Positions 1-64,000 of a DNA stretch of 64,000 nucleotides are shown in pieces. The stretch is from a plasmid, in the sequence record OW849299.1; one strand, written 5' to 3'. The notes under the pieces were generated by a model that was not told the origin of the DNA, searched no databases, and saw only the letters and a list, made by a program, of their open reading frames with translations. Each line of letters begins with the position of its first letter. Positions within the stretch are counted from its first letter, which is position 1. The position numbers and the translations under genes were made by a program.

Positions 1-159
1 TGGGGCTGGAGAGGGAATCCGGTCCCCCTGATTATCACTGATTTTCTCCCCCTGTAATTCTCTTACCGCCGCCTGGCGGTTTTCGTGCTCGCCAGCCGGC
101 GCGACCTGCTCAAATTTCCTCCAGTTTTAACGTGTGGCCATCGTGATTTTTTGACGTTC

Positions 160-340
160 TGGCGCCGCCGGTGGATAACCGGCAGCGAGATCACCACTAT
201 CCACAGTTATCCGCAAAGGAGGAAATAAAGTCACCTGCAATCGTGGTCAAAGCAAGCTGCAATACACTCTTAACTTCTTTAAAAAGATGTTTATTCAATA
301 AAGAGATCACTGTTATTCAGGCTCAATTTTCTGTGGATTA
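160..340. promoter_or_regulatory. Putative replication-origin-proximal region: three DnaA-box-like motifs followed by an AT-rich tract (candidate oriV flank)
   Basis: GTGGATAAC (171-179, rc), TATCCACAG (198-206), TTATCCGC (207-214) resemble the TTATNCACA consensus; 240-330 is AT-rich. IncL/M oriV lies downstream of repA, which would sit just outside the window. Confidence 0.3.
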
Positions 341-935
341 TGGGAATATGCCTGGCCTTTCAGCGCCGCTACGCGGCACGACGGCCAGAATGGTCGCTAT
401 GCTCCCAGGTTAGCACCCGGCAAATGCCGGGCAGGGTGGCCAGCAGAAACCACCACTGTAGATTTTTCTTTGCCCCACCGTGCTTTTCCCCGCCGAGCCA
501 ACGGCTCGGCAGAAAAAAGCATGATGGATGATGTAACTAAGAACACCCCCGTAAGACGGAAGGGCTGCGACCCGCACCCCTGACGTCAACGCTACTACCC
601 ACGCGCCCGGTGCGCCGCTAACGTCACACCGCCCGCTCGCAGTAGCCAGGGGGTAATGTGGCCACAGCGTCACCTGCAGGGCAGTCAGGCAGGAAAATCA
701 TCTGCTATGGCGTGCAATGCCTTTCAGGCAATCAACGCCAGTGTCTGCTGTCAGTTTTAAAATTAACAGGGAAAAGAGGATCGATTTAGCCGCGGTTATC
801 CACGTCAGCCGCTCGCAGGCGCGTTAAAAAGGGTGAAGGCAGGGGAATGTTGCTCTTTTTGCAGTGAAGGCCACAGAGAGCGTTTCAGGCGCTTATTTGA
901 GGAAATGCGATTTCTGCCAGGGTGGAGGCACAAAA

Positions 936-969
936 AAACCCGACTGGTGAGATCGGGTTTTCATGTTTT
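936..969. terminator. Bidirectional rho-independent terminator hairpin
   Basis: Stem AAACCCGA / TCGGGTTT with a 9-nt loop, flanked by A7 on one side and TTTTCATGTTTT on the other. Confidence 0.4.
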
Positions 970-974
970 GCCCC

Positions 975-1186
975 GGATGGAGGCGGGAACACCTAAACAA
1001 TTGACGGTTAAATATTACGCCATGAGTGCAGTAAATGCAAACCACCGGGAATAGGGTATACTGCGCGGGTCAATCTGTTGACGTTCTTCTCCAGCCCCCG
1101 CTTACGCGGCGTGAACGGTTTAAAGCCCTGGTTGAAAAACAGGTGGTGCTGTTTCAATGCCCTGGCTGGAGTGGGAACATCTAAAC
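975..1186. repeat. Two direct copies of a ~27-bp motif (GGAGGCGGGAACACCTAAACAATTGACG / GGAGTGGGAACATCTAAACAATTGACG), 176 bp apart
   Basis: Seen directly at 980-1006 and 1158-1184; a third partial copy (TCAATCTGTTGACG) at 1069-1087; non-coding, between the oriV-like region and the trbC end. Confidence 0.4.
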
Positions 1187-1377
1187 AATTGACGTGAGGT
1201 AGCCGCTGTGACAGGCAATGTAAGGGCGATCAGCGGTGTTCCTGCTCTGTATGGAGCAAACGGATGATTAACTTGTTAATCGTCGTTCTGCGGGCAGTTG
1301 TTGCAGTGTCTAACGCTGTGATAGCGGTCCTGGAGCTGATCCGGCAGTATTTTGACTGACCGGAAACGTAACTAAAG

Positions 1378-1405
1378 GCGGGGGGACCACTCCCCGCCTT
1401 TTAAC
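1378..1405 (-). terminator. Terminator hairpin downstream of trbC
   Basis: GGCGGGG-ggaccact-CCCCGCC followed by T-run on either strand, immediately 3' of the trbC stop (1410). Confidence 0.5.
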
Positions 1406-1409
1406 AGGG

Positions 1410-3497
1410 TTACATCTCGATCATCGGGAACAGATCGTCTTCCTGGTGGTAAAGCACGTCGTCCGTTTCCGTTCCATCAAGCCATTCAGCGAACAGTTCA
1501 AACAGGCACACCGACATTTCCTCCGGTGAAATTGCGCCACACTGCAGCTCGTAGAAGACCTCAATTTTTTCCAGCAGGCTGTTGGCCGCTTTGTCGTAGC
1601 CGAACAGCTTGATCGGCGGGAATCGCATTGCATCCGGGTTGGTTTCCGCCAGTTCATCATCCTTGCGTTCCGGATAAATGCTGTACAGCGTTGCCGGCGA
1701 TGGCGGCAATACCTCGATAAAGCGGTTTATCCGCATCGGCAGTTCGCTGGAAAACTTCTCATTGTCCGGAATGTAAAACGCGGCGCTGCGTACCAGGGCA
1801 TCCTGGAAAGAAATTACCCCCTGACCTTCGGTCTGCTTACGTAGCTCACGAATGTTCACGCGGTCCTTTTCACGGATTTGGTACAGATCCCCTTCCCGGA
1901 CCGTTTTGGAAAACGTGCCGTGTTCGGCTTCCTGCCCGGAGAGCTCAGAATAATAATCCTGGCCGACGGTTTCGCGCAGTATTTCAAAGGTTTTCCGGTC
2001 TTCAATCGACTCAAAATATTTCACGCGGGTGTTGGCGATCAGCGAATCCACCTCGCCGTTCGCGCCGCGGGCGAGCGACGGGTGATCCTGGGAGGAAAAT
2101 ACGCCCATTTTTTCCAGTGAACGCATCTGCGCACTCAGCGTATCCATACCGCTGGTGAAATACTGGCCCAGCTCGTCATAAATCAGCCCGTATGGCGCCT
2201 GATTATTCAGCGCGTGAGTGAGCAGGACTTCCTCTTTTTTCCCTTCCAGCTGGTAGCCCAGGTCCTTACTGATGGTCATTCGCTGCAGCGTCACATATAA
2301 ACGGCCAAGCGTGGCCGCTTCACCGCGTGACAGCTCCAGCGACGGGATCATGACGATGAGAATGCGGTCATTGTGGAAAATATCGTCCATCCGGATATCG
2401 CCGCTGTCTTCCGGAAAAACATGGCCATAAGTTTCATTGAACAGGGAGAGCGTCTTCAGGAACTGACGGCTCATGTAGTTATGCTGTTCGAAGGCGCGGG
2501 CTTCCCACGTTTCCGGGTATTCCGCGTTGGCCAGCAGGAAGCCTGGTGTATTTTCCAGATAACTTTCCAGCGCGGCGTAACCCTCGCTGTGCCAGCCGTT
2601 TTTCTTTGCCTCCACGTACAGCGCGGCCATTGCCGGCAGCGACATGTTTTTCTGAATAGTGCGCTGTGACAAAAGCAGTTCGCCGCGGGCGCGCTTATAA
2701 CACAGGGCATTGATCAGCGCCGACATCATGGCTTTTGCCGTATCCTGCCACTGTGCCGAATCCCCGCCCACCTGGGGGAGCATGGATTCCATCAACTGGA
2801 TGATGAAGGTCGGCGGGGCAACGCTGAAGAGGTTGACTGAGTTGGATTGCGCGGGGATGCTTTCCTGCTTCACCAGGTTCACGAACCTGTCAATACTGCC
2901 GGTCAGCAGGTTGAGAACGTAATAATCATCCTCACGGCCGAAACGGCGCGCCAGCGACCAGGTGGCGAAGGCCAGCTTGTTATCTGCTTTACCGTCTGAG
3001 AGGCAGTAGCCACGGCACCACAGCAGGAAGTTAACGATAAACCCATAGAAGGTTTCGGTTTTACCCGACCCGGTGGTACCAAAAAATACCATGTGGCGCA
3101 GCAGGTCCGTCATGTTCAGCCACAGCTCGCGGCCGAACAGGCGTCCCCGCTCATACCCGACATATAAAATTCCCTTCGCTTTCTTTCGCTCCCGGACCTT
3201 ATGCGGGATGCGAATGGGCCCCAGACGGTATTCCGCCTGGGTTTCCGTGGTCAGGGTGTCGTCGAACATTTCGCAGTCTTTCGGCATTCGCAGCGGTGGC
3301 CGGAATTTACGATCCGTGAATGCCACCATCAGCGGCGGAAGGATGAGGATGCTCAGCAGCATGGTAAAGGGGAGAAACAGACCCAGCACGGTCAGTATGG
3401 CCAGCAGGCCAAACTGTACGTTCGGAGTGAGGAACCACTCCATGAACGAACCATCCGGGCGGAGGACTTTTTTACTGTCTACAGATTCCTGTTGCAT
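1410..3497 (-). CDS. trbC: Conjugal transfer protein TrbC (I-type T4SS, DotL/IcmO-like NTPase)
   Basis: 695-aa ORF with N-terminal TM helices and Walker A GTTGSGKT; last gene of the trbA-trbB-trbC operon, as in IncI/IncL-M plasmids. Confidence 0.75.
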   Translation of the reverse strand: MQQESVDSKKVLRPDGSFMEWFLTPNVQFGLLAILTVLGLFLPFTMLLSILILPPLMVAFTDRKFRPPLRMPKDCEMFDDTLTTETQAEYRLGPIRIPHKVRERKKAKGILYVGYERGRLFGRELWLNMTDLLRHMVFFGTTGSGKTETFYGFIVNFLLWCRGYCLSDGKADNKLAFATWSLARRFGREDDYYVLNLLTGSIDRFVNLVKQESIPAQSNSVNLFSVAPPTFIIQLMESMLPQVGGDSAQWQDTAKAMMSALINALCYKRARGELLLSQRTIQKNMSLPAMAALYVEAKKNGWHSEGYAALESYLENTPGFLLANAEYPETWEARAFEQHNYMSRQFLKTLSLFNETYGHVFPEDSGDIRMDDIFHNDRILIVMIPSLELSRGEAATLGRLYVTLQRMTISKDLGYQLEGKKEEVLLTHALNNQAPYGLIYDELGQYFTSGMDTLSAQMRSLEKMGVFSSQDHPSLARGANGEVDSLIANTRVKYFESIEDRKTFEILRETVGQDYYSELSGQEAEHGTFSKTVREGDLYQIREKDRVNIRELRKQTEGQGVISFQDALVRSAAFYIPDNEKFSSELPMRINRFIEVLPPSPATLYSIYPERKDDELAETNPDAMRFPPIKLFGYDKAANSLLEKIEVFYELQCGAISPEEMSVCLFELFAEWLDGTETDDVLYHQEDDLFPMIEM

Positions 3498-3509
3498 AGC
3501 GGCTCCGGG

Positions 3510-4460
3510 TTATTCTCCTATTGCCTGCTGCAGGCGGGCATCGTCTTTGACGACGGAAACCGGGATCACATCACCCGAATCGGCAACGATGGACGGGGTA
3601 CCGATAAACCCGAATTTCGCAAATGCCATATTGTTCGCGTCAACCAGGCGGGCGCCGGTGGTATCCGGGGCTGTTTTCGGATCGTCAATTTTCGGGTTCA
3701 TGGTGGTGTATCCCATGTTAATCGTGTCTTCCCAGCTTTTCAGTCGGGTATCTTTCCCGGTATCGAGTACAGGAGCGGCGCGGACCATCGAGCGCAGGTC
3801 GCCATAAACGGACACGGGGAAAATCTCGACGTTATAGCGTTTGCTCAGTTCCTGCAGTCGGGGTTCCAGCGCGCGGCAGTGCGGGCACATCGGATCGGAA
3901 AACACATACAGGGTGTGTTTATGCCCGGTTGAAAGCGAGATTGTAAAGCGTCCGCTGGTGACGGCATCTTTCAGTGACAGCAAGTCGTTATCAGCCAGTT
4001 TTTTAGGGGCTTCAGGTGCTGCCTGAACCTGCAGCTGCTCCGGCGCAGTGGCAGGCTGCTGCAGACCCGGCGCGGGAGCATACGAGTTTGCCTGCAGTGG
4101 CTGTGCCGGCTGATGCATATTCATCAACGCGCCGTTGATGGAGACGATAAAGCCCAGCGCGGCGACTGGCCAGAAGATAAAGTTAGACAGCCGGCGCACG
4201 GCATTGAGTCCGCGCTGCTGTTTCAGCTTTTTACGGATATTGTTCAGCGCCTCGATGGCCTGATATTCGTTTTCAAAGCGGAACAGCTGCACCGCTTCAC
4301 CAGAAAACGTATTGTGCGTCAGGATGTGGCCGCTGCCGGCATCATGGCCAAGTCCAAAATGACAGGCTGACAGGGGGAAGGAGTGCAGGGCTTGTTCCTG
4401 GTAGTTTCCGTCAGCGGAAAGATAAAGTGTGTTGCGATCGGTTTTTACGGTGAGTTTCAT
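3510..4460 (-). CDS. trbB: TrbB, DsbC/thioredoxin-like thiol:disulfide interchange protein
   Basis: CxxC motif (PMCPHCRALEP); start chosen at ATG 4458-4460 (MKLTVKT) with SD GAGGAAG; the longer ORF start at 4529 would overlap trbA by 59 nt. Confidence 0.7.
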   Translation of the reverse strand: MKLTVKTDRNTLYLSADGNYQEQALHSFPLSACHFGLGHDAGSGHILTHNTFSGEAVQLFRFENEYQAIEALNNIRKKLKQQRGLNAVRRLSNFIFWPVAALGFIVSINGALMNMHQPAQPLQANSYAPAPGLQQPATAPEQLQVQAAPEAPKKLADNDLLSLKDAVTSGRFTISLSTGHKHTLYVFSDPMCPHCRALEPRLQELSKRYNVEIFPVSVYGDLRSMVRAAPVLDTGKDTRLKSWEDTINMGYTTMNPKIDDPKTAPDTTGARLVDANNMAFAKFGFIGTPSIVADSGDVIPVSVVKDDARLQQAIGE

Positions 4461-4470
4461 ACTTCCTCGC

Positions 4471-5778
4471 TTAGAGTTCCAGGTGATCGGGTCGGGTTGC
4501 CGGCTGAGGTTTAGCCGGCGTCGGTTCATCGTCTGTCAGTCGCAGACTGTTGTTCGGGGTGTCGTGCGGAGCTGCAGGCGGCGTAGCCGGCTCGTCTTCC
4601 GCTTCAGCGTCAGATTCAAATGCAAATGGCGGTATAACGTCTTCCTGCCAGTGAGCGACCGGAATGGCGGGATCGCGGCGGTCAATATGGCGGTAATGGA
4701 GCAGATCCAGCTCAAGGCCCAGCACGGCCGCCCGCACGGTCGGCGGGAATTTCGCCGCCTTTTCTTCATCGAGCGTCAGCCGGTAACTTTCGCACTGACT
4801 CCAGGCAATAACACCACCTCCCTCAATGAAGAACTTCCCGCGGCCGGCGCTTGAAAGTGCATACCATAACGTGCGGTCCACACCTTTAAGCCACCGGAAA
4901 TTAGCGGATGGCAGCTGCAGGTCATCATCGAACAGCGCGTAGAGTAGCGAACGGGAGCTGCGGCGCCCCTTTGCAAATTCTCGGAACGCTTCACACTGGC
5001 TGGCGACGGTCCAGAACCCGGCGGCCAGCGAATAATCAGGGAAACCGTCTTTAGTCCGCAGGCAGGAACGGTTGAGATCGTCGAGAATGGATTTAGCCGT
5101 TGGCCGGTCGCCCATAAACCGCAGATGTACAAACGAGGCTGCGAGCGCTTTTTCCCAGGGCGCCAGGGAAAGGGCCGCCCCTTCGGGGGCCAGGTTTACC
5201 TGTGACAGGAAGACTTTATGTGCGGCTTTTTTACGGAGGCGGCGCTTAGCGGTATCAATCAGGTTATGTTCCTGGGCAAACTCAACGGGTGACTGCGCGC
5301 TGCGTGCTTCTTCCGGATCTTCATTCAGCAGCAGCTGATCGAGGTGGCCAAACCGGGCGAGGATATGAGCTATCCCCGGATAGTTTTTTACCATCACCCA
5401 GGGAAGGTTCCGGATGGTCAGTTTACGGGTCAGACGGTAGTAAGGATTGCGCGAGATAACCCAGACGAACAACCCGATGATTAAAATGAACAGGGGAAAG
5501 AGCACGCTGGCCGTGTCGTTCATCACGCTGATAAAGTCCCACAGCGAAACCTGGTGGTTATACCGCGCCGCCGACAGCAGCATGTCCCGGCGCTCGGCCG
5601 CATTACCCGGCGTAATGGCGTCCGGCAGTACACCGTAGATCCAGTAAAGCAGGCGACAGACTCCGTAAATCACATAATCACGAAAGCCAAACCACATCAC
5701 TGTGATCATGATGAGAAGGGCCCCGATAATCATCAGGCCATCATCCCCTCCCCCTTTCCGTTGTGGCTGGTTTTGCAT
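4471..5778 (-). CDS. trbA: TrbA (DotM/IcmP-like inner-membrane T4SS protein)
   Basis: 435-aa ORF with TM segments and a proline-rich C-terminus; ATGA overlap with the trbN stop; operon context. Confidence 0.65.
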   Translation of the reverse strand: MQNQPQRKGGGDDGLMIIGALLIMITVMWFGFRDYVIYGVCRLLYWIYGVLPDAITPGNAAERRDMLLSAARYNHQVSLWDFISVMNDTASVLFPLFILIIGLFVWVISRNPYYRLTRKLTIRNLPWVMVKNYPGIAHILARFGHLDQLLLNEDPEEARSAQSPVEFAQEHNLIDTAKRRLRKKAAHKVFLSQVNLAPEGAALSLAPWEKALAASFVHLRFMGDRPTAKSILDDLNRSCLRTKDGFPDYSLAAGFWTVASQCEAFREFAKGRRSSRSLLYALFDDDLQLPSANFRWLKGVDRTLWYALSSAGRGKFFIEGGGVIAWSQCESYRLTLDEEKAAKFPPTVRAAVLGLELDLLHYRHIDRRDPAIPVAHWQEDVIPPFAFESDAEAEDEPATPPAAPHDTPNNSLRLTDDEPTPAKPQPATRPDHLEL

Positions 5779-6173
5779 CAGAACCTCAGAGAATTTTGGT
5801 AAACCTTCCCGATATACCAGGCCTTACGCGCCGGCGTGTTGGAGTGATAGCGGCCGACACCCTGCCAGAAATCCCCCCCTTCGAGAATGATGTTGTATTT
5901 GAGGATGTAGGCACTGGCCATTGCAGAGGCGCAGAAGTCATGCTGCAGCTGCTCCGCTTTCACGCCAAAATCGGACGCCAGCTTATTCGCCCAGATGGTG
6001 TTTATCTGGAATGCGCCGTAATCGTAAGTGCCGTTTTTGTTTTTATTTTTCATTCCCGGTTTTCCGCCTTCAGTCAGCCACAAGGCGAGGAATCCACGGA
6101 GAGGAATGTGATAAATCTGTGCTGCTTCAACCATGCAAGTTGGCAGCGGGATTGAGGGCGGGGCATCAACCAT
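5778..6173 (-). CDS. trbN: Lytic transglycosylase (SLT domain), TrbN-like
   Basis: 131-aa ORF with an SLT-domain signature (…GAFQIN…ASAMASAYILKY…). Confidence 0.7.
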   Translation of the reverse strand: MVDAPPSIPLPTCMVEAAQIYHIPLRGFLALWLTEGGKPGMKNKNKNGTYDYGAFQINTIWANKLASDFGVKAEQLQHDFCASAMASAYILKYNIILEGGDFWQGVGRYHSNTPARKAWYIGKVYQNSLRF

Positions 6174-6277
6174 AACAATCTCCTAATGATTTCTATTTCG
6201 AGTAAAAAATATACCATCAAAAGGAGATTTTTTTAAATCATTTTGGTGCGGATAATTGAGAGGCTGTCAAAGGGATT

Positions 6278-6628
6278 TTATTTGCCTTCGACAGAGACAA
6301 TATTGCCCTCGTTCACATTTTCCCATGTCGGGATTTCGCCACTCAGCGTGCAGCGGAGTGTTTCTTTTCCGACGGTAAGTGGTGCGCCACTGCTGTAGTA
6401 ATGACTTTCATACAGGCAAGAGGTTTTCTTTTGTTCCGGGGTCAGTGTAATACCGGCATCCTGATCCTTTGCCAGCAGTTGTACAAGATGTTGGTTTGTC
6501 TGTACCTGCTCACCCAGAATGCTGCTCAGTAAAGAATCGGTTTTCGGCGCGGATACGCTCTGAGCAAAGGCACTGCAACTGATTACGGATGCAGCCAGAA
6601 TAAGAGCAATCTTCGTGTTGAATTTCAT
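6278..6628 (-). CDS. Small secreted/periplasmic protein (signal peptide MKFNTKIALILAASVISCSAFA)
   Basis: ATG at 6626-6628 with SD GGAGAAAG; N-terminal signal peptide; no recognisable family. Confidence 0.5.
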   Translation of the reverse strand: MKFNTKIALILAASVISCSAFAQSVSAPKTDSLLSSILGEQVQTNQHLVQLLAKDQDAGITLTPEQKKTSCLYESHYYSSGAPLTVGKETLRCTLSGEIPTWENVNEGNIVSVEGK

Positions 6629-6740
6629 TTCACTTTCTCCATTAAAAAAATCGGCAATCATTTTCTGTATCATTTAAATTAGGTCTGAAAACCGGCCTGA
6701 GTGTCAAGCCGATTCTGTTTAAAAATTAACAGGGGATAAA

Positions 6741-7176
6741 ATGATTCAGTCACGTAATAAATATCTGCAGTTTATGCTGGTTCTGCTGGCAGCCTGGGCC
6801 ATAGCCTGGGGGGCCATGTTTGTCATGGGGCAGGCTGTTCTGCTCTATGGGCTGGGGAAAAATACGCTGTTCTTCAGTCATGGTGCTGTACTGGTGTACC
6901 TCCTGTGTGTTTTCCTGGTATACCGCCGCTGGGTTGCTCCGCTACCGGTCGTTGGCCAGCTGAGCAACGTTGGCGCACTGTGGCTGGTTGGCGCGATGGC
7001 CGTGGTGTATGTCGGTGAATTTCTGCTGGGTAAAGTGCTGGACCTGCCCGCTGAGCCATTTATGACGAAACTTTTTGCCGATAAGTCCATACCCGATGTG
7101 ATCCTGACGTTGCTGGCCGTCTTTATCCTTGCCCCGCTGAATGAGGAAATCCTGTTCCGTGGTGTCATGCTGAACG
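6741..7176 (+). pseudogene. tir: Transfer inhibition protein Tir (CPBP/CAAX-protease-like membrane protein), N-terminal part, interrupted by Tn1999.2
   Basis: ORF reads from MIQSRNKYLQF… into IS1999 at 7177; the reading frame continues exactly at 12843 (…GVMLN|VFRSRY…) after the transposon. Confidence 0.8.
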
Positions 7177-7189
7177 CTGAAGGATCCCC

Positions 7190-8323
7190 TCATAAATCAG
7201 CCATAGCATAGCCATATTTGAGCAACTGATTGGCGAATAATACCCAGGCCGCCAGCAATTCTTTCTCCGTGATTTGATAATCAGGCCGCCTGAGTACCTC
7301 CAATCCCAAGCGAATCGTTGAGAGTACCGTTCGATGCCCAATGGTATTGGCCTGAAAATGCTTATCCCAGCCCTGTTGCTGTGCGTGTAAACCAACTAGC
7401 CACAACAGGCATTGAACCATCAACGCTATCAGTAGGATGATGTCGAATCGCTCTGGACTGTTGGTACGACTTTGGCGTAAGCCAAAGCCGTATGCCGGGC
7501 TTTTGAGGTCACGAAAGGTTTCCTCTATTTGCATACGTTTGGCGTACAGGTTTACCAGCTGCTTTGGGCTCCGAGATTCTGGTGGTAAATTGCTGGCTAA
7601 CACCCAAGGCTCTTTCGCCGATGTTGAGTACGTTTTTGCCGATGGATGGTGGCAATTAGTCCTCGTTGAACGCTGATTTGTACGCCCCTTAGGTTTGCTA
7701 CGATAAAGCGTGAGATGGCAATTGATAGGGTTAGTTTTGGTCAAAGTCTTACAACCCAGGCTCTTCGCTTGACCGTTGGCCAAGTCATGTGTACTTCGAA
7801 CTGCACGCCAATTTTCAGCGCCAATATCTGCAAATTGAACTGTACCGCGAATACGGCTTAGCCAAAACCAACCATGCGCCTCAACCTCTTTGTACCAAGG
7901 CACTTTGAACCCCGCGTCAGTCACGATGAGAGGGGTAACATGCAAAGGTAAAATCTTGGCTAAGTCCGCTAAAAAACCGTTGTGGGAGGCCTTAGAGCAT
8001 TGTTCTGATAGGGGATAGGACTTCTCATACAGGGTAATAGAGCGGCCATTGAAGGCTATTGAGGCGCGCAGAGCCATGATGCGTTTATGCTCTCGGATGT
8101 CTGACCAATCGACGAGCACAATCGGCATAGGGTTACCAGAACAGATGAGGCTGGCATGCCATTGGTAGACAGCTAACCGTTCTTGATGCAGATGCGTGTT
8201 GCCGAGCAAACGATCAATGCGCTTGATGTTGTGCTTGGTTCGGGCCGTGGTTGGTAAATTTCGACCTAACTCAGTCAAGGTCAGTGTCTTACATTCAATC
8301 AGCGCCTTAGAGGCCAGCATCAA
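7190..8323 (-). pseudogene. IS1999 transposase, C-terminal 377-aa fragment (gene split by IS1)
   Basis: Identical in protein sequence to residues 40-416 of the intact copy at 11579-12829. Confidence 0.85.
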
Positions 8324-8391
8324 GCTGTTTAATCGTTTTAGGTGAAGTTCTGGGCAGTATTGGTGTAAAGAATGTTGGTAATGACTCCAAC

Positions 8392-8895
8392 TTATTGATA
8401 GTGTTTTATGTTCAGATAATGCCCGATGACTTTGTCATGCAGCTCCACCGATTTTGAGAACGACAGCGACTTCCGTCCCAGCCGTGCCAGGTGCTGCCTC
8501 AGATTCAGGTTATGCCGCTCAATTCGCTGCGTATATCGCTTGCTGATTACGTGCAGCTTTCCCTTCAGGCGGGATTCATACAGCGGCCAGCCATCCGTCA
8601 TCCATATCACCACGTCAAAGGGTGACAGCAGGCTCATAAGACGCCCCAGCGTCGCCATAGTGCGTTCACCGAATACGTGCGCAACAACCGTCTTCCGGAG
8701 CCTGTCATACGCGTAAAACAGCCAGCGCTGGCGCGATTTAGCCCCGACGTATCCCCACTGTTCGTCCATTTCCGCGCAGACGATGACGTCACTGCCCGGC
8801 TGTATGCGCGAGGTTACCGACTGCGGCCTGAGTTTTTTAAATGGCGGAAAATCGTGTTGAGGCCAACGCCCATAATGCGGGCGGTTGCCCGGCAT
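8392..8895 (-). CDS. insB: IS1 transposase InsB
   Basis: 167-aa ORF of the IS1 InsB family (insAB' is a frameshift product). Confidence 0.85.
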
Positions 8896-9089
8896 CCAAC
8901 GCCATTCATGGCCATATCAATGATTTTCTGGTGCGTACCGGGTTGAGAAGCGGTGTAAGTGAACTGCAGTTGCCATGTTTTACGGCAGTGAGAGCAGAGA
9001 TAGCGCTGATGTCCGGCGGTGCTTTTGCCGTTACGCACCACCCCGTCAGTAGCTGAACAGGAGGGACAGCTGATAGAAACAGAAGCCAC
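8814..9089 (-). CDS. insA: IS1 InsA (Zn-finger repressor)
   Basis: 91-aa [26 protein letters not shown]…, the IS1 InsA. Confidence 0.85.
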
Positions 9090-9307
9090 TGGAGCACCTC
9101 AAAAACACCATCATACACTAAATCAGTAAGTTGGCAGCATCACCAAGAATGTTGTAGGATATTGGCTTCGCGCATCTTGTTGTCCAAGTGTAGTTTTTGG
9201 CGAAACCATTTGATCATGCAACAAGATGCGCTTCCACCCTAATTTGATGATTTATTTGTAAATCATCAGGGGATTCTTCAGTATATTGCATTAAGCAAGG
9301 GGACGTT

Positions 9308-10105
9308 ATGCGTGTATTAGCCTTATCGGCTGTGTTTTTGGTGGCATCGATTATCGGAATGCCTGCGGTAGCAAAGGAATGGCAAGAAAACAAAAGTTGG
9401 AATGCTCACTTTACTGAACATAAATCACAGGGCGTAGTTGTGCTCTGGAATGAGAATAAGCAGCAAGGATTTACCAATAATCTTAAACGGGCGAACCAAG
9501 CATTTTTACCCGCATCTACCTTTAAAATTCCCAATAGCTTGATCGCCCTCGATTTGGGCGTGGTTAAGGATGAACACCAAGTCTTTAAGTGGGATGGACA
9601 GACGCGCGATATCGCCACTTGGAATCGCGATCATAATCTAATCACCGCGATGAAATATTCAGTTGTGCCTGTTTATCAAGAATTTGCCCGCCAAATTGGC
9701 GAGGCACGTATGAGCAAGATGCTACATGCTTTCGATTATGGTAATGAGGACATTTCGGGCAATGTAGACAGTTTCTGGCTCGACGGTGGTATTCGAATTT
9801 CGGCCACGGAGCAAATCAGCTTTTTAAGAAAGCTGTATCACAATAAGTTACACGTATCGGAGCGCAGCCAGCGTATTGTCAAACAAGCCATGCTGACCGA
9901 AGCCAATGGTGACTATATTATTCGGGCTAAAACTGGATACTCGACTAGAATCGAACCTAAGATTGGCTGGTGGGTCGGTTGGGTTGAACTTGATGATAAT
10001 GTGTGGTTTTTTGCGATGAATATGGATATGCCCACATCGGATGGTTTAGGGCTGCGCCAAGCCATCACAAAAGAAGTGCTCAAACAGGAAAAAATTATTC
10101 CCTAG
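9308..10105 (+). CDS. blaOXA-48: Class D carbapenem-hydrolysing beta-lactamase OXA-48 (OXA-48 allele by recall: T104, N110, E168, S171, R214 present)
   Basis: 265-aa ORF with STFK, YGN and KTG motifs, recalled as identical to OXA-48; expression driven from the IS1999 end (9155-9281). Confidence 0.9.
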   Translation: MRVLALSAVFLVASIIGMPAVAKEWQENKSWNAHFTEHKSQGVVVLWNENKQQGFTNNLKRANQAFLPASTFKIPNSLIALDLGVVKDEHQVFKWDGQTRDIATWNRDHNLITAMKYSVVPVYQEFARQIGEARMSKMLHAFDYGNEDISGNVDSFWLDGGIRISATEQISFLRKLYHNKLHVSERSQRIVKQAMLTEANGDYIIRAKTGYSTRIEPKIGWWVGWVELDDNVWFFAMNMDMPTSDGLGLRQAITKEVLKQEKIIP

Positions 10106-10285
10106 AAGTGGTTAGCGCGTATTTGTGTGAAATAGCCGTCATATAAGCTGTAAAGATATATGGACAAAATGCTGATGCTCGATGCGCTTGTAGTTAATGG
10201 CTCATACTTAATCGGTTAGGCCTAATCGACTTAAGCTCCGCGCGTTAACTTTTAGCCTGAGCATTAGCATCACATTCCTCAACGT

Positions 10286-10316
10286 AAAAAGCCTAGCCAA
10301 TTTGCTAGGCTTTTTT
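10286..10316. terminator. Bidirectional terminator between blaOXA-48 and lysR
   Basis: AAAAA-GCCTAGC-caatttg-GCTAGGC-TTTTTT. Confidence 0.6.
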
Positions 10317-10406
10317 GTTATCTAAATGGTCATGGTCACTCAACATTGGGATGTGTATAAAGGAATGGCGATGTCAGTAAAGGTGAATGCCGCTGCGATA
10401 AAGTGC

Positions 10407-11318
10407 CTAGCCCATCAAGGATTGTAGGCTTTCTTGGCTGCTAAAGCGTTTGACGAAAAAGTCCAAGAAGGCGCTGATATTGGTGGCTAATTGTCTGCGG
10501 CTCGAATACACCCCGTAGACCTTAAAGGGTTCAATCGGCCATTCCTGTAAGATTGGCACTAGCTGGCCGTTGGCGAGTTCGGTTTTGCAGGCGGAGTTTG
10601 ATAGCATTGCAATCCCAAAGTCATCGAGGGCTAACTGCTTAACCATAATCGGGCTATTGACCCTGACTTTACGCTGAAAGTTTACCATGGTTTTGCGAGC
10701 ACCTTTGCCTAAGGGCCATATGGGTGCTGAGCGGGATGTTCCTAGCAGAATACCACTATGATCGCTCAGCTCCTTAGGTGTTGCGGGGGTGCCGCGTGCT
10801 TTTAAATAGCCAGGGCTTGCTACCAGAATTGGTTGACGCTCGAACAGTAATCTTGCAACAAGATCAGAGGATTGCAGTGGCCCATATTTGATAGCTATGT
10901 CATATCCTTCACCCACCAAACCTATATCGTTGTCGGTAAACTGGACATCTAATTCCACATTGGGATATAAACGCATGAATCCGCTACAGAGGTTAGCAAT
11001 TAATTCTTGGCTAAAAGAGACCGGAATGGCTATCCGTAATGATCCTGATACATCATCATGGGTACTCTCGATAACAGCCTTGGCCGCTTCCACCTCATTG
11101 CGAATGGAATCACAGTGTTGATAAAAGAGTGCCCCGACTTGGGTAAGACTCAGGTTACGGGTGTCGCGTTGTAACAATCGCACGCCTAGTTGTTCTTCAA
11201 GCTGCGCGATTTTGCGACTTATGGTGGATTTTGGGTGGCCGGTTTCACGTGCAGCTTGGGAGAATCCCTTTGCTCTCACTACGGCTGCAAATAGCATCAT
11301 ACCGTTTAAATCTGGCAT
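10407..11318 (-). CDS. lysR: LysR-family transcriptional regulator (Tn1999 lysR)
   Basis: 303-aa ORF, N-terminal HTH_1 (…FSQAARETGHPKSTISRKIAQLEEQLGVRLL…) and LysR substrate-binding domain. Confidence 0.85.
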   Translation of the reverse strand: MPDLNGMMLFAAVVRAKGFSQAARETGHPKSTISRKIAQLEEQLGVRLLQRDTRNLSLTQVGALFYQHCDSIRNEVEAAKAVIESTHDDVSGSLRIAIPVSFSQELIANLCSGFMRLYPNVELDVQFTDNDIGLVGEGYDIAIKYGPLQSSDLVARLLFERQPILVASPGYLKARGTPATPKELSDHSGILLGTSRSAPIWPLGKGARKTMVNFQRKVRVNSPIMVKQLALDDFGIAMLSNSACKTELANGQLVPILQEWPIEPFKVYGVYSSRRQLATNISAFLDFFVKRFSSQESLQSLMG

Positions 11319-11514
11319 GTTTTTCCCACTGTCTCATATTTGGAACATAGCGTCTTATGCAGTTTAATGGCATTTGGCGGGATAACAAAGTTATATTTAT
11401 TGGCTAAAAATTTTCAGAGGCTAAAGCAGAGGATCTTTTGATGACCAGCAATAATCAGCCCAAACACATGACTCAAGCCCAAACGCCCGATCCGCTTTTT
11501 TTACAGGCCGAGCA

Positions 11515-12842
11515 CTGAAGAATCCCCTGATGATTTACAAATAAATCATCAAATTAGGGTGGAAGCGCATCTTGTTGCATGATCAAATGGTTTCGCCAAA
11601 AACTACACTTGGACAACAAGATGCGCGAAGCCAATATCCTACAACATTCTTTACACCAATACTGCCCAGAACTTCACCTAAAACGATTAAACAGCTTGAT
11701 GCTGGCCTCTAAGGCGCTGATTGAATGTAAGACACTGACCTTGACTGAGTTAGGTCGAAATTTACCAACCACGGCCCGAACCAAGCACAACATCAAGCGC
11801 ATTGATCGTTTGCTCGGCAACACGCATCTGCATCAAGAACGGTTAGCTGTCTACCAATGGCATGCCAGCCTCATCTGTTCTGGTAACCCTATGCCGATTG
11901 TGCTCGTCGATTGGTCAGACATCCGAGAGCATAAACGCATCATGGCTCTGCGCGCCTCAATAGCCTTCAATGGCCGCTCTATTACCCTGTATGAGAAGTC
12001 CTATCCCCTATCAGAACAATGCTCTAAGGCCTCCCACAACGGTTTTTTAGCGGACTTAGCCAAGATTTTACCTTTGCATGTTACCCCTCTCATCGTGACT
12101 GACGCGGGGTTCAAAGTGCCTTGGTACAAAGAGGTTGAGGCGCATGGTTGGTTTTGGCTAAGCCGTATTCGCGGTACAGTTCAATTTGCAGATATTGGCG
12201 CTGAAAATTGGCGTGCAGTTCGAAGTACACATGACTTGGCCAACGGTCAAGCGAAGAGCCTGGGTTGTAAGACTTTGACCAAAACTAACCCTATCAATTG
12301 CCATCTCACGCTTTATCGTAGCAAACCTAAGGGGCGTACAAATCAGCGTTCAACGAGGACTAATTGCCACCATCCATCGGCAAAAACGTACTCAACATCG
12401 GCGAAAGAGCCTTGGGTGTTAGCCAGCAATTTACCACCAGAATCTCGGAGCCCAAAGCAGCTGGTAAACCTGTACGCCAAACGTATGCAAATAGAGGAAA
12501 CCTTTCGTGACCTCAAAAGCCCGGCATACGGCTTTGGCTTACGCCAAAGTCGTACCAACAGTCCAGAGCGATTCGACATCATCCTACTGATAGCGTTGAT
12601 GGTTCAATGCCTGTTGTGGCTAGTTGGTTTACACGCACAGCAACAGGGCTGGGATAAGCATTTTCAGGCCAATACCATTGGGCATCGAACGGTACTCTCA
12701 ACGATTCGCTTGGGATTGGAGGTACTCAGGCGGCCTGATTATCAAATCACGGAGAAAGAATTGCTGGCGGCCTGGGTATTATTCGCCAATCAGTTGCTCA
12801 AATATGGCTATGCTATGGCTGATTTATGAGGGGATCCTTCAG
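11515..12842 (+). mobile_element. IS1999, downstream copy (intact, 1328 bp)
   Basis: Ends CTGAAGAATCCCCTGATGA… and …TGAGGGGATCCTTCAG. Confidence 0.9.
11579..12829 (+). CDS. IS1999 transposase (IS4 family, DDE)
   Basis: 416-aa ORF; the same protein as the split copy at 7190-8323. Confidence 0.9.
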   Translation: MIKWFRQKLHLDNKMREANILQHSLHQYCPELHLKRLNSLMLASKALIECKTLTLTELGRNLPTTARTKHNIKRIDRLLGNTHLHQERLAVYQWHASLICSGNPMPIVLVDWSDIREHKRIMALRASIAFNGRSITLYEKSYPLSEQCSKASHNGFLADLAKILPLHVTPLIVTDAGFKVPWYKEVEAHGWFWLSRIRGTVQFADIGAENWRAVRSTHDLANGQAKSLGCKTLTKTNPINCHLTLYRSKPKGRTNQRSTRTNCHHPSAKTYSTSAKEPWVLASNLPPESRSPKQLVNLYAKRMQIEETFRDLKSPAYGFGLRQSRTNSPERFDIILLIALMVQCLLWLVGLHAQQQGWDKHFQANTIGHRTVLSTIRLGLEVLRRPDYQITEKELLAAWVLFANQLLKYGYAMADL

Positions 12843-13069
12843 TGCTGAACGTCTTCCGTTCGAGGTACAACTGGACGATGTGGCTGGGCGCGCTGATAAC
12901 GTCTTTGCTGTTTGCCGCCGTGCATATGCAGTATCAGAACCTGCTGACCCTGGCAGAAATGTTCCTGGTGGGGCTGATTACATCAGCTGCCCGGATCAGA
13001 AGTGGCGGCCTGCTGCTGCCGGTATTGCTGCATATGGAAGCTACCGCGCTGGGTTTACTGTTGGGCTGA
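12843..13069 (+). pseudogene. tir: tir C-terminal part (continues the frame of 6741-7176 after Tn1999.2)
   Basis: …LNVFRSRYNWTMWLGALITSLLFAAVHMQY… CPBP motif-3-like; frame restored exactly across the transposon. Confidence 0.8.
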
Positions 13070-13126
13070 AAGTTATATTTTTATTAAATATTGTGCGTTA
13101 AAGGCTGGTATGTTTTTTTGTGAATG

Positions 13127-13142
13127 TTATATTTAAATATAA
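13127..13142. promoter_or_regulatory. Perfect 16-bp palindrome TTATATTTAAATATAA, candidate PemI/PemK operator in the pem promoter
   Basis: 19 nt upstream of the pemI ATG, overlapping -10-like TATATTTAAAT; a half-site repeat GTTATATTTTTATTAAATATTG lies at 13062-13083. Confidence 0.55.
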
Positions 13143-13160
13143 CTTTTATGGAGGTGAAAA

Positions 13161-13418
13161 ATGCATACCACTCGACTGAAGAAGGTTGGCGGCTCAGTCA
13201 TGCTGACCGTCCCACCGGCACTGCTGAATGCGCTGTCGCTGGGTACAGATAATGAAGTTGGCATGGTCATTGATAATGGCCGGCTGATTGTGGAGCCGCA
13301 CAGACGCCCGCAGTATTCACTGGCTGAGCTGTTGGCACAGTGCGATCCGAACGCTGAAATCTCGGCAGAAGAACGTGAATGGCTGGATGCGCCGGCGGCT
13401 GGTCAGGAGGAAATCTGA
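13161..13418 (+). CDS. pemI: PemI antitoxin (MazE/PemI family)
   Basis: 85-aa ORF MHTTRLKKVGGSVMLTVPPALL…; SD GGAGGTG; immediately followed by pemK. Confidence 0.85.
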   Translation: MHTTRLKKVGGSVMLTVPPALLNALSLGTDNEVGMVIDNGRLIVEPHRRPQYSLAELLAQCDPNAEISAEEREWLDAPAAGQEEI

Positions 13419-13419
13419 C

Positions 13420-13752
13420 ATGGAAAGAGGGGAAATCTGGCTTGTCTCGCTTGACCCTACCGCAGGTCATGAGCAGCAGGGAACGCGGCCGGTACTGATT
13501 GTCACGCCGGCTGCTTTTAACCGCGTGACCCGCCTGCCTGTTGTTGTGCCCGTGACCAGCGGAGGCAATTTTGCCCGCACAGCAGGCTTTGCTGTGTCGC
13601 TTGACGGCGCCGGCATACGTACCACCGGCGTTGTGCGTTGCGATCAACCCCGGACGATCGATATGAAAGCCCGCGGCGGCAAACGACTCGAACGGGTGCC
13701 AGAGACTATCATGGACGACGTTCTTGGCCGTCTGGCCACCATCCTGACCTGA
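13420..13752 (+). CDS. pemK: PemK toxin (MazF/Kid family endoribonuclease)
   Basis: 110-aa ORF MERGEIWLVSLDPTAGHEQQGTRPVLIVT…; ATG 2 nt after the pemI stop. Confidence 0.85.
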   Translation: MERGEIWLVSLDPTAGHEQQGTRPVLIVTPAAFNRVTRLPVVVPVTSGGNFARTAGFAVSLDGAGIRTTGVVRCDQPRTIDMKARGGKRLERVPETIMDDVLGRLATILT

Positions 13753-13844
13753 CCCCAGCGTGCCGGCATGAAATATGCCGGCATTGCCTGTTTCCTGAAG
13801 CCTGCAATATACTGTATGTATAAACAGTTATTGGAGGCTAAATT

Positions 13845-14279
13845 ATGGCGCTGGATCTCGTTTATCCCCGGCCTTCAGTGGAAGGTGACGCACTCCCTTT
13901 TTTTGCCGAGCCCGTTGCGGCCGGCTTTCCCAGCCCGGCCGCAGGCTATGAGGCCAATGAACTTAACCTGCATGATTACTGCGTGCGGCGTCCGGCCGCA
14001 ACGTACTTCTTGCGTGTGTCCGGCGATTCTATGCGTGATGCCCGCATTCATGATGGCGATGTGCTGGTCGTCGATCGGGCAGAAGAGCCCCGGCACGGCA
14101 GCATCGTGATTGCCAGCATCGATAATGAATTTACGGTCAAGCAGCTGCAGCTCCGCCCTTACCCCTGCCTGATGCCGCTGAATCCGGCTTTTCCGCCAAT
14201 CAGGTTTGATCCGGAGGCGCTGCAGATATGGGGTGTGGTTACGTTCACTGTCATGAGACACCGCCCGTGTACGCCTTAA
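13845..14279 (+). CDS. mucA: MucA (UmuD-like, LexA-type peptidase S24)
   Basis: 144 aa, Ser-Lys dyad context (…[21 protein letters not shown]…). Confidence 0.8.
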
Positions 14280-15532
14280 TCGATGTCAATTCGATGTACT
14301 GCAGCTGCGAAGAAGCGTTCCGCCCTGATTTACGAGGTCGCCCTGTGGTCGTTCTCAGCAACAACGACGGGGCGCTTGTTGCGGTCAATCGCGCGGCGAA
14401 AGCGCTTGGCGTGCGCCGCGGGGAGCCCTATTTCCGCTGCCGCCGCCTGCTGGAACAGCATAACGTTGCCGTATTCAGTTCCAACTACACCCTTTACGCC
14501 TCATTCTCCGCCAGATTTGCAACCGTGGTGGAGAGTCTGGCGCCGCGGACATTTGTTTACTCAATTGATGAGCTCTTTGCGGATGCCTCTCATATGGAGG
14601 GAGTGATGACGCCGCAGGCGTTTGGCCAGCTTTTGCGGGCTGAAGTGCTGCGCCAGACAACGCTCACCTGTGGAGTCGGCGTCGCGCCAACGAAGACGCT
14701 GGCCAAACTGTGCAACCACGCCGCGAAGACGTGGCCTGCCACCGGGGGGGTTGTGGCGCTCAGTGATCCTGTAAGACTGAAAAGGCTGATGAGCCTGGTG
14801 TCGGCCGGCGATGTGTGGGGGGTTGGCCATCGTACCGAAAAAGGGCTGGCGACAATGGGGATCAAAACGGCGCTGGCGCTCGCAGAGATGGATATCCGAC
14901 TGGCACGCCGGCTGTACGGTGTGACGCTGGAACGCACCATCCGTGAGCTGCGTGGCGAGGCCTGCTTTGCCCTGGAAGAAGGTACCGGCGCGAAACAGCA
15001 GCTTGTTGTATCCCGTTCGTTTGGATCGCGGGTCACGCAACTGGCGCAGATGCAGCAGGCGGTGACTAAATATGCCACACGGGCAGGAGAAAAGTTGCGC
15101 CAGGAAAACCGTCTGGCGAAGGTGGTAACGGTCTTTATCCGCAGCAGTGCTTATGACGCCGGCGGTGTGCCCTACAGTAACCAGGCTACGGAAGTGCTTC
15201 CCGTGCCAAGCCAGGATACCCGCGACATCATCGCCGCGGCGCAGCTGGGACTGTCGCGTATCTGGCGTGAGGGCGTGCGGTATGCAAAAGCCGGCGTGAT
15301 GCTCAGCGATCTGCAGGGATATGAAACCCAGCTGGATCTGTTTTCGCCGGCTGCTGTGCGGCCGGGCAGCGAAAAACTGATGGCCACCATCGACAAAATA
15401 AACAGGGAAGGAAGGTCAAGGATCTTCTTCGCCGGAGAAGGTATTGATCCGGAATATGCCATGCGCCGTGAAATGTTGTCCCCGGCCTACACCACGCAGT
15501 GGAAGGATATTCCCGCGGCGTTTATGCGATAA
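14267..15532 (+). CDS. mucB: MucB (UmuC-like Y-family DNA polymerase V subunit)
   Basis: Aligns with E. coli UmuC from [15 protein letters not shown]…; GTG 14267 proposed as the start by alignment (the longer ORF starts at 14228). Confidence 0.8.
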
Positions 15533-15654
15533 CAGCGATGTGCAGCCGCTCTTGACGGCGGCTTGTTTTCCCTGGTGTCGGGAACATTAAAACCTCTCCT
15601 TACTGCCCGCGTGATAGGGCCGTATTTCCGGCTAATTCCAGATAGTCCCGGCCC

Positions 15655-15864
15655 TTATCGTGGTGCATAGCCCTCTTCAGCCAGTGCTTTCATGATCTGG
15701 TTGATTCCATCCATCATCAGATATGCCTCAATATCTGACGTCGCCAGGCCGCGGCAGTCACTGAATCCCAGACGCTTAACCAGTTGCGCCAGAGCCTGCG
15801 CTTCTCTGTGTGTCAGCTGTATATTCACTTCAACGGGTTTTTCGTGGCGAATTTCATCTTTCAT
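15655..15864 (-). CDS. Hypothetical 69-aa protein
   Basis: ATG 15862-15864 with SD AAGGA; overlaps the stop of the upstream 72-aa gene; no recognisable family. Confidence 0.4.
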   Translation of the reverse strand: MKDEIRHEKPVEVNIQLTHREAQALAQLVKRLGFSDCRGLATSDIEAYLMMDGINQIMKALAEEGYAPR

Positions 15865-15866
15865 GG

Positions 15867-16085
15867 TCAGAGTCCTTTTTTGATGTTTCGTGAAATGTAC
15901 CAGGCTTCTTTTGCCTGAGCTACAGCCCAGATCCAGACGAGAGTTGACACAATGCACAGCCCCGTCATGTTCCAGAAATGACCTGTCGTATATTCATGGC
16001 TATGAAGCAGGAGGCCGGCGCCGGCCGCCAGGCTCATGACCAGGAAAAGGACGGCTGCGCCGGCGTGATAAATGATGCTGAACAT
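15867..16085 (-). CDS. Hypothetical small membrane protein (two predicted TM helices)
   Basis: 72-aa hydrophobic ORF, directly upstream of 15655-15864 (stop/start overlap). Confidence 0.4.
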   Translation of the reverse strand: MFSIIYHAGAAVLFLVMSLAAGAGLLLHSHEYTTGHFWNMTGLCIVSTLVWIWAVAQAKEAWYISRNIKKGL

Positions 16086-16129
16086 GTAAAACCCCCTTCT
16101 GGCGACGGTAGCGCCAGTCTCTGTCTGTA

Positions 16130-16813
16130 TTAAATGGTTGCCGCCTGCCGGGCGTCTGCCTGCATCATGGCGTCAATCAGGGCGCCGGCGCAGGCAATAT
16201 TCAGGCACGTCATGTTCGATTTCAGGGTCGCCATCATGTCCGCGCGGCTTCTTTTAAGAAACGGCTGCAGCGGACCACGATAGCCCTGTGAGGTCACGAT
16301 AATCAGCTGAGCGGCCGCATCATGCAGTGCCGGCACGCCGGCCAGAATATCCTGCTCAGCCGCGCTGATATACACGGGTGAACCGGCGATCACAAAGCGA
16401 TCGTCCGGGCAGCGTTGCATCAGCTCAGCCAGGGAGGCGCAGCGGCCCGCCAGCGGGGGGCGTGCCGTCAGTGAGCCCCAGACGGTCGCCGGCGCGAAGG
16501 GCATGGCGTGAAACGTTGCCTCATACGCGACCGCCGGATCGGTATGGTGGCGCAGCCCCAGACCGGCCGACATGGCCCACAGCTCGATGCCCGGCCACCG
16601 CGCCGCGATACCGCGGGCACGCAGCCAGTGTGCGCCCCGGTAAAGCTCTCCCGTTTCCAGCACCCTGCCAGGACGGCGGGCGGCCTGGGCGATCAGCCTG
16701 TACCAGCCGTCAAAGGCGTCATCAAGGGAAGTGTCGCCCGGAAAAACGGTATCCTCCACGCTGCCCGCCTTGCGCCGGGTACAGGTGGTGATGAGGTGAA
16801 GACGTTTGTTCAT
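16130..16813 (-). CDS. Hypothetical protein (227 aa, ~65% GC gene), third gene of a three-gene operon
   Basis: ATGA overlap with the upstream gene; SD GGGAGG; no recognisable motif. Confidence 0.5.
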   Translation of the reverse strand: MNKRLHLITTCTRRKAGSVEDTVFPGDTSLDDAFDGWYRLIAQAARRPGRVLETGELYRGAHWLRARGIAARWPGIELWAMSAGLGLRHHTDPAVAYEATFHAMPFAPATVWGSLTARPPLAGRCASLAELMQRCPDDRFVIAGSPVYISAAEQDILAGVPALHDAAAQLIIVTSQGYRGPLQPFLKRSRADMMATLKSNMTCLNIACAGALIDAMMQADARQAATI

Positions 16814-17082
16814 TCAGGGCCTCCCGGCTCTGGTGCGTCTGTGCCTGCCGCGCGCGGTTCGCCGGGCCGCCGGGCACGCATATCGGGCAGACCCCGGCAG
16901 GCATCGTTCCAGTGCGTGCCCCGATCGGGGTTATTGGCCAGCTTACTGATCCAGGTTTCTGACACATTCCAGCGGCGGGCCAGATCCTTCTGCTTCCAGC
17001 CTTTCGCCCTGAGCAGTGCCCGCCACTCCTGCGGGGAAAGTGGCGCCGCCGTGATGCCGTCCGCATAACAGGTCGTTTTCAT
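16810..17082 (-). CDS. Small HTH DNA-binding protein (Cro/Ner-like)
   Basis: 90 aa; …KQKDLARRWNVSETWISKLANN… helix-turn-helix; SD GGGAG. Confidence 0.5.
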   Translation of the reverse strand: MKTTCYADGITAAPLSPQEWRALLRAKGWKQKDLARRWNVSETWISKLANNPDRGTHWNDACRGLPDMRARRPGEPRAAGTDAPEPGGPE

Positions 17083-17100
17083 CGCGTGAGGCTCCCGGCC

Positions 17101-18288
17101 CTAATCCTGCCCCGGCCGTGCCGGCTGGATTTGACGCAGTATTGTTGTTGCCTGCCATCCCGTAAACCCGAAGGTATCGGCCAGTTCGCCGGGCAGTGAC
17201 GCGGCCAGGCGCGGCAGTTCGTCCGGGGATTCATTGTGAAAGACAAAACAGACCCCCTCATCCCTGATGCGCGACATCAACATCGCAATAAGCCGGTGCA
17301 GCCCCTCATGGCTGGCGTGTTCAGTGACCTTTTCAGTAAACCGCCGGGGATTGCTGCAGCTGATGCCCCGGTCGGCCAGGAACGCCAGAAAGCGCTGCAG
17401 GAAACCGGGGAGATCCCTGGCGGCCAGGGCGGGTTTCAGCACCGCTTCTGCCTGGGCCTGTGTGAAGCCAAACGCCGCCGCCAGCTCAGGGGAAAAGTCC
17501 GGCGTGTCAGCGCTGGCCTCAAAAATGACGCCATCGTTTATGGCCTGCTGCATGTCCGGGGGCATATTCCCGATCATATTTTCACGCACGCCCCATGCAC
17601 GGCCGGCGCTTTCGGTCAGTCTCTGCGGATCGCTGCAGCTGACGCCCCGCTCCGCCAGGAACGTCAGGAAACGCTGCAGGACGGCGGCGCCGGACCCGGT
17701 GCTTTTTCCGCTCCGCCAGGCCGTATTATTTCGACTGACGATGGCAGGATCGACATGTTCGCTGTCTACGATGCTGTTAATGAACGTCACTGACTGTTCT
17801 TCGCTGAAATCAAAGTCGCGCTGTAACAGGGACAGCAGCCTGTCATGCCAGTCATCTTTCACGCGACTGGCGGCATTAACCATGAACGTGACGTTCAGTA
17901 CACCGGCCAGTAAACAGGCAGCCTGGTCGGCCACATACAGGCTGAAGTACTCCAGTACCGCCTGTTCAAATGCAGCGGGATCGCAGCAGACCACTTCCAC
18001 AGCTCCCAGCGACTGCAGAAACCGCCGGGTGTTTTCGGTCACAGCGTCGGCGGGATTGAGGGCGATGGCGCGGCCGCGCTGTGACTGGATGTCAAATGTG
18101 ACGATACGCTCCGTGACGGGCATCCGGCCGTGATCGGCGATGAAGCGGTAAAGCTGCTCCACCGCTTCCGTGGCGGTCATCCCCATTGCCTCCAGACGCA
18201 GTTCGGCGCGTTTCTTCAGCTGCTCATCGAGACGCACGGTCAGCTGGGCGTTTTTGGCCCGCTTTTTACGTTCAAAAAAACCGGTCAT
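17101..18288 (-). CDS. RHH (RelB/DinJ-like) N-terminal domain fused to a ~300-aa C-terminal region with an internal duplicated module
   Basis: Start ATG 18286-18288 (MTGFFERKK…) with strong SD AAGGAAGGAG. N-terminus resembles DinJ (…VRLDEQLKKRAELRLEAMGMT…). Internal repeat QRFLTFLAERGVSCSDPQRLTE / QRFLAFLADRGISCSNPRRFTE. Confidence 0.55.
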   Translation of the reverse strand: MTGFFERKKRAKNAQLTVRLDEQLKKRAELRLEAMGMTATEAVEQLYRFIADHGRMPVTERIVTFDIQSQRGRAIALNPADAVTENTRRFLQSLGAVEVVCCDPAAFEQAVLEYFSLYVADQAACLLAGVLNVTFMVNAASRVKDDWHDRLLSLLQRDFDFSEEQSVTFINSIVDSEHVDPAIVSRNNTAWRSGKSTGSGAAVLQRFLTFLAERGVSCSDPQRLTESAGRAWGVRENMIGNMPPDMQQAINDGVIFEASADTPDFSPELAAAFGFTQAQAEAVLKPALAARDLPGFLQRFLAFLADRGISCSNPRRFTEKVTEHASHEGLHRLIAMLMSRIRDEGVCFVFHNESPDELPRLAASLPGELADTFGFTGWQATTILRQIQPARPGQD

Positions 18289-18413
18289 GCTCCTTCCTTT
18301 TTGTACAGTCATCTGGCTTTACATAATGTACAGCCATTTGTACCGCACTTTTGCGCGCGGGACCACATTTTTTCGCCGTTGCGGTTTAGCGGTATTCTCC
18401 GCAGCGCCGCCAC

Positions 18414-18436
18414 TTATCCACCGTTTCTGTGGATAA
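18414..18436. promoter_or_regulatory. Inverted pair of DnaA boxes (TTATCCACC … TGTGGATAA) in the promoter region of the 17101-18288 operon
   Basis: Two consensus-like 9-mers in opposite orientation 5 bp apart, ~125 bp upstream of the gene start; an AT-rich tract follows at 18690-18790. Confidence 0.5.
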
Positions 18437-18814
18437 CGCTATATGTAGTGGCTCCGTCAGCCGGAAACGGCACAAGATATGGTGTCCGCGCCGGCAGCCG
18501 CGCGACCGTTCCCCTGCCTTCCTCTCCCTGTTGATTTCGTTTTTTCCGGTATTTACGTTTTTTCCGCAATGGCGGCACCGGCCAAAAGGTATTTTCCGGT
18601 GGTTGCGGGCGTAAAAGTCACAGGGTGAAAAGATAAGGGCGCAAATCATCCGGCGGGGTAAATCGTGCGGTCGTCACGCAGCGTGATGATTACCGGTGTG
18701 TTGCTTTATTAAATTAGCTTTTAGTGCTAAATCTAAATATTTATAATATACGAATGAAACCTAATTTATTAGAGTGTGGTTATTCAGTAAACAACGGCAA
18801 GCGGAGTGAATGGT

Positions 18815-19159
18815 ATGGAATATGAAGCGTACAAGGTTCGCGGCTACGGCTTCGGACTGAAGAAAGAGATCACCGGCGTGCTGGGTCGTTACCCCACGCA
18901 GGAAGAGGCGCAGAAGGTCGCGGACGACTACACGCAGGCCTGCCTGCCGGATAACCTGCCGGACAGCTACGATATGGGCATGGTCCGGCCGGTCGCTGCC
19001 GGCGAACCTGCCGCCCTCGATACGGACGTTTTTCGCGGTCCGGGCGCGCCGTTCATGATGGATGCCGGCCAGCTAAGCACAGGTCAAACCGTATGCCTGG
19101 GCAAAGCGGCGGATGGAAAACGGTTTTATGTCGGCGGGGAGCATTCCGGTGGCCAGTGA
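18815..19159 (+). CDS. Hypothetical protein (114 aa)
   Basis: ATG 18815 with SD GGAG; ~63% GC; no recognisable family. Confidence 0.45.
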   Translation: MEYEAYKVRGYGFGLKKEITGVLGRYPTQEEAQKVADDYTQACLPDNLPDSYDMGMVRPVAAGEPAALDTDVFRGPGAPFMMDAGQLSTGQTVCLGKAADGKRFYVGGEHSGGQ

Positions 19160-19183
19160 ACAATGTTTAACAGAGAGGGGGTT

Positions 19184-19342
19184 ATGATGCGTCAGGGGGT
19201 GATTTCTGCCGTTATATATTTACTGCTGGCAATGCTGGTCATGATCTACATGCCGGAGGGTTACTCCGCGATTAGCTGGGCCATAGGCGCGGTTGTGGTT
19301 GTGACGCTGATTTATATTCGTGCCCGTAAAGGAGAGGATTGA
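19184..19342 (+). CDS. Small hydrophobic protein (52 aa) not in the ORF track
   Basis: MMRQGVISAVIYLLLAMLVMIYMPEGYSAISWAIGAVVVVTLIYIRARKGED; SD GAGAGGGGG; stop overlaps the ATG of the next gene (TGATG). Confidence 0.45.
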   Translation: MMRQGVISAVIYLLLAMLVMIYMPEGYSAISWAIGAVVVVTLIYIRARKGED

Positions 19343-19926
19343 TGGCCACCAAGCATATTAATGACGAGCTCTGGCATCGTATTGAAGTTCTGACCGTCCG
19401 GGCAAATGCCAGGCAAAACCTGATCCGCCCGGTCAAAGAAGCGGACGTGCTTCATCTGGTTCTGCAGCGTGGCCTGGAGCTGCTTACAGACGACGATCTG
19501 CTGCAGCTGGGCAAGTACCGCCGGCCCATAGGATTTGTGCTGCGTCGGCCGGGCATGGAGATGCTGAAGCTGGACACACTGAGTATGGCTGACGCTGCTA
19601 CTATCCTCATGCGCAGCGGACCGGCAACGCTGTGCATCTGGAGTCGTGACGATATCCTGCGGCAGGCCAGTGAAGCGGTGATCCGCGAACGGCTACCGGA
19701 AATGGCCCTGCTGTCGGAGGGGGATGACCGGGCCCGGTTCCAGACGCTGCTGCCTGGCGTCTGGAATGCCGCGAACCGGGGCGAAACGGCCGTGATTTCC
19801 CTGCGTGCTGACAATGCGGATCTCGCTATTGCACGCATCACTGACCTGATGTGCGAATCCCTGCTGGGTTATAAGGGGCAGCGGGCATACCGGGCAGGTG
19901 AAAACGAACAGGGAGAAGAGTCATGA
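19342..19926 (+). CDS. Hypothetical protein (194 aa)
   Basis: MATKHINDELWHRIEVLTV…; translationally coupled to the upstream small ORF. Confidence 0.5.
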   Translation: MATKHINDELWHRIEVLTVRANARQNLIRPVKEADVLHLVLQRGLELLTDDDLLQLGKYRRPIGFVLRRPGMEMLKLDTLSMADAATILMRSGPATLCIWSRDDILRQASEAVIRERLPEMALLSEGDDRARFQTLLPGVWNAANRGETAVISLRADNADLAIARITDLMCESLLGYKGQRAYRAGENEQGEES

Positions 19927-20094
19927 ACATGCGAGGCATTCTTTTTGTACTACTTCTGGGAGGTCCGGAGCAAAAACGTGCAGCAGCTGGACAGTCGTGC
20001 TGAGCTGACCGGAGATGAGATCAGTGCAATTCAGAAACTGGCCGCGGACAGTTCTCGGACCGACATTTGATGAAATGAATAAGGATATACAAAA

Positions 20095-20125
20095 GGAGCC
20101 CAACTGGTGAGGAAGGGCTCCTTTT
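20095..20125 (+). terminator. Rho-independent terminator
   Basis: GGAGCCC-(13 nt)-GGGCTCC-TTTT. Confidence 0.5.
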
Positions 20126-20231
20126 AATTACTAGACGTTTTTACTACTTAACTTTCTGTCGGAGTAAACGGAAAATTAATTTGTTAATCACTGTCAGTAT
20201 AAGTACCCGATAAACGTGGTGCAACTCCGTA

Positions 20232-20777
20232 TCAGAAATTACCGCCAGTGCTTGAATCCAGCGCCCTGAACAGGGCTTCATGAGCGGCATCCAGAAGGCG
20301 TCCAGGCAGAAGGACATCATTCACGCGGTAACTCTGACCGTTCTGTGTGGTCACGGTGAGGTAATATTGATCGTCAAACTGCCTATCGGCACCGATATGC
20401 ACAATGTTGGACGTGTCGATCCAGCACAGGTTTGTGCCTTCCACAGGATGAAGAGGTTTGATTCGGCCTTTCAGCCATTTCTGCGGGCGTCCCGGCCAGG
20501 ATTTAATGGTAATGCCGTGCTTATAGTCGCGGGTTCTGGCCACAAAGGCCGCTACTTTATCTTCATCCATCTCTTTTGCTGAGGTGTTCTCCTTGAAGTA
20601 GTACGGATTGAGGTTGTATTGCAGCTCTTCAAATAGCTTCATATACGTCACCTGATCATCCAGGCTTTCCCCCTGATTTTTCAGGCTGCTGCCCCAAACT
20701 TCTTCCAGATTGGCTTTCAGCGCCAGCGTGACCGCCTCAAATTCTTCCTGATGTTTATCGTAGTAGTTGATATCCAT
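20232..20777 (-). CDS. Hypothetical protein (181 aa, AT-rich gene)
   Basis: Start MDINYYDKHQEEF… with SD AGGAGA; the longer ORF start at 20837 lacks an SD. Confidence 0.5.
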   Translation of the reverse strand: MDINYYDKHQEEFEAVTLALKANLEEVWGSSLKNQGESLDDQVTYMKLFEELQYNLNPYYFKENTSAKEMDEDKVAAFVARTRDYKHGITIKSWPGRPQKWLKGRIKPLHPVEGTNLCWIDTSNIVHIGADRQFDDQYYLTVTTQNGQSYRVNDVLLPGRLLDAAHEALFRALDSSTGGNF

Positions 20778-20917
20778 CGCGTCTCCTGTTGTGTTTATGG
20801 CGAATTTGCGGAAATAATATACATAAAAAATGTTCAAATATGAACATTTTCAGGCTATAAATACAGGCAGATTATAACAGGCCAGTCCACCAGGATTCGG
20901 CCAGGAGCTGAGTACGC

Positions 20918-21379
20918 ATGATAAAGAAACCACTTATTGCCGGCATCATGCTGGTTGTGGCGCACACCGCCGGCGCTGCGCAGGTTGATGATACCAATCT
21001 GCAGCAGATTTATACCGAGGCGGGCATTCAGGGTATATGCAGCGCCGGGATGCTGGCTGTGCCGGAAGGGGCCAGAGATGAAGTTGTCCCGCAGAACGTC
21101 AGACACCTCCTGGTTCAGTGTGCCTATTTCGACGAGCAGCAGTTGCGCCGGCGTGCCGGCCTTCCGGCTCAGACATTTAGCCACTGGCGTGACCGCAATG
21201 CGGTCCTTAATCTGTCGTCTGACCAGGTATCTGATGCGCTCTGGCTGTCAGCGTGGCGTGATTTCCGGGCACAACTGGCCTCGGCCTACCCGGCCCCGGC
21301 GGAAAAAAAGGCACAGGGGAAAGAGGCCGTACCCGCCGGCACGAAGCCCGGCACTGAGCATGGGAGTGCGGCGGATTGA
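20918..21379 (+). CDS. Secreted protein with signal peptide (153 aa), first gene of a five-gene operon
   Basis: MIKKPLIAGIMLVVAHTAGAAQV signal peptide; SD CAGGAG. Confidence 0.5.
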   Translation: MIKKPLIAGIMLVVAHTAGAAQVDDTNLQQIYTEAGIQGICSAGMLAVPEGARDEVVPQNVRHLLVQCAYFDEQQLRRRAGLPAQTFSHWRDRNAVLNLSSDQVSDALWLSAWRDFRAQLASAYPAPAEKKAQGKEAVPAGTKPGTEHGSAAD

Positions 21380-21624
21380 CCGGCTTTGACTTGATCCTGT
21401 GGCGACGGGGCCTGAACTGGACCCAGGAACGCGCCGCGGCTGAGCTCGGTATCAGCCGTACCAGCCTGGTAAAATATGAGGACGGTGAGACAGTACCCCG
21501 GACCATACAACTTGCCACCGTCGCGCTGACGCTGAAAGCGGAATGGCCCACCCTGAAAACCATGAGCAAAGACAGGCTGCTGCGGCAGCTGAAGTATGAA
21601 GTGCTGAGGATCGATAATGAATGA
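21376..21624 (+). CDS. XRE-family HTH transcriptional regulator (82 aa)
   Basis: …LNWTQERAAAELGISRTSLVKYEDGETVP…; TTG start overlapping the upstream stop (start uncertain). Confidence 0.5.
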   Translation: MTGFDLILWRRGLNWTQERAAAELGISRTSLVKYEDGETVPRTIQLATVALTLKAEWPTLKTMSKDRLLRQLKYEVLRIDNE

Positions 21625-22204
21625 GTCCATCCATGTTGTCGGCTCTTTTATCCTTGCGGGTATCCTGCTGTATGGCCTCTGGCAGGGTACACGGCGACGC
21701 CGGCGCCGGCACGAACGGAAACAGGCCAGCGCGGTACGTGTGATCGATAAAATTAATACGTTTCCGCATTTCGGGCAGAAAATTGCCTATCTGCGCAAGA
21801 TTGACCCGTTTGTGTTCGAAGAGCTGCTGCTTGAAGGCTTTGAACGCCGGGGCTTTGAAGTGATCCGTAACCGCCGGTATACCGGTGACGGCGGGATTGA
21901 TGGCCGTGTGAAGATTGATGGCCAGACCTGGCTTATCCAGGCCAAACGCTATACCAGCTATATTGCCGTTGGCCACGTCCGTGACTTCAGCGACCTGCTG
22001 AACGCCACCGGTGCCCGCGGTTTTTTCTGCCATACCGGCAAAACGCGCGAAGGCACCAAATCGCTCATTCGCGGAGACAGCCGCATGATCCTGGTCAGTG
22101 GCCAGAAGCTGCTAGACCTTATTGCCACCGATGCGCCGTTTATCCCGTATCCGGGATACCGGCCACCGACCGAAATGGTTCATCCTGAACAGGAGACAAC
22201 ATGA
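21617..22204 (+). CDS. Mrr-like restriction endonuclease catalytic domain (Mrr_cat) with an N-terminal transmembrane helix
   Basis: …FEELLLEGFERRGFEVIRNRRYTGDGGIDGRVKIDGQTWLIQAKRY… aligns with the E. coli Mrr C-terminus (GDGGID…QAKRY); the N-terminal 20 aa are hydrophobic. Confidence 0.65.
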   Translation: MNESIHVVGSFILAGILLYGLWQGTRRRRRRHERKQASAVRVIDKINTFPHFGQKIAYLRKIDPFVFEELLLEGFERRGFEVIRNRRYTGDGGIDGRVKIDGQTWLIQAKRYTSYIAVGHVRDFSDLLNATGARGFFCHTGKTREGTKSLIRGDSRMILVSGQKLLDLIATDAPFIPYPGYRPPTEMVHPEQETT

Positions 22205-22686
22205 AATTCAAAGGATACGTCGCCGCCCTGCCGGCACTGCTGCTGACAGGGTGCGCCATGCTCCCCGGACAGCCCACCGATTATGACCGCTTCTGTAACG
22301 TCTCAGGCATCGCCAGCCACGGCGAAACCTACCGTGTCAGTGACAGCCAGGATTTCTGGTTAACCCCGAACGGCCGCTATCTCAGCCAGGCTGAGTACAG
22401 CAGTCCGGCAGATACGCTTCAGAAACTGACGGGCGTGGTCAGTGGTGAAGATCCTGACCAGGTGCGGAAGAACGCCGTCAGGGTAAGGGTGTTCCGCGTC
22501 GAGAGTGAAAACAGCCATAAAGGTGCGTGCCTGCCTGTGCGTTATGACGATAATGGCGCACAGCGTAAAATGGATTCACTGACTAACGGCCGCCGTATGG
22601 TGGTATTCAGTGAAGATGAAGGTCAGTCTGGTCAGCAGATTTACAACAAAAGTCGTGGTACAGGATTCAGTTACAGGTTGTTATGA
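22201..22686 (+). CDS. Lipoprotein (lipobox LLTGC), 161 aa
   Basis: ATGA overlap with the Mrr-like gene; signal peptide plus Cys. Confidence 0.55.
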   Translation: MKFKGYVAALPALLLTGCAMLPGQPTDYDRFCNVSGIASHGETYRVSDSQDFWLTPNGRYLSQAEYSSPADTLQKLTGVVSGEDPDQVRKNAVRVRVFRVESENSHKGACLPVRYDDNGAQRKMDSLTNGRRMVVFSEDEGQSGQQIYNKSRGTGFSYRLL

Positions 22687-22931
22687 GTGGATTGAAAGGC
22701 CGCCGAATCAGCGCGGATATGTTTGCTATGATGTTAAAAGTATCTGCCGGGCAGCTGGTTTTTGCAGCCCGGCATGACAAGCCTTTACGCGGACTGACCC
22801 TACCCCCTTACAGAATCGAAGGCGGGAAAAGCTGGAGCTCGACCGCCTCCACCCGCAGTATGACGTTTGATATGCAGGATGCGGTCGAATTCAGCGAGAA
22901 ATTTCATAAAATTCAGTCGCCTGACGGCTGA
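22683..22931 (+). CDS. Hypothetical protein (82 aa), last gene of the operon
   Basis: ATGA overlap with the lipoprotein gene. Confidence 0.4.
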   Translation: MSGLKGRRISADMFAMMLKVSAGQLVFAARHDKPLRGLTLPPYRIEGGKSWSSTASTRSMTFDMQDAVEFSEKFHKIQSPDG

Positions 22932-22949
22932 TTAGCGGATTTTAAAAAA

Positions 22950-23690
22950 TTGAACACTTTCCCCCTGCAAATTTCCCAGAATTCACGTAGCGACGCCATC
23001 GGGACCGGGCGCGTGACATATGCCTACTTCGATTATGCCGATGCGCTGGCGCTGCGGGAGATGGCCAGCCAGGCTGATTTACCCAAATACCTGCTGGCCC
23101 CGGAGGTGTCGGTGTTTCTGCGGTATGTGCCAGACCTGCGCCAGCAGGTCCTTTTCGATACCCTCTGGAACACGGGCGCGCGTATTAATGAGGCGCTGGC
23201 GCTGACCGGCGCCAGCTTTCAGCTTGACGGTTCCCGGCCGTTTGTCCGGCTGAAGACGCTTAAACAGCGTCAGCGTGGCCGCGGCAGGCCGGGCAAGGAT
23301 GAAGAGGTGTTCCGTCTTGTTCCTCTGACCGATCCTCAATATGTCAGGAAGGTGCGTGAATTTCTGACCACCCTGCGTATTGGTAAACAGCAGCTGCTCT
23401 GGCCGGTGCAGAGTGATAACACGCCGCGTAACTGGATCAGGAAGGCACTGGACCTCGCAAAACGTGACTCTGTCACTTTTAGTATCCCTGTTACCTGCCA
23501 CACGTTCCGTCACAGCTTCTGTATGCACCTGATCCAGCATGGGGTTCCGCTGAAAGTTGTACAGGCTTATGCCGGGCATTCCCGGCTGGAAACCACAGAA
23601 ACCTACACGCGCGTGTTTGCGCTCGATGTTGGTCGTCAGTATGGCGTCCGATTCAGCCTGCCAGACAGTCATTTAACGCTCCCGGAATAA
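22950..23690 (+). CDS. resD: Tyrosine recombinase (phage-integrase family), plasmid multimer resolvase ResD-like
   Basis: C-terminal catalytic motifs …HTFRHSFCMHLIQHGVPLKVVQAYAGHSRLETTETYTRV…; the ORF-track start is TTG, so the true start is uncertain. Confidence 0.65.
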   Translation: MNTFPLQISQNSRSDAIGTGRVTYAYFDYADALALREMASQADLPKYLLAPEVSVFLRYVPDLRQQVLFDTLWNTGARINEALALTGASFQLDGSRPFVRLKTLKQRQRGRGRPGKDEEVFRLVPLTDPQYVRKVREFLTTLRIGKQQLLWPVQSDNTPRNWIRKALDLAKRDSVTFSIPVTCHTFRHSFCMHLIQHGVPLKVVQAYAGHSRLETTETYTRVFALDVGRQYGVRFSLPDSHLTLPE

Positions 23691-23751
23691 TCTGTATCCC
23701 TCCCTGATATTTCCGTATAAATCTAAATAAATCCCTTTTCTTTCTATGTCA

Positions 23752-23783
23752 GACCGTTTTCAGGACGGTCTGACCGTCTTTTG
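23752..23783 (+). terminator. Terminator downstream of resD
   Basis: GACCGT-tttcag-GACGGTC / GACGGTC-t-GACCGTC overlapping hairpins followed by TTTTG. Confidence 0.5.
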
Positions 23784-23860
23784 TTGATTTTTATTCGGTA
23801 TTTTTCTGTATTTTTCTATATTGGTGCATCTTTTTGTCTTTACACGTCAGCAGAGATGCG
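23784..23860. promoter_or_regulatory. Candidate parC-like centromere / parMR promoter region with short direct repeats (TATTTTTCT ×2, TCTTTTTGTCT)
   Basis: AT-rich repeat cluster immediately upstream of parM. Confidence 0.3.
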
Positions 23861-23930
23861 TAATAATCCATTTGAAAGCTGTATTTTTCCTGATTTCTAC
23901 GGTTTTTTTCTAAATAATGTGAGGTTCAAA

Positions 23931-24905
23931 ATGCGTATTTTTGTTGATGACGGTTCCACCAACATCAAACTGGCCTGGATGGAAGAAGGCGCAGTGAAAA
24001 CGTTGATCAGTCCGAACAGCTTCAAGCCCGAATGGTCCATGACATTGCTGACAGATTCATCGGTGCCGGCTTCCGCCAACTATGAAATTGACGGGGAAAA
24101 GTACAGCTTTGACCAGCTGAGCCCGGATGCCGTGCGCACCACGGAAACACGCTATCAGTACAGTGATGTGAATGTCGTCGCTATCCACCATGCCCTGATG
24201 CAGTCTGGCATTGAACCGCAGCCGGTTGATGTTGTGGTGACGCTGCCGCTGGGCGAGTACCTGGATGAAAACGATCAGCCTAATATGGCCAACATCGAGC
24301 GGAAAAAAGCGAACGTGAAGCGCGCGGTGGCCGTTCAGGGGCGTGAGAGCTTTACCGTGCGTAAAGTCAGCGTACTGCCAGAGTCGGTCCCTGCAGGCTT
24401 CAGTGTGCTGAAGGATCTGGACGATCTGGACTCCCTGCTGATTGTGGATATCGGTGGAACCACGCTGGATATCGCGCACGTTCGCAGCAAAATGTCCGGA
24501 TTCACCAAGACGCATTGCGATCCTAAAACCGGCGTATCCATCATCACCGAAGCCGTAAAACATGCACTGGATACCAGTGTGAGCACCCGTACCAGTTCGT
24601 ATTTTGCCGACCGTCTGATCCAGGCGCGAAATGACGAAACGTTTCTTTCCCGTTACCTCCAGAATGCTGACCAGCGGGCCCAGGTGATGAAGGTACTGCA
24701 TGAGCGGGAAAAAGCCCTGACGCACCGTGTCACCGATTCAGTTGGCCGCTTTGCCGGCTTCACGCACGTCATGGTTGTCGGTGGCGGTGCCAGCCTGGTC
24801 GCCGGCGCAGTGAAGCAGGCCACGGGGGTGAGTGACGATCGTTTCTTCGTCAGTGATAACCCGCAATTCGATCTGGTTCTGGGTATGGTGGCAATGAAGG
24901 GCTGA
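23931..24905 (+). CDS. parM: ParM/StbA actin-like plasmid segregation ATPase
   Basis: MRIFVDDGSTNIKLAW… (actin-fold phosphate-1 motif DDGSTNIK); SD GAGGTT. Confidence 0.8.
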   Translation: MRIFVDDGSTNIKLAWMEEGAVKTLISPNSFKPEWSMTLLTDSSVPASANYEIDGEKYSFDQLSPDAVRTTETRYQYSDVNVVAIHHALMQSGIEPQPVDVVVTLPLGEYLDENDQPNMANIERKKANVKRAVAVQGRESFTVRKVSVLPESVPAGFSVLKDLDDLDSLLIVDIGGTTLDIAHVRSKMSGFTKTHCDPKTGVSIITEAVKHALDTSVSTRTSSYFADRLIQARNDETFLSRYLQNADQRAQVMKVLHEREKALTHRVTDSVGRFAGFTHVMVVGGGASLVAGAVKQATGVSDDRFFVSDNPQFDLVLGMVAMKG

Positions 24906-24907
24906 GT

Positions 24908-25351
24908 ATGACTGATAACCGTAAGTGCTCGTTTTATATCTACCCGGAGCGCAATGCGGCGGACCGGGTAGCCGACGGCTTTCTTGAGAAACTGCCTCAG
25001 AAAGAGCGTGGCCGCGCGATGCGCGCCATGATGCTCTGTGGTGCCGCGTTGATGAAGCAGGACGAACGCCTGCCGTTCCTGATCGCTGAATTCCTGACGG
25101 AGAGCACCACGATGCAGGATATTCAGCGGATCATCAGCAGTACGCTGCCGCAGCAGGATACAGGAGAAATGGCGCGTCTGGTTGAGGCGTTTCTGCAGGC
25201 CACCGGCGGTGGCAGCAATACGGTGTCGCCGGCAGGCGGCGCTGCGCCGGAAAACAGTCCCGCCGTGGCTCCCGAACCGGCAGCACCGGAGGATAAGAAT
25301 CTGGAAGAAACCCGTAAGAACGTCCAGCATCTGTTCCCGGATGATGATTAA
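24908..25351 (+). CDS. parR: ParR/StbB-like segregation adaptor protein
   Basis: 147 aa directly after parM; acidic/proline-rich C-terminus. Confidence 0.6.
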   Translation: MTDNRKCSFYIYPERNAADRVADGFLEKLPQKERGRAMRAMMLCGAALMKQDERLPFLIAEFLTESTTMQDIQRIISSTLPQQDTGEMARLVEAFLQATGGGSNTVSPAGGAAPENSPAVAPEPAAPEDKNLEETRKNVQHLFPDDD

Positions 25352-25360
25352 GGGGGCTGC

Positions 25361-25924
25361 GTGAAAAAATATGTGCTGTTAACCCTGACCCTCATCGCCG
25401 GCGCCGTGGCAGCAAACCCGGTAACAGCGGCCGGCAATATTGCCGGCGATGTCCAGGCGCAAGCTGCGACTGAAGTGAAAACCGGGTTTTCACCCGGCGG
25501 GACCGCATTAAATCTGGTTCTGGATTCAATCGACCACGCGCAGCATGAGATTCTGGTTGCCGCGTACAGCCTGACCAGTCGTCCTGTTGCCGGCGCGTTG
25601 CGTGCCGCAAAAAAACGGGGCGTATCGGTGGTGGTGGTGGCCGATCGCAAAGCGAACGACAACCGGTACACCGAAGTGAACTTTCTGGCCAATAACCGCG
25701 TGGCGGTGCGGATCAACGATAACTACGAGGCCATGCATGATAAATTCATGGTCTTTGACCGCCGCGCCGTATTGACCGGCTCGTTTAACTTCAGCGCCAG
25801 CGCAGACAGTCGTAATGCGGAAAATGTGGTGCTGATCAGCGGCGCGCCTGCAGTAACTGAAGCCTACGTGAACGAGTTTTCCCGTTTATGGGACGAAGGA
25901 AAGGACGTGGCTCCACGGTACTGA
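25361..25924 (+). CDS. nuc: Phospholipase D-family endonuclease Nuc (secreted, single HKD motif)
   Basis: GTG start with SD AAGGGGG; signal peptide; HKD motif AMHDKFMVFD…GSFNFSASA. Confidence 0.75.
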   Translation: MKKYVLLTLTLIAGAVAANPVTAAGNIAGDVQAQAATEVKTGFSPGGTALNLVLDSIDHAQHEILVAAYSLTSRPVAGALRAAKKRGVSVVVVADRKANDNRYTEVNFLANNRVAVRINDNYEAMHDKFMVFDRRAVLTGSFNFSASADSRNAENVVLISGAPAVTEAYVNEFSRLWDEGKDVAPRY

Positions 25925-25964
25925 CCTACAGCAGCGGCAGAAACTCTGCCGCCTGATTTTTAAC

Positions 25965-26041
25965 TTGATTTATATGGCTCATTCGTCGTATTATCAAGGC
26001 TCATTTTTCGGTAGCGCCCCGACTGGCGAAGGAGTAAAACC
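25965..26041 (+). promoter_or_regulatory. Leading-region promoter/leader element, copy a (diverged: TTGATT-18-TATTAT, then conserved leader)
   Basis: TTGATTTATATGGCTCATTCGTCGTATTAT… then CGGTAGCGCCCCGACTGGCGAAGGAG 7 nt before the ATG at 26042. Confidence 0.55.
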
Positions 26042-26548
26042 ATGCAATCATTCCCCCTGTTCGTTTCCCGTGTCGTTCCTGTGATCACCCTGAGCCATTG
26101 TCTGCGGCAGCGGCGCTGGTCCCTGCACAACACGCCATGCCAGATTGACCTGAGATCAGGTTGTCACCTGCGCTCACAGCCTTTCGGCACGCTATCCAGA
26201 CGGGAAATAAGCGACCGGCCACCGGCTATGCCCCGCGGTTACTGGTTCAGGCAATGCAGCCGGGATGTCATGTTTACGGGGCGCATCGATCAGGCAGATC
26301 CTATGAAACAGGTCTATTACAACGAAGGCTGGAGCGGTCCGAACAAGTATACGTTTGAAGTTTATCAGCTGGAGAACGGGAGTTACCGGGCGCTGGCCCG
26401 CAAATGGAATGGCAAAATCAACAAGGTGCAGCAGGAAACGCAGTACCTGTCTGACACGCGGGAGGGGCTGAAGCACCAGGACTATCCCCGCACGCGCCAG
26501 GTGAAAATTTTTCTGAATTCAGACTTCTGGGAGAAGGGTAATGATTAA
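26042..26548 (+). CDS. Hypothetical protein (168 aa)
   Basis: Preceded by the conserved leader + SD. Confidence 0.55.
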   Translation: MQSFPLFVSRVVPVITLSHCLRQRRWSLHNTPCQIDLRSGCHLRSQPFGTLSRREISDRPPAMPRGYWFRQCSRDVMFTGRIDQADPMKQVYYNEGWSGPNKYTFEVYQLENGSYRALARKWNGKINKVQQETQYLSDTREGLKHQDYPRTRQVKIFLNSDFWEKGND

Positions 26549-27020
26549 GATGGTTAGCGTCGTTCCGCAGCCGGAAACAGTGAAGACGCTCCGGGAAAAA
26601 ATGGGCATGACTGAAACCGCATTAGGGGCTGTCATGGGGTACGAACTGCGCGCCTGGCAGCGTAAGGAAGCTATCAGCGACGATCTCAGCCAGTACAACA
26701 AGACCAGTCTTCGCCCAGGCGAATATAACATGCTGATGCTGATCGCCGGCGTGCATCCTGATTACCGCCTGAACAGGGCATTCAGTCCTGATGATATGGT
26801 CAAAGATCCCGCCACGGCCGAAGACGTTCGCCGCCTGCGTCTGGCGCTGGGGCTGAAGCACGCTGAAATTGCAGCGCTGTTTGGCTATAAACCGGCGTCA
26901 TGGCAGACCAAAGAAAAGGCTGCTCAGCGCGGCGTAAAGCTCAAGACCGGGGAATTCAATTTCCTGTTACTTCTGGCCGGTGAGCATCCGTCACTGCAGC
27001 TGGTTGAGAAGGCGAAATAA
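26541..27020 (+). CDS. Protein with two tandem XRE-like HTH modules (159 aa)
   Basis: Internal duplication: …MGMTETALGAVMGYELRAWQRKEA…RPGEYNMLMLIAGVHP… / …LGLKHAEIAALFGYKPASWQTKEK…KTGEFNFLLLLAGEHP…. Confidence 0.55.
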   Translation: MIKMVSVVPQPETVKTLREKMGMTETALGAVMGYELRAWQRKEAISDDLSQYNKTSLRPGEYNMLMLIAGVHPDYRLNRAFSPDDMVKDPATAEDVRRLRLALGLKHAEIAALFGYKPASWQTKEKAAQRGVKLKTGEFNFLLLLAGEHPSLQLVEKAK

Positions 27021-27048
27021 GGCCCGCGGCGACCAGAGAGGACCCTTT

Positions 27049-27459
27049 ATGATCACCACACGCCGAATGTTAATGCTGTATGCCTGCCTTGTGCCCGTAG
27101 CCCTGACAGGGTGTGATCTGGCTGATTATTTCCCGAATGTGCCACAGCCCGTGCCCGTGATTTCGCCCGGCTATCAGGTTGATATCGATGGCCACCCGGT
27201 CCGAATATCAGGATTTGATGACTGTCCGCGGGAAAAAGATGAAGCCCGGCACGCAGCTGCACAAGATGAGAAAGGCTGCATTGTGCTGTCTGCAGAGCGT
27301 TCCGAGGTGAAGGTCAGACTGTATCAGCCAGCCGGCGCCGTCACCGAAACCTGGCGGATCATCCGGGAAAAAGACGCTCGCCAGAACGATATTATTCGCC
27401 TGCAGCGCCCGAACGGTGCGCTTGTGATGCAAAATTTACAGGGGAAAGAGTCTCCTTAA
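27049..27459 (+). CDS. Lipoprotein (lipobox LTGC), 136 aa
   Basis: MITTRRMLMLYACLVPVALTGC; SD GAGAGGA. Confidence 0.55.
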   Translation: MITTRRMLMLYACLVPVALTGCDLADYFPNVPQPVPVISPGYQVDIDGHPVRISGFDDCPREKDEARHAAAQDEKGCIVLSAERSEVKVRLYQPAGAVTETWRIIREKDARQNDIIRLQRPNGALVMQNLQGKESP

Positions 27460-27482
27460 ACCAGGGAAATAACAAAATTAAC

Positions 27483-27576
27483 TTGATTTATATGGCTCAT
27501 TAGACGTATAATAATTACATCGAAAGGCAATCCGGTCTTTCGACGGTAGCGCCCCGACCGGCGCAGGAGTCACCTT
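27483..27576 (+). promoter_or_regulatory. Leading-region promoter/leader element, copy b
   Basis: TTGATT-18-TATAAT with ATGGCTCATTAGACGTATAAT core; leader hairpins TCGAAAG…CTTTCGA and GCGCC-ccgacc-GGCGC then AGGAG. Confidence 0.6.
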
Positions 27577-27840
27577 ATGACTGCTCTCAATTCTCAGCAA
27601 CAGGCTGATGTTGCCCGCTATATCCGGGAACATGGCAATAAAACCGTTATTTCCCCTGAATGGTCACTTATTTATTTCTCGCTGTGTCAGTGTGAATTAC
27701 ATCAATCGCATGAAGCCATTATTTTTCATAATGGCCGACCTGCAGGGCTATTTATTCTGAATGAAACAGGCGAGCTCACCGAATTATATCTGCTGGGGTC
27801 GCTTTCTGACATTCTCACCGCCGCTGCGGTCAACAAATAG
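27577..27840 (+). CDS. Hypothetical protein (87 aa)
   Basis: ATG 7 nt after the leader SD. Confidence 0.5.
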   Translation: MTALNSQQQADVARYIREHGNKTVISPEWSLIYFSLCQCELHQSHEAIIFHNGRPAGLFILNETGELTELYLLGSLSDILTAAAVNK

Positions 27841-27861
27841 CTTTCAGGGAGTAAATACACT

Positions 27862-28224
27862 ATGACCATGCAATCAGAACTTGTTTTTACTGATCCTATG
27901 CTCAACGTCGTTATTGCTGAAGTTAAGCGTTTTAATTGCCCGCTTCTTTTTGTCAAAGATCATGGCGTGTATGTGATGGCGGCGAAAGGTGAGAAAAACA
28001 GTAATGGGATGCACAATGTCTGTTACGCCAATGGTTTTAATCCGGATACAACGGATTTTGACGAGCTCTGGGACCGGATGCGTGATGCCTGTGGCGGAGA
28101 TGATTTTTGCGAATCCCTGGAGCTCGATCCGAGGTCGATTGAACTTCTCAGCCGTACCAAACCCTGCCTGAAAATTATGCTTTCAGAGACGGAACTGGAA
28201 GTTATTGCAGGGGGACAGAAATAG
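27862..28224 (+). CDS. Hypothetical protein (120 aa)
   Basis: SD AGGGAG; acidic protein; no family recognised. Confidence 0.5.
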   Translation: MTMQSELVFTDPMLNVVIAEVKRFNCPLLFVKDHGVYVMAAKGEKNSNGMHNVCYANGFNPDTTDFDELWDRMRDACGGDDFCESLELDPRSIELLSRTKPCLKIMLSETELEVIAGGQK

Positions 28225-28268
28225 ACCATAAAAGCCCGTTAAATCGGGCTTTTTTATATTTCACTGTA

Positions 28269-28300
28269 TTTACATCTAGGACAAAATGTCCTATTATATA
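28269..28300 (+). promoter_or_regulatory. Promoter TTTACA-17-TATTAT with a perfect 7-3-7 palindrome TAGGACAAAATGTCCTA (28277-28293) in the spacer; KorC-operator-like
   Basis: The palindrome closely resembles the RK2 KorC operator TAGGGCATAATGCCCTA (recall); it lies upstream of the radC-like/korC-like pair, suggesting autoregulation. Confidence 0.55.
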
Positions 28301-28345
28301 TTTGTGGCCGGGCATGGTGCTCAGGTCCCCTAACGAGGGAAATAT

Positions 28346-28795
28346 ATGAAATTTTCAGCAGAAGAACTCAACATTATCCGCCAGGCGGACGCCATTATTG
28401 CCGGTAAAATTACCACAACGGATTTTATCACCGGCGCCGACGCCGCGCGTTCCTTACTGCGGTTTCGTCTTGCTGCAGAACCACGCGAATCATTCTGCGC
28501 GTTCTTTCTTAACTGCCACAACGGCGTGATTGCGTTTGAAGAACTGTTTAAGGGAACTATCAGCAGCGTCACCGTTCATCCGCGTATCGTCCTGCAACGC
28601 GCCCTGCATCATAATGCCGCCGCCGTGGTACTGGCGCATAACCATCCTTCCGCTAACACTACACCCAGCCAGGCTGACAAGCTGATCACCGAGCGTCTGG
28701 CGCAGGTGCTGGGGATGGTTGATGTCAAAGTCCTCGATCACCTGATTGTGGGCGGCAGCGATATTTACTCTTTTGCTGAACATGGTCTGATTTGA
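28346..28795 (+). CDS. radC: RadC-like JAB-domain protein (UPF0758 / DUF2466 family)
   Basis: …HNHPSANTTPSQADKLITERL… JAMM/RadC signature; 149 aa. Confidence 0.7.
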   Translation: MKFSAEELNIIRQADAIIAGKITTTDFITGADAARSLLRFRLAAEPRESFCAFFLNCHNGVIAFEELFKGTISSVTVHPRIVLQRALHHNAAAVVLAHNHPSANTTPSQADKLITERLAQVLGMVDVKVLDHLIVGGSDIYSFAEHGLI

Positions 28796-28839
28796 TAACC
28801 GCGGCCGCACAGTGGTGCGGCCGGCTCTGGAGGCTTGCT

Positions 28840-29106
28840 ATGGGCAATAAATATACCGTGCCGCTTAACGTGGGCGCGATCCGCGAAAGCTGTTTCCGTC
28901 CCGCTGATAAATGGACCCCGCCGACGGGGGATGAACTCCGCTATCTGCTGGAAAATGTGCTCAACCTGAGTCAGGAGGGACTGGCGCGACATGTCGGCGT
29001 GAACGGCAGAACGGTGCGCCGCTGGGTGAACGGAGAAAGTGACATCGCGTATTCCGTCTGGTGCGTCCTTTGCATCGATGCCGGCTTACCGCCGATCTGG
29101 AAATAG
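28840..29106 (+). CDS. korC: Small HTH transcriptional repressor, KorC-like (88 aa)
   Basis: …LSQEGLARHVGVNGRTVRRWVNG… HTH; SD GGAGG; a strong hairpin GCGGCCGCAC-agtg-GTGCGGCCG separates it from radC; the KorC-like operator lies upstream of the operon. Confidence 0.45.
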   Translation: MGNKYTVPLNVGAIRESCFRPADKWTPPTGDELRYLLENVLNLSQEGLARHVGVNGRTVRRWVNGESDIAYSVWCVLCIDAGLPPIWK

Positions 29107-29169
29107 CAGCGCAAAACACCGACGCGCAAACGTGCTTCCTGAACGTATCGGATATACGAAGGAAATATT

Positions 29170-29452
29170 ATGAATACTGATAACTATTTTTTCAGAGTCC
29201 CGGCCACACGCGGAATACAGGGCGGCATAGAACAATACATGCTGACGGTTCCTATGGTCGTGTTACGTCGTATTCTTGCAATGGACAATGATGGCGATGT
29301 TATGGATCGCAGCCAGCGAGAAGCGAACAAAACGCGGGCCAAAAAAATACGGAATTATGTTGCCGGCGCAACATCAAAACGAGCTCCCTATATTTTGCCG
29401 TCAATTACCGGAAATATTGATAGTCATGTTGAATTCCTTCCCAGCGAACTCT
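29170..29452 (+). pseudogene. DGQHR-domain (DndB-like, ParB/Srx-fold) protein, N-terminal fragment, truncated by IS1
   Basis: …RSQREANKTRAKKIRNYVAGATSKRAPYILPSITGNI… (the QR…ITG motifs of the DGQHR family) runs into the IS1 IR; the stop codon is provided by IS1. Confidence 0.6.
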
Positions 29453-29467
29453 GGTAATGACTCCAAC

Positions 29468-29971
29468 TTATTGATAGTGTTTTATGTTCAGATAATGCCC
29501 GATGACTTTGTCATGCAGCTCCACCGATTTTGAGAACGACAGCGACTTCCGTCCCAGCCGTGCCAGGTGCTGCCTCAGATTCAGGTTATGCCGCTCAATT
29601 CGCTGCGTATATCGCTTGCTGATTACGTGCAGCTTTCCCTTCAGGCGGGATTCATACAGCGGCCAGCCATCCGTCATCCATATCACCACGTCAAAGGGTG
29701 ACAGCAGGCTCATAAGACGCCCCAGCGTCGCCATAGTGCGTTCACCGAATACGTGCGCAACAACCGTCTTCCGGAGCCTGTCATACGCGTAAAACAGCCA
29801 GCGCTGGCGCGATTTAGCCCCGACGTATCCCCACTGTTCGTCCATTTCCGCGCAGACGATGACGTCACTGCCCGGCTGTATGCGCGAGGTTACCGACTGC
29901 GGCCTGAGTTTTTTAAATGGCGGAAAATCGTGTTGAGGCCAACGCCCATAATGCGGGCGGTTGCCCGGCAT
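29468..29971 (-). CDS. insB: IS1 InsB
   Basis: Identical to 8392-8895. Confidence 0.85.
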
Positions 29972-30165
29972 CCAACGCCATTCATGGCCATATCAATGAT
30001 TTTCTGGTGCGTACCGGGTTGAGAAGCGGTGTAAGTGAACTGCAGTTGCCATGTTTTACGGCAGTGAGAGCAGAGATAGCGCTGATGTCCGGCGGTGCTT
30101 TTGCCGTTACGCACCACCCCGTCAGTAGCTGAACAGGAGGGACAGCTGATAGAAACAGAAGCCAC
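29890..30165 (-). CDS. insA: IS1 InsA
   Basis: Identical to 8814-9089. Confidence 0.85.
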
Positions 30166-30220
30166 TGGAGCACCTCAAAAACACCATCATACACTAAATC
30201 AGTAAGTTGGCAGCATCACC

Positions 30221-31210
30221 GGGATTCTTAAAATTCCGATGGACGCTGATTTAAAATTATTCGATGGCCAGCACCGTGCGCTGGGTATTTTTGAATTTGT
30301 ACGCGATTATTCCAATACGGAAGATACGATCAGCTTGTTGCTTACCGTTGGCCTGCCACTTGAGTTACGCCAGCAGTTTTTCGCTGATATTAATAACAAC
30401 GCGAGCAAACCGGCAGCGGCGATCAGTATGGCATATAACAACAATGATCCGGTCAACCAGCTGGCAATGCATCTGGCCCGAACCGTCACCGGGCTGGCGG
30501 GCACAGTGGATTTTGAACACAACGTGGTCCCGGCGAAAAGCTCACGGCTGATCAGCTTTAAAGCACTGAACGATGCGACGAAAAAAATGCTCAACCTGCG
30601 GGCCAACAGCATTCCCTCGACGCAACAGCGTGATATGGCAGAAAAGCTCTGGACTGCCTGGGCACAGGCGATGCGCTGGAATGATATTGCCCAGGATGAT
30701 ATCGCTGCGGAGTACCGTCAGGAGGCGCTGGGACTGCATGGCATCATGATAAATGCGATCGGTATGGCAACGGCCAGGATGTTACGGCACAGAACACCTG
30801 AAAGCATCGAGAACCTTCTGGCCTGTGCGGAAAACGGAGACAACGGTTTTCATTATCGGGAGTCGTTTGTACCTGAGTGCTGGGAAGGGAAGTGTGTTGA
30901 TCCGGAGACTGGCACCATTAAAACTGACCGGCGGGCGCTTGAAGCAACGGCTGAAGCGCTGCAAAAGCTGATAGACCCGTTCGCAGATGCGCTGTGGTTG
31001 CGTGCTTATCTGCCAGTTGAAGAGGCGAGTGATACGGCATTACTGAAATATGCTGCTGACATCGAGAGTTATAAGCAGCGCACAGCCGTGCCGATGATCA
31101 ATATCGTGGAGAAGCTGAAGGCGCTGGGTGACGGCGAACCGCAGTTCAGAGCGTCGGTGCTGGCTTCCCGTGAGGGGCTAAGCCGCTATCTGGCCGGGGC
31201 TGAAGGCTGA
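30221..31210 (+). pseudogene. DGQHR-domain (DndB-like) protein, C-terminal fragment
   Basis: …LKLFDGQHRALGIFEF… DGQHR motif 10 codons after the IS1 junction; 323-aa ORF from an internal ATG. The frame is not restored by clean IS1 excision. Confidence 0.6.
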
Positions 31211-31230
31211 CGCGGTGGTTGCCGCCTGCA

Positions 31231-31261
31231 GGGCAATACGGGCATCGAACCCGTATTGCCC
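31231..31261 (+). terminator. Strong hairpin (perfect 12-bp stem GGGCAATACGGG / CCCGTATTGCCC) after the DGQHR gene
   Basis: Seen directly; no T-run, so it may act as an RNA stabiliser/processing site rather than a classical terminator. Confidence 0.4.
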
Positions 31262-31720
31262 TGAAACGCGCTGAGCCGCTCTCTGGGCGCGCATTTAAAA
31301 AACCTGTACCCATCATCGTTTTTATGTCTTTGACGAGTCCTGCCCCCTATTCTGGCCTTTTCTGATGTGATCCCGCCCTGGTGTCTGCAAGTTAACTTAA
31401 TTTTGACGCCCGCACAGCGTGTCTTCCCTGTTCATTTCTGCTCAGTTGCCGGCGTTTTCTGGCTGGCCTGTCGTACTAAAACACCTCTGGGCCCCTTCGG
31501 CTCCTGCCCGTCGGGCAGTCGTCAGCCACACTCCGCTAGCCAGGCAAAGCCTGGCAGCTCCGCCGAACCCCCTGCGGGGTTTCGGGCTATCGCTAGTGTC
31601 TGATGCCTGAACCCCTGCACCATGCCGGCAAAGCACCTTCATCGGGCTGATGGGGATCTGAAAAGCAAAATTTACAGGGAAAGGAGTTCAGGAAAAAACA
31701 AAGAAAATTAATCAGATAAC
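31262..31720 (+). other. ~460-bp GC-rich non-coding structured region with no convincing ORF; candidate ssi / ncRNA / single-strand element of the leading region
   Basis: Multiple local hairpins (GCCAGGCAAAGCCTGGC, CCCCCTGCGGGG, CCCGTCGGG…); the only ORFs are GTG-started, SD-less and overlapping. Confidence 0.3.
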
Positions 31721-31722
31721 GC

Positions 31723-31817
31723 TTGATTGTTATGGCTCATTAGACGTATAATGATCACATCGAAAGGCAATAAGGCTTTTCGCGGTAGCGCCCCGACTGG
31801 CGCAGGAGTAACAAATT
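31723..31817 (+). promoter_or_regulatory. Leading-region promoter/leader element, copy c
   Basis: TTGATTGTTATGGCTCATTAGACGTATAAT + leader hairpins + AGGAG. Confidence 0.6.
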
Positions 31818-31997
31818 ATGAGTAAAGCACTGACCCCCTCCCAGCTTAAAGCTGAACTGGAAACGCAGAAAGATGCGCTGCTGAAGGCGTGCCTGTATGC
31901 CCTCAACGAAATCCCTAACCGTCGTTTAAGTGGCCCGTATGCGTCCACGTATGCGCTGGCCGAGCAGGTCAGTAAACTGCTTCAGCGCTGCAAATAA
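31818..31997 (+). CDS. Small protein (59 aa) not in the ORF track
   Basis: MSKALTPSQLKAELETQKDALLKACLYALNEIPNRRLSGPYASTYALAEQVSKLLQRCK; ATG 7 nt after the conserved AGGAG. Confidence 0.5.
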   Translation: MSKALTPSQLKAELETQKDALLKACLYALNEIPNRRLSGPYASTYALAEQVSKLLQRCK

Positions 31998-32037
31998 TCA
32001 TTGATGGGCTGGCATTGCCAGCCCTGTTCACCCCTTA

Positions 32038-32069
32038 CGGTAGCGCCCCGCATGGCGCAGGAGTCTGAA
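32038..32069 (+). promoter_or_regulatory. Conserved leader element without a promoter (internal translation-initiation module)
   Basis: CGGTAGCGCCCCGCATGGCGCAGGAG 6 nt before ATG 32070; preceded by hairpin GGGCTGGCATTGCCAGCCC. Confidence 0.5.
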
Positions 32070-32930
32070 ATGTCATCTGAAAAAACTCTCCCGTCGGTCG
32101 ATCTGATGTCCTGCCAGCATGGCGGTGAAGTGATCCCGTCCATAGCTATTGAGCGCATTATCTCGTTGCGGAATGAAGGTATTCGCGTCTATCTCGACGG
32201 CATAGACAAGCTGCGAAAAGCGCGCGATCTGATGCAGCAGGCCGGAGGCTGTCAGTACCTGTATGACTACGACAAAGCCGTAGAGAGCGCGATCAAATGG
32301 AGCGACACCAGACCAGACCAGGCCGAAACGGCTATTTCCCGCGTTATCGACGGAAAAATCTGGGATCGGCTGATGTCGGAAACCGGCATGTATACGCTGA
32401 TGAGCAACAAACAACGTCAGGAATGGGATCGGCAGGTGGCAGGCGAGGAAATGCCGCCGATAACGCTGGAGAACGTTATGAGTACGTTCCGGCACCTGAA
32501 CGCAAGCAAGGCCGATACTTTCACGCAAGGGCTGATTGATATCTTTAAATCCCTGTCGTGGGATTATAAAACCAATAACCCCTGCATGTTTGGCAAGCGT
32601 ATCATCATCGCGCCGTTGCTCGATGTCTGGCGCAGTAGCTGGGTGCGCTTCAGCTCAGACGGGCACACCAAAATTGACGATCTGGCGCGGCCGTTCTACG
32701 TGCTGGACGGGCGTAACGTGCCTGATTACCGCGTTTCTGACGGTGCCAAACTGGATGCCTTTTTCAGTGAAAACCAGTTCAACGGTAAGGTGTTCGAGTG
32801 TGATTACTTCAGCGTGCGATATTACAAAAAGGGCAGCGCGCACATTACGTTTAAACGCCCGGAGCTGGTTGAGAAGATCAATAATCTGGTTGCCAGTCAC
32901 TATCCCGGAATGTTACCCCCTCGCGTGTAA
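32070..32930 (+). CDS. Hypothetical 286-aa protein (largest ORF of the small-gene array); candidate anti-restriction/establishment function
   Basis: Start placed by the leader SD (the ORF track extends to 32001 in the same frame); no motif I can name with confidence. Confidence 0.55.
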   Translation: MSSEKTLPSVDLMSCQHGGEVIPSIAIERIISLRNEGIRVYLDGIDKLRKARDLMQQAGGCQYLYDYDKAVESAIKWSDTRPDQAETAISRVIDGKIWDRLMSETGMYTLMSNKQRQEWDRQVAGEEMPPITLENVMSTFRHLNASKADTFTQGLIDIFKSLSWDYKTNNPCMFGKRIIIAPLLDVWRSSWVRFSSDGHTKIDDLARPFYVLDGRNVPDYRVSDGAKLDAFFSENQFNGKVFECDYFSVRYYKKGSAHITFKRPELVEKINNLVASHYPGMLPPRV

Positions 32931-33025
32931 TGCAGACGGCAGGCCGCATTTGCGGCCTGAAATATAAACAGGGAAAGGAAGTATTCCCCGGCCTGAAAAA
33001 ATCATGCCGGGCATGTATTTATTGC

Positions 33026-33119
33026 TTGATTAATATGGCTCATTAGACGTATAATAATCACATCGAAAGGCAATGAGGCTTTTCGCGGTAGCGCCCCGAC
33101 TGGCGCAGGAGTAATAAAT
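33026..33119 (+). promoter_or_regulatory. Leading-region promoter/leader element, copy d (canonical)
   Basis: TTGATTAATATGGCTCATTAGACGTATAATAATCA + TCGAAAGGCAATGAGGCTTTTCG + GGTAGCGCCCCGACTGGCGCAGGAG. Confidence 0.6.
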
Positions 33120-33458
33120 ATGGCTATTCAATCCCTTCAGTTCCGTAACGGCTCCGTTTCTCTTGGTGATGTTTTTGTTTCCAGCTGGGGTTATGAGCAG
33201 ACAAATACCTGTTTTTATCAGGTGATCGCCCTGCGCGGTAAGAAAACCGCCGTACTGCGCCGCATCGCTGCGCAGCAGGTGAAAGCAGACAGTGCAATGT
33301 CTGGCGAGTTAAAGCCGGTATTGAACGACTTTAAAGGCGAACCCGTGACCCGTCGCATCTGTGAAAACCATGAGCATCCGTCTGTCAGCATTGACGAGTA
33401 CGAACAGGCTTATAAGACCGATCCTAACGAAAGCCATTTTTACAGCACCTGGGGCTGA
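33120..33458 (+). CDS. Hypothetical protein (112 aa)
   Basis: ATG after the conserved leader. Confidence 0.5.
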   Translation: MAIQSLQFRNGSVSLGDVFVSSWGYEQTNTCFYQVIALRGKKTAVLRRIAAQQVKADSAMSGELKPVLNDFKGEPVTRRICENHEHPSVSIDEYEQAYKTDPNESHFYSTWG

Positions 33459-33555
33459 CCGCCTGCTACGCCCCGCAAGGGGCGTATAGTCGAAGACTTA
33501 TTCAACCAAAACGTGAATACTATGCGAAATAACAAGGCGCTCAGGACGCAGATAC

Positions 33556-33786
33556 ATGGCGGAAACAGTTTATCAGGCGCGGAGGCGTTTTTACCTTCTC
33601 CGTTTTCGGCGCAGTCGTAACCCGGACACACTGGAAAAAATGTACGAATCCATGCGGGATCGTGGACAGGTGCCGCCGGAGGACACCGAGGCTTTTGAGG
33701 CTGCCGCCGACCATCGCCGCGCAGAGCTGGCATCGGGACGCATCTGGGATAAGATCCCGCCGCATGTCTGGCAGTATGTAAAATAA
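33556..33786 (+). CDS. Hha/YmoA-family nucleoid-associated modulator (76 aa)
   Basis: C-terminus …EAFEAAADHRRAELASGRIWDKIPPHVWQYVK matches the Hha signature (…AADHRLAELTMNKLYDKIP..VW…). Confidence 0.6.
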   Translation: MAETVYQARRRFYLLRFRRSRNPDTLEKMYESMRDRGQVPPEDTEAFEAAADHRRAELASGRIWDKIPPHVWQYVK

Positions 33787-33818
33787 TCACAGCGCCCCTA
33801 CACGGGGCGTTTTTTTGC

Positions 33819-33898
33819 TTGCATATATGGCTCATTAGACGTATAATGTTTTTACTGATTCAAATCAGTACCTTCCTAAACAGCCTTACAGGTGCATT
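33819..33898 (+). promoter_or_regulatory. Leading-region promoter element, copy e (TTGCAT-18-TATAAT) with a different leader (hairpin TACTGATTCAAATCAGTA)
   Basis: Core ATGGCTCATTAGACGTATAAT conserved; the leader is not the common one. Confidence 0.55.
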
Positions 33899-34012
33899 AT
33901 GACCTCTTCTGAAATCCTCCATAACCTCCCTCAGATTATCACGGCCGTGGCCGCCCTCATTACAGCCATTACCGGGCTGATTAAAGTCATGAAGGATAAA
34001 GGTAAGGACTGA
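33899..34012 (+). CDS. Small hydrophobic peptide (37 aa) not in the ORF track
   Basis: MTSSEILHNLPQIITAVAALITAITGLIKVMKDKGKD; one TM helix; downstream of promoter copy e. Confidence 0.4.
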   Translation: MTSSEILHNLPQIITAVAALITAITGLIKVMKDKGKD

Positions 34013-34049
34013 ACCGCCGCAGGGGGCGACAGCCCCCTGCATCCCTAAC

Positions 34050-34083
34050 CGGCAGCGCCCCGACTGGCGCAGGAGTAAAAAAA
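34050..34083 (+). promoter_or_regulatory. Conserved leader element without a promoter
   Basis: CGGCAGCGCCCCGACTGGCGCAGGAG 8 nt before GTG 34084; preceded by hairpin CAGGGGGCGACAGCCCCCTG. Confidence 0.5.
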
Positions 34084-34320
34084 GTGACAACGCTGCATAT
34101 TCGAGAAATTCCCACTGATGGAGCGCCGCCTATCTGTGCAGGCCGCTCAATCTCAGATGATGACCTTTGCGCCTCATGCCAGCATCTCGACTATCGCCCT
34201 GGGCACCTCAGCGCCTGCCTGCTGTCAGGTTGCGGGCGTGACGACTGGCCTTCAGAACTGGATGCAAACGGCTACAGCGTTGCCTGTAGCAGCTATGAGC
34301 GTGAAAAATCGCTTGATTAA
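34084..34320 (+). CDS. Cys-rich small protein (78 aa, GTG start)
   Basis: Frame chosen from the conserved SD position; 7 Cys (CAGRS…CASCQH…CLLSGC…) suggests a Zn-binding module. Confidence 0.45.
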   Translation: MTTLHIREIPTDGAPPICAGRSISDDDLCASCQHLDYRPGHLSACLLSGCGRDDWPSELDANGYSVACSSYEREKSLD

Positions 34321-34404
34321 TATGGCTCATTAGACGTATAATTATCACATCGAAAGGCATCCGGTCTTTCGCGGCAGCGCCCCGACTGGCGCAGGAGTTT
34401 TACA
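34313..34404 (+). promoter_or_regulatory. Leading-region promoter/leader element, copy f
   Basis: TTGATTAATATGGCTCATTAGACGTATAATTATCA + leader. Confidence 0.6.
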
Positions 34405-34815
34405 ATGCACGGTAACGTAAATGAAATTTGCGCAAGGCTTCTCGATAGTTTTGATCCACAGCAGCGGATCAGCCTGCTGATCTGGACTGCTGAAGATGTC
34501 CATGACTGCACCAGTGATATGAACCTCACTGACGATGAGGCCGAAGCCGTTCTGGCAGAAATCGCGGAATGCAGTTCACACAGCCGTTATGGCGTCGGAA
34601 AAGATACCGTCTGGAGCCTGGCAAAGCAGGTGCGCGAAGATGCCGCCCGCGATCGAAAAATAGAGGTCAATGCCGAGGCGCTGCAAAAAGTCGTGGCGCT
34701 GGCGGCGCAGTTTATCCGGCTGGAAGAAATCCAGTCTGGTGAAGGAGCTGCACGCCGACTTTATCCGCAGGAGTCTGAGGCGCTGGAGTGCATCACGAAG
34801 GTGATTAACGGCTAA
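34405..34815 (+). CDS. Hypothetical acidic protein (136 aa)
   Basis: ATG after the conserved leader. Confidence 0.5.
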   Translation: MHGNVNEICARLLDSFDPQQRISLLIWTAEDVHDCTSDMNLTDDEAEAVLAEIAECSSHSRYGVGKDTVWSLAKQVREDAARDRKIEVNAEALQKVVALAAQFIRLEEIQSGEGAARRLYPQESEALECITKVING

Positions 34816-34842
34816 TTCACGCAGTAACGCAGCGAACTTTCA

Positions 34843-34876
34843 CGGTAGCGCCCCGACTGGCGCAGGAGGAAAAAAC
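34843..34876 (+). promoter_or_regulatory. Conserved leader element without a promoter
   Basis: CGGTAGCGCCCCGACTGGCGCAGGAGG 8 nt before ATG 34877. Confidence 0.5.
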
Positions 34877-35182
34877 ATGTCCCAGAATGAAGCCTATTAC
34901 GACACGCTGGCCCTGATTGAAAAGGGGCAATGGTGTTTCGGCAGTATGGACGAAGAAAACGAAGAGCGGGCAATCAAGGCCGCTAAGGCGCTGGCGCTGT
35001 TTGCGCGCCTGAATGAGCAGGACTGCGACGGACACCCGGTTTCCGAAATCATCGTTGATTTTATCGCTAACCTGATGCACCTGGGGGAAGCGATAAATTT
35101 TCGTGTGCTCGATGAAGAAAGCGCGGTGATCCCGTTGGTCAGGATCGCCGCCGTACACTTTAACGCTGAAACAAAGTCATAG
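34877..35182 (+). CDS. Hypothetical acidic protein (101 aa)
   Basis: ATG after the leader. Confidence 0.5.
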   Translation: MSQNEAYYDTLALIEKGQWCFGSMDEENEERAIKAAKALALFARLNEQDCDGHPVSEIIVDFIANLMHLGEAINFRVLDEESAVIPLVRIAAVHFNAETKS

Positions 35183-35287
35183 TAATCATGTGAATCAGAA
35201 GGGGGCAGGCGTGATCCTGCCCCCAAAAATGGACAGGGGAAAGAGTTCTCCCGCCTGAAAATATTCAGGCAGGCGGGAATTTTTTGC

Positions 35288-35382
35288 TTGATTAATATGG
35301 CTCATTAGACGTATAATAATCACATCGAAAGGCAATCCGGTCTTTCGACGGTAGCGCCCCGACTGGCGCAGGAGTACAGAAA
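35288..35382 (+). promoter_or_regulatory. Leading-region promoter/leader element, copy g (canonical), driving klcA
   Basis: Identical to copy d over ~90 nt; preceded by terminator CCCGCCTGAA…TTCAGGCAGGCGGGAATTTTTT. Confidence 0.6.
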
Positions 35383-35823
35383 ATGTCTACTGAACTGAAT
35401 CAACCCGCCATCACTGCACGCATTATCCCCAATAACCGCCGCATGGCCTTTCTGCCACGTCTGTTCGGCGCCTGGTATCTCACAGGTGAGGCCGGTGTCT
35501 ACAACCTCGCACGCTCTCTCTGCGTCGATTATCAAGGCGGTTCCTGGGAGTTCGTCGAACTGTCTTGCGGTAGCGGCTTCATGTACCCACTGAGCGCAGA
35601 GCGCTTCACGGTATCGGTTAGCGGTAACTGGTTCGAAGGGGAACTGTCCGCAGAAGCTACCGGTATCGTGCTGACCCTGTTCACCCTGAACCACATGATC
35701 TGGCACGCACATGATGAAGGCTATCAGCACATCTGCGACATGCTGATCACCCAGCAGGAAAAGCTCAAATTATATGCCGACCAGCACGCCGAAGCCGGTT
35801 TGATTTACCGCGCGATTGACTGA
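35383..35823 (+). CDS. klcA: Anti-restriction protein KlcA/ArdB family
   Basis: 146 aa, MSTELNQPAITARIIPNNRRMAFLPRLFG… resembles RK2 KlcA / ArdB (recall). Confidence 0.7.
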   Translation: MSTELNQPAITARIIPNNRRMAFLPRLFGAWYLTGEAGVYNLARSLCVDYQGGSWEFVELSCGSGFMYPLSAERFTVSVSGNWFEGELSAEATGIVLTLFTLNHMIWHAHDEGYQHICDMLITQQEKLKLYADQHAEAGLIYRAID

Positions 35824-35866
35824 AACGGCGGCCCCCGTGAGGGGGCCAATACTGACAGGGGGAAAA

Positions 35867-36151
35867 ATGTTAACACTAACTGATATTCGCGCCAGCAATA
35901 CGGTGCTGGTTACGGAATTTGGCGGCGTGCGTGCTGTGCATTTCTGTCTGCATGAAAAATTAAGCGGTAGCGACAACGATCTGTGGTTTCCGCTTGCCAA
36001 TGGAGCCGACCTGTTCGAGGCGCTGGAAAGCATTATGTGCATCAATTTTGCCGCTGCTAACGTTGTCTCGCTGGAGTTCCTGCGGCAGAACGGGAAGTGC
36101 AAAGACTACCGGATCACCTACAACAAGGCCAAATTCAAGCCATTAGGTTAG
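35867..36151 (+). CDS. Hypothetical protein (94 aa)
   Basis: ATG 35867 with SD AGGGGGA (the longer ORF start at 35816 overlaps klcA). Confidence 0.45.
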   Translation: MLTLTDIRASNTVLVTEFGGVRAVHFCLHEKLSGSDNDLWFPLANGADLFEALESIMCINFAAANVVSLEFLRQNGKCKDYRITYNKAKFKPLG

Positions 36152-36215
36152 ATGTCTGGCATCATTTGATGTTCATATTTGAACAAAATTAAATAAAAAA
36201 AATACGTCTGATGAG

Positions 36216-36305
36216 TTGATAAAATGGCTCATTAGACGTATAATTATTACATCGAAAGGCAGTTGAGTCTTTCGCGGTAGCGCCCCGACTGGCGAAGGAG
36301 TTGAA
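36216..36305 (+). promoter_or_regulatory. Leading-region promoter/leader element, copy h (TTGATA-17-TATAAT), uniquely flanked by a 13-bp inverted copy of the core (TACGTCTGATGAG at 36204-36216)
   Basis: TACGTCTGATGAG…CTCATTAGACGTA form a 13-bp imperfect inverted repeat bracketing the -35; leader + AGGAG. Confidence 0.55.
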
Positions 36306-36527
36306 ATGAAAGAAGCAGACCAAAAAAAAGTGAATGCCGTAATGGCAATTGCTGATTATCTCGGTGTGAAAAATCAAATCGAGGTGATCGAATACTCAGC
36401 CGAATCAGTGCAGGTTGAGTGGCGAAATCCTAAAACAAAACAGCTTATTCATCGTGATTACACTTTTGCAAATTCCTTTGTAAAAGACTTTGAAAAAGCC
36501 CTGAAATCGAACGTGAAGTTTTACTGA
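36306..36527 (+). CDS. Hypothetical protein (73 aa)
   Basis: ATG after the leader. Confidence 0.5.
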   Translation: MKEADQKKVNAVMAIADYLGVKNQIEVIEYSAESVQVEWRNPKTKQLIHRDYTFANSFVKDFEKALKSNVKFY

Positions 36528-36532
36528 AAAAG

Positions 36533-36550
36533 AGGGGGAGAAATCCCCCT
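36533..36550 (+). terminator. Weak hairpin AGGGGGA-gaaa-TCCCCCT between orf73 and ssb
   Basis: No clean T-run; possible attenuator. Confidence 0.3.
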
Positions 36551-36598
36551 TAATCCTCCCATTTTTTACTGATAAACATCAAATATATGAGGTGTATT

Positions 36599-37033
36599 AT
36601 GTGGAAACGTGGCGAAAACAAAGTGATTCTGATGGGGCGTGCTGGCAAAGATGCAGAAGTGCGTTACACCCCAAACAGAACGGCCATTGCGAGCCTGACG
36701 CTGGCTACAGAAATCAGCTACAGCGACAACGAAGGGAAGGAGCAAAAAGAAACGGAATGGCATGATATTGTCATTTTTGGAAAGAAAGCCGAAGCAGCTG
36801 GGAAGTACTTCAAAAAGGGTATGATGCTGTATTTTGTCGGGCGCATTCGTAATAACAAATGGCAAGGGACAGACGGCAAAATGCGCAGCAATAAGGAAAT
36901 TGTGATCGATAATAACGGCGAAATGCAGATGCTGCCGGGAGCTGGGCCACGTAACACCAGTGCAGAAGGCCAGGGAGGCATTGAAAATCATGATGAACCG
37001 CCGTTCCCGGATATGAATGATTACCCGCAGTGA
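36599..37033 (+). CDS. ssb: Plasmid single-stranded DNA-binding protein SSB
   Basis: MWKRGENKVILMGRAG…WHDIVIFGKKAEAAGKYFKKGMMLYFVGRIRNNKWQ… OB fold, acidic C-terminal tail DEPPF. Confidence 0.85.
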   Translation: MWKRGENKVILMGRAGKDAEVRYTPNRTAIASLTLATEISYSDNEGKEQKETEWHDIVIFGKKAEAAGKYFKKGMMLYFVGRIRNNKWQGTDGKMRSNKEIVIDNNGEMQMLPGAGPRNTSAEGQGGIENHDEPPFPDMNDYPQ

Positions 37034-37088
37034 GTATTTGAGTTAGAACGGCCCGCAGGACGCGGGCCGCCAATCCAGAGGGGGGAGT

Positions 37089-37400
37089 ATGAATATCAGT
37101 GAACAATATCGGGTGGCGGTCGTCAGTACCGGCCATGTAAAAAAAGAAGACGCGGAACTACTGGACAAGGTCTGTAACGATGACTTGTCCGGTCAAGGTT
37201 TGTTCTGGATCGAGAAAAATCGCTATGGGTGGATATTGCGTATTTCTGCTACTGAACAATGGCGAGTGGAATTAACCAGGGCGGGGATCAGTGCAAGTGC
37301 TTTGGATAATATAGCCGCGTTAAATGGTGCCGGGTTCGACTGGATTTGGTTTGACCGGGATGCGGAACAGGTGCCAGAACTGACCGTTTGGGAGTGGTAA
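37089..37400 (+). CDS. Hypothetical protein (103 aa)
   Basis: SD GGGGGAG; follows hairpin CGGCCCGC-agga-GCGGGCCG. Confidence 0.5.
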   Translation: MNISEQYRVAVVSTGHVKKEDAELLDKVCNDDLSGQGLFWIEKNRYGWILRISATEQWRVELTRAGISASALDNIAALNGAGFDWIWFDRDAEQVPELTVWEW

Positions 37401-37440
37401 ACCGGTTAAAAATTTGCCTCGAAAAGGGGCATTTTTTTCT

Positions 37441-37532
37441 TGCCTGCAATGGCTCATTAGACGTATAATAATCGTGAAGTTTAAAAGTGGATATTGATTA
37501 AAACGCTCTGTAAATAACGTGGAGAGAATATT
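37441..37532 (+). promoter_or_regulatory. Leading-region promoter element, copy i (TTGCCT-18-TATAAT) with a non-conserved AT-rich leader
   Basis: Core ATGGCTCATTAGACGTATAAT conserved; drives an AT-rich gene. Confidence 0.5.
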
Positions 37533-38069
37533 ATGGCGGCCTTATACCCTTATGAGGTTTATACCCTTATTGTGTCAGAATTAATCGTAAGCCATTTTAA
37601 TGATGTCGCTATGGTATATCCGGGAAGCGAAGAAATTAAAAAGAACTACGACAGTGAATTAAGTGCTGTACAGGTAGTTAATGGCATCAGAGAAAAACTG
37701 ATTGAAGATGGTGTTATACAGTGCGAACAGTGCCCACTGCTATCCGAGTGGGATGAGAACAAGGTTATCAACCAGCTAATTAAAGATTACCGCCTGATTC
37801 TCAATCGTGACTATGAACTAAACCGTGTTCGTCAGCAGCTGGCCCCGGAGCTGATCGCACAGATAGAAAACTGGAAAGAGCAGAAGTATTCCGATTCTGC
37901 GAAGGAATACGAGGTGCTCTATGAAACCATCAACATCAACGGAAAGGAGGTTACAGGCAAACTAAACGTAGTTGCAGTAAGTCGCTTTGATGCTGTTTTC
38001 ATCGTAGGGCAGCGTCACGCTAACGATAACTTTTTGGTTCTGGATGTGAAGGAGGTGATGAATCATTGA
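37533..38069 (+). CDS. Hypothetical protein (178 aa, ~35% GC; compositionally foreign)
   Basis: SD GGAGAG; markedly lower GC than its neighbours. Confidence 0.5.
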   Translation: MAALYPYEVYTLIVSELIVSHFNDVAMVYPGSEEIKKNYDSELSAVQVVNGIREKLIEDGVIQCEQCPLLSEWDENKVINQLIKDYRLILNRDYELNRVRQQLAPELIAQIENWKEQKYSDSAKEYEVLYETININGKEVTGKLNVVAVSRFDAVFIVGQRHANDNFLVLDVKEVMNH

Positions 38070-38138
38070 AATCCAGAAAAGGTGCCGGATTGCGCCAACA
38101 ATCCGGCTGGGTAGGCAATTTAAATTGTGAGGTTCAAA

Positions 38139-38279
38139 ATGCCATTGTGGATTATACACTATGCTGAAGATGTCGCAAACGGAGTGCAAACAAAGTCGCA
38201 TCCGATGAACGCAGCGCAATGGGATCACTTCCGTTTCTGGTTGGCAGTGTTCCGGCGGATTAAAGAAGCCGCAATGTAA
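38139..38279 (+). CDS. Small protein (46 aa) not in the ORF track
   Basis: MPLWIIHYAEDVANGVQTKSHPMNAAQWDHFRFWLAVFRRIKEAAM; RBS context TGTGAGGTTCAAAATG identical to that of parM; followed by a terminator. Confidence 0.35.
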   Translation: MPLWIIHYAEDVANGVQTKSHPMNAAQWDHFRFWLAVFRRIKEAAM

Positions 38280-38294
38280 TCTGTAACTGTCTCA

Positions 38295-38318
38295 GGGGCG
38301 CTGTATGCGCCCCTTTTT
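38295..38318 (+). terminator. Rho-independent terminator (GGGGCGC-tgtat-GCGCCCC-TTTTT)
   Basis: Classical hairpin + T5 ending the leading-region transcription unit. Confidence 0.65.
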
Positions 38319-38570
38319 AATATCCTTGCCCGGACTCCTTTCCCTGTAAATTTATCGGGATCAAGGGCGGATCGTGGCCCTGAACGTGCGCACCATTGAG
38401 CGCTGCATCGCAGCGGAACCGGAAAATTTTTTTCCGGCCAATGAGTGCCCTTGTCACCGGAACGGTGACAAGTATGCACGCACAATTACACGAACAGGCA
38501 GCACCCATGCCCGGCCTGACAGGCCGGGAGCTATATCATAATGTGGGATGCTATATGTGAAAGGTGAAGG

Positions 38571-38936
38571 TTAATACTGCGGACCTGAAGCGTCAGGATT
38601 CTGAGCGGTAGAGCTATTTTGTGTGCGCTGCTCTTCGTCAACTCCAGTGATTTTTTTTCGGCTGTTGCTGGTTCTTTTTTTTCCAACTCGTCCGGCAGTA
38701 ATGTCCTTGATATCACGTAATGTAACGTCTGAAAAACCCGCATCGTTGAGGAATTTCAGTATCTCTTTATCTTCATATCCTTTCGAATCTTTCAGCTTCT
38801 TAATGTCAGACTTAAGCTCGTCGAGTACGTGCTTTTTCTCAAGCCTTTCCGACGTCACATCAGGCAAGTCGTCGAGAATGCTTTTGAATTTTCCGATGTC
38901 CTCACTGCTATAAAATGCTTTCTTTTTTGCAGGCAT
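38571..38936 (-). CDS. Lysine-rich hypothetical protein (121 aa) divergent from nikA
   Basis: ATG 38934-38936 with SD GGGAGGG; highly charged, K-rich C-terminus (possible DNA-binding/relaxosome accessory role). Confidence 0.45.
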   Translation of the reverse strand: MPAKKKAFYSSEDIGKFKSILDDLPDVTSERLEKKHVLDELKSDIKKLKDSKGYEDKEILKFLNDAGFSDVTLRDIKDITAGRVGKKRTSNSRKKITGVDEEQRTQNSSTAQNPDASGPQY

Positions 38937-38969
38937 ATGCCCTCCCAATAATGTCAAAATCGCCATGCC

Positions 38970-39205
38970 GAACCGGAGAAAATCGACCCAGGCTATTCGG
39001 GTGATTTTACATGATGCCCGGCACGATTCAATTGCTCTGCCTGCCAGGCCCTTCGCTGCTGGCTTTCAAACCTCGCCGATGGTAGAATTCAATGAGGTAT
39101 TTAAGTACGGGACAAGATGTGTTTTTGGAGTACCGCCGACACGCGGCGGCCGTCCAAAAACGTCTTGGTCAGGGCAAGCCCCGACACCCCCTAACGAGGT
39201 TAGCT
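38970..39205. promoter_or_regulatory. Candidate oriT region (nested inverted repeats TTTTTGGA-g-tac-CCGCCG-acac-GCGGCGG-ccg-TCCAAAAA at 39123-39160)
   Basis: Intergenic region between divergent genes immediately upstream of nikA/nikB, the usual oriT location in I-complex/IncL-M plasmids. The nic site is not identified. Confidence 0.45.
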
Positions 39206-39210
39206 ATCTG

Positions 39211-39528
39211 ATGAGCCGTAGCGAGAGCAGAAAAACAGACGATCGAATCCAGGTGAGATGTTCCACAGAAGTGAAAGCTAAACTCACCGAAAAGGCCCAT
39301 GAAGCAGGGCTTAGTCTTAGTCAATATCTTATCAAATCTGGGCTTGGAAAGCGCATTCAATCGAAAGGCAATTACAATGCACTTGCCGCTCTTGTAAAGA
39401 TAACAGCCCTTCAAAAACATCTGTTTAACGAAGGTGCCGGAGTTCATAGCAAGGAGTATTCAGAGATTCTGATCGAGGTCAAAAAGGCCGCACAGAAACT
39501 GCAACAGGAGATGGATGGTGATACCTAA
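39211..39528 (+). CDS. nikA: Relaxosome accessory protein NikA/MobC (RHH)
   Basis: 105 aa; …IQVRCSTEVKAKLTEKAHEAGLSLSQYLIKSG… RHH; overlaps the nikB start. Confidence 0.75.
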   Translation: MSRSESRKTDDRIQVRCSTEVKAKLTEKAHEAGLSLSQYLIKSGLGKRIQSKGNYNALAALVKITALQKHLFNEGAGVHSKEYSEILIEVKKAAQKLQQEMDGDT

Positions 39529-41494
39529 AATCATTGAGGGCCGAAGGGACAAAAAGTCCAGCTTTGGTCAGCTGATTAAGTACATGGCAGACAAGCCGTC
39601 TCAGGAGTTGACTGATACAGTTCAGCCTACTCCTGAGACGGCTTTGGCTGTTAAATCAGATATGTTCGAAGGGTTAAACAATTACCTGACCCGTAAGCAG
39701 AAAGTGATCAGCACACCGGTGGATGTTGAGCCAGGTGTACAGCGTGTTGTGGTTGGTGATGTTACCTGCCAGTACAATACCTTCTCGCTCGATGGTGCAG
39801 CACAGGAAATGAATTCAGTTTCTCAGCAAAGCACACGCTGTAAAGATCCAGTTATGCACTATGTTCTCTCATGGCCTGACTATGAAAAGCCGAATGATGA
39901 TCAGGTTTTCGATTCGGTGAAGTTTACACTGGCATCGATGGGCATGTCCGATCACCAGTATGTTGCTGCCATCCACCGGGATACAGATAACCTGCATGTG
40001 CATGTTGCTGTTAACCGCATCAATCCCCAGACATATAAAGCAGCCTCATCGAGCTTTACCAAAGACACTCTTCATCAGGCGTGCCGCTTACTGGAATTGA
40101 AGAATGGTTGGTCCCATTCAAACGGTGCATATGTGGTTAATGACCGTCAACAGATTGTCCGGAACCCTCACAGCAAGAAAGAGCGGGGCAACTGGCGCTC
40201 ACTCGATCGCATCAACAAGATGGAGAATAAAGAGGGGGTTGAAACGCTCTATCGCTATATCGTTGGTGATGAACAGGTAGGCGGTAGTCGTCAAAACTTG
40301 ATCCATGTTTCAGCTGGGCTTCGTGAAGCCAAAAGCTGGGATGATGTGCATAAGACATTTGCAGACATCGGTCTTCGTGTCGAAAAAGCACAGGGGAAAA
40401 AGGGCTACGTCATTACCCACGAACATCAAAACCAGAAGACGGCTGTTAAGGCGAGTCTGGTATTTAACAAGGCGCAATATACCCTGAAGTCGATGGAAGA
40501 GCGCTTTGGTGAATACCAGCCTTCACATATTGAACCGGCCAAAGTATCGGTATTTAAAACCGCATATACCCCTGGTGCTTATCGTCGAGATGCCAATAAA
40601 CGTCTGCAGCGTAAAATTGAGCGCGCAGAAGAAAGAATGCTGCTCAAGGGTCGCTATCGCGCCTACCGAAACAATTTACCGATATATTCTCCGGATAAGG
40701 ATCGCATCGCCGATGAATACCGGAAAATTGCCCAACATACCCGGTTGGTGAAAAATAACGTCCGGCATTCTGTTTCAGATCCTCATACCAGAAAGCTGAT
40801 GTACAACCTGGCTGAGTTCAAACGCCTGCAGGCGGTTGCCAATCTGCGTCTTAGCTTGCGTGAAGAACGCAACGGCTTCAGGGCGGCTAACCCACGGCTT
40901 TCTTACCGGGAGTGGGTCGAACAGGAAGCACTGAAGGGTGATAAGGCAGCGCTCAGCCAAATGAGGGGCTTTGCCTATTCCTCCAGGAAGAAGGAGAAGT
41001 ATAAACAGCAACTGGTTGAGCAGATCGGGTTCAACCGTACCTTTAACGCCATCACCAGTCATGATCGTGATGATGTGGCCGTAATGGCCTCAGCACGTCA
41101 TGGTGTCAAGCCACGGCTTTTGAAAGACGGTACTGTTATCTTTGAGCGCGACGGTAAACCGGTAGCGGCTGATCGTGGTCATATTGTGCTGACAGAAAGT
41201 AATGGAATCGACAAAGAGAAAACGGCTGACCTTGCAATTGCATTAACGATTGCTGGTAAAGCCAAATCTGTTCGTGTTGATGGTGACGGCGAGTTTAAGG
41301 AACTGTGCTGTAATCGTATCGTCGATGCAGCTGTGAACCACAATCACCCTGTCGCGCAGGGCATTACCTTCACAGATGCCGCTCAGCAGGCGTATGCTCA
41401 AAACGAGAAACATCGTTTGATTCGTGAGCAAAATAATAGTAAAAATGAAATGCAATTCAGAAGTGAAAGCGACGACAAATTCAATCCGAAGTAA
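39515..41494 (+). CDS. nikB: Relaxase NikB/MobA (MOBP family)
   Basis: 659 aa; HxH motif …DNLHVHVAVNRINPQT…. Confidence 0.85.
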   Translation: MVIPKIIEGRRDKKSSFGQLIKYMADKPSQELTDTVQPTPETALAVKSDMFEGLNNYLTRKQKVISTPVDVEPGVQRVVVGDVTCQYNTFSLDGAAQEMNSVSQQSTRCKDPVMHYVLSWPDYEKPNDDQVFDSVKFTLASMGMSDHQYVAAIHRDTDNLHVHVAVNRINPQTYKAASSSFTKDTLHQACRLLELKNGWSHSNGAYVVNDRQQIVRNPHSKKERGNWRSLDRINKMENKEGVETLYRYIVGDEQVGGSRQNLIHVSAGLREAKSWDDVHKTFADIGLRVEKAQGKKGYVITHEHQNQKTAVKASLVFNKAQYTLKSMEERFGEYQPSHIEPAKVSVFKTAYTPGAYRRDANKRLQRKIERAEERMLLKGRYRAYRNNLPIYSPDKDRIADEYRKIAQHTRLVKNNVRHSVSDPHTRKLMYNLAEFKRLQAVANLRLSLREERNGFRAANPRLSYREWVEQEALKGDKAALSQMRGFAYSSRKKEKYKQQLVEQIGFNRTFNAITSHDRDDVAVMASARHGVKPRLLKDGTVIFERDGKPVAADRGHIVLTESNGIDKEKTADLAIALTIAGKAKSVRVDGDGEFKELCCNRIVDAAVNHNHPVAQGITFTDAAQQAYAQNEKHRLIREQNNSKNEMQFRSESDDKFNPK

Positions 41495-41507
41495 AATGGA
41501 GTAAGAA

Positions 41508-42008
41508 ATGAAAATCAAAATGCAAACGGTCCTCGCGGCCGTTTCTGTGTTAGCTCTTGCCGGGTGTGCCTCTCAAAGCGAAAAGGAAAAACAAATCTCT
41601 GCACAGCAGCTGGTAGATCAGGAATTGCGTGAGCAAGCCATTAAGATAAAACTCGCACAGGATGAGCTTTACCAGGCTGGAGCCATTAACAGGACCCGTT
41701 ACAAATTCCCTACCATTATCAATGCAAACAGTCAGTATGTTCGTGTGAGCTGGCAGGGTGATGCTTACGAATTACTGGAGCAACTGGCTAAACAGCGTGG
41801 CCTTCAATTCACCAGTCAGGGGATCAAGTTACCGCTTCCACTCAATATCGATGTTGGTGGTTCGAAGGTTACGTTTGAACAGTTGCTGACCCTGATCCGA
41901 CAACAAACGCAGTACCGTGCCACCATCAACCAGAAACCCGGTGAACTGCAGCTGCTTTACCTCACACCATCGAAGAAAGGTTCATTCCTCAGAGGGACCC
42001 GCCCATGA
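41508..42008 (+). CDS. traH: TraH (DotD-like lipoprotein) of an I-type T4SS
   Basis: Signal peptide + LAGC lipobox; first gene of the tra operon. Confidence 0.7.
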   Translation: MKIKMQTVLAAVSVLALAGCASQSEKEKQISAQQLVDQELREQAIKIKLAQDELYQAGAINRTRYKFPTIINANSQYVRVSWQGDAYELLEQLAKQRGLQFTSQGIKLPLPLNIDVGGSKVTFEQLLTLIRQQTQYRATINQKPGELQLLYLTPSKKGSFLRGTRP

Positions 42009-42784
42009 AACTTAAACTGATCGTGCTTCTGACGTTACCGCTGCTTGCTGCGAACGTTGCACGCGCGGACGACTCCGATGTTAAAGGCCTGGATTACTAC
42101 ATGGACCCGCCAAGCCAAAGTGACGATGAGGCCGATGTTACTGGCAGTATGCTAAACGACGCAGCGCACACCATTGGATTTCGCGGCGGAAAGGCAGAAC
42201 GCGCTAAAGAAATTCGCGCCGCGCTGGAAAATCAGCGCAGCAACCTTGATTACATGTATTCGTTCCAGCCGCTGATCTCTTCTGAAGGCTACCTGCCTCC
42301 GGTCATTGCTGAAGCTAAAGACGTTGCACACATTACCAATGAGCAAATCCGAACGGCCAACCGTGCCTATGACATTGTGGTGCCGGCGCGCTTTGTCAGT
42401 AACCCGCCGACCTGGAAAAGCTATCTTCTGACCGGGCTGATGGCGCAGCGGATCGAATTGCCTGAACCGGCTGCAATGCCGAAGGACGGGAAACAACGTG
42501 ATATCTGGAAAAAAGCTGTCGCGCTGGGCTGGTCTGACGGTCGCCAAAAAGCTGATGAGATATTCACTGCTAATTTCAATCGCCTCACACGGGATTACAC
42601 CGGCATGTTGCGCTACAGCACGCTACTGCAGCAGGGCATGATTAAGGCTCCAGTCATCACACAGCAGCAGCAAACAGTTACAGGGGATAAAAACCGCCTC
42701 ATGCTGGGCGATAAAACGAAACGTATGAAGCAGCAAGCTGAGTTTGACATCAACAAACGCAGCTGGAAACCGACCATACGTTAA
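42005..42784 (+). CDS. traI: TraI (DotC-like lipoprotein)
   Basis: Signal peptide; gene order as in R64/IncL-M. Confidence 0.7.
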   Translation: MKLKLIVLLTLPLLAANVARADDSDVKGLDYYMDPPSQSDDEADVTGSMLNDAAHTIGFRGGKAERAKEIRAALENQRSNLDYMYSFQPLISSEGYLPPVIAEAKDVAHITNEQIRTANRAYDIVVPARFVSNPPTWKSYLLTGLMAQRIELPEPAAMPKDGKQRDIWKKAVALGWSDGRQKADEIFTANFNRLTRDYTGMLRYSTLLQQGMIKAPVITQQQQTVTGDKNRLMLGDKTKRMKQQAEFDINKRSWKPTIR

Positions 42785-42794
42785 GGGGCAGTAG

Positions 42795-43958
42795 ATGGAA
42801 GCATTCAATTTTGGTCCAACGCTGACGCCCCAGACGCTGGAACGTTTTCTCGTACACTGCTCAAACAATGAAGTGTCCGATATTCTGTTGCAGGGCGGAG
42901 ATAAAATCTGGGTAGAACGTCATGGGCGCCAGTTGCCCATGACATCTTACCCGCTCGACAACCTGGAGCTGGAACGTACCGTTGATAAGGTGTTCGGTCA
43001 GGAGATCAAAGGGACGCTGAAAAGTGCTGCGGTCGTTAATACCGCTATCCAGCTAAGAGGTGATGAAGCGGGCACGATTGGACTCGGCCGCGGCGAAACC
43101 CGCCGGTTCCGCGCGAACTTTACTCAGGCCGATATTTATAAAACAGAAGCGGCAATGTCTCTGACACTCCGTGTTCTGAATGAGGTTATTCCTCAGCTTA
43201 AACAAATGGGTATTGAGCCGGACCTGTTTAATTCTCTGTTGCCGGCTGCCGGCCTCGGACTGATATGCGGCGAGACGGGATCGGGCAAGTCAACCCTGAT
43301 GGCCAGCATCTTCCAGTATTGCGGTGAAACGTACCAGGACCGGAAAATCATCACGGTTGAAGATCCCATCGAGTATCGCCTGGGAAGTCGAGACTGGATT
43401 GCGCCGGCGCCGGCACAGTCACAGATTGGGCGCGATATTGATTCCTTCCACAATTTTATCACTCTCTCCGGGCTCCGTCGTTCTCCGAAGATTATGGGGG
43501 TTGGTGAGCTCCTTAACCGCCTGTCATTTGAAGCTGCTGTACTGGCAGGTAAATCCGGCCACTTTTGTCTTGGCACACTGCACGTCAAAACGGTCGGAGA
43601 AGCCATTTCCCGATCATTGCAGAACTATCCGCCGGAAATGCGTGAAGCTGCCGCCTTTGACCTGCTGAGTATCCTTTCTTACATCATCGTGCAACGCTTG
43701 CTTAAAACAAAAGACGGCCGGCGCAAGGCTGTCCGTGAATATCTCGTCATTGATAACAGCCTGCGCCGCAAACTCTATGACGTTGATTACAGCAAGTGGG
43801 GCCGCTACATCGACGACCTGTTGATCGCTGAAAACCGCAGTCTGATTCAGAACGCCTGGGCAATGCACCAGGAAGGTTTGATCGACGAAGCGGAAGTCAT
43901 CGAGGTCGCAGGATATATGGACTATCTGGCGTTAAAAGAGGGCAAGTATGGACATTAA
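42795..43958 (+). CDS. traJ: TraJ (DotB/PilT-like secretion ATPase)
   Basis: Walker A GETGSGKST. Confidence 0.8.
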   Translation: MEAFNFGPTLTPQTLERFLVHCSNNEVSDILLQGGDKIWVERHGRQLPMTSYPLDNLELERTVDKVFGQEIKGTLKSAAVVNTAIQLRGDEAGTIGLGRGETRRFRANFTQADIYKTEAAMSLTLRVLNEVIPQLKQMGIEPDLFNSLLPAAGLGLICGETGSGKSTLMASIFQYCGETYQDRKIITVEDPIEYRLGSRDWIAPAPAQSQIGRDIDSFHNFITLSGLRRSPKIMGVGELLNRLSFEAAVLAGKSGHFCLGTLHVKTVGEAISRSLQNYPPEMREAAAFDLLSILSYIIVQRLLKTKDGRRKAVREYLVIDNSLRRKLYDVDYSKWGRYIDDLLIAENRSLIQNAWAMHQEGLIDEAEVIEVAGYMDYLALKEGKYGH

Positions 43959-44208
43959 CAAATGGCGTTATGCCGGCCGGCCACTGACGGTTTTTGGTGT
44001 GCCTGTTATCTCGTTTCTTGTGTACTTCATCTGGTTTCCGTTCCCGTCAGTAAAAACCTTTGTTATCTGCACCTGTGTGGTTCTCTTTTACTTTCTGCTG
44101 GCCATGATGGGCTACACGTTACCGGTGCTGTACCAGGTCATTCTCCGGGTTATCCGCGGGAAAAAACTTACCGGGCGGCCGTGGTGGTACCGGCGCTCTC
44201 AGCGATAA
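43948..44208 (+). CDS. traK: TraK (IcmT-like small membrane protein)
   Basis: 86 aa, two TM helices. Confidence 0.65.
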   Translation: MDINKWRYAGRPLTVFGVPVISFLVYFIWFPFPSVKTFVICTCVVLFYFLLAMMGYTLPVLYQVILRVIRGKKLTGRPWWYRRSQR

Positions 44209-44232
44209 CACATAACTACAGGGGTAGACAGT

Positions 44233-47200
44233 ATGGCGAAACCTGAAATTGCAACTGAAAGAACCCGTCTGAGTATTCCCTTTGACGATCGCCAACGTGC
44301 AATACGTGCGGCCGGCAAACTGGCTGATGGCAGTAATGCTCTGGACTACGTGAAGGAAGAAAAGGTGTGGTATGCACAGCCGGGGGCCAACCTGAGCCGG
44401 CTGAAAGAGTGGATTTTTGACCCCAATAAAGTGATCGAAGAACCGCCCCTGGATATTCAGGCCATTGAAGATGAATTTACGGCGTGGCTTGAAGAGCGCG
44501 GTGCCATTATCAAAGACCCCATAGAGTTCGATGGCCAGAAGCATTATGTCGATACCGTGGACGGTAAAGCTGGTTCAAGAAAGGGGGTGTATGCCGCCTT
44601 TCTGGATGGCCGACCTGCAGGGTGGTACAGGGACTATAAGAACGGTGGTGAAATTCAGAAATGGGTATCTACCGGCGCAGCCCCTAACCCTGAACAAATG
44701 GCCATGCTCCGTGCTGATGCTGCGGCAAGGCGTGAACAAAGAGCTGCAGCGCAAGCGGATAAGTTTGATCAGACCGCTAACCGGTTGATGGAAGAATATA
44801 ACCGGCTTCCGGATGCCACGGGAGATCTGGCATACCTGAAAAACAAACAGGTCATTGCCGCTAACGGCCTTAAAGCTGATGAGCGGGGCAACGTTGTGAT
44901 CCCTCTGTTTAATGCTGATGGCGAGTTCAGGACCCTTGAGCGCATCTGGTCCGACGGTAGTAAACACCTTGAAAAAGACGGCCAGGCATGGGGGAGTTTT
45001 TTCGTTGTGGGTGGTCAACTGAAGGATGGTGACAACCTGCTTTATGCCGAGGGATATGCGACAGCAGCCAGTATCAGCGAAGCCATCAATCAGCCTGTGA
45101 TCATGACGGTTAATGCCGGCAACATGGTGGAAGTTGCTGGCCGCCTGAAAGACACCTTTCCAAACAGCACTCATTACTTCCTTGCTGACAATGACATTTA
45201 TAAAGACGAGAACGTTGGGCTAGAAAAAGCGACAGAAGCTGCAGAGCTGACTGCCGGCCATGTTCTGGTCCCTGCCTTTAGCAACCCGAAAGAAGGGCTT
45301 ACTGACTACAACGATTTGCATGTCTCTGAAGGGCTGGAGCAAGTCAGATTGCAGGTAGAAGGAGCCATTAATCAAATGAACAGGGTAGACACTATGCCGA
45401 CTGATAACCCGAACATTACTGACGTTAATCACAGCTCGACTGACAGCGCTGCCGTTGCAGATCCTGAAAAAGCCGCGCCGGTGGCCAGCGCCCCTGCAGC
45501 TGCCGAACCGGAGGAAACCGCGCCGGTGGCCAGCGCCCCTGCAGCTGATGAACCGGTGGAAGCCGCGCAGGTGGCCAGCGCCCCTGCAGCTGATGAACCG
45601 GTGGAAGTCGCGCCGGTGGCCAGCGCCCCTGCAGCTGATGAACCGGAGGAAGTCGCGCCGGTGGCCAGCGCCCCTGCAGCTGCTGAACCGGAGGAAACCG
45701 CGCCGGTGGCCAGCGCCCCTGCAGCTGCTGAACCGGAGGAAGTCGCGCCGGTGGCCAGCGCCCCTGCAGCTGCTGAACCGGAGGAAACCGCGCCGGTGGC
45801 CAGCGCCCCTGCAGCTGCTGAACCGGAGGAAACCGCGCCGGTGGCCAGCGCCCCTGCAGCTGCCGAACCGGAGGAAGCTGTGCCGGTGTCCAGCACCCCT
45901 GCAGCTGCTGAACCGGAATACACCGCACCAACAGATCGAGACGGCGATGATGAAGAGAGTAATAGCGCCAGTGATCTTGAGGCGTATGCCGCTATGATGG
46001 CCTTTGGCGGTGAAACAACTGACTCCGCTCAGCAAAAGCCTGAAAGGATAGCGCCCAGCGAATCTGTAGCTAATACCGCCCCGGCTGAAAATGAAACCGA
46101 GGAGAAGAAAAAAACAAACGAAGAACTGGAAAACGGCATACGCTGGGCAACCAACGATAATGCAGAAACGCCCCCAAAAGAACGTATAGACCTGGAAGGG
46201 TTAATTGCCCGGTTTGGGTACAGAGCAGAGAAAGACTATACGGCGTATACGCTTGATGGACAGGATGCGTTTTACGATTACGGCTCACATCTGCGTATGG
46301 CTACCCCTGAAGCCAGCCAGAGTGACGAGATGATCCTGGCGGCCGTTCTAACCGCGGATAAGCAACATCATCGTGGTATTGAAATCACCGGCAGTGACGA
46401 ATTTAAAGAGCGAGTGTTTAACCTTATCAGTGAATACAACATTGAGGTGAAACTGACTAACCCAGAACAAAGGGTTAAATTGCTCGAACTCAAAAAAGCA
46501 AATGAAACAGCAAAAGAAACGGCAAAAGAAAATGTTGCTGATTCAAATGCGAATAAGCAGGAAGGGGCAAACGAAAAGACAAATTCATCAGTTCAGCAGA
46601 ATGGAATGCGCTGGGAAGAATCGGCCTCTGTGCAGCCGAAGAAGCAGAATGCATCTGATACTCAAAAGGAAGATAAAGCTGCAGGTGAACCCTGGGAGAA
46701 AGGCGTTATCGTCGCGCATGGACGTGCTAAGTATGAGTGGAAAGAAGATGAATCCATGAACTACTTTGTCACCCTCAAAAATGAACATGGAGAGAAGACA
46801 CTCTGGGGGAAAGACCTTGAGAGAGCGGTTAAAGATGCTGGTGTAGACACAGAACGTCTTGTTACAGTCAGAAAGCTGGGATTTGTGGATGTTGAGGTGA
46901 ATGCACCTGTCCGTGATGAAAGCAACAAGATCGTTCGTTATGAAACTATCCAGACCAAACGTAATGAGTGGGAAGTAAAGCCTGTATACCCACAGCCAAC
47001 AGCAGGGAATGAACAGGCCTATAAGCCTTCTGAACTGGTTCCGTATGATGCTGCAACCTTCCAGAAGCTCCGCACAACAATTCAGCAGATTACCGGTGTT
47101 GATCTCAGCCGTGAGGCCGTGCCTGAAAAAGAACTGTACTGGTTCTTGCCTAATGGTAAGCCAGCTCCAGAAAGCATGACAAAGCCCACAGGCTATAAAC

Positions 47201-47670
47201 TCCCTCAAGAGTCAAAAACCGCGGGTACACCTTTGCTGATCGCACCGCATAAAAAAGGCGAACGCCCAGATTATTTCCTTGTTGAGTCGCGTAAAGGATT
47301 CATGCAGGGGATCGCAAAGGATAAGGAGTCCGGTGAGTACCATAGCGTGATTGGAAAAGTGAACAAGCGTATTGATAAAGACGGAAACTGGAAAACGTAT
47401 ATGACTCTTTCAGCAATCAATAAAAATGCCGAAAGTGGAATTGTTTTGCATGGTTATGGACATGTAGATCAGGGGGGTAAAAATTTGCTTTACAAAAACA
47501 CAATTGCAAATGAAAAACAGCCTCAGCATTTACAAGCGGCCTCAGATGAGGTAAAAAACAAAACAGTAATGAAGCAGCTTTTTCATCCTTCAAATTCTGC
47601 AAAAAGAAAAGATGATGAAAGGAGAGAACAGACTCATGCACCAGTCGCAAAGTCAGCGCCTCGGCCATAA
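44233..47670 (+). CDS. pri: Plasmid DNA primase (Sog-like; TOPRIM primase domain + long C-terminal region)
   Basis: 1145 aa; TOPRIM motifs …LYAEGYATAASI…FLADNDIYKDENVGL…; contains a 10× 15-aa tandem repeat. Confidence 0.8.
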   Translation: MAKPEIATERTRLSIPFDDRQRAIRAAGKLADGSNALDYVKEEKVWYAQPGANLSRLKEWIFDPNKVIEEPPLDIQAIEDEFTAWLEERGAIIKDPIEFDGQKHYVDTVDGKAGSRKGVYAAFLDGRPAGWYRDYKNGGEIQKWVSTGAAPNPEQMAMLRADAAARREQRAAAQADKFDQTANRLMEEYNRLPDATGDLAYLKNKQVIAANGLKADERGNVVIPLFNADGEFRTLERIWSDGSKHLEKDGQAWGSFFVVGGQLKDGDNLLYAEGYATAASISEAINQPVIMTVNAGNMVEVAGRLKDTFPNSTHYFLADNDIYKDENVGLEKATEAAELTAGHVLVPAFSNPKEGLTDYNDLHVSEGLEQVRLQVEGAINQMNRVDTMPTDNPNITDVNHSSTDSAAVADPEKAAPVASAPAAAEPEETAPVASAPAADEPVEAAQVASAPAADEPVEVAPVASAPAADEPEEVAPVASAPAAAEPEETAPVASAPAAAEPEEVAPVASAPAAAEPEETAPVASAPAAAEPEETAPVASAPAAAEPEEAVPVSSTPAAAEPEYTAPTDRDGDDEESNSASDLEAYAAMMAFGGETTDSAQQKPERIAPSESVANTAPAENETEEKKKTNEELENGIRWATNDNAETPPKERIDLEGLIARFGYRAEKDYTAYTLDGQDAFYDYGSHLRMATPEASQSDEMILAAVLTADKQHHRGIEITGSDEFKERVFNLISEYNIEVKLTNPEQRVKLLELKKANETAKETAKENVADSNANKQEGANEKTNSSVQQNGMRWEESASVQPKKQNASDTQKEDKAAGEPWEKGVIVAHGRAKYEWKEDESMNYFVTLKNEHGEKTLWGKDLERAVKDAGVDTERLVTVRKLGFVDVEVNAPVRDESNKIVRYETIQTKRNEWEVKPVYPQPTAGNEQAYKPSELVPYDAATFQKLRTTIQQITGVDLSREAVPEKELYWFLPNGKPAPESMTKPTGYKLPQESKTAGTPLLIAPHKKGERPDYFLVESRKGFMQGIAKDKESGEYHSVIGKVNKRIDKDGNWKTYMTLSAINKNAESGIVLHGYGHVDQGGKNLLYKNTIANEKQPQHLQAASDEVKNKTVMKQLFHPSNSAKRKDDERREQTHAPVAKSAPRP
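45475..45924 (+). repeat. In-frame tandem repeat, 10 × 45 bp, encoding (APVASAPAAAEPEET)n inside pri
   Basis: Near-identical 45-bp units seen directly; produces the spurious antisense ORFs at 45220-46035. Confidence 0.9.
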
Positions 47671-48148
47671 AACAAAAACCCTACTCGTTGCAGTAGGGTT
47701 TTCCTGCATTTCTGTGAGCTCATTTGCGGCAACACAGACCTGTGCAGCATACGAACTGGCAAAAGCTGGTGCAGATGCTGCCTATAAGCAGGAAGTGGAA
47801 AGGATTAACAACGCCGCAAAAAGCGAATCCAGTACGTCTGATTCTCTCGGACAGTGCCTGGGGTCGCTATCGGTATCACTTAAAATCCCACAGTTTCCGT
47901 CTATCAGCGACATTATTGATAAGGTGAAGGATGAGGTATGCAATACGGTTAAATCGAAGATTAATGAGAAGTGGGGGAGCCTGACTAATACGACGCTGGA
48001 CCCGTGGTCAACGATTTCATCCCGACTGCCAGATACGTCAGGTATCCTGCCCAACGCATCTTCTAAAAATGTGCAATTAAACAATCCGGCAGCTGCGAGT
48101 GGAAGTGGTGAGGATGCAAACAGTGATGCATTCCCGTTCCATTTGTAA
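47636..48148 (+). CDS. traL: TraL-like secreted T4SS protein
   Basis: ATG 47636 with SD GGAGAG; signal peptide KTKTLLVAVGFSCISVSSFAA. Confidence 0.55.
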   Translation: MHQSQSQRLGHKTKTLLVAVGFSCISVSSFAATQTCAAYELAKAGADAAYKQEVERINNAAKSESSTSDSLGQCLGSLSVSLKIPQFPSISDIIDKVKDEVCNTVKSKINEKWGSLTNTTLDPWSTISSRLPDTSGILPNASSKNVQLNNPAAASGSGEDANSDAFPFHL

Positions 48149-48361
48149 CTACCGGAAGAGTCCTTTCGGGATTTTATCGAATAGCTTGCCGGTTCGTATT
48201 TCAACGCGGCGGTGTTCCGCCGCGGTTAGTAAACGCATAAATTCTGTGGCAGGTAGAACATCACGTTTTGAGTCTACATACGTATCAAGCGAATCTTCAT
48301 TCATGAAACGTCTGACAGTATGCAGCCAGTCTTCAGCTGATTTCATATTTTTTGAGCTCAT
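48149..48361 (-). CDS. Hha/YmoA-family modulator (70 aa)
   Basis: …RLLTAAEHRRVEIRTGKLFDKIPKGLFR matches the Hha C-terminal signature; immediately downstream of the hns-like gene (start could be 48346). Confidence 0.6.
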   Translation of the reverse strand: MSSKNMKSAEDWLHTVRRFMNEDSLDTYVDSKRDVLPATEFMRLLTAAEHRRVEIRTGKLFDKIPKGLFR

Positions 48362-48743
48362 CGTCGCTCATCTCGGCAAACGCTGCAGGTCGGCGACCTT
48401 TTCCTGTCCAGGTTATGGACTTTCCATCAACTTCGATCCGGTACTTCACTTTTCCAAAAGTGGATTTACTTTTCGTGGACGGACCAAAGAGATTTTCGAA
48501 GATCTGGAGAGCTTCATCAGCCGTAATATTGTGTTCTTCCATGAACCGCTTTGTGGCTGCGGCTTTCTCTTCAGTGGCCTTCTGTTCTTCCTTAAATTTC
48601 TCGATCATTCCCTGTGCAATGTCGGACCACATATTAATGAGTTGTTCAAGGTTTTCTGGCGGGATTTTGCGCAAAACGGCGGTGGCTTTTCGTCGTTCGC
48701 ACATGATAACTGCACAGGATTCGTAATCATTATGTTCGCTCAT
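48333..48743 (-). CDS. hns: H-NS-family nucleoid-associated protein (plasmid 'stealth' H-NS)
   Basis: C-terminal DNA-binding motif TWTGKGRRPAAF (cf. H-NS TWTGQGRTP); start ATG 48743 with SD GAGGT. Confidence 0.7.
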   Translation of the reverse strand: MSEHNDYESCAVIMCERRKATAVLRKIPPENLEQLINMWSDIAQGMIEKFKEEQKATEEKAAATKRFMEEHNITADEALQIFENLFGPSTKSKSTFGKVKYRIEVDGKSITWTGKGRRPAAFAEMSDDELKKYEIS

Positions 48744-48810
48744 GTATACCTCATTGTTCATTAACGATCTGCGTGATTTTCTAACACAAACTTTTGAAAA
48801 GAGAAACTCT

Positions 48811-49524
48811 ATGAAAACACAAAATGGTGAAAATATTATGGATCAAACTGACTCGGATCAAAACTCAGTCGTTGATGATGACAGCAACGCCCTTGCTCCA
48901 GCTCTGGCTGAAGAGAGTAACCGAACGGTACAAGAAATCGTATCGAAACATGGTTTAAAAGTAATTTTGATTCAAACGCTAATCATATTAGTCGCAATCA
49001 TTATCATTGGTCTTCAGGGTTACTGGCTTCACCAGAAAAAAACCAAATATATTGCAACGAATGGGGGCATGATCACAGAAGTTCATCCAACCGATGAACC
49101 CGCTTACACGGCGGAAGAGGTGATGGACTTTGCCAACCGTACAATGATCAAATCGCTTTCACTGAACTTTGTGAATTACGAAAACCAATTAACCAGCGTC
49201 CGCGGCGATTTTAGCGCTGAAGGGTACGTTAGTTTCCGTAAAGCGCTGTCCGATAGTGGGCTGCTGAAAGATATCAGTGAAAAACGTCTGAACGTAAAAC
49301 TTTCCACAACTCCTGGAACCCTGATCACGGAAGGTCTTATCCGTGGCACCAAAACCTATGCCTGGCAATACCGCATTCCGGTGACTGTTCAGCTTGTTGG
49401 GCAGGCTCAGGACTACAGACCGCAACCTTACGATTTGATGGTTCAGGTACGCCGCGTAAAAGAAGACGAAGATCCACGGGGTATTCAAGTAGCACAGGCC
49501 ATTCTCAAACCCCGGAACTACTGA
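48811..49524 (+). CDS. traM: TraM (DotI/IcmL-like membrane protein)
   Basis: Single TM LKVILIQTLIILVAIIIIGL; start uncertain (48811 or 48838). Confidence 0.6.
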   Translation: MKTQNGENIMDQTDSDQNSVVDDDSNALAPALAEESNRTVQEIVSKHGLKVILIQTLIILVAIIIIGLQGYWLHQKKTKYIATNGGMITEVHPTDEPAYTAEEVMDFANRTMIKSLSLNFVNYENQLTSVRGDFSAEGYVSFRKALSDSGLLKDISEKRLNVKLSTTPGTLITEGLIRGTKTYAWQYRIPVTVQLVGQAQDYRPQPYDLMVQVRRVKEDEDPRGIQVAQAILKPRNY

Positions 49525-49532
49525 GGTCAATC

Positions 49533-50684
49533 ATGAAGATTAAACTGTTAACTGTACTTATGGCCGCACTGTTTTCGGCAAATTCTGTATCTGCAGCTGA
49601 TGCGCCGACTGGTAATGGAGCGCCGCAGCAAACGGCGCCAGCTGTGCCTGGTGGTGATATTGCTCAATGGCAGCAGGCCAGTTCCGGGTTGCCCGTAAAT
49701 CAGCAGTCACAGGTGCAACAGCCTCCACAGCAAACAGCACAGGAACAAGGTCAGCAGCAGGCGCAAGGCCAACAACCACAGGCACAGGCCCAACAGCAGC
49801 CAACTACTGCACTGCCTCCTGCACCCATGCCGCAGATTCCTCCACCACAGCAGCAGGTTACTCATGTTAATCCGCAGACACTGGAAGAGTTACCTGCACC
49901 TGTTCTGCAGCAGATCCAGCCTATTACCCCTGGTCAGGTGCGGTCTGCCCGCAGCGCAATGGAAGATATGAGCGCGGCGGCCAAAACCTCACCATTAACG
50001 CCGATCCCACGAATTTCAAGCCAGACGGTATCACTGTCAGCTGGTGCATCCATTCCGCAGGTACGGGTATTTCCAAACCAGGCAACCACAGTGACGTTTT
50101 CAGATGCAACCGGACACCCCTGGGTATTAGGCGCCCCTCCATATAATTCGAGTCCCTGTGCATCTGGTGGTGAACTGTGTGTTGGCTATATTCCAGGATC
50201 GGCGGTATTCACAATCCAGCCGACCAATGCCTATGCCAGCGGGAACATCACAGTGCTTCTGAAGGGGCTGGCTACGCCGGTCATTATTAACGTGAAGGGG
50301 GCAGAACCCTCCGTTAAATCAAAAACCGTTGATGTTGATTATCGTCTGGATCTCCGTATCCCGAAGCGCAGTCCTGACACACCGGTTTATACCGCTACTC
50401 CTGAGAAAAAAATCTCACTGTATGACAAGCAGCTGCAGAGCGTGCTCGATGGCATCCCGCCTGAAGATGCTCAGCGGTTGAAACTTAAAAACGCGCCAGG
50501 GAGTACCAAAGTCTGGCAGATCGGTGATGAGCTCTACGTCAGAAGTAACATGCAGCTGCAGGATGAGTTTGAAAAAACGCTTTCCGCTATCGATGGCACA
50601 CATGTTTACGTGCTGCCGGCAACACCAGTGCTGACTTTTTCGGTTAACGGTCAGGCGCGTGACGTTGAAGTTGAGCTGAATTAA
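49533..50684 (+). CDS. traN: TraN (DotH/IcmK-like outer-membrane component)
   Basis: Signal peptide; Q/P-rich linker; 383 aa. Confidence 0.65.
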   Translation: MKIKLLTVLMAALFSANSVSAADAPTGNGAPQQTAPAVPGGDIAQWQQASSGLPVNQQSQVQQPPQQTAQEQGQQQAQGQQPQAQAQQQPTTALPPAPMPQIPPPQQQVTHVNPQTLEELPAPVLQQIQPITPGQVRSARSAMEDMSAAAKTSPLTPIPRISSQTVSLSAGASIPQVRVFPNQATTVTFSDATGHPWVLGAPPYNSSPCASGGELCVGYIPGSAVFTIQPTNAYASGNITVLLKGLATPVIINVKGAEPSVKSKTVDVDYRLDLRIPKRSPDTPVYTATPEKKISLYDKQLQSVLDGIPPEDAQRLKLKNAPGSTKVWQIGDELYVRSNMQLQDEFEKTLSAIDGTHVYVLPATPVLTFSVNGQARDVEVELN

Positions 50685-50695
50685 GGGGAACGACG

Positions 50696-52045
50696 ATGGC
50701 TACAGATAAAGGTAAAGAAACCAGAAAAATGATGCTCTACGTCGGTGGCGCCGCTGCAGTTGTGGCGCTTCTGGGAGGGTACTGGTTGTTTGGCTCATCA
50801 GATGAGCCGGCAACGGGCGGGTCGCAGGTGAAGGCCCAGGGGCTGGAAGGGAAAACTGGCAGGGAAAAAGCTAATGATCCCCAATACAACAAGCTGCTGA
50901 ATGAGTGGAATGCTGATAACTCAGAAAAAGCGGCTCTCACGGGGGATAGTTTCATATCCACGTTGTCAGCCAGTAACCCGGTGGCCGTTGATTACGGCAC
51001 CAAAGCACCGCCACCAAAATATTCGTGGGAATCGTCAGCAAAACAGTCGGGCGATAACAGTAAGGCTAATGATGCTGAGCAGAAAGAGCGTGAGCGTCAG
51101 GCTAAAGCTGTGGCTACGTTACTGCAGAAAATAGACCAGGCCAGAACACCGGTTGTCACGGGTGTTGCTCTTGCAACCCCTCTGGGAGCAGAGGGTAATG
51201 ACAAGAACGGCGGCACCTTCTCAGGGTGGACCGATTCGGTCTATCCGCAGAACAAAAAGCCGGATGCTGAAAAACAACAGGGGGCGAAGAATAAGGTCAA
51301 AGATAAAGGAGCCCGGCTTGTATCGGCTTACACGCTTGTGCCGGCAGTAATGGATACGGCGATGGACAGTGACGATCAGAACAGTATTGCTATTGCCCAT
51401 GTTCCAACTGGAGCGCAGGCCGGCGCCAAATTCTATTCTGGCCAAAACCGTCTTGCCGGCGATGGTATTCGAATTCACTTCACCGGCATGGAGCTGAACG
51501 GAGTGCAGTGTAAGGTCGATGCGTATGGCGTGGCTTCCGACTCGTTGCGCGCGGCCGTTTCCTCAAATGTAAATAACCGCTGGTTCAGCCGTATTATTCT
51601 GCCGGCTGTTGCTAACGGATTAGGCCGAACTGGTCAGCTGTATGCGGACAGCAATTCGCAGATGATTATCACTGACGGCGGGAATGCATATCGTTCAACT
51701 GGTACACCTGATGGCAAAGCGGTTGCCGGTACCATTATTGGCGGGATGGGTGAGCAAGCAGGGCGTGTCCTGGCCGACGATGCAGCCCGCCTGCCGATTA
51801 AGCAGGTTACGGTTGACCGTAACCAACTCATAGGCATCCAGTTTGTCGCGCCTGTGTATGAAAGCGACTGTGGCGAGAATATGGAAAATGCTTCTGCAGA
51901 GCAGGTGCAGCAGCAAGCAACTCCCACACTATCTAGTGTGCAACCTCAGCAGATGCCTCAGCCTCCGGCTCCTAATTACCCTCAGCAAAACTTTCCAAGC
52001 TACCCCGGCTACGGGTATGGCACCAATAACCCGTATTACCGTTAA
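50696..52045 (+). CDS. traO: TraO (DotG/IcmE, VirB10-like)
   Basis: N-terminal TM, C-terminal P/Q-rich tail; 449 aa. Confidence 0.65.
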   Translation: MATDKGKETRKMMLYVGGAAAVVALLGGYWLFGSSDEPATGGSQVKAQGLEGKTGREKANDPQYNKLLNEWNADNSEKAALTGDSFISTLSASNPVAVDYGTKAPPPKYSWESSAKQSGDNSKANDAEQKERERQAKAVATLLQKIDQARTPVVTGVALATPLGAEGNDKNGGTFSGWTDSVYPQNKKPDAEKQQGAKNKVKDKGARLVSAYTLVPAVMDTAMDSDDQNSIAIAHVPTGAQAGAKFYSGQNRLAGDGIRIHFTGMELNGVQCKVDAYGVASDSLRAAVSSNVNNRWFSRIILPAVANGLGRTGQLYADSNSQMIITDGGNAYRSTGTPDGKAVAGTIIGGMGEQAGRVLADDAARLPIKQVTVDRNQLIGIQFVAPVYESDCGENMENASAEQVQQQATPTLSSVQPQQMPQPPAPNYPQQNFPSYPGYGYGTNNPYYR

Positions 52046-52056
52046 GGAGATTGATA

Positions 52057-52761
52057 ATGAATCTGTTTGAAGATGACAATAAAAACGAAGCAGCTCCTGC
52101 CCAGGAACCGGTGTCTGCTAAGCCTGCTGAAAAGCCAAAACCGACAGTGACGCCAGCAGCAAAAGCGAGCAAAAAGCCGCTTAATATCAGTGACTATGCA
52201 TGGATTGGTGGTATCGCTGTCATCGCTATCCTGCTTTTAGTCTGGTTGTTTGGGGGCTCCGATAGTGATACTGCGCCAGCGACGGGGAATGGGGCGATCC
52301 AGTCTTCAGCGCAACGTCCGCGCGTACAGTCTGCCCCTGCAGGGCAGGATTCTGGTGACTTCCGCGAGCAGATTTCCGGGATTCTGCTGCAGCAAAAGGA
52401 ACGGCTGGACGCGATAGAATCAACTTCTAAAAATGGAATGATGATCCTTTCCAGTCAGTTACAAAGCGCTAATGAACAAATTAAAAATCTGAACAATCAG
52501 GTTCAGGAACTGAAAATGAAAGCCGCTGGTTATGGGCCTTCATTTGGTAATCAGAGTGGAACAATTTCCGGTGCAACGTCACAGGCATTACCTTTGTTGA
52601 GAGGTTTTTCAATTAATGATTTATCTGGCGATCTTGCTTGGGTAAAATACAAAAACCAGACGTATGCTGTGAAGGTCGGAAGTCAACTTGGCGGAGTCAC
52701 CATTACAGGTATCGATACTGAAAATAGAATCGTTACAACAAGTAAAGGCCTTATCCGCTAA
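52057..52761 (+). CDS. traP: TraP (DotF/IcmG-like)
   Basis: ATG 52057 with SD AAGGAG (the ORF-track start is TTG at 52051); TM + coiled coil. Confidence 0.6.
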   Translation: MNLFEDDNKNEAAPAQEPVSAKPAEKPKPTVTPAAKASKKPLNISDYAWIGGIAVIAILLLVWLFGGSDSDTAPATGNGAIQSSAQRPRVQSAPAGQDSGDFREQISGILLQQKERLDAIESTSKNGMMILSSQLQSANEQIKNLNNQVQELKMKAAGYGPSFGNQSGTISGATSQALPLLRGFSINDLSGDLAWVKYKNQTYAVKVGSQLGGVTITGIDTENRIVTTSKGLIR

Positions 52762-52784
52762 TCAGGACCTAAAAAGGCGAAACT

Positions 52785-53315
52785 ATGGATTTAGAATCGG
52801 TATTAATTCAGGTTGCTAACGGTGGTCAGGAACCGCTGACAAGGCTAATCATAGGTGTCGCTGCAATCGTTGGGATCATTGGTGTTATTGGATATCTGAT
52901 GAGCCTGCGGAAGCAGGCCAGGCATTCTACCAAAGGTGTTGAAGTTGGCAGAATTTTTGCCGGGATCATCTTCTGTGTATGCCTCATCACGCTGAAAGCA
53001 CAGATGAACTCAGGCGGTGCCACTTTAGGATTTGGCGATGTCAGTTTCGGACCCGTCAGTTATGCGAGCGAATCTACGTTTGGCATGGGAGCCGCAGCAG
53101 TCAACGCAGTGCTGGGGATTGTTAGAATTCTCGGTGCATACTTTTTTTACAGGGGTATTAAGGGGTTGAAAGACTCTTACCTTGAGGGCCATACGGAGCT
53201 GTCAGCTTCGGGCACGAGAGGGGCATCCATTGTGAAAATTGTATGTGGACTACTTCTGATGTTCGATACACAAACGCTCGATGCGTTGCAGAGCACATTA
53301 AACATTCACTGGTAA
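52785..53315 (+). CDS. traQ: TraQ (membrane protein)
   Basis: 176 aa, multiple TM helices. Confidence 0.55.
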   Translation: MDLESVLIQVANGGQEPLTRLIIGVAAIVGIIGVIGYLMSLRKQARHSTKGVEVGRIFAGIIFCVCLITLKAQMNSGGATLGFGDVSFGPVSYASESTFGMGAAAVNAVLGIVRILGAYFFYRGIKGLKDSYLEGHTELSASGTRGASIVKIVCGLLLMFDTQTLDALQSTLNIHW

Positions 53316-53331
53316 TCAAAAAGGATACTTT

Positions 53332-53721
53332 ATGAAAATTGTTAAATTTATCAAAGACAAGGCGTTATCTGCATCCATCGCAGCGTATCAGCTGCGCGGA
53401 ACGGTAGCAAAATCGTTAGTGGTATTGCCGCTGGCATTGCTGAGCAAAGAGGCTGCAGCTGAAACGACTATCTGGGAAAAGATCAATACCTTCACGGAAG
53501 GTATGGCCAGTACCCAGCCTGGTCTGATTACCGCTGGTAAAGTGGTTGGTGTTGTCTGCTTCATCGTAGGTCTTGTTGCTCTGTGGCTCAAAAACAAACG
53601 CGGGAAAGATATCAGTGGCGGCTTCATCTTCTGGTCAATGGTTGTTGGAGCCTGTCTGGTCGGCCTGACCGCATGGATCTCTTCTGTTGGTTCAACTGTT
53701 GGTGTTGACGCAACCCTGTAA
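53332..53721 (+). CDS. traR: TraR (membrane protein)
   Basis: 129 aa, TM helices. Confidence 0.55.
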   Translation: MKIVKFIKDKALSASIAAYQLRGTVAKSLVVLPLALLSKEAAAETTIWEKINTFTEGMASTQPGLITAGKVVGVVCFIVGLVALWLKNKRGKDISGGFIFWSMVVGACLVGLTAWISSVGSTVGVDATL

Positions 53722-53766
53722 TGTCCTTTCGGCCCCGCCTTGCGGGGCCAATACCGGAGTTCCCCC

Positions 53767-54261
53767 ATGAAAGATTTTAAGCTCACCAGGAATGAACAAC
53801 CTGCCAGATGCCATGTGTGCGGGATAAAGAGCAAAGATGTTTTCTCCCTCGCAGAAGATGGACAGAAAGAGAGAATGCTTTGCTCTGTATGCCTGTCGCT
53901 CGAACACCCGGAGAAAATGAAACTAGAGACTCAAACCGGACTTCTGCTGAAGAGAAATACAAACCGAAAACTCTACAGCCTGTTGTTTCGTTCAATTGCA
54001 AAGGCGGAAAAGTCAACGGACGATTCTTACCGTGAAAAGGCACAGAAACTTAAACAGATATTGCTCAGTACAACTGACGTAGTTCTAAACGAAACCGGCA
54101 GTGATGATGGATACGATTTACTGCACCTGATAAAAAAACACCATCAGTTACTTCCCATGAATTTTGACGATGAGTTTGTCACTTCTGTCGCAGAGTCAGA
54201 CGAATTGCCGGATGTAAGTGACTGGAATGAAATTTACAAGGGTAAGAGAGGTTTTAAATGA
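53767..54261 (+). CDS. Tra-operon Zn-ribbon protein (CxxC…CxxC)
   Basis: ATG 53767 with SD GGAG; …CHVCG…CSVCL…. Confidence 0.45.
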   Translation: MKDFKLTRNEQPARCHVCGIKSKDVFSLAEDGQKERMLCSVCLSLEHPEKMKLETQTGLLLKRNTNRKLYSLLFRSIAKAEKSTDDSYREKAQKLKQILLSTTDVVLNETGSDDGYDLLHLIKKHHQLLPMNFDDEFVTSVAESDELPDVSDWNEIYKGKRGFK

Positions 54262-57200
54262 TTTCTTTCTTTGAGGATGTGATCGAAGGTATCTCACGCA
54301 ATCTTACGTCAAATGACTCGTTAAAATACTGTGATTTGACAACGGTTGTAGGGCTTACGTCGCAGGATCGCGTTGAGCATCCTGAAATCAGGGCTCCGTA
54401 CATACTGACCACGAAGAACAACGATTTTCTTACCGTTATTGAGATTCAGGGCGCTAAATCATCGTTTGACGAGAAGTCGTTTAATGACTTCATCATGCAC
54501 CTTTCAAACTCGTTGTCGAATTCCTTTATTAACAGTGGCCATAAGCTGTCTGTGGTGTTTGAGCGCGACTTTACCAAGAACCAGGAAGAGCTGAATAATG
54601 TTTATAAACCGCAGGTAGCAGCAATAGAGCGCCTGCAGATAGACATTAAAGACCTGATCGCCGATGACGCAAAAAAAATCGCTGCCCATTACAGCCGTGA
54701 ACGCGCTTACATCGTGCTGTATACCTCGAAGGGGATGATTGCGAAGGATGAACTTAAAAACGAGCAGGCAAAAGCTGCCGGCGTTATGAAGGATATCCCG
54801 CAGACTCGCTTCAGTCAGAACCCAATCGAATTTCAGCTTGAAGGTTTGAAGATCACGCATGACGCGATGCTTTGGCGGCTGATTGGTATGCTTCAGGGGG
54901 ATGATGAGTCGGGGATGGGGCTTCTGGTTGATGTCCTCGATGTCAAACACGCCGGCGCAATGATGCGTCAGATGCTGTTCCGGAACTCAACATCAGAAAA
55001 CTGGTACCCTCGCACGCCGTTTGACCAAAATCTGCGAGTCTATGGCGCTCCACGGAAAGGCAATATCGACTCAGTGCTGCCGCCGCGGCTGAATATCCAG
55101 ATCATGGAAGGGGAACTGGAAGAAGATGGTGGCCTGATTTACTGCGATGGCAAGTATTACGGTTCTGTTGCCCTTGAGTTGCCACCACTTCACCCTGTCA
55201 AATTTAAGCAGTTATTCAACGCGATTAACCGGAAAATCCCGTACCGGATAAAATATGACTTTATGGGCGGGGGCAAAAAAGCATTGTTCTGGCCATCAGT
55301 GATCGTCTCTTTCCTTCGTTTCATTCCCTCACTCGGTACTATCGCGCGTGATATGGATTATGTCGGGGCCCAGAGCGAAACCGATCCAACGGCTATCATG
55401 GCCATCAACTTTGCCACCTGGGGTGACACTAAGGATGAAGCCAAACGCAACCTGGCGGCTTTAACTAAGGCGATTGAAGGCTGGGGTGTATCAGGTGTGT
55501 CCAAGACATATGGCAATCCAGGTAGCGCACTGATTGCATCCGTTCCGGGGCTGACGACGGCCACACCTGGCTCATTGCATTATCCGCCGTTGAGTGAAGG
55601 CTTGCGGATGTTACCTTTTGAACGTCCGGCCAGTCCCTGGCATGGTAAAGGCAATATCAACTTCATCACGCTCGATGGCAAGCTGTTCCCCTATCAAATC
55701 GCCAGTCCCCTGCAGGAGAAATTTACCGATGTCATCACCGGTGTTCCAGGTTCCGGTAAAAGCGTGCTGGCCAACCGCCTTAACCTGAGTTCGATTTACC
55801 GGGCTGATAAAAAACTGCCTTATCTGACTATCATTGATAAGGGCTACAGTGCAAAAGGTATCGCCGATCTGATTAGCGCTGAGCTGCCGTCAGAGAAACG
55901 TCACCAGATTGCCAGTATCACCCTGAACAATGACGAATCGCACTGTATTAACATCTGCGATACGCAGTTAGGTTCAAGGTATCTGACGCAGTTTGAGGAA
56001 GTATTCTTAAAGCAGATGCTTAACGCATTCTGTATTGATCCGGCAATTGGCCAGCCGCCAGATGCAATGAGCGTTGGCCAAATCGTCAGTAAGGTTGTAT
56101 CAAACGTATACAAAGCAAAAGCGCATTCAAGTGCTAACTTGTTTAAGTATAACGACCCGGTGATTAATGAAGCTCTGAAAGAATCAGGTCTGGATAAAGA
56201 GCTCGGTGAAGACTGGTTTGAAAGAGCTACATGGTGGGAAGTCGTTGATAAGCTGTTTGCCAAAAAATATCTTCATGCTGCGACGGTTGCTCAGCGTTAT
56301 GCTGTGCCAACTATTCACGATTTTATTGCTGAACTACAAACTGAATCATTTAAAAACCAATACGCTGACGTAAAAGTTAATGGGAGTGAGCCTGTAGTAG
56401 GCTTCGTTGCACGTTGTTTCCAGGCTGCAGCAGCTGAGTATGCCATTTTCTCTGGGATCACGGTTTATGATTTCAGCCCGGAGACTCGCATTGCGATCCT
56501 GGATATGCAAAACGTCCTCGGTGACAGAACGACACCTGCAGGTAAGCTCAAGTCCGGCATTATGTATCTTTTTGCGCGCCAGATGGCTGTGCGTAACTAC
56601 TACCTGCCTCAGTCCGCAGAAACCTTCATTCCTGCTTTACCGGAGCAGTACAGGGCATATCACCAGGCGCGCATCAGGGAGCTTTCAGAAGAAGTTAAAC
56701 ATACCTTTTATGATGAGTGTCATAACTTTGCCGGCATCGACTTTATCCAAAATGCGCTGAATACCGCTGACCTTGAAGATCGTAAATTCAACGTCCGTAC
56801 TGCGTTCTCGTCTCAGTATCTGAGCCATATGCCTTCGAGTGTGCTTAAAACCATGAACAGCCTGTTTATGATGCGCCTGACGGAAGGGGATGAAGAGTAT
56901 CTGAAGCAATTAGAGATCAACATCCCGGCCGATATCCTGCGTCGTTTCAGACAGCTTCCGCAAGGGGTTTATCCGGACGGAAGTGGTACTGCATTCCTCG
57001 GTATTTTTAAAACAAAACGTGGTCTTATTTGCCACATTCTGAAAAACACATTAGGTCCAAAACTGCTTTGGGCTTTGAACTCATCTGCAAAAGACAGAGC
57101 GCTCAGAGATGTGCTTTATGAAGAGCTTGGAACGAAAAAAGCAAGGGAAGAATTAGCAAATAGATTCCCTATGGGAAGTGCATCAAGTATCATTGATGAA

Positions 57201-57308
57201 ATGGTGGTCAATCAGGGTGGTGAGCGTGATTCTGAAGAAGAATCACAAACTATGGCGATGAAGCTCGCTAAAGAAATCATTTCTGATGTGAGAAGGGGAT
57301 TCAGATGA
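54258..57308 (+). CDS. traU: TraU (DotO/IcmB, VirB4-like ATPase)
   Basis: 1016 aa; Walker A GVPGSGKS. Confidence 0.85.
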   Translation: MISFFEDVIEGISRNLTSNDSLKYCDLTTVVGLTSQDRVEHPEIRAPYILTTKNNDFLTVIEIQGAKSSFDEKSFNDFIMHLSNSLSNSFINSGHKLSVVFERDFTKNQEELNNVYKPQVAAIERLQIDIKDLIADDAKKIAAHYSRERAYIVLYTSKGMIAKDELKNEQAKAAGVMKDIPQTRFSQNPIEFQLEGLKITHDAMLWRLIGMLQGDDESGMGLLVDVLDVKHAGAMMRQMLFRNSTSENWYPRTPFDQNLRVYGAPRKGNIDSVLPPRLNIQIMEGELEEDGGLIYCDGKYYGSVALELPPLHPVKFKQLFNAINRKIPYRIKYDFMGGGKKALFWPSVIVSFLRFIPSLGTIARDMDYVGAQSETDPTAIMAINFATWGDTKDEAKRNLAALTKAIEGWGVSGVSKTYGNPGSALIASVPGLTTATPGSLHYPPLSEGLRMLPFERPASPWHGKGNINFITLDGKLFPYQIASPLQEKFTDVITGVPGSGKSVLANRLNLSSIYRADKKLPYLTIIDKGYSAKGIADLISAELPSEKRHQIASITLNNDESHCINICDTQLGSRYLTQFEEVFLKQMLNAFCIDPAIGQPPDAMSVGQIVSKVVSNVYKAKAHSSANLFKYNDPVINEALKESGLDKELGEDWFERATWWEVVDKLFAKKYLHAATVAQRYAVPTIHDFIAELQTESFKNQYADVKVNGSEPVVGFVARCFQAAAAEYAIFSGITVYDFSPETRIAILDMQNVLGDRTTPAGKLKSGIMYLFARQMAVRNYYLPQSAETFIPALPEQYRAYHQARIRELSEEVKHTFYDECHNFAGIDFIQNALNTADLEDRKFNVRTAFSSQYLSHMPSSVLKTMNSLFMMRLTEGDEEYLKQLEINIPADILRRFRQLPQGVYPDGSGTAFLGIFKTKRGLICHILKNTLGPKLLWALNSSAKDRALRDVLYEELGTKKAREELANRFPMGSASSIIDEMVVNQGGERDSEEESQTMAMKLAKEIISDVRRGFR

Positions 57309-58513
57309 TAAAAATCGGAAAAGCAAAACGGTCAGTGATGGCCGTTTCAATTCTGGCCTTCAGCGTACAGTCAGCATTTGCCTATACGGTCAACGTTAAC
57401 AGCAGCATTCCCATCTCAACGCAGGTTATGCCGGCGTTGAGCACAGCTAATGGCCTGTTAGGTAATATCCAGGCCACGCTGATTAACATTGGTACGGCAA
57501 TCAGCCAGCAGGGCGATCGCCAGGCAGCATTAATGCAGCAGGTGGCTGAAACTAACCGACAGTTCGAAGTCGAGCAAAAACGTAATGACCGGCTGCTGCA
57601 GGCACAGGATAAGTACCGTGTTCCGGATGATATATGTGCGCAGTCTATTGGCGGTGGCGCCGCGGGGGTATCCTCTGCGGCCGCTGGCGGTCAGCGAACG
57701 CTGGGAAGCGCCAGTTCTGCGAAAGATGTTAAGGCTATTTTTGAAGTGCCGGCACGCGCAACCGACGTGGATGCATCTTCAACGGCCGAAGTTCACAGCC
57801 AGTACTGCGACAGTTCGGATTATGCTGCATTTGGCGGGACTTCATTCTGCCCAAGTGTATCTGACATGCCGCGGGCAGATACGTCGCTGAGCTCGTTGCT
57901 TTATGGCGCCGGCAAAGAAGGCAAGGCACCTGATCTGACGTTTACAGATGAGCAGACAGATGCGGCGCTGCGCTATATGAAAAATACCGCGTTGCGCAGT
58001 GCTGGTCGTCAGCTGAGTCGTGGGGAAGTTAAAGGCGCCAGCGGGCGAATTTACCTGGGCATGATTCAGCAATACCAGGCGCTCACCGACGCGGCCGCAC
58101 AACCTCAGATGGAAATGATCGCCAACTCTAAACCGAACCCGGCCACTGATGCCGCGCTTGCAGATGCGCGCAAAGTGCCGGAAGTCGAATCCTATTTCCA
58201 GGCGACGGCCAGTAACAGGGCGAAACAGCTTAACCGTATGTCTGCCAGAGAGTTTGAGGAATTCGAAGTAGGTCGCCGTTACAGCAACCCTGCTTACCAG
58301 GCGACGTTGACCAACAAGAACACCGAAGATTTGATGCGTGAGCAAATCAATATCGCCAATCTGAACAACTGGTTAGTGTTGAAAACCAAACAGCAGCTGG
58401 AGAAACAAAATGTGCTGCTTGGCCAGATCCTGGCGAACGACGCATATCAAACATACAAACCGATGCTGGCAGCACAGCTGGAGAGTGTGAACGCGGGAGT
58501 ATCCAGAAAATGA
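57305..58513 (+). CDS. traW: TraW (T4SS lipoprotein/periplasmic component)
   Basis: 402 aa; signal peptide; ATGA coupling. Confidence 0.6.
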   Translation: MIKIGKAKRSVMAVSILAFSVQSAFAYTVNVNSSIPISTQVMPALSTANGLLGNIQATLINIGTAISQQGDRQAALMQQVAETNRQFEVEQKRNDRLLQAQDKYRVPDDICAQSIGGGAAGVSSAAAGGQRTLGSASSAKDVKAIFEVPARATDVDASSTAEVHSQYCDSSDYAAFGGTSFCPSVSDMPRADTSLSSLLYGAGKEGKAPDLTFTDEQTDAALRYMKNTALRSAGRQLSRGEVKGASGRIYLGMIQQYQALTDAAAQPQMEMIANSKPNPATDAALADARKVPEVESYFQATASNRAKQLNRMSAREFEEFEVGRRYSNPAYQATLTNKNTEDLMREQINIANLNNWLVLKTKQQLEKQNVLLGQILANDAYQTYKPMLAAQLESVNAGVSRK

Positions 58514-59106
58514 CAGACGAAAATAAAACAGGGGAAGAAGTTACAAAATCCCCCGGCCGCATGAAAAAAGCGGTTTATCATATTACCGGAATTAGTGATA
58601 TTCAGTTTATGTGGAAATCACTAAGGGAATCTATCAGCCTGCTCAATGAGCGGGCTTCTTTCGTTAAGAAGCAAATCAAAAATTTGGAAGCTCCGGACGA
58701 AAAATCAGCTTCGAATCAGTCGTTTGAGGATGTTGTTAAAAAGAGTTCTATCCCCTTAGAACAGCATCTAGCTAAAGCCGGTAAGTATAAAAAATATTGG
58801 TTATGTTGCTTCTTTATAGCTGTTTTTGTTGCCCTGTTTTTAATCGCTGGCTGTGTAAAATTGATTGTTAATACTGAATACAATGTAAGCCTTCTGAAGG
58901 TGACATTAACACTTGGTTTAATGTTTGCTGTTTGTATCTACTCGTTCGTAAAAGCAATGACTTATGAATTTTTAGGTTGGCAATTACGCAATGAGGCCCA
59001 TTCTGAAGAAGAATTCGGTACATTGAGACATTTTATTAACGATAACGGTGTGCGCAATACATTTAATTTTGAACAAGCTGGCCAGATTCGGGGGGCGCAT
59101 GAATAA
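58510..59106 (+). CDS. traX: TraX (membrane protein)
   Basis: 198 aa; TM helices. Confidence 0.55.
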   Translation: MTDENKTGEEVTKSPGRMKKAVYHITGISDIQFMWKSLRESISLLNERASFVKKQIKNLEAPDEKSASNQSFEDVVKKSSIPLEQHLAKAGKYKKYWLCCFFIAVFVALFLIAGCVKLIVNTEYNVSLLKVTLTLGLMFAVCIYSFVKAMTYEFLGWQLRNEAHSEEEFGTLRHFINDNGVRNTFNFEQAGQIRGAHE

Positions 59107-61294
59107 GTCAAGAAACTCATTGGTCGCATTGTTGCCGCTATCGCTTTTCATTACCCCGGCATATTCTGCAGATCTGGGAATTGATAGTATTACAGAGGCT
59201 GCTAAACGGTCTGGTGATTTGTCACGTCAGATGCTGCATACCGTTTTTGGTGAAGTGGTAAATAATCCTTTCAGTCCGTCAGGTGATGGGTTGTTAAATA
59301 ACGTATTTTTCACAGTGAATGAGGTTATCGCCATATTAGCGCTGATTTATATGGCGATAATCAGTATTAAAAAACTACATCAGGCAGGGCAACTTGGGAA
59401 GTTTATAGAGGGTGATGGGAATAATGCCTTCAATTTTGTTAAAACAACATTCGGCTGGCTCCTTTTGGTTCCAACTGTTGTTGGATGGTCCGTTGCACAA
59501 CTGCTCTTCCTGTGGTGTGGGTCAATCATAGGTGTAGGTTCTGCCAATGTTATTGCAGATAAAACAGCGTCGGAACTAGCGAGTGGCAAAGCTGTTTATA
59601 TAACGCCAGTTATGCCAGAAATGGCTTCTGTGGCTAAAGGAATGTTCGAAATGAACTTGTGCGCTCTTGGTGTCAATCAAGGGTTAGCTCAGATGGAGGC
59701 TTCAGGCCAACATTATGAAAGTAATAGCCAGATGAAGTTTAATACTGGTGATTCTAGTTACTCAATTTCAGTTGACAATGGTTCTGCTGTTTGTGGGACT
59801 GTTAAATTACCACAAAAACCTACAGGTTGGACTTCGGTATTCTCCAGTGGTTACGCTGATTCTGTTTATGCAGTTCAACAGCAGGCTACAGACTCGCTTT
59901 GGAGTAAGATGAAGAATACAGCAGAGCAATTTAACTCTGCTTATATGTCTAAAATGCGTTCCGGAGATGGGCAGCTGCCTGACGTTGAAACTGCAATTCA
60001 GACAGCAGCAAGAGATTACCAACAACAAGTACAGCAAGCTGCAGACAATGCTGCCGGAAGCAATGATATGCTCCAGAAAATGGAGTCGGATATAAAGGAA
60101 AAAGGCTGGCTATATCTTGGTATTTATTATCATACCCTGGCAACTGCTAACACTGAGCTGAAGGACGTTGCTAATCTGAAACCTATTGTATCAGGGATAA
60201 GTGGTGATGGTGATGTAGGTTCTACGGACTATTATAAAGGTCTGTTCCAGGCATATCATTCACAACTGAAAAACAGTACCTACACTCCCCCTTTAGGTAC
60301 TGCTGATAATGCTTTAGCTCAGAACATTGACAATAAAGGCATCGAAGAAGCGGCAAAAAGTGGTGATGCAGATTCGTTGATTACCAAAATTTTCAACTTT
60401 AATGTTACTTCATGGCTTGCCACTAGAAACTACGGCACTGGCGATGGATACAGCGATGTAACGAATCCCTTGTTGAAAATGAAAGCCATTGGTGATTACA
60501 CGATGTTTACTGCTGAGAGTGGTCTAGCTGCTTGGGGAGCTGTTAATGTCGCAATGAGTGTTGCAGATGGTAATAACGCTGCTGGAATGGGGGCGGGATT
60601 ACTTAATTTCTTCACTTCAGGTAAGGATATTATTAAGGGTGTAATTAAAACTGCGGCTCCGATCGTATACATGATTTTAGTCGCTCTGTTCTGTATAGGG
60701 TTAACGCTTTCAATTTGGCTTCCATTTGTGCCATTTATCTATTGGTTTGTCGCAATGGCGGATTGGTTAGTTACTTTGCTGACTGGTATCGTTGCATCTT
60801 CATTGTGGGCCGCTACCCATATTAACATTGGCCAAACTAATGAGGACCGGTCAACGTATGGATATATTTTCCTGATAGATGTGATGATTCGACCACTGTT
60901 GATGGTAATGGGGTTCATTTTTGCATCATTGGCCATTGTGGCTCTTGGCACCGCGCTTAACTATATTTTCAAAACAGCAATGGAAAATGTACAGGCAGAT
61001 TCAACAACTGGCCTTTGGTCAATGATAGGTATCCTTTTTGTCTATGCAAGGATGTGTACAGGTATGGTCGCTAGGGTATTTGCATTACCTGCAAGGATGC
61101 CTAACTACGTCATCAGCTGGATTGGTAACAAGCATAACGATTCAATTCTTGGTGATATGCAGAATCATGTTCACGACCTGTTTGCTGCATTTGGTCGTGG
61201 AGCTAAAAATACAGGTGGACGTCCTTCTGGGCCGAAGAACTTCAACCCAACCAATACGGTTGATAAAGACAAAGATGGTATAGCGGGGGCGTGA
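59099..61294 (+). CDS. traY: TraY (DotA-like polytopic inner-membrane protein)
   Basis: ATG 59099 (MNKSRNSLVALLPLSLFITPAYSA signal); ~730 aa with many TM segments. Confidence 0.75.
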   Translation: MNKSRNSLVALLPLSLFITPAYSADLGIDSITEAAKRSGDLSRQMLHTVFGEVVNNPFSPSGDGLLNNVFFTVNEVIAILALIYMAIISIKKLHQAGQLGKFIEGDGNNAFNFVKTTFGWLLLVPTVVGWSVAQLLFLWCGSIIGVGSANVIADKTASELASGKAVYITPVMPEMASVAKGMFEMNLCALGVNQGLAQMEASGQHYESNSQMKFNTGDSSYSISVDNGSAVCGTVKLPQKPTGWTSVFSSGYADSVYAVQQQATDSLWSKMKNTAEQFNSAYMSKMRSGDGQLPDVETAIQTAARDYQQQVQQAADNAAGSNDMLQKMESDIKEKGWLYLGIYYHTLATANTELKDVANLKPIVSGISGDGDVGSTDYYKGLFQAYHSQLKNSTYTPPLGTADNALAQNIDNKGIEEAAKSGDADSLITKIFNFNVTSWLATRNYGTGDGYSDVTNPLLKMKAIGDYTMFTAESGLAAWGAVNVAMSVADGNNAAGMGAGLLNFFTSGKDIIKGVIKTAAPIVYMILVALFCIGLTLSIWLPFVPFIYWFVAMADWLVTLLTGIVASSLWAATHINIGQTNEDRSTYGYIFLIDVMIRPLLMVMGFIFASLAIVALGTALNYIFKTAMENVQADSTTGLWSMIGILFVYARMCTGMVARVFALPARMPNYVISWIGNKHNDSILGDMQNHVHDLFAAFGRGAKNTGGRPSGPKNFNPTNTVDKDKDGIAGA

Positions 61295-61295
61295 T

Positions 61296-61949
61296 ATGAA
61301 AGGATATTCGTATACTGTTGTCGATAACAACATGGCTAAATCAAAAGGTGTTGGCTACTATCTGTCACGCCTGTCTGTAGCCATAAGTATAGTTATTTTA
61401 ACAATAAGTCTTCCGTTGACTGTATATTCTGGCTTTCTTACTTTAGGTGGAAGCCTGGCATTGGCGTGGTTTGTTGCTCTACTTGTTTTCGATGCCATGC
61501 TGATCACATATGTTGTACGCCAGGTAAAAAGTAAGGGAGTCAAAAAGGTCGTTGCAGGCATGAGAGTTTATGGATGCTTTAATCCATCGGCTAAAGAGGA
61601 ACAATACATGCCGGCTCAGAAAACATATTTTGGTATAGATATGGACTCCGGTGTTGTTGGTATTGCTGCCCTTTATGCTGTACAGGCCTCTATTAAGCAA
61701 AAGAGAATTTTGTTTGAGGCCGAGACAATTGAGTCTTGGGAGTATACTGATAGTAAACTTGTCGTAAATATTCGGAACCGACATGTGCCTACTGTTGAAA
61801 TAATCTTGCTCAATGCCGGCCTAGCATATCGCCAGCTGGAAATGTTAACCAGGATGCATGAGCAACATAAAAAATACAGGGGTGAAAAATATCTCCAGTG
61901 GCGAAAGACTATGCTTGATGAAGGTTGGATGCTACCACGAACGTATTGA
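61296..61949 (+). CDS. excA: Entry-exclusion protein ExcA
   Basis: 217 aa with TM helices, immediately after traY as in R64/IncL-M. Confidence 0.65.
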   Translation: MKGYSYTVVDNNMAKSKGVGYYLSRLSVAISIVILTISLPLTVYSGFLTLGGSLALAWFVALLVFDAMLITYVVRQVKSKGVKKVVAGMRVYGCFNPSAKEEQYMPAQKTYFGIDMDSGVVGIAALYAVQASIKQKRILFEAETIESWEYTDSKLVVNIRNRHVPTVEIILLNAGLAYRQLEMLTRMHEQHKKYRGEKYLQWRKTMLDEGWMLPRTY

Positions 61950-62027
61950 TGTTTACTTCCAAACCGCCTGAAAATGAAGTGAACCCCGAAAGTTGGACAT
62001 CCAACGATTAGGGGTTTTTGCGTTTCA

Positions 62028-62543
62028 ATGGGCAGAAAAAAATACTCATCTGAATTCAAGCAACAGGTCGTTCTCCACTATCTGTACAGCAGTGACGGAG
62101 CAAAGAAAACAGCCCGGTTGTTCGGTGTCGATCACGGAGCGGTCAGACGCTGGACTGAGCACTGGAAAGTGAATGGGATCGACGGTTTTACCATTCCTAC
62201 CAAGGCTTACTCTGCCGAGTTTAAAGAGTCTGTTGTGCTCTGGATGCAGCAACACAACAAATCATCCAGGAAAGCTGCTGCGGAGTTTCGTATCGCAACT
62301 GCCTGTACTGTCAGTAAATGGGAGCGTCTTTACCGTACAGGCGGTATTATTGCCTTACAGGATAAACCCAGAGGACGCCAGATGAAGTCAGGGAAGAACG
62401 AAACTTCAGATAAAGAACTTAATAATCCCCGTCCAGTGTTCCAGAGCGCGGAAGAAGAGCTTGAATACCTGCGTGCGGAGAATGCCTACCTAAAAAAGCT
62501 TCAAGCCTTGATTCGGGAAAAGCAGAGGACAAAGCAAAAATAA
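62028..62543 (+). CDS. IS3-family transposase OrfA (HTH)
   Basis: MGRKKYSSEFKQQVVLHY… pattern typical of IS150-group OrfA. Confidence 0.8.
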   Translation: MGRKKYSSEFKQQVVLHYLYSSDGAKKTARLFGVDHGAVRRWTEHWKVNGIDGFTIPTKAYSAEFKESVVLWMQQHNKSSRKAAAEFRIATACTVSKWERLYRTGGIIALQDKPRGRQMKSGKNETSDKELNNPRPVFQSAEEELEYLRAENAYLKKLQALIREKQRTKQK

Positions 62544-62551
62544 TTACCGAA

Positions 62552-63385
62552 TTGAGGCAAAACCATAACCTGAGAATGCTGCTTCATATAGCAGGATTAC
62601 CTCGTAGCACGTACTACTGGCACATTAAGGCCGATGGACGTGGAGAGCGCTATGAGGGCGAACAGCAAAGAATAGCCGCACTGTTTCATTATCATAAAGG
62701 ACGGTATGGTTACCGCCGCATTACCCTGGCGTTGCGTAATGAAGGTTATGGCATTAATCATAAAACAGTACGAAAACTGATGCGTAAGATGGGGCTGGCC
62801 TCATGCCTGAGAAGCAAAAAGTATCAGTCATACAAAGGTACCTACGGTAAAGTAGCGCCAAATACCCTTGCACGTGATTTTCAGGCCAGCAGTCCAAACC
62901 AGAAATGGGTCACGGATGTGACAGAGTTCAACGTAAAAGGGACAAAGCTGTACTTGTCACCAGTGCTTGATCTGTATAACAGCGAGATAATCGCCTGGAA
63001 TATGACGACGCATCCGGGAATAAGTCTGGTCGAAAACATGCTCAGCAAAGCCGTTAAGAGGCTGAAACCGGGTGACAGACCGGTACTGCACTCTGATCAG
63101 GGCTGGCAGTATCAAATGGCAAGGTACCAGGAGAAACTTAAAGCTAAAGGAATAGAGCAAAGCATGTCGCGCAAAGGGAACTGTCTGGACAATGCTGTGA
63201 TAGAAAATTTTTTTGGACTGCTGAAAACAGAATGTTGGTACCACGAAGAGTTTGAAAATACAGACCATCTACGAAAAACGGTGGAAGAGTATATCCACTA
63301 CTACAACAACGAACGAATCAAGCTAAAACTAAACGGCCTGAGTCCGGTACAATACCGAACTCAGGCCATGTCAGCCGCCAGTTAA
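62552..63385 (+). CDS. IS3-family transposase OrfB (DDE integrase; expressed as an OrfAB fusion by -1 frameshift)
   Basis: DDE rve domain (…HSDQGWQY…ESFF…); -1 frame relative to orfA. Confidence 0.8.
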   Translation: MRQNHNLRMLLHIAGLPRSTYYWHIKADGRGERYEGEQQRIAALFHYHKGRYGYRRITLALRNEGYGINHKTVRKLMRKMGLASCLRSKKYQSYKGTYGKVAPNTLARDFQASSPNQKWVTDVTEFNVKGTKLYLSPVLDLYNSEIIAWNMTTHPGISLVENMLSKAVKRLKPGDRPVLHSDQGWQYQMARYQEKLKAKGIEQSMSRKGNCLDNAVIENFFGLLKTECWYHEEFENTDHLRKTVEEYIHYYNNERIKLKLNGLSPVQYRTQAMSAAS

Positions 63386-63474
63386 GAAAGTGTCCAATAT
63401 ATGGGGTTCACTTCAAAAAGGCGGTTTTTTCATGTATACTCAGGTGGTTATAGTCGTATGCTGTGGGAGGAAGA

Positions 63475-63705
63475 GTGAACAGAGTTACTGAGCGCCAGGA
63501 ACAGAAGAGTAACCCGGAGTTCCAGAGAGAGTACCGGAACCGTATCCGGGAAACACACGACCAGTTAAACCTTTATCTCCCCAAAGATGCAAAAAGAATG
63601 TTGATAGAGATCACAAAAGTAAAAAAACTCACTCAGGCTGAAGTCATTGAATTTCTTGTCAAAAGCTATTACGACGGATTGAAATTTGACGATTCTGAAG
63701 AGTGA
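63475..63705 (+). CDS. Small RHH-like regulatory protein (76 aa, GTG start); possibly the RepC-type regulator of the IncL/M replicon
   Basis: SD GGAGGA before GTG; …LPKDAKRMLIEITKVKKLTQAEVIEFLVKSY… CopG/RHH-like. Confidence 0.35.
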   Translation: MNRVTERQEQKSNPEFQREYRNRIRETHDQLNLYLPKDAKRMLIEITKVKKLTQAEVIEFLVKSYYDGLKFDDSEE

Positions 63706-63856
63706 TCTTACTATGTAAAAGCGGGTTCGCAGGTATTGCCCCGCTTAGAAACGCATGATATGTTAAGCGGCGTTTACATAACCTTACGGGGTTATTACTG
63801 AATTTAGCACGGGAAGAGCGGCCCGGAGATGTACCGCTTAGGAGTGGCAGGAGCCA

Positions 63857-63913
63857 CAAAAAGTAAAACCCCCTGATCCCTGTTGGAAACTTTGGCCGGT
63901 CTCTCAGGAATCA
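63857..63913. ncRNA. Long stem-loop (CCCCCTGAT…ATCAGGGGG) with a TTGGCC loop; candidate antisense-RNA (inc RNA) / repA leader structure
   Basis: 9-bp perfect stem enclosing a ~30-nt structured loop that contains a near-match to the UUGGCG hexamer of IncB/I/L-M copy-control RNAs; it sits where the repA control region is expected. Confidence 0.3.
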
Positions 63914-64000
63914 GGGGGTGCAAACTGCCCACTGGCAGAAAGGATTATAGCAAATGCGTAACCTATTGCAATACAGCCCGGCCAATATGTGCAGGGGCTG

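Follow-up and report, generated by a model that had tools for sequence, protein, structure and literature searches.

Nine repeated leading-region promoters of a pOXA-48-type IncL plasmid as a candidate Orf20-repressed establishment regulon

Coordinated control of promoters by a plasmid repressor is described for the CUP elements and ArdK regulon of the IncN plasmids pKM101/R46 (Delver and Belogurov 1997, as cited in PMC6289460) and for IncW R388. In R388, ArdK targets five promoters (ardC, orf7, ssb, orf12 and orf14), and its site is no simple palindrome but direct repeats bound by an asymmetric dimer (PMC9723621). In RK2/RP4, KorC operators lie in the klcA, kleA and kleC promoters, and repressor loss is lethal to the host (PMC12365149). 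For pOXA-48, two 2025 papers reported that orf20 is essential for plasmid maintenance and deletable only with complementation in trans, and that transconjugants without orf20 stop dividing; the targets of Orf20 were stated as unknown (PMC12365149, PMC12361523).

The window analysed here, a 64-kb stretch of DNA, is a pOXA-48-type IncL plasmid. Using the nic sequence from PMC8125031, we mapped the oriT nic site to the minus strand, so the minus strand is the transferred one and the leading region is everything below 39112. This region holds all nine promoter repeats, and the array genes have the transferred strand as their template. The features are as follows (SL1 and SL2, leader hairpins; SD, Shine-Dalgarno sequence).

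39112-39120 (-): oriT nic site ACATCTTG/T, by sequence match
25965-25994 (+): copy 1, degenerate predicted promoter/operator, TTGATT-18-TATTAT, core ATGGCTCATTCGTCGTATTAT, predicted to drive orf19-orf20-orf21; proposed autoregulatory
25995-26041 (+): copy 1 leader, SL2 and SD
26042-26548 (+): orf19, 168 aa, no Pfam family
26541-27020 (+): orf20, 159 aa with tandem Xre-type HTH domains; proposed to repress the nine promoters
27049-27459 (+): orf21, 136 aa with a lipoprotein-like N-terminus; closes unit 1
27483-27512 (+): copy 2 predicted promoter/operator; 87-aa ORF (27577-27840) and DUF3085 gene (27862-28224) downstream
27513-27576 (+): copy 2 leader, SL1 27521-27542, SL2 27549-27564, SD 27565-27570
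28269-28297 (+): predicted radC (orf24)-korC promoter, TTTACA-17-TATTAT, with KorC-type operator TAGGACAAAATGTCCTA at 28277-28293; outside the nine
28840-29106 (+): korC, 88-aa HTH protein, rival repressor candidate
31723-31752 (+): copy 3 predicted promoter/operator; 59-aa ORF (31818-31997) and DUF4942 gene (32070-32930) downstream
31753-31817 (+): copy 3 leader, SL1, SL2 and SD
32039-32064 (+): promoter-less SL2 and SD before the DUF4942 gene; hairpin GGGCTGGCA..GCCAGCCC upstream
33026-33055 (+): copy 4 predicted promoter/operator; 112-aa ORF (33120-33458) and hha/ymoA (33556-33786) downstream
33056-33119 (+): copy 4 leader, SL1, SL2 and SD, the SD predicted unpaired
33819-33847 (+): copy 5 predicted promoter/operator, TTGCAT-17-TATAAT; different leader with its own 5' hairpin
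33899-34012 and 34084-34320 (+): copy 5 genes, 37-aa hydrophobic peptide and Cys-rich 78-aa ORF
34051-34076 (+): promoter-less SL2 and SD before the 78-aa ORF; hairpin GCAGGGGGC..GCCCCCTGC upstream
34313-34342 (+): copy 6 predicted promoter/operator; DUF1380 gene (34405-34815) and 101-aa ORF (34877-35182) downstream
34343-34404 (+): copy 6 leader, SL1, SL2 and SD
34844-34869 (+): promoter-less SL2 and SD before the 101-aa ORF
35288-35317 (+): copy 7 predicted promoter/operator; klcA (35383-35823) and 94-aa ORF (35867-36151) downstream
35318-35382 (+): copy 7 leader, SL1, SL2 and SD
36202-36244 (+): copy 8 predicted promoter/operator, TTGATA-17-TATAAT (36216-36244), preceded by an inverted 14-nt core copy (36202-36215)
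36245-36305 (+): copy 8 leader, SL1, SL2 and SD
36306-36527, 36587-37033 and 37089-37400 (+): copy 8 genes, orf32, ssb and DUF5983 gene
37440-37469 (+): copy 9 predicted promoter/operator, TTGCCT-18-TATAAT; unrelated, unstructured leader; nearest copy to oriT
37533-38069 (+): copy 9 gene, 178-aa ORF

The 21-mer ATGGCTCATTAGACGTATAAT has eight exact matches (27492, 31732, 33035, 33827, 34322, 35297, 36224 and 37449) and one with three mismatches (ATGGCTCATTCGTCGTATTAT at 25974), all on the plus strand within 25974-37469; the rest of the window contains no further copy, and 100 shuffles gave no match. This confirms the nine repeats in one orientation reported in a preliminary description, whose "starts" correspond to the -35 hexamers lying 9 nt before the core, with the variants TTGATT, TTGATA, TTGCAT and TTGCCT as claimed. 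Its near-consensus sigma-70 promoters were likewise borne out: a consensus scan recovered eight of nine copies (25965, 27483, 31723, 33026, 34313, 35288, 36216 and 37440) at 9-11 of 12 consensus positions with spacers of 17-18 bp, and the copy at 33819 (TTGCAT) falls under the -35 threshold of the scan. Behind each promoter lies a small operon, among them those with klcA, ssb, hha and the DUF4942 gene; the -35 to start codon distance is 77-95 nt, and a terminator hairpin with a T-run stands immediately upstream of at least five copies. Identity over more than 60 nt had been claimed, but the longest exact run common to two copies is 53 nt, near-identity with few mismatches covering about 95 nt. 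The ACAGGG(G)AAAG(G)AG box does precede four -35 hexamers, but at 45-58 nt, and is not specific, since at least 12 places on the plasmid, on both strands, carry a box like it. From these sequences we predict promoter activity and the transcription start sites.

A sigma-70 promoter spacer is normally free of sequence constraint. Among 26 distinct copies from IncL/M-type plasmids, however, the block GGCTC-N-TTAG-N-CGTATAAT was invariant or nearly so, whereas the -35 was far less conserved and drifted even to CTTTTT, which is what an embedded operator predicts. The 15-nt invariant spacer block abuts the -10. The palindrome previously proposed as a shared operator (ATTAGAC/GTATAAT) is indeed 6/7 symmetric in the eight exact copies, but it does not coincide with what is conserved: the invariant block reaches past it, the degenerate copy 1 breaks the symmetry, and homologous modules in two sister lineages lack the dyad.

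Among the three repressors suggested earlier, the tandem-HTH protein at 26541, Orf20, appears the best candidate, while KorC, with its own single and different operator, is unlikely. With 34% identity between its halves (E 2e-14), Orf20 is an HTH domain duplicated in tandem within one protein, and its AF2 model is confident and compact (pLDDT 89.8, pTM 0.87). Pfam gave weak Xre/MqsA HTH matches. In the PDB search, the sole sequence match of the N-terminal half was Aca10 (7xi5, E 0.0026), ArdK/KorA-family structures gave no sequence match to Orf20, and Aca1 and Aca2 were among its weak fold matches (Foldseek E > 0.1). In IncI2, IncX1 and IncX3 each half has its own gene, the two lying side by side, and the C-terminal ~80 aa of orf19 are a conserved upstream neighbour of Orf20 homologues. 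Since Orf20 joins two different HTH domains covalently as a pseudo-dimer, its binding site is expected to be asymmetric.

Plasmids with diverged Orf20 point in the same direction. The 107-kb p47733_ARR2 encodes an Orf20 homologue 45% identical and carries modules with a different invariant block, GTATGTCTTTTGTCGTAT, five times and confined to the leading region; its orf21 homologue is placed elsewhere. A Serratia lineage (homologue 42% identical) has a third block, ATATCAAACGATG, three times. Thus, where Orf20 diverged, the spacer block was replaced as a unit and is still invariant within each plasmid, a correlation over three lineages without intermediates that points to Orf20 as the candidate to bind and repress these promoters. 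Altered cores (CATTCGTCG, CATTCGCCG or CATTAGTCG) lie upstream of orf19-orf20 homologues at loci L004, L009, L010 and L038, and at three IncL/M loci and in p47733_ARR2 the orf19-orf20 unit stands behind a variant copy (altered core or weaker -10) without SL1. The core of copy 1 departs from the target copies at positions where two targets of Erwinia aeris (AGTCG) vary as well, so the idea of a weaker operator at the autoregulatory copy is soft.

The repeat runs on into a structured 5' leader in which SL1, a 5'-terminal RNA hairpin present in six copies, is followed by SL2 directly 5' of a strong SD. In the leader helices 98.8% of cells were paired, against 38-48% in slid controls, and 0 of 500 shuffles reached the observed score. 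SL1 shows compensatory changes at four of eight pairs, SL2 compensations between lineages (UCGCC/GGCGA, CACC/GGUG), and GC-to-GU changes are tolerated on the sense strand only. Counting against the reading favoured below, single-sequence folding energies of the leaders are unexceptional (z -1.8 to +0.1), and the common leader is not found at copies 5 and 9. SL1 is missing from the autoregulatory copies at four loci in two lineages (the window, L004, L010 and L003); SL2 with SD occurs three times in the window without a promoter. The leader most likely combines a stabilising 5' hairpin with an SD-insulating hairpin, which would give uniform, high translation of any inserted gene. The preliminary description, whose interpretation is partly supported overall, included neither the shared leader with its promoter-less SL2-SD copies, nor KorC's own operator, nor the placing of the degenerate copy before orf19-orf20-orf21.

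We consider it somewhat better than an even chance (roughly 0.55) that the nine repeats act as ordinary sigma-70 promoters on double-stranded DNA and form an Orf20-repressed establishment regulon of insulated, co-regulated cassettes, with the leader insulating translation. Each cassette would be assembled from the terminator hairpin, the -35/-10 elements with the operator spacer block, SL1, and SL2 with SD. The minus strand would enter from oriT as template strand; once it is double-stranded, with repressor absent, the eight consensus copies would fire and express klcA, ssb and hha along with some 15 small proteins. Orf20 would be made from the remaining unit, that of copy 1, which is farthest from oriT and has an altered core and no SL1. 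As it builds up, it would bind the asymmetric spacer block over the -10, switch all units off and limit its own synthesis, while KorC would control the radC-korC unit only. Loss of Orf20 would derepress the array, which would explain why orf20 cannot be deleted.

It is possible, if rather doubtful, that the promoters are real but have no dedicated spacer repressor: Orf20 would owe its essentiality to a toxic partner such as orf19, for which it serves as antitoxin or autorepressor; the array would be expressed constitutively or else silenced, without specificity, by the H-NS/Hha proteins of the plasmid; and the copies would be alike through gene conversion and selection for promoter strength. 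All copies clearly share a single ancestor, so gene conversion could add to their identity, and a toxin-antitoxin relation would be an alternative cause of orf20 essentiality; both count against the Orf20 regulon. The weak family matches include MqsA-type antitoxin HTHs, orf19 lies upstream of orf20, as in mqsRA and higBA, and overlaps it translationally, and its deletion has no phenotype (PMC12365149); a plasmid H-NS-like gene is reported to affect stability, and hha lies within the array. However, spacers invariant beside a drifting -35, and swapped wholesale with diverged Orf20, argue against this reading, and an antitoxin-type autorepressor would anyway bind its own promoter, a copy of the same module. 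KorC is an unlikely shared repressor, although korC encodes an HTH protein inside the array, reported as 39% similar to RP4 KorC, klcA is among the nine units as it is among the RK2/RP4 targets, and korC too is essential for plasmid maintenance (PMC12365149), which also counts against the Orf20 regulon. The RK2-like TAGGACAAAATGTCCTA, different from the spacer block, occurs once in the window, at the radC-korC promoter, and was absent within three mismatches from all nine copies; PMC12365149 agrees, reporting a single site on pOXA-48 and none at klcA. Moreover, p47733_ARR2 keeps five modules with neither a KorC homologue (tblastn E<=0.01) nor a KorC-type operator in 107 kb, and no KorC lies within 20 kb of the Serratia module locus. 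Because radC-korC-DGQHR is a separate KorC unit, the proposal that the whole leading region is one regulon was too strong.

Single-stranded promoters or priming sites (Frpo/ssi), active on the T-strand before complementary-strand synthesis as in IncF/IncI1, are very improbable here. The leading-region location, the transferred template strand and the inverted core at copy 8 would fit, and in IncI1 and F hairpin promoters precede klcA, ardA, ssb and psiB (PMC12672017). T-strand folds of all nine intergenic regions, however, gave small local hairpins only (-8 to -23.5 kcal/mol, z +0.3 to -3.8), with no Frpo-like fold, -35/-10 duplex or common long stem, and the covarying helices use G-U pairs that become C-A mismatches on the T-strand. 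The view that a duplicated segment left these repeats behind with neither promoter nor operator function is already disfavoured and hardly credible: common ancestry would suit it, but all copies share orientation, start-codon spacing and a matching SD, at least five directly follow terminator hairpins, the hexamers are near consensus, and several plasmid lineages show the pattern of spacer conservation and the covariation of the helices.

Compared with described systems, the proposed Orf20 regulon resembles RK2/RP4 kil-kor in that repeated promoters with a repressor operator control klcA-type genes, but the pOXA-48 KorC operator is single, at its own promoter, and the nine promoters, including that of klcA, lack it. 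Aca autorepressors are likewise small HTH proteins of the Xre type, and they turn off very strong anti-defence promoters once an initial burst is over; the likeness to Orf20 is weak at the E values given above, and Aca proteins act as homodimers on inverted repeats at one operon, whereas Orf20 is a fused tandem that would act on nine dispersed promoters. IncF/IncI1 Frpo/ssi promoters also drive leading-region klcA and ssb with the T-strand as template (PMC12672017), but no long T-strand hairpin exists here; the DNA would have to be double-stranded for expression, and shut-off would depend on a repressor instead of on the end of the single-stranded state. In R388, as proposed here, one small HTH repressor silences establishment promoters via a conserved motif (PMC9723621), but the ArdK motif abuts the -35 whereas the present block adjoins and overlaps the -10, ArdK owes its asymmetry to a flexible homodimer whereas that proposed for Orf20 would stem from two different fused HTH domains, and no homology between Orf20 and R388 ArdK was detected. 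The IncN CUP elements, as far as PMC6289460 describes them, are several conserved leading-region upstream repeats, each with a promoter and repressor site, controlling anti-restriction/establishment genes, with a repressor that autoregulates via one repeat. Judged against that description, the differences here are that the repressor would be Orf20, a tandem Xre-type HTH protein, not ArdK, and that a structured mRNA leader forms part of the conserved element. On our best reading, the array would work like the IncN CUP/ArdK and IncW ArdK regulons while being built from unrelated parts.

The 13.5-kb region was 100% identical to the pOXA-48-type IncL plasmid OW970026.1 and 99.9% identical to many others. 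In the RefSeq annotation of a near-identical record, parM, a stability protein gene and a phospholipase D gene (nuc) are followed by some 25 small genes, among them radC/JAB, a gene for an HTH protein (korC), DUF4942, hha/ymoA, the antirestriction gene klcA and ssb, and then by mobA(nikA)–traI. A nic sequence of the pCTX-M3/IncI1 type (PMC8125031) was found on the minus strand. In the interval 38965–39260, this site and its flanking inverted repeat fall within the annotated mobA/nikA ORF (528 bp in RefSeq); since NikA of relatives has 103 aa, the annotated start is probably too far upstream. The relaxase remains on the 5' end and transfer proceeds 5' to 3'; therefore the minus strand enters first, toward lower coordinates. 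The leading region thus spans 38.9 to 25.9 kb in the direction of entry, and the transferred strand (T-strand) is the template for its plus-strand genes.

Sites in and around the leading region (window coordinates)
39112–39120, minus strand: oriT nic site ACATCTTG|T, adjoining an inverted repeat
27438, 31674, 32968, 35233 and at least eight other sites including 38347 (minus), both strands: ACAGGG(G)AAAG(G)AG box
28269–28297, plus strand: radC(orf24)–korC promoter TTTACA-17-TATTAT, directly after the terminator at 28230–28253
33899–34012, plus strand: unannotated 37-aa ORF MTSSEILHNLPQIITAVAALITAITGLIKVMKDKGKD, directly behind copy 5

The preliminary description had reported nine same-orientation repeats of a 21-mer, and we recovered all of them on the plus strand, eight exact and one with three mismatches, with the reported coordinates (25965, 27483, 31723, 33026, 33819, 34313, 35288, 36216 and 37441) marking their -35 boxes. 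The 21-mer occurred in none of 100 shuffles and nowhere else in the 64 kb. The proposed sigma-70 character was also borne out in the sequence: in a consensus scan for hexamers near TTGACA/TATAAT with a 16–18 bp spacer, eight of the nine copies scored 9–11 of 12 consensus positions with 17–18 bp spacers, and the copy that the scan missed, copy 5 (TTGCAT-17-TATAAT), combines a perfect -10 with a weak -35. Every copy lies upstream of a gene, as described, with the start codon 77–95 nt downstream. The scan detected a terminator hairpin with a T-run immediately upstream of copies 1, 5 and 9, and hairpins with T-runs could also be read ahead of copies 4 and 7, so the units look insulated from each other. 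Two details fared less well. Identity over more than 60 nt between copies was not found, the longest exact run in common being 53 nt, and the ACAGGG(G)AAAG(G)AG box does precede four -35 boxes, by 45–58 nt, but occurs at many other plasmid sites too. Read on the minus strand, the box at 32969–32990 looks like part of a terminator hairpin with a T-run. Copy 8, that of the ssb unit (36202–36241, plus strand), has an upstream inverted core ATACGTCTGATGAG opposite CTCATTAGACGTAT across the -35; this 14-nt inverted repeat is absent from all other copies and could be a second operator or provide tighter control of ssb. Judged from the sequence, we consider it likely, at roughly 85%, that the repeats are functional, co-regulated promoters.

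The strongest constraint was located between the hexamers. When 26 distinct copies found on plasmids of the IncL/M type were aligned at the -10, a 15-nt spacer block, GGCTC-N-TTAG-N-CGTATAAT, was invariant or nearly so, while the -35 drifted through TTGATT, TTGCAT, TTGCCT, TTGCTG and TTGTAA to even CTTTTT. In multiple promoters this non-hexamer block was more constrained than the hexamers, the pattern expected of an operator-bearing promoter regulon of the CUP/ArdK-like functional class. The spacer of a sigma-70 promoter is ordinarily free to vary; the invariance seen here therefore suggests that something binds the spacer and the -10 in a sequence-specific manner. The dyad ATTAGAC|GTATAAT, previously put forward as the operator, is real, but one of its halves coincides with the -10 and the outer positions on its left side vary. 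As a conserved unit it fails: copy 1 disrupts it, sister lineages lack it, and the invariant GGCTC lies outside it, so the conserved unit is an asymmetric site of about 21 bp. The outer TGATTA...TAATCA symmetry, present in some copies only, is not centred where the inner dyad is and was treated as incidental.

KorC had been named as one candidate for the shared repressor. An RK2-like KorC palindrome, TAGGACAAAATGTCCTA, does occur at 28277–28293, inside the radC–korC promoter, and korC tolerates zero transposon insertions (PMC12365149). This palindrome is unique in the window, and a search of the 64 kb for the KorC palindromic operator (TAGG-N-CA..TG-N-CCTA type) gave that one site and none in the nine copies at up to three mismatches. 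Baffert et al. found the same single KorC site, with klcA lacking one (PMC12365149). Downstream of korC, a DGQHR-domain (DndB-like) gene (29170–31210) is interrupted by an IS1 insertion. The 107-kb MOBP/MPF_I sister plasmid p47733_ARR2, whose leading region is syntenic, carries five homologous modules of promoter and leader with the same leader architecture, all within that region, and neither a KorC homologue by tblastn nor a KorC-type operator anywhere on the plasmid. Membership in an RK2-type KorC regulon was rejected on these two grounds, the operator missing from the nine promoters and the modules of p47733_ARR2 existing without KorC.

The comparative pattern and an internal HTH duplication agree with another candidate of the preliminary description, the tandem-HTH protein at 26541 (Orf20), although the agreement is correlative. 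The degenerate copy 1 drives orf19–orf20–orf21. Orf20 (159 aa) is an internally duplicated HTH module of about 75 aa, its halves being 34% identical (E 2e-14), and its predicted model is compact and confident (pLDDT 89.8, pTM 0.87). Family matches were weak and of the Xre/MqsA-type HTH. Against all PDB sequences at E<=1, Orf20 matched Aca10, an anti-CRISPR-associated repressor (E 0.0026), along with one chance match, and Foldseek gave weak, single-domain matches to Xre, Aca, HigA and C-protein; neither search returned a full-length tandem analogue. The two halves are encoded by separate neighbouring genes in plasmids of the IncI2, IncX1 and IncX3 groups. Two unlike HTH domains joined in one protein would suit an asymmetric operator.

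A homologous-protein search with Orf20 gave nine matches. In p47733_ARR2, where the Orf20 homologue is 45% identical, the invariant block of the modules differs, being GTATGTCTTTTGTCGTAT (compare the candidate operator blocks ATGGCTCATTAGACG of pOXA-48 and GTATGTCTTTTGTCG of p47733_ARR2), and a Serratia Rep3/VirB lineage with a 42% identical homologue has three modules with a third block, ATATCAAACGATG. The blocks are thus lineage-specific yet invariant within each plasmid. Two further homologues were set aside: a 70% identical one on a 3-kb contig from which the module is absent, and one on a phage-plasmid in an unrelated context. A second tblastn with the p47733_ARR2 homologue as query found no lineages of intermediate identity, so that the repressor–operator covariation rests on three discrete lineages; the pairing of Orf20 with the block is correlative. 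In three IncL/M-family loci and in p47733_ARR2, the copy before the orf19–orf20 homologues is the odd one, with an altered core or a weaker -10 and without the first leader hairpin described below, as a lower-output, autoregulated repressor unit would be. Taken together, these comparisons tip the balance slightly toward Orf20 as the repressor of the nine promoters.

Such a role would bear on the essentiality of orf20. Two 2025 Nature Communications studies found orf20 and korC essential for plasmid maintenance and stated their targets to be unknown (PMC12365149, PMC12361523). Deletion of orf20 required a copy supplied in trans, recipients of the orf20-deleted plasmid were elongated and stopped dividing, and deletion of orf19 was without effect (PMC12365149); a CRISPRi screen in clinical strains identified the same genes and called the genes they control still to be determined (PMC12361523). 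Loss of Orf20 would derepress eight strong promoters, which would account for the orf20 phenotype. The 37-aa ORF behind copy 5 could supply the toxic product that makes derepression lethal: its product combines a single hydrophobic helix with a basic tail and looks like a small membrane peptide or toxin, and relatives in K. oxytoca and P. gergoviae conserve it along with its own leader. A toxin–antitoxin relation between orf19 and orf20 remains as an alternative explanation of the essentiality. orf19 is a conserved upstream neighbour of orf20, and the C-terminal part of its product, about 80 aa, is kept upstream of Orf20 homologues with 33–42% identity across three lineages (26042–26548 here, 8726–8974 in locus L003 and 9735–10004 in locus L007 of relatives), the gene overlapping the orf20 homologue translationally. 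orf19 matches no known family, toxin families included, and is dispensable; Orf19 may be a partner, a co-regulator or a toxin.

Past the -10, six copies also have a common leader of some 60 nt. It contains an 8-bp hairpin, SL1 (CGAAAGGC-loop-GGTCTTTCG), which begins some 2 nt beyond the predicted start, and then SL2, a 5-bp hairpin (GCGCC-CCGACT-GGCGC) abutted by the Shine–Dalgarno (SD) sequence AGGAGT. The leader of copy 1 has SL2 and SD only, and copies 5 and 9 have other leaders. The SL2–SD element occurs ten times, three of them promoter-less before internal cistrons (at 32039, 34051 and 34844), and two of these three again have a hairpin upstream. Over 13 distinct leaders from this plasmid and its relatives in Klebsiella oxytoca, a metagenome and Erwinia aeris, 98.8% of helix cells were paired, compared with 38–48% when the partners were slid; four of the eight SL1 pairs showed compensatory double changes, and none of 500 shuffles reached the observed covariation score. 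In SL1, 13 cells pair as G-U in the sense strand, where the T-strand would have C-A mismatches, so the structure belongs to the mRNA and not to the incoming ssDNA. Within the family, SL2 varies by one-sided GU changes; two more remote lineages retain it with compensations (UCGCC/GGCGA in p47733_ARR2 and CACC/GGUG in the Serratia plasmid), and its loop, CCCCGA, is conserved.

By this covariation the leader helices are probably real. An Rfam 15 search of 25000–39500 at E<=1 matched no family to any leader, its sole match being a sub-threshold rimP leader at 28193–28298 (E 0.13), over the radC–korC promoter and probably by chance; in single-sequence folds the SD was unpaired and the energies were not exceptional. 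In E. coli, 5'-terminal stem-loops shield mRNAs from RNase E, the paradigm being ompA, and by this analogy SL1 might stabilise the mRNA while SL2 insulates the SD and keeps it accessible, a function that we assign only tentatively. When genome contigs were scanned for the SL2 leader, multi-copy matches came only from IncL/M-like contigs of Pluralibacter gergoviae and Erwinia aeris, indicating that the leader in this form is not widespread; the remaining matches were single, in GC-rich genomes, and were read as chance. The SL2 leader was absent from the IncI2, IncX1 and IncX3 loci with split Orf20 homologues. Near the split homologues of the IncI2 plasmid pZJ3920-3 (6279–12345), we observed seven copies of paired CTTTACAnTGTAAAG palindromes together with repeats of 222–300 nt, a different repeated control element at the same position.

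Leading operons of IncF and IncI1 plasmids are expressed from hairpin promoters on the incoming strand (PMC12672017). The T-strand of the nine intergenic regions folded with MFEs of -7.8 to -23.5 kcal/mol for 112–150 nt, into short local hairpins only; no stem rebuilt a -35/-10 duplex, no long stem was common to the nine regions, and an ssDNA promoter of the Frpo/ssi type was excluded accordingly. Without such a structure, early IncL/M expression would follow classical zygotic induction, in which double-stranded DNA is made while repressor is not yet present, the genes are expressed, and repressor then accumulates. This suggests that IncL/M plasmids express the leading region early from repressor-controlled double-strand promoters and not from the ssDNA promoters of IncF and IncI. 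The literature searched yielded neither a TSS map of pOXA-48 nor a prior description of the repeats; it does not cover the 2007 pCTX-M3 sequence paper (Golebiewski), where a mention is possible.

Overall, the observation in the preliminary description was confirmed and extended, and its interpretation was right in part. What emerges is a probable leading-region regulon built from a repeated operator–promoter, whose candidate repressor is a non-homologous tandem-HTH protein and whose leader RNA covaries; that leader is common to three plasmid lineages. OXA-48 carbapenem resistance is carried chiefly by pOXA-48, and the repeat offers a concrete candidate answer for Orf20 (one 21-bp site, nine promoters, about 20 genes) and a possible reason why its loss is lethal to the plasmid–host pair; Orf20 or its operator would be a candidate anti-plasmid target. 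The K. oxytoca relative has klcA as an internal cistron with only SL2 and SD ahead (13209–13236), unlike klcA of pOXA-48, which lies directly behind a full promoter copy (35288–35383), as if units had been rearranged between relatives like cassettes. It is conceivable, though we think it unlikely, that the repeat is a standardised, recombination-competent cassette (terminator, operator–promoter, 5' hairpin, SL2–SD) serving as a plug-in socket, with the SL2 loop perhaps a regulator target. Any gene inserted behind a copy would then join the Orf20 switch with uniform mRNA stability and translation, and inter-copy recombination would redistribute genes for establishment and anti-defence between plasmids, in the manner of integrase-free gene cassettes. 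A post-transcriptional regulator, for example Orf19 or an RNA-binding protein of the host, may recognise the deeply conserved SL2 loop, CCCCGA-NN, and this would add a second control layer common to promoter-proximal and internal cistrons.

Among known systems, the array works like the KorC part of the RK2 kil-kor system, although its nine promoters are without a KorC operator, and like the CUP/ArdK regulon of IncN pKM101 (Delver & Belogurov 1997, as cited in PMC6289460), although Orf20 is unrelated to ArdK/KorA. Membership in an ArdK (KorA-family) regulon was ruled out, the PDB search with Orf20 having yielded no ArdK/KorA match while ArdK structures are deposited (PMC9723621). The array therefore stands outside both the ArdK and the KorC regulons, and while not a member, it works like the ArdK regulon of R388, in which five promoters are controlled through an asymmetric site (PMC9723621).

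Follow-up and report, generated by a model that had tools for sequence, protein, structure and literature searches.

The closest described counterparts of the repeats reported here are the CUP repeats of IncN plasmids, which lie upstream of several leading-region operons of the same orientation, contain a promoter and a repressor site, and serve cargo that includes ardB/klcA-type antirestriction genes and ccgAI. A role of RNA structure in CUP function is not described in the accessible CUP literature. CUP repeats also mediate rearrangements, among them inversions and deletions in IncN2 plasmids (PMC5371602). Here, an undescribed relative of CUP that shares the arrangement, the type of cargo, and the propensity to rearrange was analyzed in a window of 64,000 nucleotides (sequence record OW849299.1). 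The window represents the IncL plasmid pOXA-48, and the repeats occupy its conjugative leading region: the Klebsiella pneumoniae plasmid OW970026.1 is 100% identical to the region, and a record with 99.8% identity types as IncL/M, MOBP, and MPF_I. The nic sequence ACATCTTGT (motif from PMC8125031) maps to 39112-39120 of the minus strand; the leading-region genes are oriented towards oriT, and the T-strand is the template strand for the genes served by the repeats. These are small and very different genes, including the antirestriction gene klcA, ccgAI, an ssb operon, and hha, and after conjugation the repeats probably drive a burst in the expression of establishment and anti-defence genes. The system is common to many resistance plasmids.

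The original prediction, made from the letters of the DNA, held that a leader ending in a Shine-Dalgarno (SD) sequence precedes at least ten genes, and this is borne out. The motif CGGYAGCGCCCCG-NNN-GGCG-M-AGGAG occurs ten times, always on the plus strand and 5-9 nt before a start codon; likewise, GCGCCCCGACTGGCGCAGGAG has 10 matches with at most two mismatches, all on the plus strand between 26014 and 36300, against 0.02 expected from shuffles, none of which attained 10. The full conserved core spans 26 nt, CGG[T/C]AGCGCCCCG-NNN-GGCG[C/A]AGGAG (Table 1). A promoter-like sequence, TTGATTNATATGGCTCATTAGACGTATAAT, is present in six copies with at most three mismatches (expected, 0.00) and in nine once looser variants are counted; two of the nine, joined to different leaders, extend the set of promoter copies originally proposed. 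Putative sigma-70 promoters, each with a spacer that resembles an operator, number nine in total; a 5' hairpin (H1) is present six times and a hairpin that adjoins the SD (H2) ten times. Seven units combine promoter and core, three consist of the core, and two of the promoter. The three cores said to lack a promoter do so, their upstream sequences being unrelated and devoid of promoter-like hexamers. The proposed modular cassette of promoter, leader, and ribosome-binding site is thus supported and its modules are separable, H2 with its SD serving internal cistrons alone and the promoter alone joining other leaders. When the whole window was scanned on both strands for a stable hairpin followed within 3 nt by GGAG or GAGG and, 4-10 nt on, a start codon, only the ten cassettes and three further sites were recovered. 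Copies within one plasmid show concerted evolution.

Table 1. Predicted promoters, leaders, and associated features of the pOXA-48 leading region (positions in the window)
Feature	Position	Strand	Remarks
Promoter copy 1	25965..25994	+	Variant TTGATT-18-TATTAT; consensus match; would drive orf19-orf20-orf21
Operator-like GGCTCATT in promoter copy 1	25976	+	Second GGCTCATT at 25998
Leader core 1	26009..26034	+	CGGTAG, H2 GCGCC/GGCGA, AGGAG; no H1; start 26042
orf20	26541..27020	+	XRE-like protein; candidate repressor of the repeated promoter
Promoter copy 2	27483..27512	+	TTGATT-18-TATAAT
Leader 2	27520..27569	+	H1 27520-27543, core 27544-27569; start 27577
Promoter copy 3	31723..31752	+	
Leader 3	31760..31808	+	H1 31760-31782, core 31783-31808; start 31818, ccgAI homologue
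Core 4	32038..32063	+	Promoter-less, intercistronic; start 32070, DUF4942 gene
Promoter copy 4	33026..33055	+	
Leader 5	33063..33111	+	H1 33063-33085, core 33086-33111; start 33120
Promoter copy 5	33823..33851	+	TTGCAT...TATAAT; different leader; would drive 37-aa hydrophobic ORF 33899-34012
Core 6	34050..34075	+	Promoter-less; CGGCAG variant; GTG start 34084
Promoter copy 6	34313..34342	+	
Leader 7	34350..34397	+	H1 34350-34371 (5-nt loop), core 34372-34397; start 34405, DUF1380 gene
Core 8	34843..34868	+	Promoter-less; start 34877
Promoter copy 7	35288..35317	+	
Leader 9	35325..35374	+	H1 35325-35348, core 35349-35374; start 35383, klcA/ardB-type antirestriction gene
Promoter copy 8	36216..36244	+	TTGATA-17-TATAAT
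Leader 10	36252..36300	+	H1 36252-36274, core 36275-36300 (GGCGA variant); start 36306, operon on to ssb
Promoter copy 9	37440..37469	+	TTGCCT...ATGGCTCATTAGACGTATAAT; unrelated leader; start 37533; beyond the range originally described

The transcribed part of the pOXA-48 leader, CATCGAAAGGCAATCCGG...CGGTAGC...GCGCC-CCGACT-GGCGC-AGGAGTA, and that of the IncN CUP leader, CATCGGGAGGCAATACCG...CGGTAAC...GCC-CAAAGC-GGC...AGGAGTA, are homologous and share CATCGRRAGGCAAT..CGGTARC..hairpin..AGGAGTA. The density of conserved leader sequence is unusual, as had been remarked, but has a precedent in these homologous repeats. The gene at 31818 encodes the CcgAI homologue, and in IncN, too, a promoter-less copy of H2 and SD occurs, there preceding ccgAI. 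The promoter/operator modules, in contrast, are unrelated: that of IncN is TTGACT-17-GATACT with an upstream site for the repressor ArdK, while pOXA-48 has an XRE-type candidate repressor, Orf20. Instead of an Orf20 homologue, the IncN locus carries a Ros/MucR-type gene (PF05443), which we take to be ardK. The IncN H2 also differs in having 3 bp and in lying 6-9 nt from the SD.

H1 is real and, with a stem of 8-9 bp (UCGAAAGGC/GNNUUUCGA), longer than the 5' hairpin originally described; it accompanies six of the seven promoter-linked cores and is absent from the orf19 copy. Among 18 distinct IncL/M-clade variants, 98.6% of cells are paired and in five of eight pairs both partners have changed (CGAAAGGC/GUCUUUCG to CCAGAGGC/GCUUCUGG, for instance), a covariation score that none of 500 shuffles attained; every variant folds, those of IncL/M at z-scores between -3 and -6. 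Two of the pairs are G.U in 16 of 36 cells, which together with the covariation indicates structure in the sense-strand RNA. The same G.U pairs would be C.A on the opposite strand and the leaders hold no minus-strand promoter, both of which argue against the antisense RNA considered originally. Hairpins might alternatively form in the incoming single-stranded T-strand for priming or as single-stranded promoters, such as are known from the leading regions of F and IncI1, and here the T-strand is indeed the template strand; this is hardly credible, however, since many of the selected pairs would be mismatched on that strand, the -35 and -10 hexamers lie outside any hairpin, and the spacing between the element and the SD and start codon is fixed.

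H2 is a GC-rich hairpin of 4-5 bp that is almost invariant among IncL/M relatives, where covariation in the core is weak (41 of 500 shuffles attain the observed score). About 15 plasmid lineages, IncN, IncX1/X3/X4, and IncI2 among them, have hairpins of differing sequence at this SD-adjacent position. In the 14 lineages compared, the stems are GCGCC, UCGCC, CACC, GCCGC, GCCC, GCCCG, GCCCA, and GCCG; these GC-rich stems of 3-5 bp end 1-3 nt before GGAG in 11 lineages, the remaining three having a gap of 7-9 nt. In a cross-lineage alignment that was built on structure and so leans towards it, 98.3% of cells in the inner four pairs are paired, with two to three pair types per position, and none of 2000 shuffles matched this. 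Moreover, a hairpin abuts the SD in 22 of 22 cassette genes versus one of 91 other annotated genes at six loci. Both H1 and H2 are selected structures of the sense-strand RNA. The suggestion that H2 gates ribosome access or acts as a thermometer is not supported: the SD is unpaired in predicted folds, and thermodynamically predicted accessibility of the ribosome-binding site is 0.48 for cassettes and 0.46 for other genes (p=0.63). As in silico disruption of H2 also left this accessibility unchanged, a role as an insulator finds no computational support.

The loops of H2 show no conservation between families and vary even within plasmids at the IncX1, IncX3, and Edwardsiella loci. Such freely varying loops favour a structural role outside IncL/M, and there a common RNA-binding regulator, as originally entertained, is not favoured on this sequence evidence. 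Within the IncL/M clade (IncL/M, pCAV1217, Rouxiella, Serratia, and metagenomic sequences), promoter and operator have diverged by about 25%, yet 13 of the 21 columns of the core are invariant, among them the upstream CGG and the loop CCG; conservation beyond the needs of a hairpin hints at an additional constraint. The core may fold here as a compact H-type pseudoknot, with a helix between CGG and the loop CCG stacked on H2 beside the SD. All invariant bases fall in CGG:CCG or CGCC:GGCG and all variable ones in the would-be loops, and in Rosenbergiella G3-C11 is replaced by U-A, a compensatory change (CGU...ACG). The CGG:CCG stem is, however, invariant save in one lineage, which amounts to a single event, and has no equivalent in IncN, IncI2, and IncX leaders, where loops are 3-4 nt and variable. 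A core recognized by one trans-acting RNA-binding protein or sRNA of plasmid or host, co-regulating the translation or decay of leading-region mRNAs, would accord with the concerted evolution of copies and with a small conserved protein (the C-terminal domain of Orf19 or a separate ORF) encoded just upstream of, and overlapping, the XRE gene in lineages whose gene order was read. Against this stand the absence of a phenotype upon deletion of orf19 (PMC12365149), the lack of a matching Rfam family, hairpin loops free of the GGA that CsrA, another proposed regulator, would call for, and an SD that is not sequestered; we regard such a regulon as unlikely.

The core could instead be a DNA-level site, either one at which cargo genes are exchanged among cassettes and plasmids through homologous or site-specific recombination or one bound by a protein, as an operator or roadblock. 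Recombinant leaders do exist: two metagenomic contigs, L118 and L132, link an IncL/M promoter, H1, and H2 within the core to a pCAV1217-type SD and gene (GGCG|ACGAGGT...ATGGAACTCAATG), whereas L123 carries the same gene with an IncL/M-type SD. The CUP-mediated rearrangements of IncN2 plasmids point the same way, and concerted evolution is compatible with gene conversion. G.U wobbles and compensatory substitutions, however, preserve RNA pairing and not DNA sequence identity; conservation is strand-asymmetric, with CCG kept in one half of the loop only; the loop length of 5-7 nt would not be tolerated by a dimeric DNA-binding protein; and position relative to the SD and start codon is fixed. A selected DNA site is therefore quite improbable, and recombination is probably a real by-product.

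Orf20, the XRE protein of the first cassette, is the likely candidate for a repressor of the repeated promoters. In the literature orf20 is essential in pOXA-48, and its targets had not been identified there as of 2025. Both halves of Orf20 match single-HTH homologues. In the lineages analyzed at operon level (IncL/M-type, pCAV1217-type, Rouxiella, and Serratia), a cassette leads the operon that contains a homologue of Orf20; IncX1/3/4, IncI2, and Edwardsiella also have a homologue within this leading region. Operator sequence changes between lineages together with the type of Orf20 protein: single-HTH homologues (71-83 aa) accompany perfect palindromes (CCATCATTTGATGG, TAGGTCAGTTCTGACCTA, and others), and long homologues (144-165 aa) accompany asymmetric operators.

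On balance we lean towards reading the leading region as a regulon of standardized cassettes that corresponds, in IncL/M, to the CUP regulon of IncN. A full cassette would comprise a near-consensus sigma-70 promoter, recognized by consensus matches and with a predicted transcription start site, that has the operator ATGGCTCATTAGACG in its spacer; a transcribed leader of H1, the short linker CGGUA, and H2; and the SD AGGAG right after H2, with the start codon 5-9 nt on. Upon entry into a repressor-free recipient, the nine promoters would fire together (zygotic induction), the leader giving diverse small cargo genes an identical structured 5' end and a strong ribosome-binding site, until Orf20 accumulated and shut the promoters down. 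H1 and H2 would act as structural elements and not as switches, protecting the 5' ends of primary or processed mRNAs, and H2, being strictly SD-adjacent, may assist the docking of 30S or form a stack with the SD helix; stability or ribosome docking, in preference to binding of a trans-acting factor, would then be the role of the RNA. In nine of 14 lineages, 7-12 nt separate H1 from the predicted 5' end, reportedly too far under the rule for 5'-terminal stabilizers of Emory, Bouvet and Belasco in 1992. Protection of the 5' end is thus plausible mainly in IncL/M, Serratia, IncX1, and Xenorhabdus.

Several known systems resemble parts of this arrangement. The linker GCGGTAGCG is a 9-nt match to the RfaH ops/JUMPStart element, on the non-template strand and in the 5' leader of horizontally acquired operons, and might recruit host RfaH to RNA polymerase, the operons thereby gaining resistance to Rho and H-NS. 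Where a copy reads TTTCGCGGTAGCGCC, it agrees with the ops consensus GGCGGTAGCGTG at positions 2-10, with the entire core C3-G8 included; promoter-less copies start precisely at CGGTAG, and the IncN CUP leader also has CGGTAA or CGGTAG. Yet the pause dinucleotide T11-G12 is replaced by CC; T6, a base specifically read by RfaH, is replaced by C in two of ten window copies and in many relatives; G8 varies as well (CGGTAC, CGGTAA); sister lineages lack the element, pCAV1217-type leaders having CGGAAT and IncX and IncI2 leaders nothing alike; and, in contrast to RfaH targets, cassette genes possess strong SDs and belong to short operons. Loading of RfaH is consequently very improbable. In the ompA 5' UTR and the T7 gene 10 leader, a hairpin near the mRNA 5' end is followed by a strong SD, and T7 late mRNAs reuse one leader for many genes; cassettes add a second hairpin abutting the SD, and their H1 is in many lineages farther from the predicted 5' end than in such stabilizers. 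The rpsO pseudoknot, reportedly shown by Marzi et al. in 2007 to dock structured mRNA on the 30S platform beside the SD helix, is likewise a compact fold immediately 5' of the SD, and leaders of the IncL/M clade may form a pseudoknot too; rpsO differs in having S15 as repressor, with no comparable protein known for cassettes, whose SD lies outside the fold, and the likeness is purely one of analogy. Finally, the KorA/KorB/KorC regulons of IncP and IncU and the ArdK regulon of IncW have repeats that are operators only, without a shared transcribed leader or ribosome-binding site, but they resemble the proposed regulon in that one plasmid repressor acts on several promoters through repeated operators and in that its loss is deleterious.

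The 21-mer GCGCCCCGACTGGCGCAGGAG occurs in ten copies at no more than 2 mismatches, all on the plus strand between 26014 and 36300 of the window, where 0.02 copies are expected from shuffles; this confirms the repeated leader ending in AGGAG that the original prediction had placed before at least ten genes. Read in context, the conserved unit (the core, comprising linker, H2 and SD) is 26 nt long, CGG[T/C]AGCGCCCCG-NNN-GGCG[C/A]AGGAG, and ends 5-9 nt before the same start codons as had been predicted. A repeated, near-consensus promoter, TTGATT-18-TATAAT with the invariant spacer ATGGCTCATTAGACG, lies upstream of 7 of the 10 cores. In total, 10 cores and 9 promoters share one orientation. A sigma-70 consensus scan lists 7 of the 9 copies as predicted promoters (9-11 of 12 hexamer matches), and the copies at 33823 (-35 TTGCAT) and 37440 (-35 TTGCCT) are absent from that list. 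The 5' hairpin of the leader, H1, is an 8-9 bp stem, UCGAAAGGC-loop-GNNUUUCG(A), that starts 7-8 nt downstream of the -10 box in the window copies. It had been expected on every promoter-attached copy and is found in 6 of the 7 promoter-linked cassettes, the first cassette (orf19) being without it. The claim that three cores lack a promoter was borne out, as the sequences upstream of them are unrelated and a search there for promoter-like hexamers found none. Since H1-less, promoter-less and other-leader copies exist, the promoter, H1, and the GC-rich hairpin H2 together with the SD that it abuts are separable modules. Moreover, a scan of both strands of the window for a stable hairpin followed by up to 3 nt, GGAG or GAGG, 4-10 nt and a start codon recovered the 10 cassettes and only 3 further sites.

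Coordinates of cassette elements and neighboring features in the window
Feature	Coordinates	Strand	Remark
Ten cores and nine promoters	25965-37469	+	span of the repeats
First-cassette promoter	25965-26008	+	operon of candidate repressor
Second half-site GGCTCATT	25998		22 bp downstream, first-cassette promoter region
Small ORF and XRE gene	26042-27020		overlapping pair
orf20	26541-27020		XRE-like; within first cassette operon
Palindrome TAGGACAAAATGTCCTA	28269-28297		perfect; upstream of radC-korC
DGQHR/DndB-like gene	29170-29457 and 30239-31210		split by IS1
IS1 copy	29457-30230
GC-rich non-coding stretch	31210-31700		about 500 nt; many dyad symmetries
Leader with linker GCGGTAGCG	31775-31808	+	same linker in other leaders
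CcgAI family gene	31818	+	'CUP-controlled gene' of IncN
Promoter-less cores	32038, 34050, 34843	+
Promoter copy with other leader	33823-33851	+	precedes 37-aa ORF
37-aa ORF arrangement	33823-34012	+	ORF at 33899
Antirestriction gene	35383	+
Promoter copy with other leader	37440-37469	+	beyond range of original prediction
nic motif ACATCTTGT	39112-39120	-
traI/nikB ORF	39515-41494
Palindromic segment	39589-39649		inside traI/nikB ORF

Selection on H1 as an RNA structure was examined in an alignment of 18 distinct IncL/M-clade variants with loops N-padded. A total of 98.6% of cells are paired, and in 5 of the 8 pairs both partners have changed, with replacements such as G-C to C-G and A-U to G-C; these pairing values were reached by 0 of 500 shuffles, slid controls being only 35-58% paired, so that compensatory change in stem 1 is evident. 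Further, at two of the pairs some variants have G-C and others G.U (G.U in 16 of 36 cells). Because G.U becomes C.A on the complement, H1 is selected in the sense RNA rather than in an antisense RNA or the transferred DNA strand. This placement, together with the failure to find a minus-strand promoter in the leaders, speaks against the antisense RNA that had been suggested. In other lineages, entirely different stems (CGGCA/UGCCG, GGGCA/UGCCC, GGGGA/UCCCC, GGGAA/UUCCC, GGAGG/CCUCC, and others) occupy the equivalent place. In IncL/M, H1 has a predicted offset of +4 from the 5' end. Of 14 lineages under comparison, 9 have a predicted offset of 7-12 nt, which, insofar as the modeled 5' ends are accurate, would count against a role purely in 5'-end protection. 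In ompA-type 5' stabilizers the hairpin lies within a few nucleotides of the 5' end.

For H2, the signal depends on the depth of comparison. Within the clade that extends from IncL/M to Serratia the core is near-invariant (13 of 21 columns unchanging) and covariation is weak, the score being reached by 41 of 500 shuffles. At the closing position G-C, U-A and G.U all occur, and 6 of 17 variants have a mismatch there. A C9-to-U change, which gives a U.G pair, is seen in two or more separate lineages, and one Serratia copy reads CACC/GGUG, a compensatory G-C to A-U change. Across lineages the stem sequence changes and the hairpin persists; its distance to the GGAG that follows is 1-3 nt in 11 of 14 lineages and 7-9 nt in the other 3. 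In an alignment of 15 lineages, with pairs counted in Python, 98.3% of cells in the inner four pairs are paired with 2-3 pair types per position, and 0 of 2000 shuffles reached these values; being anchored on structure, this alignment leans towards structure. Compensatory change in stem 2 is thus weak within the IncL/M clade and present across lineages. In an independent control on the annotated genes of six loci, hairpins were counted if they had 4 bp or more, a folding energy of -4 kcal/mol or lower, and an end 0-3 nt upstream of the SD. Such a hairpin was found at 22 of 22 cassette genes versus 1 of 91 other genes. RNAalifold returned no consensus structure for 14 lineages aligned with MAFFT, since the stems did not line up, and MAFFT mis-gapped two further alignments; loops were therefore padded or pairs counted directly. 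Additionally, folding z-scores of whole leaders were unremarkable (-1.9 to +0.8), with only isolated hairpins standing out. The structural part of the original interpretation holds; the modes of regulation proposed with it (temperature, CsrA-like factors, and antisense RNA) do not.

The proposal that H2 gates the SD, or acts as a thermometer, was unsupported because the SD is unpaired in both MFE and centroid folds of the leaders, because cassette genes do not differ from other genes in the predicted probability that the RBS is unpaired (0.48 versus 0.46, p=0.63), and because in-silico destruction of either H2 arm barely altered RBS accessibility. The converse idea, an insulator by which H2 merely keeps the SD open, is likewise unsupported by the accessibility calculations. 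GGA occurs in the leader in the SD only, the hairpin loops being CCGACU and AAUCCG/AAUGAG, which argues against a CsrA-like factor. Outside the IncL/M clade, H2 loops differ between families and also between copies of one plasmid in IncX3 (ACAC/AAAC), IncX1 (AAG/AGC) and Edwardsiella (GCA/GUA), and this variation favors a structural role over a sequence-specific reader.

In the IncL/M-clade core every invariant base falls in CGG...CCG or CGCC...GGCG and every variable base between them, the distribution to be expected of a small H-type pseudoknot. The putative CGG:CCG helix is unchanged in 17 of 17 core variants, and Rosenbergiella leaders carry a compensatory CGU...ACG, a single event in one lineage. 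No equivalent pairing was found in IncN, IncX or IncI2 leaders. The linker also corresponds to positions 2-10 of the RfaH ops consensus GGCGGTAGCGTG, matching at best 9 of the 12 positions of the 12-nt consensus with its invariant core C3-G8. Within that core, C replaces T6 in 2 of the 10 copies of the window and G8 is variable among relatives; the T11-G12 pause dinucleotide is C-C in all leader copies; and IncN CUP leaders have CGGTAA or CGGTAG at the linker position. A T11G change in ops is strongly defective in vivo (PMC5995543). An ops element was thus rejected, since T11-G12 is absent, T6 and G8 are variable and the match is missing in sister lineages, and the likeness is probably coincidental.

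Orf20, an XRE-like protein, is read as a two-HTH protein because each of its halves matches single-HTH homologues (tblastn). Of the cassette-bearing lineages examined, all but IncN have a homologue, and in the IncL/M-type, pCAV1217-type, Rouxiella and Serratia lineages its gene lies in a cassette-led operon. The operator-like spacers of these four are ATGGCTCATTAGACG, GTATGTCTTTTGTCG, GTATGTGTAATGTCG and ATCAAACGATG, respectively. Spacers are asymmetric in lineages with long homologues (144-165 aa), and perfect palindromes are found in lineages whose homologue, of 71-83 aa, has a single HTH: CCATCATTTGATGG, CCTGCAAATGCAGG, TAGGTCAGTTCTGACCTA, ATACGACT-N4-GGTCGTAT and TTACCGCA-N2-TGCGGTAA. Since protein type and spacer site co-vary between lineages, Orf20 is proposed as a candidate repressor of the cassette promoters. 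This proposal fits published findings that orf20 can be deleted only when supplied in trans and that its silencing leads to plasmid loss, and that deletion of orf19 has no phenotype (PMC12365149).

The promoter of the first cassette differs from the other copies in its -10 box (TATTAT), is followed 22 bp downstream by a second half-site, and is bracketed by an inverted repeat, CTTGAT...ATCAAG; the pCAV1217-type counterpart has an analogous bracket, GTTAAAG...CTTTAAC (L003, plasmid pCAV1217-71, ~8135-8175). These deviations suggest that the promoter may be subject to special autoregulation. The small conserved ORF that always precedes and overlaps the XRE gene (also at related loci L164 2771-3284, L165 6860-7361 and L166 8766-9216) is the C-terminal half of Orf19 in IncL/M and a separate ORF of 80-90 aa in IncX and IncI2. 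It matched no known family, and Orf19 had no Pfam, NCBIfam or PDB relative. The pair is widespread, with the XRE gene in ~3700 PLSDB plasmids.

The K. pneumoniae plasmid OW970026.1 matches the stretch at 100% identity, and many pOXA-48-type plasmids match it at 99.8%; among these, NZ_OW969712.1 is typed IncL/M, MOBP, MPF_I. Gene order is parM/stbB, a PLD nuclease, ~25 small genes, and then oriT-mobA-traI; the small genes include radC, korC, an IS1-interrupted DGQHR/DndB-like gene (uninterrupted in pEL60, pCTX-M3 and the distant IncL/M-like locus L175), a DUF4942 methyltransferase-like gene, hha, a klcA-type antirestriction gene, and ssb. The nic motif is as given for pCTX-M3 (PMC8125031), and its position and strand identify the region as the leading region. 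On this placement it is the minus strand that is transferred, the template for all genes of the cassette region. The palindrome upstream of radC-korC lies within a promoter-like site that is separate from the cassettes, midway through the regulon, and matches the one KorC operator that has been reported for pOXA-48. The GC-rich non-coding stretch is conserved in pCAV1217-71 (L003 ~9740-10280) and the Rouxiella plasmid (L004 ~10330-10740), and its transferred strand at 31400-31680 has a folding z of -2.8, with 1 of 200 shuffles folding as well; it is a candidate single-stranded DNA element of the leading region, possibly of the ssi or ssDNA-promoter type. The promoter copy and different leader at 33823 are predicted to drive a 37-aa hydrophobic ORF (MTSSEILHNLPQIITAVAALITAITGLIKVMKDKGKD), an arrangement with homologues in the Rouxiella plasmid (L004 ~11740-11920) and L175 (17123). 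This ORF looks like a type I toxin and had no Pfam or NCBIfam match; the published DqlB toxin was ruled out, as dqlB/agrB are published as lying between repA and trbC. The palindromic segment ~470 nt from the predicted nic site gave a sub-threshold match to an Rfam microRNA family on both strands and is not an RNA gene.

The cassette is present in 873 PLSDB records at 5077 places, and divergent cassettes occur in pCAV1217-71-type IncFII/MOBP plasmids, a Rouxiella plasmid, metagenomic contigs, a Rosenbergiella contig, and the distant IncL/M-like loci L174 and L175. A contig scan anchored on the -10 box and H1 returned nearly all chance matches (Vibrio, Photobacterium), along with a few IncL/M copies and the one Rosenbergiella contig. 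With orf20 as tblastn query, 3729 PLSDB plasmids were matched, 2916 of them at <60% identity. Sampling of these plasmids found a common architecture in a Serratia IncX-like plasmid, IncX3, IncX1, IncI2, IncX4, and an Edwardsiella plasmid: promoter with spacer operator, H1, linker, GC-rich H2, (A/G)GGAG, 5-9 nt, and ATG.

Plasmids of the pOXA-48, IncX3, IncX4, IncI2 and IncN types are the main vehicles of OXA-48, NDM, MCR-1 and KPC/IMP resistance. In a new recipient that lacks the repressor, all nine promoters would fire together, heterogeneous cargo genes would receive from the leader the same structured 5' end together with a strong SD, and Orf20 would then repress. Internal cistrons would have H2 and the SD alone, and after processing H2 would form the new 5' end. 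Because H2 strictly adjoins the SD, an interaction with the initiating 30S subunit is suggested, which could take the form of platform docking or stacking on the SD helix; rpsO mRNA, in which a structured element docks on the 30S subunit beside the SD helix, offers an analogy. Alternatively, H2 may remove naked RNA between the protective hairpin and the bound ribosome. A more ambitious joint reading, which we consider rather improbable as a whole, is that the leader is an unrecognized cis-acting 'establishment-gene leader' RNA family common to IncN, IncL/M, IncX1/X3/X4, IncI2 and related Enterobacterales plasmids. The pseudoknotted H2 of IncL/M would then be a docking site for the ribosome or a factor, setting the timing and level of anti-defense translation in the first minutes after conjugation, and with Orf20 would give two-layer control of plasmid establishment, transcriptional (Orf20) and post-transcriptional (the hairpin). 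Two 2025 studies found orf20 to be essential for pOXA-48 and gave no reason. The cassette map offers a testable answer: Orf20 would repress nine strong repeated promoters, and its loss would derepress the entire leading region. The shared leader shows one RNA design at work in the establishment and anti-defense genes of plasmids that differ in transfer type; it could serve as a common target (for example, of antisense or CRISPRi), as a marker of new anti-defense cargo genes in sequence data, and as a natural portable expression part.

The closest known system is the CUP (conserved upstream repeat) of IncN plasmids, the promoter and ArdK-operator repeats of their leading region. As in pOXA-48, the repeat is directly upstream of several leading-region ORFs of the same orientation, and the cargo types ccgAI and ardB/klcA are found in both. 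In IncN, a promoter-less copy of hairpin and SD precedes ccgAI. The IncN leader (locus L170), CATCGGGAGGCAATACCG...CGGTAAC...GCC-CAAAGC-GGC...AGGAGTA, aligns with that of pOXA-48, CATCGAAAGGCAATCCGG...CGGTAGC...GCGCC-CCGACT-GGCGC-AGGAGTA, in CATCGRRAGGCAAT, CGGTARC, the hairpin and AGGAGTA; the promoter part does not align, and the spacer or operator sequence is unrelated to the ArdK-site repeat. The IncN locus has a Ros/MucR-type gene, which we take to encode the repressor ArdK, whereas pOXA-48 has the XRE-type candidate Orf20 instead and no Ros/MucR-type gene annotated in its 24-kb region. IncN thus combines a different repressor type with a homologous leader. The leader therefore does not depend on the repressor-operator module and probably predates it, and its retention despite this difference points to a function at the RNA level. 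Within a broad family of CUP-like leading-region expression cassettes, the element represents IncL/M and differs in the family of its repressor. No description of IncL/M cassettes or leader was found in the literature on pOXA-48 and pCTX-M3, including by literal-sequence search, nor of an RNA role for a CUP-type leader, and an Rfam scan of 25500-40500 at E<=1 gave no matching family for the leader and chance matches elsewhere only. The two-hairpin leader is kept from IncN to IncX and IncI2 and appears to be undescribed as an RNA element. Hybrid cassettes occur in metagenomic contigs. In L118 and L132 the upstream half, with promoter, H1 and H2, is of IncL/M type, and beyond a junction inside the core the SD and gene (MELNDT...) are of pCAV1217 type; in the hybrid of L123 that gene has an SD of IncL/M type. 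These hybrids show that plasmid families exchange cassettes through recombination inside the leader, and the conserved core also serves as a recombination junction. CUP repeats are likewise substrates of rearrangement, and the CUP-mediated rearrangements of IncN2 plasmids (PMC5371602) parallel the hybrid junctions within the IncL/M core.

Follow-up and report, generated by a model that had tools for sequence, protein, structure and literature searches.

The leading region of a pOXA-48-like IncL plasmid: genes read toward oriT, most behind a repeated, predicted sigma-70 promoter

The backbone of the plasmid analysed here is shared with pCTX-M3 (IncM) and with the published pOXA-48 maps. In pCTX-M3, the oriT fragment, the nic motif and a leading-region repressor have been described: oriT function resides in a 106-bp fragment upstream of nikA, nic has been published as ACATCTTG/T (PMC8125031; the slash marks the nick), and orf35, named there as a leading-region gene, represses nikA, nikB and traH, its deletion raising them 40-fold, 23-fold and 80-fold, respectively. 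On pOXA-48, korC has been reported to be essential, as has orf20, which forms an operon with orf19 (PMC12365149); in recipients of an orf20-deleted plasmid, transconjugants elongate and division halts. In the orf24-korC promoter, Baffert et al. located one KorC site, lying between the -35 and -10, and they likewise predict the orf32-ssb-orf33 operon given below as unit 9. The published pOXA-48 work leaves the targets of Orf20 and KorC unnamed. Leading-region anti-defence, SSB, methyltransferase and TA families have been found exclusively oriented toward oriT (Samuel et al., 2024), and this orientation rule is hence already published and not new here.

The window, by which we mean the whole stretch of 64,000 nucleotides analysed (sequence record OW849299.1), is a pOXA-48-like IncL carbapenem-resistance plasmid: positions 26,000-44,000 are 100% identical to pOXA-48-type IncL plasmids. 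Coding sequences (CDS) were taken from RefSeq NZ_OW969712.1. The original prediction placed oriT just upstream of nikA/nikB and had the relaxase genes enter the recipient last, and both points are borne out. Read on the minus strand, a conserved block (GGGGGTGTCGGGGC..GCCCTGACCA) is followed by an inverted repeat and then by ACATCTTG/TCCCG, so that locating nic by similarity to the pCTX-M3 oriT gives a match to the published motif on that strand (Table 1). The core aligns with the IncM and IncI-gamma/K oriT, with repeat arms that differ in sequence but remain complementary, and the IncI-type oriT is 74% identical to it. A nic on the minus strand means that this strand exits 5'-first toward lower coordinates and, as the transferred strand, serves as template for genes on the + strand. 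The leading region of this pOXA-48-type IncL plasmid, the first DNA into the new cell, spans 25.97-39.11 kb. The PGAP start of mobA at 39001 was rejected, as it would cross oriT; the IncM annotation has the 105-aa form, and nikA really starts at 39,211.

The leading region was said to carry klcA, ssb, a radC-like and an hha-like gene, all confirmed by Pfam, and to lack ardA and psiB, which also held: ArdA, PsiB and PsiA found no tblastn match better than E = 0.97 in the whole 64-kb window. Several of its small proteins, which the original prediction suggested may fill in for the missing ones, are acidic (pI 4.5-4.7), a trait that assigns them no function. The further claim that every gene lies on the + strand, with the transferred strand as template, stands for 22 of the 24 annotated CDS between 26,042 and 39,000; the other two, on the minus strand, are an IS1 transposase and orf35. 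The IS1 (769 bp; it shares 99.9% identity with the other copy on the plasmid) is not a native leading gene. It splits one gene, whose DndB profile positions 1-81 precede the insertion and 96-333 follow it. By contrast with this insertion, orf35 is a conserved native exception, with a promoter-like site on the minus strand at 39031-39004 and homologues that keep this place and orientation in IncI/K, L007, L011, pYR6 and a Serratia plasmid.

The + strand leading genes can be divided into ten transcription units, all read toward oriT (Table 1). Nine are headed by one type of predicted sigma-70 promoter, with an A/T-rich upstream stretch, a TTGATT-like -35, a spacer of 17-18 nt and TATAAT; unit 3 has a different promoter. 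That these nine copies act as promoters is suggested by consensus matching, in which eight of them score 9-11 of 12 positions. The 15 spacer bases adjoining the -10 are nearly invariant, and the 21-bp box of the promoter, ATGGCTCATTAGACGTATAAT, is identical in eight of the nine copies. Most units continue into a leader of ~65 nt, comprising two hairpins and then AGGAG directly before the start codon, and terminator hairpins lie upstream of several box promoters. All nine promoter boxes and ten leader boxes are on the + strand within 25,974-37,469; none occurs elsewhere in the 64-kb window, with 0 expected by chance. Two structured non-coding stretches were also seen, at 31.42-31.68 kb and 38.32-38.54 kb.

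Table 1. Transcription units, predicted promoters and oriT features, in coordinates of the window
Feature	Coordinates	Strand	Content
Unit 1	25965-27459	+	variant box promoter, orf19, orf20 (26541-27020), orf21
Unit 1 promoter	box at 25974	+	TTGATT-18-TATTAT; box ATGGCTCATTcGtCGTATtAT
Unit 2	27483-28224	+	box promoter (27492), 87-aa protein, DUF3085
Unit 3	28269-31210	+	promoter TTTACA-17-TATTAT; radC-like (orf24), korC, DndB-like DGQHR gene split by IS1
KorC operator	28277-28293		palindrome TAGGACAAAATGTCCTA within unit 3 promoter
IS1 insertion	29452-30220	- (transposase)	inside DndB-like gene
Unit 4	31723-32930	+	box promoter (31732), 59-aa protein, second leader box (32039), DUF4942
Unit 5	33026-33786	+	box promoter (33035), 112-aa protein, Hha-like protein; terminator 33791-33811
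Unit 6	33818-34320	+	box promoter (33827), 37-aa ORF, leader box (34051), 78-aa acidic protein
Unit 6 ORF	33899-34012	+	unannotated, hydrophobic, 37 aa
Unit 7	34313-35182	+	box promoter (34322), DUF1380, leader box (34844), 101-aa acidic protein
Unit 8	35288-36151	+	box promoter (35297), klcA (ArdB-family antirestriction), 94-aa protein
Unit 9	36216-37400	+	box promoter (36224; TTGATA-17-TATAAT), orf32 (73 aa), ssb, orf33 (DUF5983)
Unit 9 terminator	37415-37431
Unit 10	37440-38314	+	box promoter (37449), 178-aa acidic protein, conserved 46-aa ORF
Unit 10 ORF	38139-38279	+	unannotated, conserved, 46 aa
Unit 10 terminator	38294-38314
Hairpin cluster	38320-38540		five or six short perfect hairpins between unit 10 and orf35
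orf35	38571-38966	-	YggA-like / 'MobC' (RefSeq annotation); next to oriT, first gene in
oriT core	39100-39195	-	nick region, inverted repeat, conserved block; just upstream of nikA
Predicted nic	39113/39112	-	ACATCTTG/T; 5' end at 39112 leads toward lower coordinates
oriT inverted repeat	39121-39161		18 bp; between conserved block and nick on minus strand
oriT conserved block	39167-39192	-	GGGGGTGTCGGGGC..GCCCTGACCA
nikA	39211-39528	+	105 aa; Pfam NikA-like 3e-18; first tra-operon gene
nikB relaxase	39515-41494	+	Pfam Relaxase 6e-29; enters last with nikA

The same promoter design, with a different box sequence, is found in two further lineages. The plasmid pLAU_ENC1 carries five copies of GGTATGTCTTTTGTCGTATAAT and an Orf20 homologue of 45% identity, lacks KorC, and shows a compensatory G-C to T-A change in a leader hairpin; IncX3 carries two copies of the module, with the palindrome ACCATCATTTGATGG abutting TATAAT, and split, single-HTH Orf20 homologues. 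Over 16 copies from three plasmid lineages, conservation is 0.98 in the box core, 0.96 in the -10, 0.46 upstream and 0.68 downstream; the core is conserved more than the -35 and the flanks. A spacer so strongly constrained suggests a binding site, although the identity of the copies could stem in part from gene conversion rather than selection. We consider Orf20 the best candidate repressor of these promoters. It is a tandem-HTH protein in which a module of ~75 aa is duplicated internally (AF2 model, pLDDT 89.8). In fold searches each of its halves is similar to Xre-type repressors (Aca10, Aca1, HigA, C-proteins), with a further weak likeness to MqsA/HigA-type antitoxins; the Foldseek matches are weak, at a best E = 0.12. 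Both here and in pLAU_ENC1 the orf20 operon carries the one variant, weaker promoter copy, which by analogy would be the usual layout of an autoregulated repressor. The link between Orf20 and the box is circumstantial, consisting of co-occurrence in three lineages and the essentiality phenotype.

We suggest, with somewhat more confidence than doubt, that the most likely mechanism in the leading region is an early burst from duplex promoters followed by repressor shut-off. NikB would nick the minus strand at the predicted nic, and this strand would enter the recipient 5'-first, bringing in orf35 first, followed by the stretch that leads from ssb and klcA to orf19. From the sequence we infer promoter activity, timing and the repressor: nine units would start at one strong sigma-70 promoter type, active only after complementary-strand synthesis, since the box promoters do not lie within hairpins. 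A naive recipient holds no repressor, and all units should therefore fire together (zygotic induction). A plasmid repressor binding the conserved box would then shut the units off, the candidate being Orf20, whose gene sits behind the variant and weakest promoter copy at the distal end of that stretch; KorC would control radC-korC separately.

The co-orientation might be unrelated to early expression, the region being an ordinary accessory or maintenance block under a plasmid-wide strand bias, itself due to long operons or to genes running in the direction of replication or transfer. The probability of at least 22 of 24 CDS on one strand is 1.8e-5 against a 50:50 expectation, and 0.006 when transcription units are counted instead (10 of 11); against the plasmid's own bias (63 of 82 CDS on the + strand, 19 on the minus) it is 0.06 for 22 of 24, and Fisher's test of the leading region versus the rest of the plasmid gives 0.03. 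The + block begins ~3 kb before the region and continues unbroken across nikAB-tra as far as repC, so that this plasmid, taken by itself, does not set the leading region apart in gene orientation. Cumulative GC skew climbs across the whole window, and leading genes have been reported not to be required for transfer into laboratory E. coli. Yet the leading genes still face oriT in pYR6, the Serratia plasmid and IncI/K, where the opposite strand carries the trb/tra genes past the relaxase, and over seven plasmids (this one, L007, L011, pYR6, the Serratia plasmid, IncI-gamma/K and F) the pooled leading-side genes number 109 toward oriT and 12 away. With the region also holding a private set of nine promoters, and the orientation rule documented for thousands of elements, we find strand bias a very unlikely explanation. 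Only slightly less improbable is that the incoming strand itself folds into promoter-mimicking hairpins of the Frpo type and is transcribed by host RNA polymerase before complementary-strand synthesis, as in F/IncI1. The orientation that such a system requires is present in the 22 CDS, IncI-type relatives with a homologous oriT are reported to use such hairpins, a 55-bp piece (31558-31611) shares 84% identity with the sequence flanking IncI/K ssi units, and classes of single-strand promoter without sequence homology keep emerging in the literature. Co-orientation is a requirement for expression from single-stranded DNA but does not suffice for it, and our scan, which in the control sequences F and IncI/K detects such hairpins (-70 to -87 kcal/mol), found upstream of the units only small leader and terminator hairpins, none rebuilding a -35/-10. 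No homologue of Frpo1/2 or of the IncI ssi hairpins and no inverted copy of the promoter box was found; promoter pairing on the transferred strand is at background, with partners that differ from copy to copy, and leader hairpin 1 keeps in all variants a G-U wobble, which on the transferred strand would turn into an A-C mismatch. That strand is most structured at the hairpin cluster next to orf35 (z = -5 to -7.5; best 260-nt window -62 kcal/mol), which is present in IncL and IncM and absent from the related L007. The cluster is the only strongly structured element, and since the + genes all lie beyond it as seen from oriT, transcription started there on the transferred strand would head away from them, so that it cannot act as their promoter. 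The original prediction allowed expression either from the entering single strand or right after complementary-strand synthesis; near-consensus duplex promoters, several behind terminators, favour the second.

A further alternative accepts the repeated promoters as real but constitutive, or controlled by H-NS/Hha, indirectly by KorC or by a host factor, with Orf20 essential for another reason, for instance as an MqsA/HigA-like antitoxin to a toxin encoded nearby, and the identical boxes a product of recent duplication or gene conversion. Orf20 does have sub-threshold matches to Xre-like antitoxin HTH and MqsA families, its fold matches include HigA, HipB and MqsA, its IncI2 homologues are annotated 'antitoxin Xre-like', and the plasmid encodes Hha- and H-NS-like proteins. 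But deletion of orf19 is harmless, with orf19 Tn insertions depleted (PMC12365149), which would be unexpected were orf19 to encode the toxin of Orf20. The box core, moreover, outscores the -35 and flanks across lineages, its sequence and the Orf20 homologue change in step in pLAU_ENC1 and IncX3, and the variant copy recurs before orf20. We think this alternative unlikely, while granting it some weight, and continue to favour a burst from duplex promoters ended by a repressor.

Compared with F and IncI1 plasmids (ColIb-P9, R64, pESBL), the locus shares an oriT homologous to that of IncI in nick motif and architecture, leading genes facing oriT, a small opposite-strand gene adjoining it, and klcA/ardB, ssb, DUF1380, DUF4942 and a distal-end parM-parR; unlike them, it is without Frpo/ssi hairpins, ardA, psiB/psiA and ParB-methyltransferase, and its units are headed by duplex-type promoters that recur along the region and share a conserved box in the spacer. 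The CUP regulon of IncN (pKM101/R46) under ArdK/ArdR (Delver and Belogurov, 1997, as summarized in PMC6289460) is alike, as far as that summary goes, in that the antirestriction genes of the leading region have their promoters in several conserved upstream repeats, the repressor acts on its own promoter as well, and expression is thought to peak on entry. The R46 leading region has no sequence similarity to ours, Orf20 has no BLASTP similarity to ArdK/ArdR, and IncN is MOBF/MPF_T where the present plasmid is MOBP/MPF_I (relaxase/mating-pair families); the likeness is one of analogy, not membership. The KorC homologue here has a reported 39% identity to that of RP4. In IncP (RK2/RP4), the KorC regulon covers the klcA, kleA and kleC promoters; a palindromic operator placed between the -35 and -10 in front of korC's own operon, the presence of klcA and the detriment of repressor loss are shared, but here the operator is single, klcA sits behind a box promoter without it, and pLAU_ENC1 retains the box design without any KorC. 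In phage aca-acr (anti-CRISPR-associated) operons, a first burst from very strong anti-defence promoters is followed by repression through small Xre-type HTH autorepressors. The top structural matches to each half of Orf20, all of them weak (E = 0.1-1), include Aca10, Aca1 and Aca2; Orf20 differs from these as a fused tandem of two HTH modules whose presumed operator is non-palindromic and spread over nine promoters. The box sequences had no match in a full-text literature search, and the published pCTX-M3 and pOXA-48 maps that we compared make no mention of the nine-copy box or the ten-copy leader; what is new relative to them is a leading region of ten units, nine behind one predicted sigma-70 promoter with a conserved box, together with that leader.

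Between positions 26,000 and 44,000 the window is 100% identical to pOXA-48-type IncL plasmids of Klebsiella, Enterobacter and Citrobacter (typed IncL/M, MOBP, MPF_I), and our gene map is the RefSeq annotation of NZ_OW969712.1, which is collinear with the window save for insertion-sequence and intron differences. Relative to the reference plasmid, the window lacks the 1.9-kb group II intron (ltrA) that separates pemK from umuD there, and carries a 1,441-bp insertion, probably an insertion sequence, with terminal inverted repeats TGAAGTGAACCCC/GGGGTTCACTTCA, located in a hairpin upstream of repC.

The original prediction set oriT just ahead of nikA and nikB and had these relaxase genes entering the recipient last, and the conserved oriT sequence bears out both position and polarity. 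The 244-bp gap preceding nikA holds an 18-nt inverted repeat whose arms begin 8 nt from nic, 5' of nic on the nicked strand; read along the minus strand, GGGGGTGTCGGGGCTTGCCCTGACCA is followed by the inverted repeat and then by ACATCTTGTCCCG. Similarity to the pCTX-M3 oriT locates the nick-region motif of MOBP and I-complex origins, (C)ATC(C/T)TG|T, on the minus strand as ACATCTTG|TCCCG, identical to the pCTX-M3 nic (PMC8125031), the IncI/K counterpart being ACATCCTG|TCCCG. The region shares 90% identity with its counterpart in an IncM plasmid and 74% with that in an IncI-gamma/K plasmid; neither the GC-rich block nor the nick region varies among the three, and the repeat arms differ between families with their complementarity kept; in pCTX-M3, a 106-bp fragment at oriT suffices for mobilisation. 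The nikA and nikB genes adjoin oriT and read away from it (Pfam matches NikA-like and Relaxase). We place the nikA start at the ATG at 39211, giving 105 aa as in pCTX-M3, on the basis of the IncM annotation, the size of pCTX-M3 NikA and a ribosome-binding site; the start of the RefSeq/PGAP 'mobA' at 39001 would carry the ORF across oriT (39001-39210). MOBP relaxases such as those of RP4 and R64 become covalently attached to the 5' end at nic, and transfer proceeds 5'-to-3'. Given a nick motif on the minus strand with nikA 5' of it, the minus strand should be transferred from 39112 toward lower coordinates, so that nikAB and tra enter last; the nick position and polarity on this plasmid are thus predicted by homology.

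The leading genes and the relaxase genes flank oriT on opposite sides, and the transferred strand is the template for 22 of the 24 annotated coding sequences between 26,042 and oriT. The claim that every gene here is on the plus strand therefore holds but for two minus-strand exceptions that it overlooked: the transposase of an IS1, a late insertion that split the DndB-like DGQHR gene, and the native orf35, which is the first gene to enter the recipient. Homologues of orf35 keep the same position and orientation in all relatives examined (annotated as YggA-like, hypothetical or 'MobC'), and its deletion in pCTX-M3 raises the transcripts of nikA, nikB and traH 40-, 23- and 80-fold (PMC8125031). 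Against a 50:50 expectation, 22 of 24 gives P = 1.8e-5, and the native transcription units, 10 of 11 in the same orientation, give P = 0.006; set against the plasmid's own bias (63 plus and 19 minus, with the plus block running on through the entire tra operon), the surplus is only borderline (P = 0.06; 0.03 by Fisher's test against the remainder of the plasmid). Comparison with relatives is the better control and ties the orientation to oriT, as the original prediction argued. Past the relaxase, all trb/tra genes of pYR6 (Yersinia ruckeri), of a plasmid from Serratia entomophila and of IncI-gamma/K are on the opposite strand, and the leading genes still face oriT; over the seven plasmids pooled, 109 leading-side genes face oriT and 12 point away from it. 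According to Samuel et al. (2024), the anti-defence, methyltransferase, SSB and TA families over-represented in leading regions all have this orientation, and co-orientation is hence a correct instance of an already published general rule, adding nothing new by itself.

Self-comparison of the window uncovered a repeated intergenic module. Nine copies of its promoter box, the 21-mer ATGGCTCATTAGACGTATAAT, are present, every one on the plus strand and inside 25,974-37,469, against 0 expected by chance; eight of them are the same, and the ninth carries three changes. The box is embedded in an A/T-rich stretch, TTGATT (or TTGCAT, TTGCCT, TTGATA), 17-18 nt and TATAAT, and a consensus promoter scan places eight of the nine among its best matches. 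The 25-mer GGTAGCGCCCCGACTGGCGCAGGAG, the leader box, combines a GCGCC/GGCGC hairpin with a Shine-Dalgarno sequence 3' of it and is found in ten copies 5-9 nt ahead of start codons, two of them intercistronic and promoterless. A terminator hairpin with a T-run stands directly upstream of several box promoters. One of the resulting units, the orf32-ssb-orf33 operon, was likewise predicted by Baffert et al. At the promoter of this operon only, an inverted half-box copy, ATACGTCTGATGAG, lies upstream and pairs with CTCATTAGACGTAT as a hairpin holding the -35 in its loop; it is conserved in the IncFII/MPF_I relative L007 and might be a second operator half-site. The pOXA-48 and pCTX-M3 literature examined does not mention the promoter-operator-leader module or a link to orf20. 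The box sequences returned no match in a full-text literature search of incomplete coverage, so a prior description, for instance in the papers that first reported the pCTX-M3 or pEL60 sequence, is possible.

Transcription units of the leading region and positions of the features discussed (window coordinates unless a relative is named)
Feature	Position	Strand	Content or remark
Unit 1			variant box promoter; orf19, orf20, orf21
Unit 2			box promoter; 87-aa protein, DUF3085
Unit 3			korC promoter, P(korC); radC, korC, dndB
Unit 4			box promoter; 59-aa protein, DUF4942
Unit 5			box promoter; 112-aa protein, hha-like
Unit 6			box promoter; 37-aa ORF, 78-aa protein
Unit 7			box promoter; DUF1380, 101-aa protein
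Unit 8			box promoter; klcA, 94-aa protein
Unit 9			box promoter; orf32, ssb, orf33
Unit 10			box promoter; 178-aa protein, 46-aa ORF
Promoter boxes	25,974-37,469	+	leader boxes limited to same interval
KorC operator	28277-28293		inside radC-korC promoter
IS1	29,452-30,220	-	transposase strand
55-bp ssi-flank match	31558-31611		in 607-bp gap 31211-31817
37-aa ORF	33899-34012	+	after box promoter 33827
Inverted half-box	36190-36245		orf32-ssb promoter
46-aa ORF	38139-38279	+	terminator at 38294-38314
Hairpin cluster	38,320-38,540		between last plus unit and oriT
orf35	38,571-38,966	-	next to oriT
Nick-region motif	39120-39108	-	
oriT inverted repeat	39121-39161		
pri	44,233-47,670		primase-like Pri protein
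Tandem repeats	45469-45917		inside pri
Intron-free junction	13810/13811		between pemK and umuD
Insertion	61975-63415		upstream of repC
~200-bp element, L012	1926-2150, 3120-3345, other copies		Yersinia relative
~200-bp element, L013	5968-6192, 10887-11104, 12952-13170		Serratia relative
Structured stretch, pLAU_ENC1 (L011)	15340-15600		between radC-like gene and next gene

Pfam confirms the predicted gene content, namely klcA (KlcA/ArdB-family antirestriction, PF03230, 2e-24), ssb (2e-28), a RadC-like JAB gene and an hha-like gene, and adds DUF3085, DUF4942, DUF1380, DUF5983, a KorC-like HTH and an Xre-like HTH, DUF4942 showing in PHROGs a relationship to the C-terminal portion of phage DNA methyltransferases. 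The reported absence of ardA and psiB extends to the whole 64 kb, where no ArdA, PsiB or PsiA was found. Nine leading-region proteins have no family, the small proteins matching DUFs or nothing in Pfam, NCBIfam and PHROGs, and profile searches of the leading-region proteins gave no anti-CRISPR match. A strongly acidic pI of 4.5-4.7 in six of the small proteins fits DNA mimics and proves nothing. Recognised anti-defence/establishment genes (KlcA/ArdB-family, SSB) are present, as in the leading-region islands of Samuel et al. (2024); the region is a leading-region establishment island, and its regulatory layout is that of a compact regulon built around one repeated control sequence. Among its ORFs, two are unannotated. 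A hydrophobic 37-aa ORF (MTSSEILHNLPQIITAVAALITAITGLIKVMKDKGKD), with an AGGTG ribosome-binding site and first in its unit, resembles a small membrane peptide that could be toxic if over-expressed. A 46-aa ORF 3' of the 178-aa gene is probably real, because it is kept in frame in L007 and has 42% identity over 38 aa in pLAU_ENC1.

Among 16 copies of the box promoter (IncL and L007), the 15 spacer bases adjoining the -10 are 98% identical, against 46% for the upstream flank and 68% for the downstream 22 nt. Because spacers usually tolerate more change than any other part of a promoter, this conservation suggests a protein-binding site. The box is unchanged across IncL, IncM and L007; pLAU_ENC1, whose leading region is more diverged, has five promoters with a different box, GGTATGTCTTTTGTCGTATAAT, and a compensatory change in the leader hairpin (TCGCC..GGCGA versus GCGCC..GGCGC), and in IncX3 a palindrome, ACCATCATTTGATGG, abuts TATAAT at two promoters. 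All of these lineages encode nearby a homologue of Orf20, the tandem-HTH protein of unit 1, which is 97-100% identical in IncL/M and L007, 45% identical in pLAU_ENC1, and present as two separate single-domain genes in IncX3, as also in IncI2. Orf20 is a duplicated module of ~75 aa (halves 34% identical, E = 3e-14), modelled by AlphaFold as two four-helix modules (pLDDT 89.8, pTM 0.87), each of which resembles, with weak scores, Xre-type HTH repressors (Aca10, Aca1, Aca2, HigA2, HipB, C-proteins). We infer that a fused pseudo-dimer would suit the non-palindromic box and separate subunits the IncX3 palindrome. The orf20 operon has the one variant, weaker promoter (TATTAT in pOXA-48, TATCAT in pLAU_ENC1), as is usual for an autoregulated repressor.

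Two studies from 2025 found orf20 and korC essential for pOXA-48 and stated their targets as unknown; orf20 could be deleted only with orf20 supplied in trans, and transconjugants given the orf20-deleted plasmid were elongated and stopped dividing. The joint release of nine strong promoters would explain such an arrest, and the box offers a concrete set of candidate targets for Orf20. Spacer conservation, co-variation across lineages, the tandem-HTH fold and essentiality are indirect evidence for the proposal that Orf20 represses through the box, which we rate just short of an even call. Boxes in two K. pneumoniae IncF plasmids, L010 (NZ_CP101880.1) and L009 (NZ_MN310374.1), were rejected as independent evidence, these being recent recombinants with pieces of the same region. 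The pieces are IS-bounded and adjoin the plasmids' own F-type leading region or resistance genes, one comprising parMR, nuc, orf19-21 and two box promoters, which points to a regulon that is moving between plasmid backbones.

KorC, itself a repressor encoded within the region and likewise essential, is ruled out as the regulator of the box by its own unique palindromic operator, TAGGACAAAATGTCCTA, whose single occurrence in the radC-korC promoter agrees with the one KorC site reported by Baffert et al., and by the presence of the box design without KorC in pLAU_ENC1. To expression from the incoming ssDNA, which the original prediction named ahead of expression right after complementary-strand synthesis, the sequence gives no backing. 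Frpo/ssi systems of F and IncI1 have homologous upstream elements and long promoter hairpins, neither of which was found in the window. Sliding folds of the transferred strand (120-nt and 260-nt windows) easily detected the positive controls, F Frpo1/2 and IncI/K ssi; the best 260-nt window upstream of any unit reached -54 kcal/mol, versus -70 to -87 at the known F and IncI/K elements, and the structured spots were terminators, leader hairpins and a cluster close to oriT. Folds of the nine promoter regions contain no hairpin rebuilding -35/-10, the promoter pairing probability being at background (0.42-0.62 versus 0.43-0.57 for the whole segment) with partners that differ per copy, and the klcA unit folds into two small leader hairpins only (z = -1.7). 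Inverted copies of the whole box are absent from the window and related loci, and Rfam returned nothing relevant, with one sub-threshold rimP-leader match across the korC promoter. One G-U wobble persists in every sequence variant of leader hairpin 1; on the transferred strand it would be an A-C mismatch, so the hairpin seems selected in the mRNA sense.

A blastn search (word size 7) with F Frpo1/2 and IncI/K ssi as queries matched the window only in a 55-bp flank stretch; this stretch, with a small hairpin CCGAACCCC..GGGGTTTCGG, is 84% identical to a segment that borders both ssi/Frpo-like units in an IncI-gamma/K plasmid, shows compensatory stem changes, and may be what is left of an IncI-type ssi unit after loss of its promoter hairpin. 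The most structured part of the transferred strand (z down to -7.5) is the cluster near oriT, made up of five or six short hairpins with perfect stems and 3-nt loops, such as CCGGAAAA-TTT-TTTTCCGG and CTTGTCACCG-GAA-CGGTGACAAG. Because transcription templated by the transferred strand heads toward oriT, this cluster is on the wrong side of the leading genes and cannot serve them; it is also IncL/IncM-specific, absent from L007, and was rejected as their hairpin promoter. Its role might be to insulate oriT from read-through or to signal priming. As for relatives, L012 and L013, which do carry ardA and psiB, have upstream of their leading genes 4-5 copies of a GC-rich element of ~200 bp whose ends form a 16-bp perfect stem, GGCTTGCGCCGTAGCC/GGCTACGGCGTAAGCC; these are candidate hairpin-type (ssDNA) promoters, unlike the pOXA-48 design. 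In pLAU_ENC1, one intergenic stretch reaches -80 kcal/mol per 260 nt on the transferred strand, and a box-promoter plasmid such as this may also hold a hairpin element.

In the scheme that seems most likely, expression from duplex promoters would proceed as follows. The minus strand would enter the recipient from 39112 and its complement would be synthesised; the plasmid encodes a primase-like Pri protein, and synthesis of the complement proceeds in the direction in which the leading genes are transcribed. (Within pri lie tandem repeats of ~45 bp with 89-94% mutual identity.) Each promoter would turn duplex in a cell without repressor, where all units would fire until accumulating Orf20 shut them down, with KorC doing so for its own operon. 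Such a scheme is classical repressor-absence zygotic induction. More generally, we tentatively suggest, as a reading that remains somewhat doubtful, that IncL/M, related MPF_I and IncX3 plasmids use a second, hairpin-free way of timing, in which, once the plasmid has entered, an Orf20-family HTH protein (encoded as a fused tandem in IncL/M and by two small genes in IncX3/IncI2) clamps a strong, multi-copy duplex promoter that has a lineage-specific operator abutting the -10 and a shared hairpin-SD leader. If so, orf20 would be essential because its loss frees all nine promoters at once, leading to filamentation, and close IncI relatives would achieve early expression without single-strand promoters, a design that matters for leading-region searches relying on Frpo-like hairpins. 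As OXA-48 carbapenem resistance is carried mainly by pOXA-48, a single repressor-operator pair governing the whole establishment programme, with failure toxic to the host, would be a possible target for plasmid curing.

Repressor-absence zygotic induction is also the mode of the IncP kor regulon. There, the klcA promoter has a KorC operator, whereas that of pOXA-48 lacks it and has the box instead. The same induction is known for the IncN CUP/ArdK regulon (as cited in PMC6289460). Homology to ArdK/ArdR or CUP was rejected, Orf20 giving BLASTP E values of 22 with R46 ArdK and 0.83 with ArdR and the R46 leading region having no blastn match to that of the window. The pOXA-48 version would thus be built from parts unrelated to ArdK, ArdR or the R46 leading region, and its likeness to the CUP regulon is one of design only: multiple conserved repeats at upstream promoters, here in nine promoter and ten leader copies.
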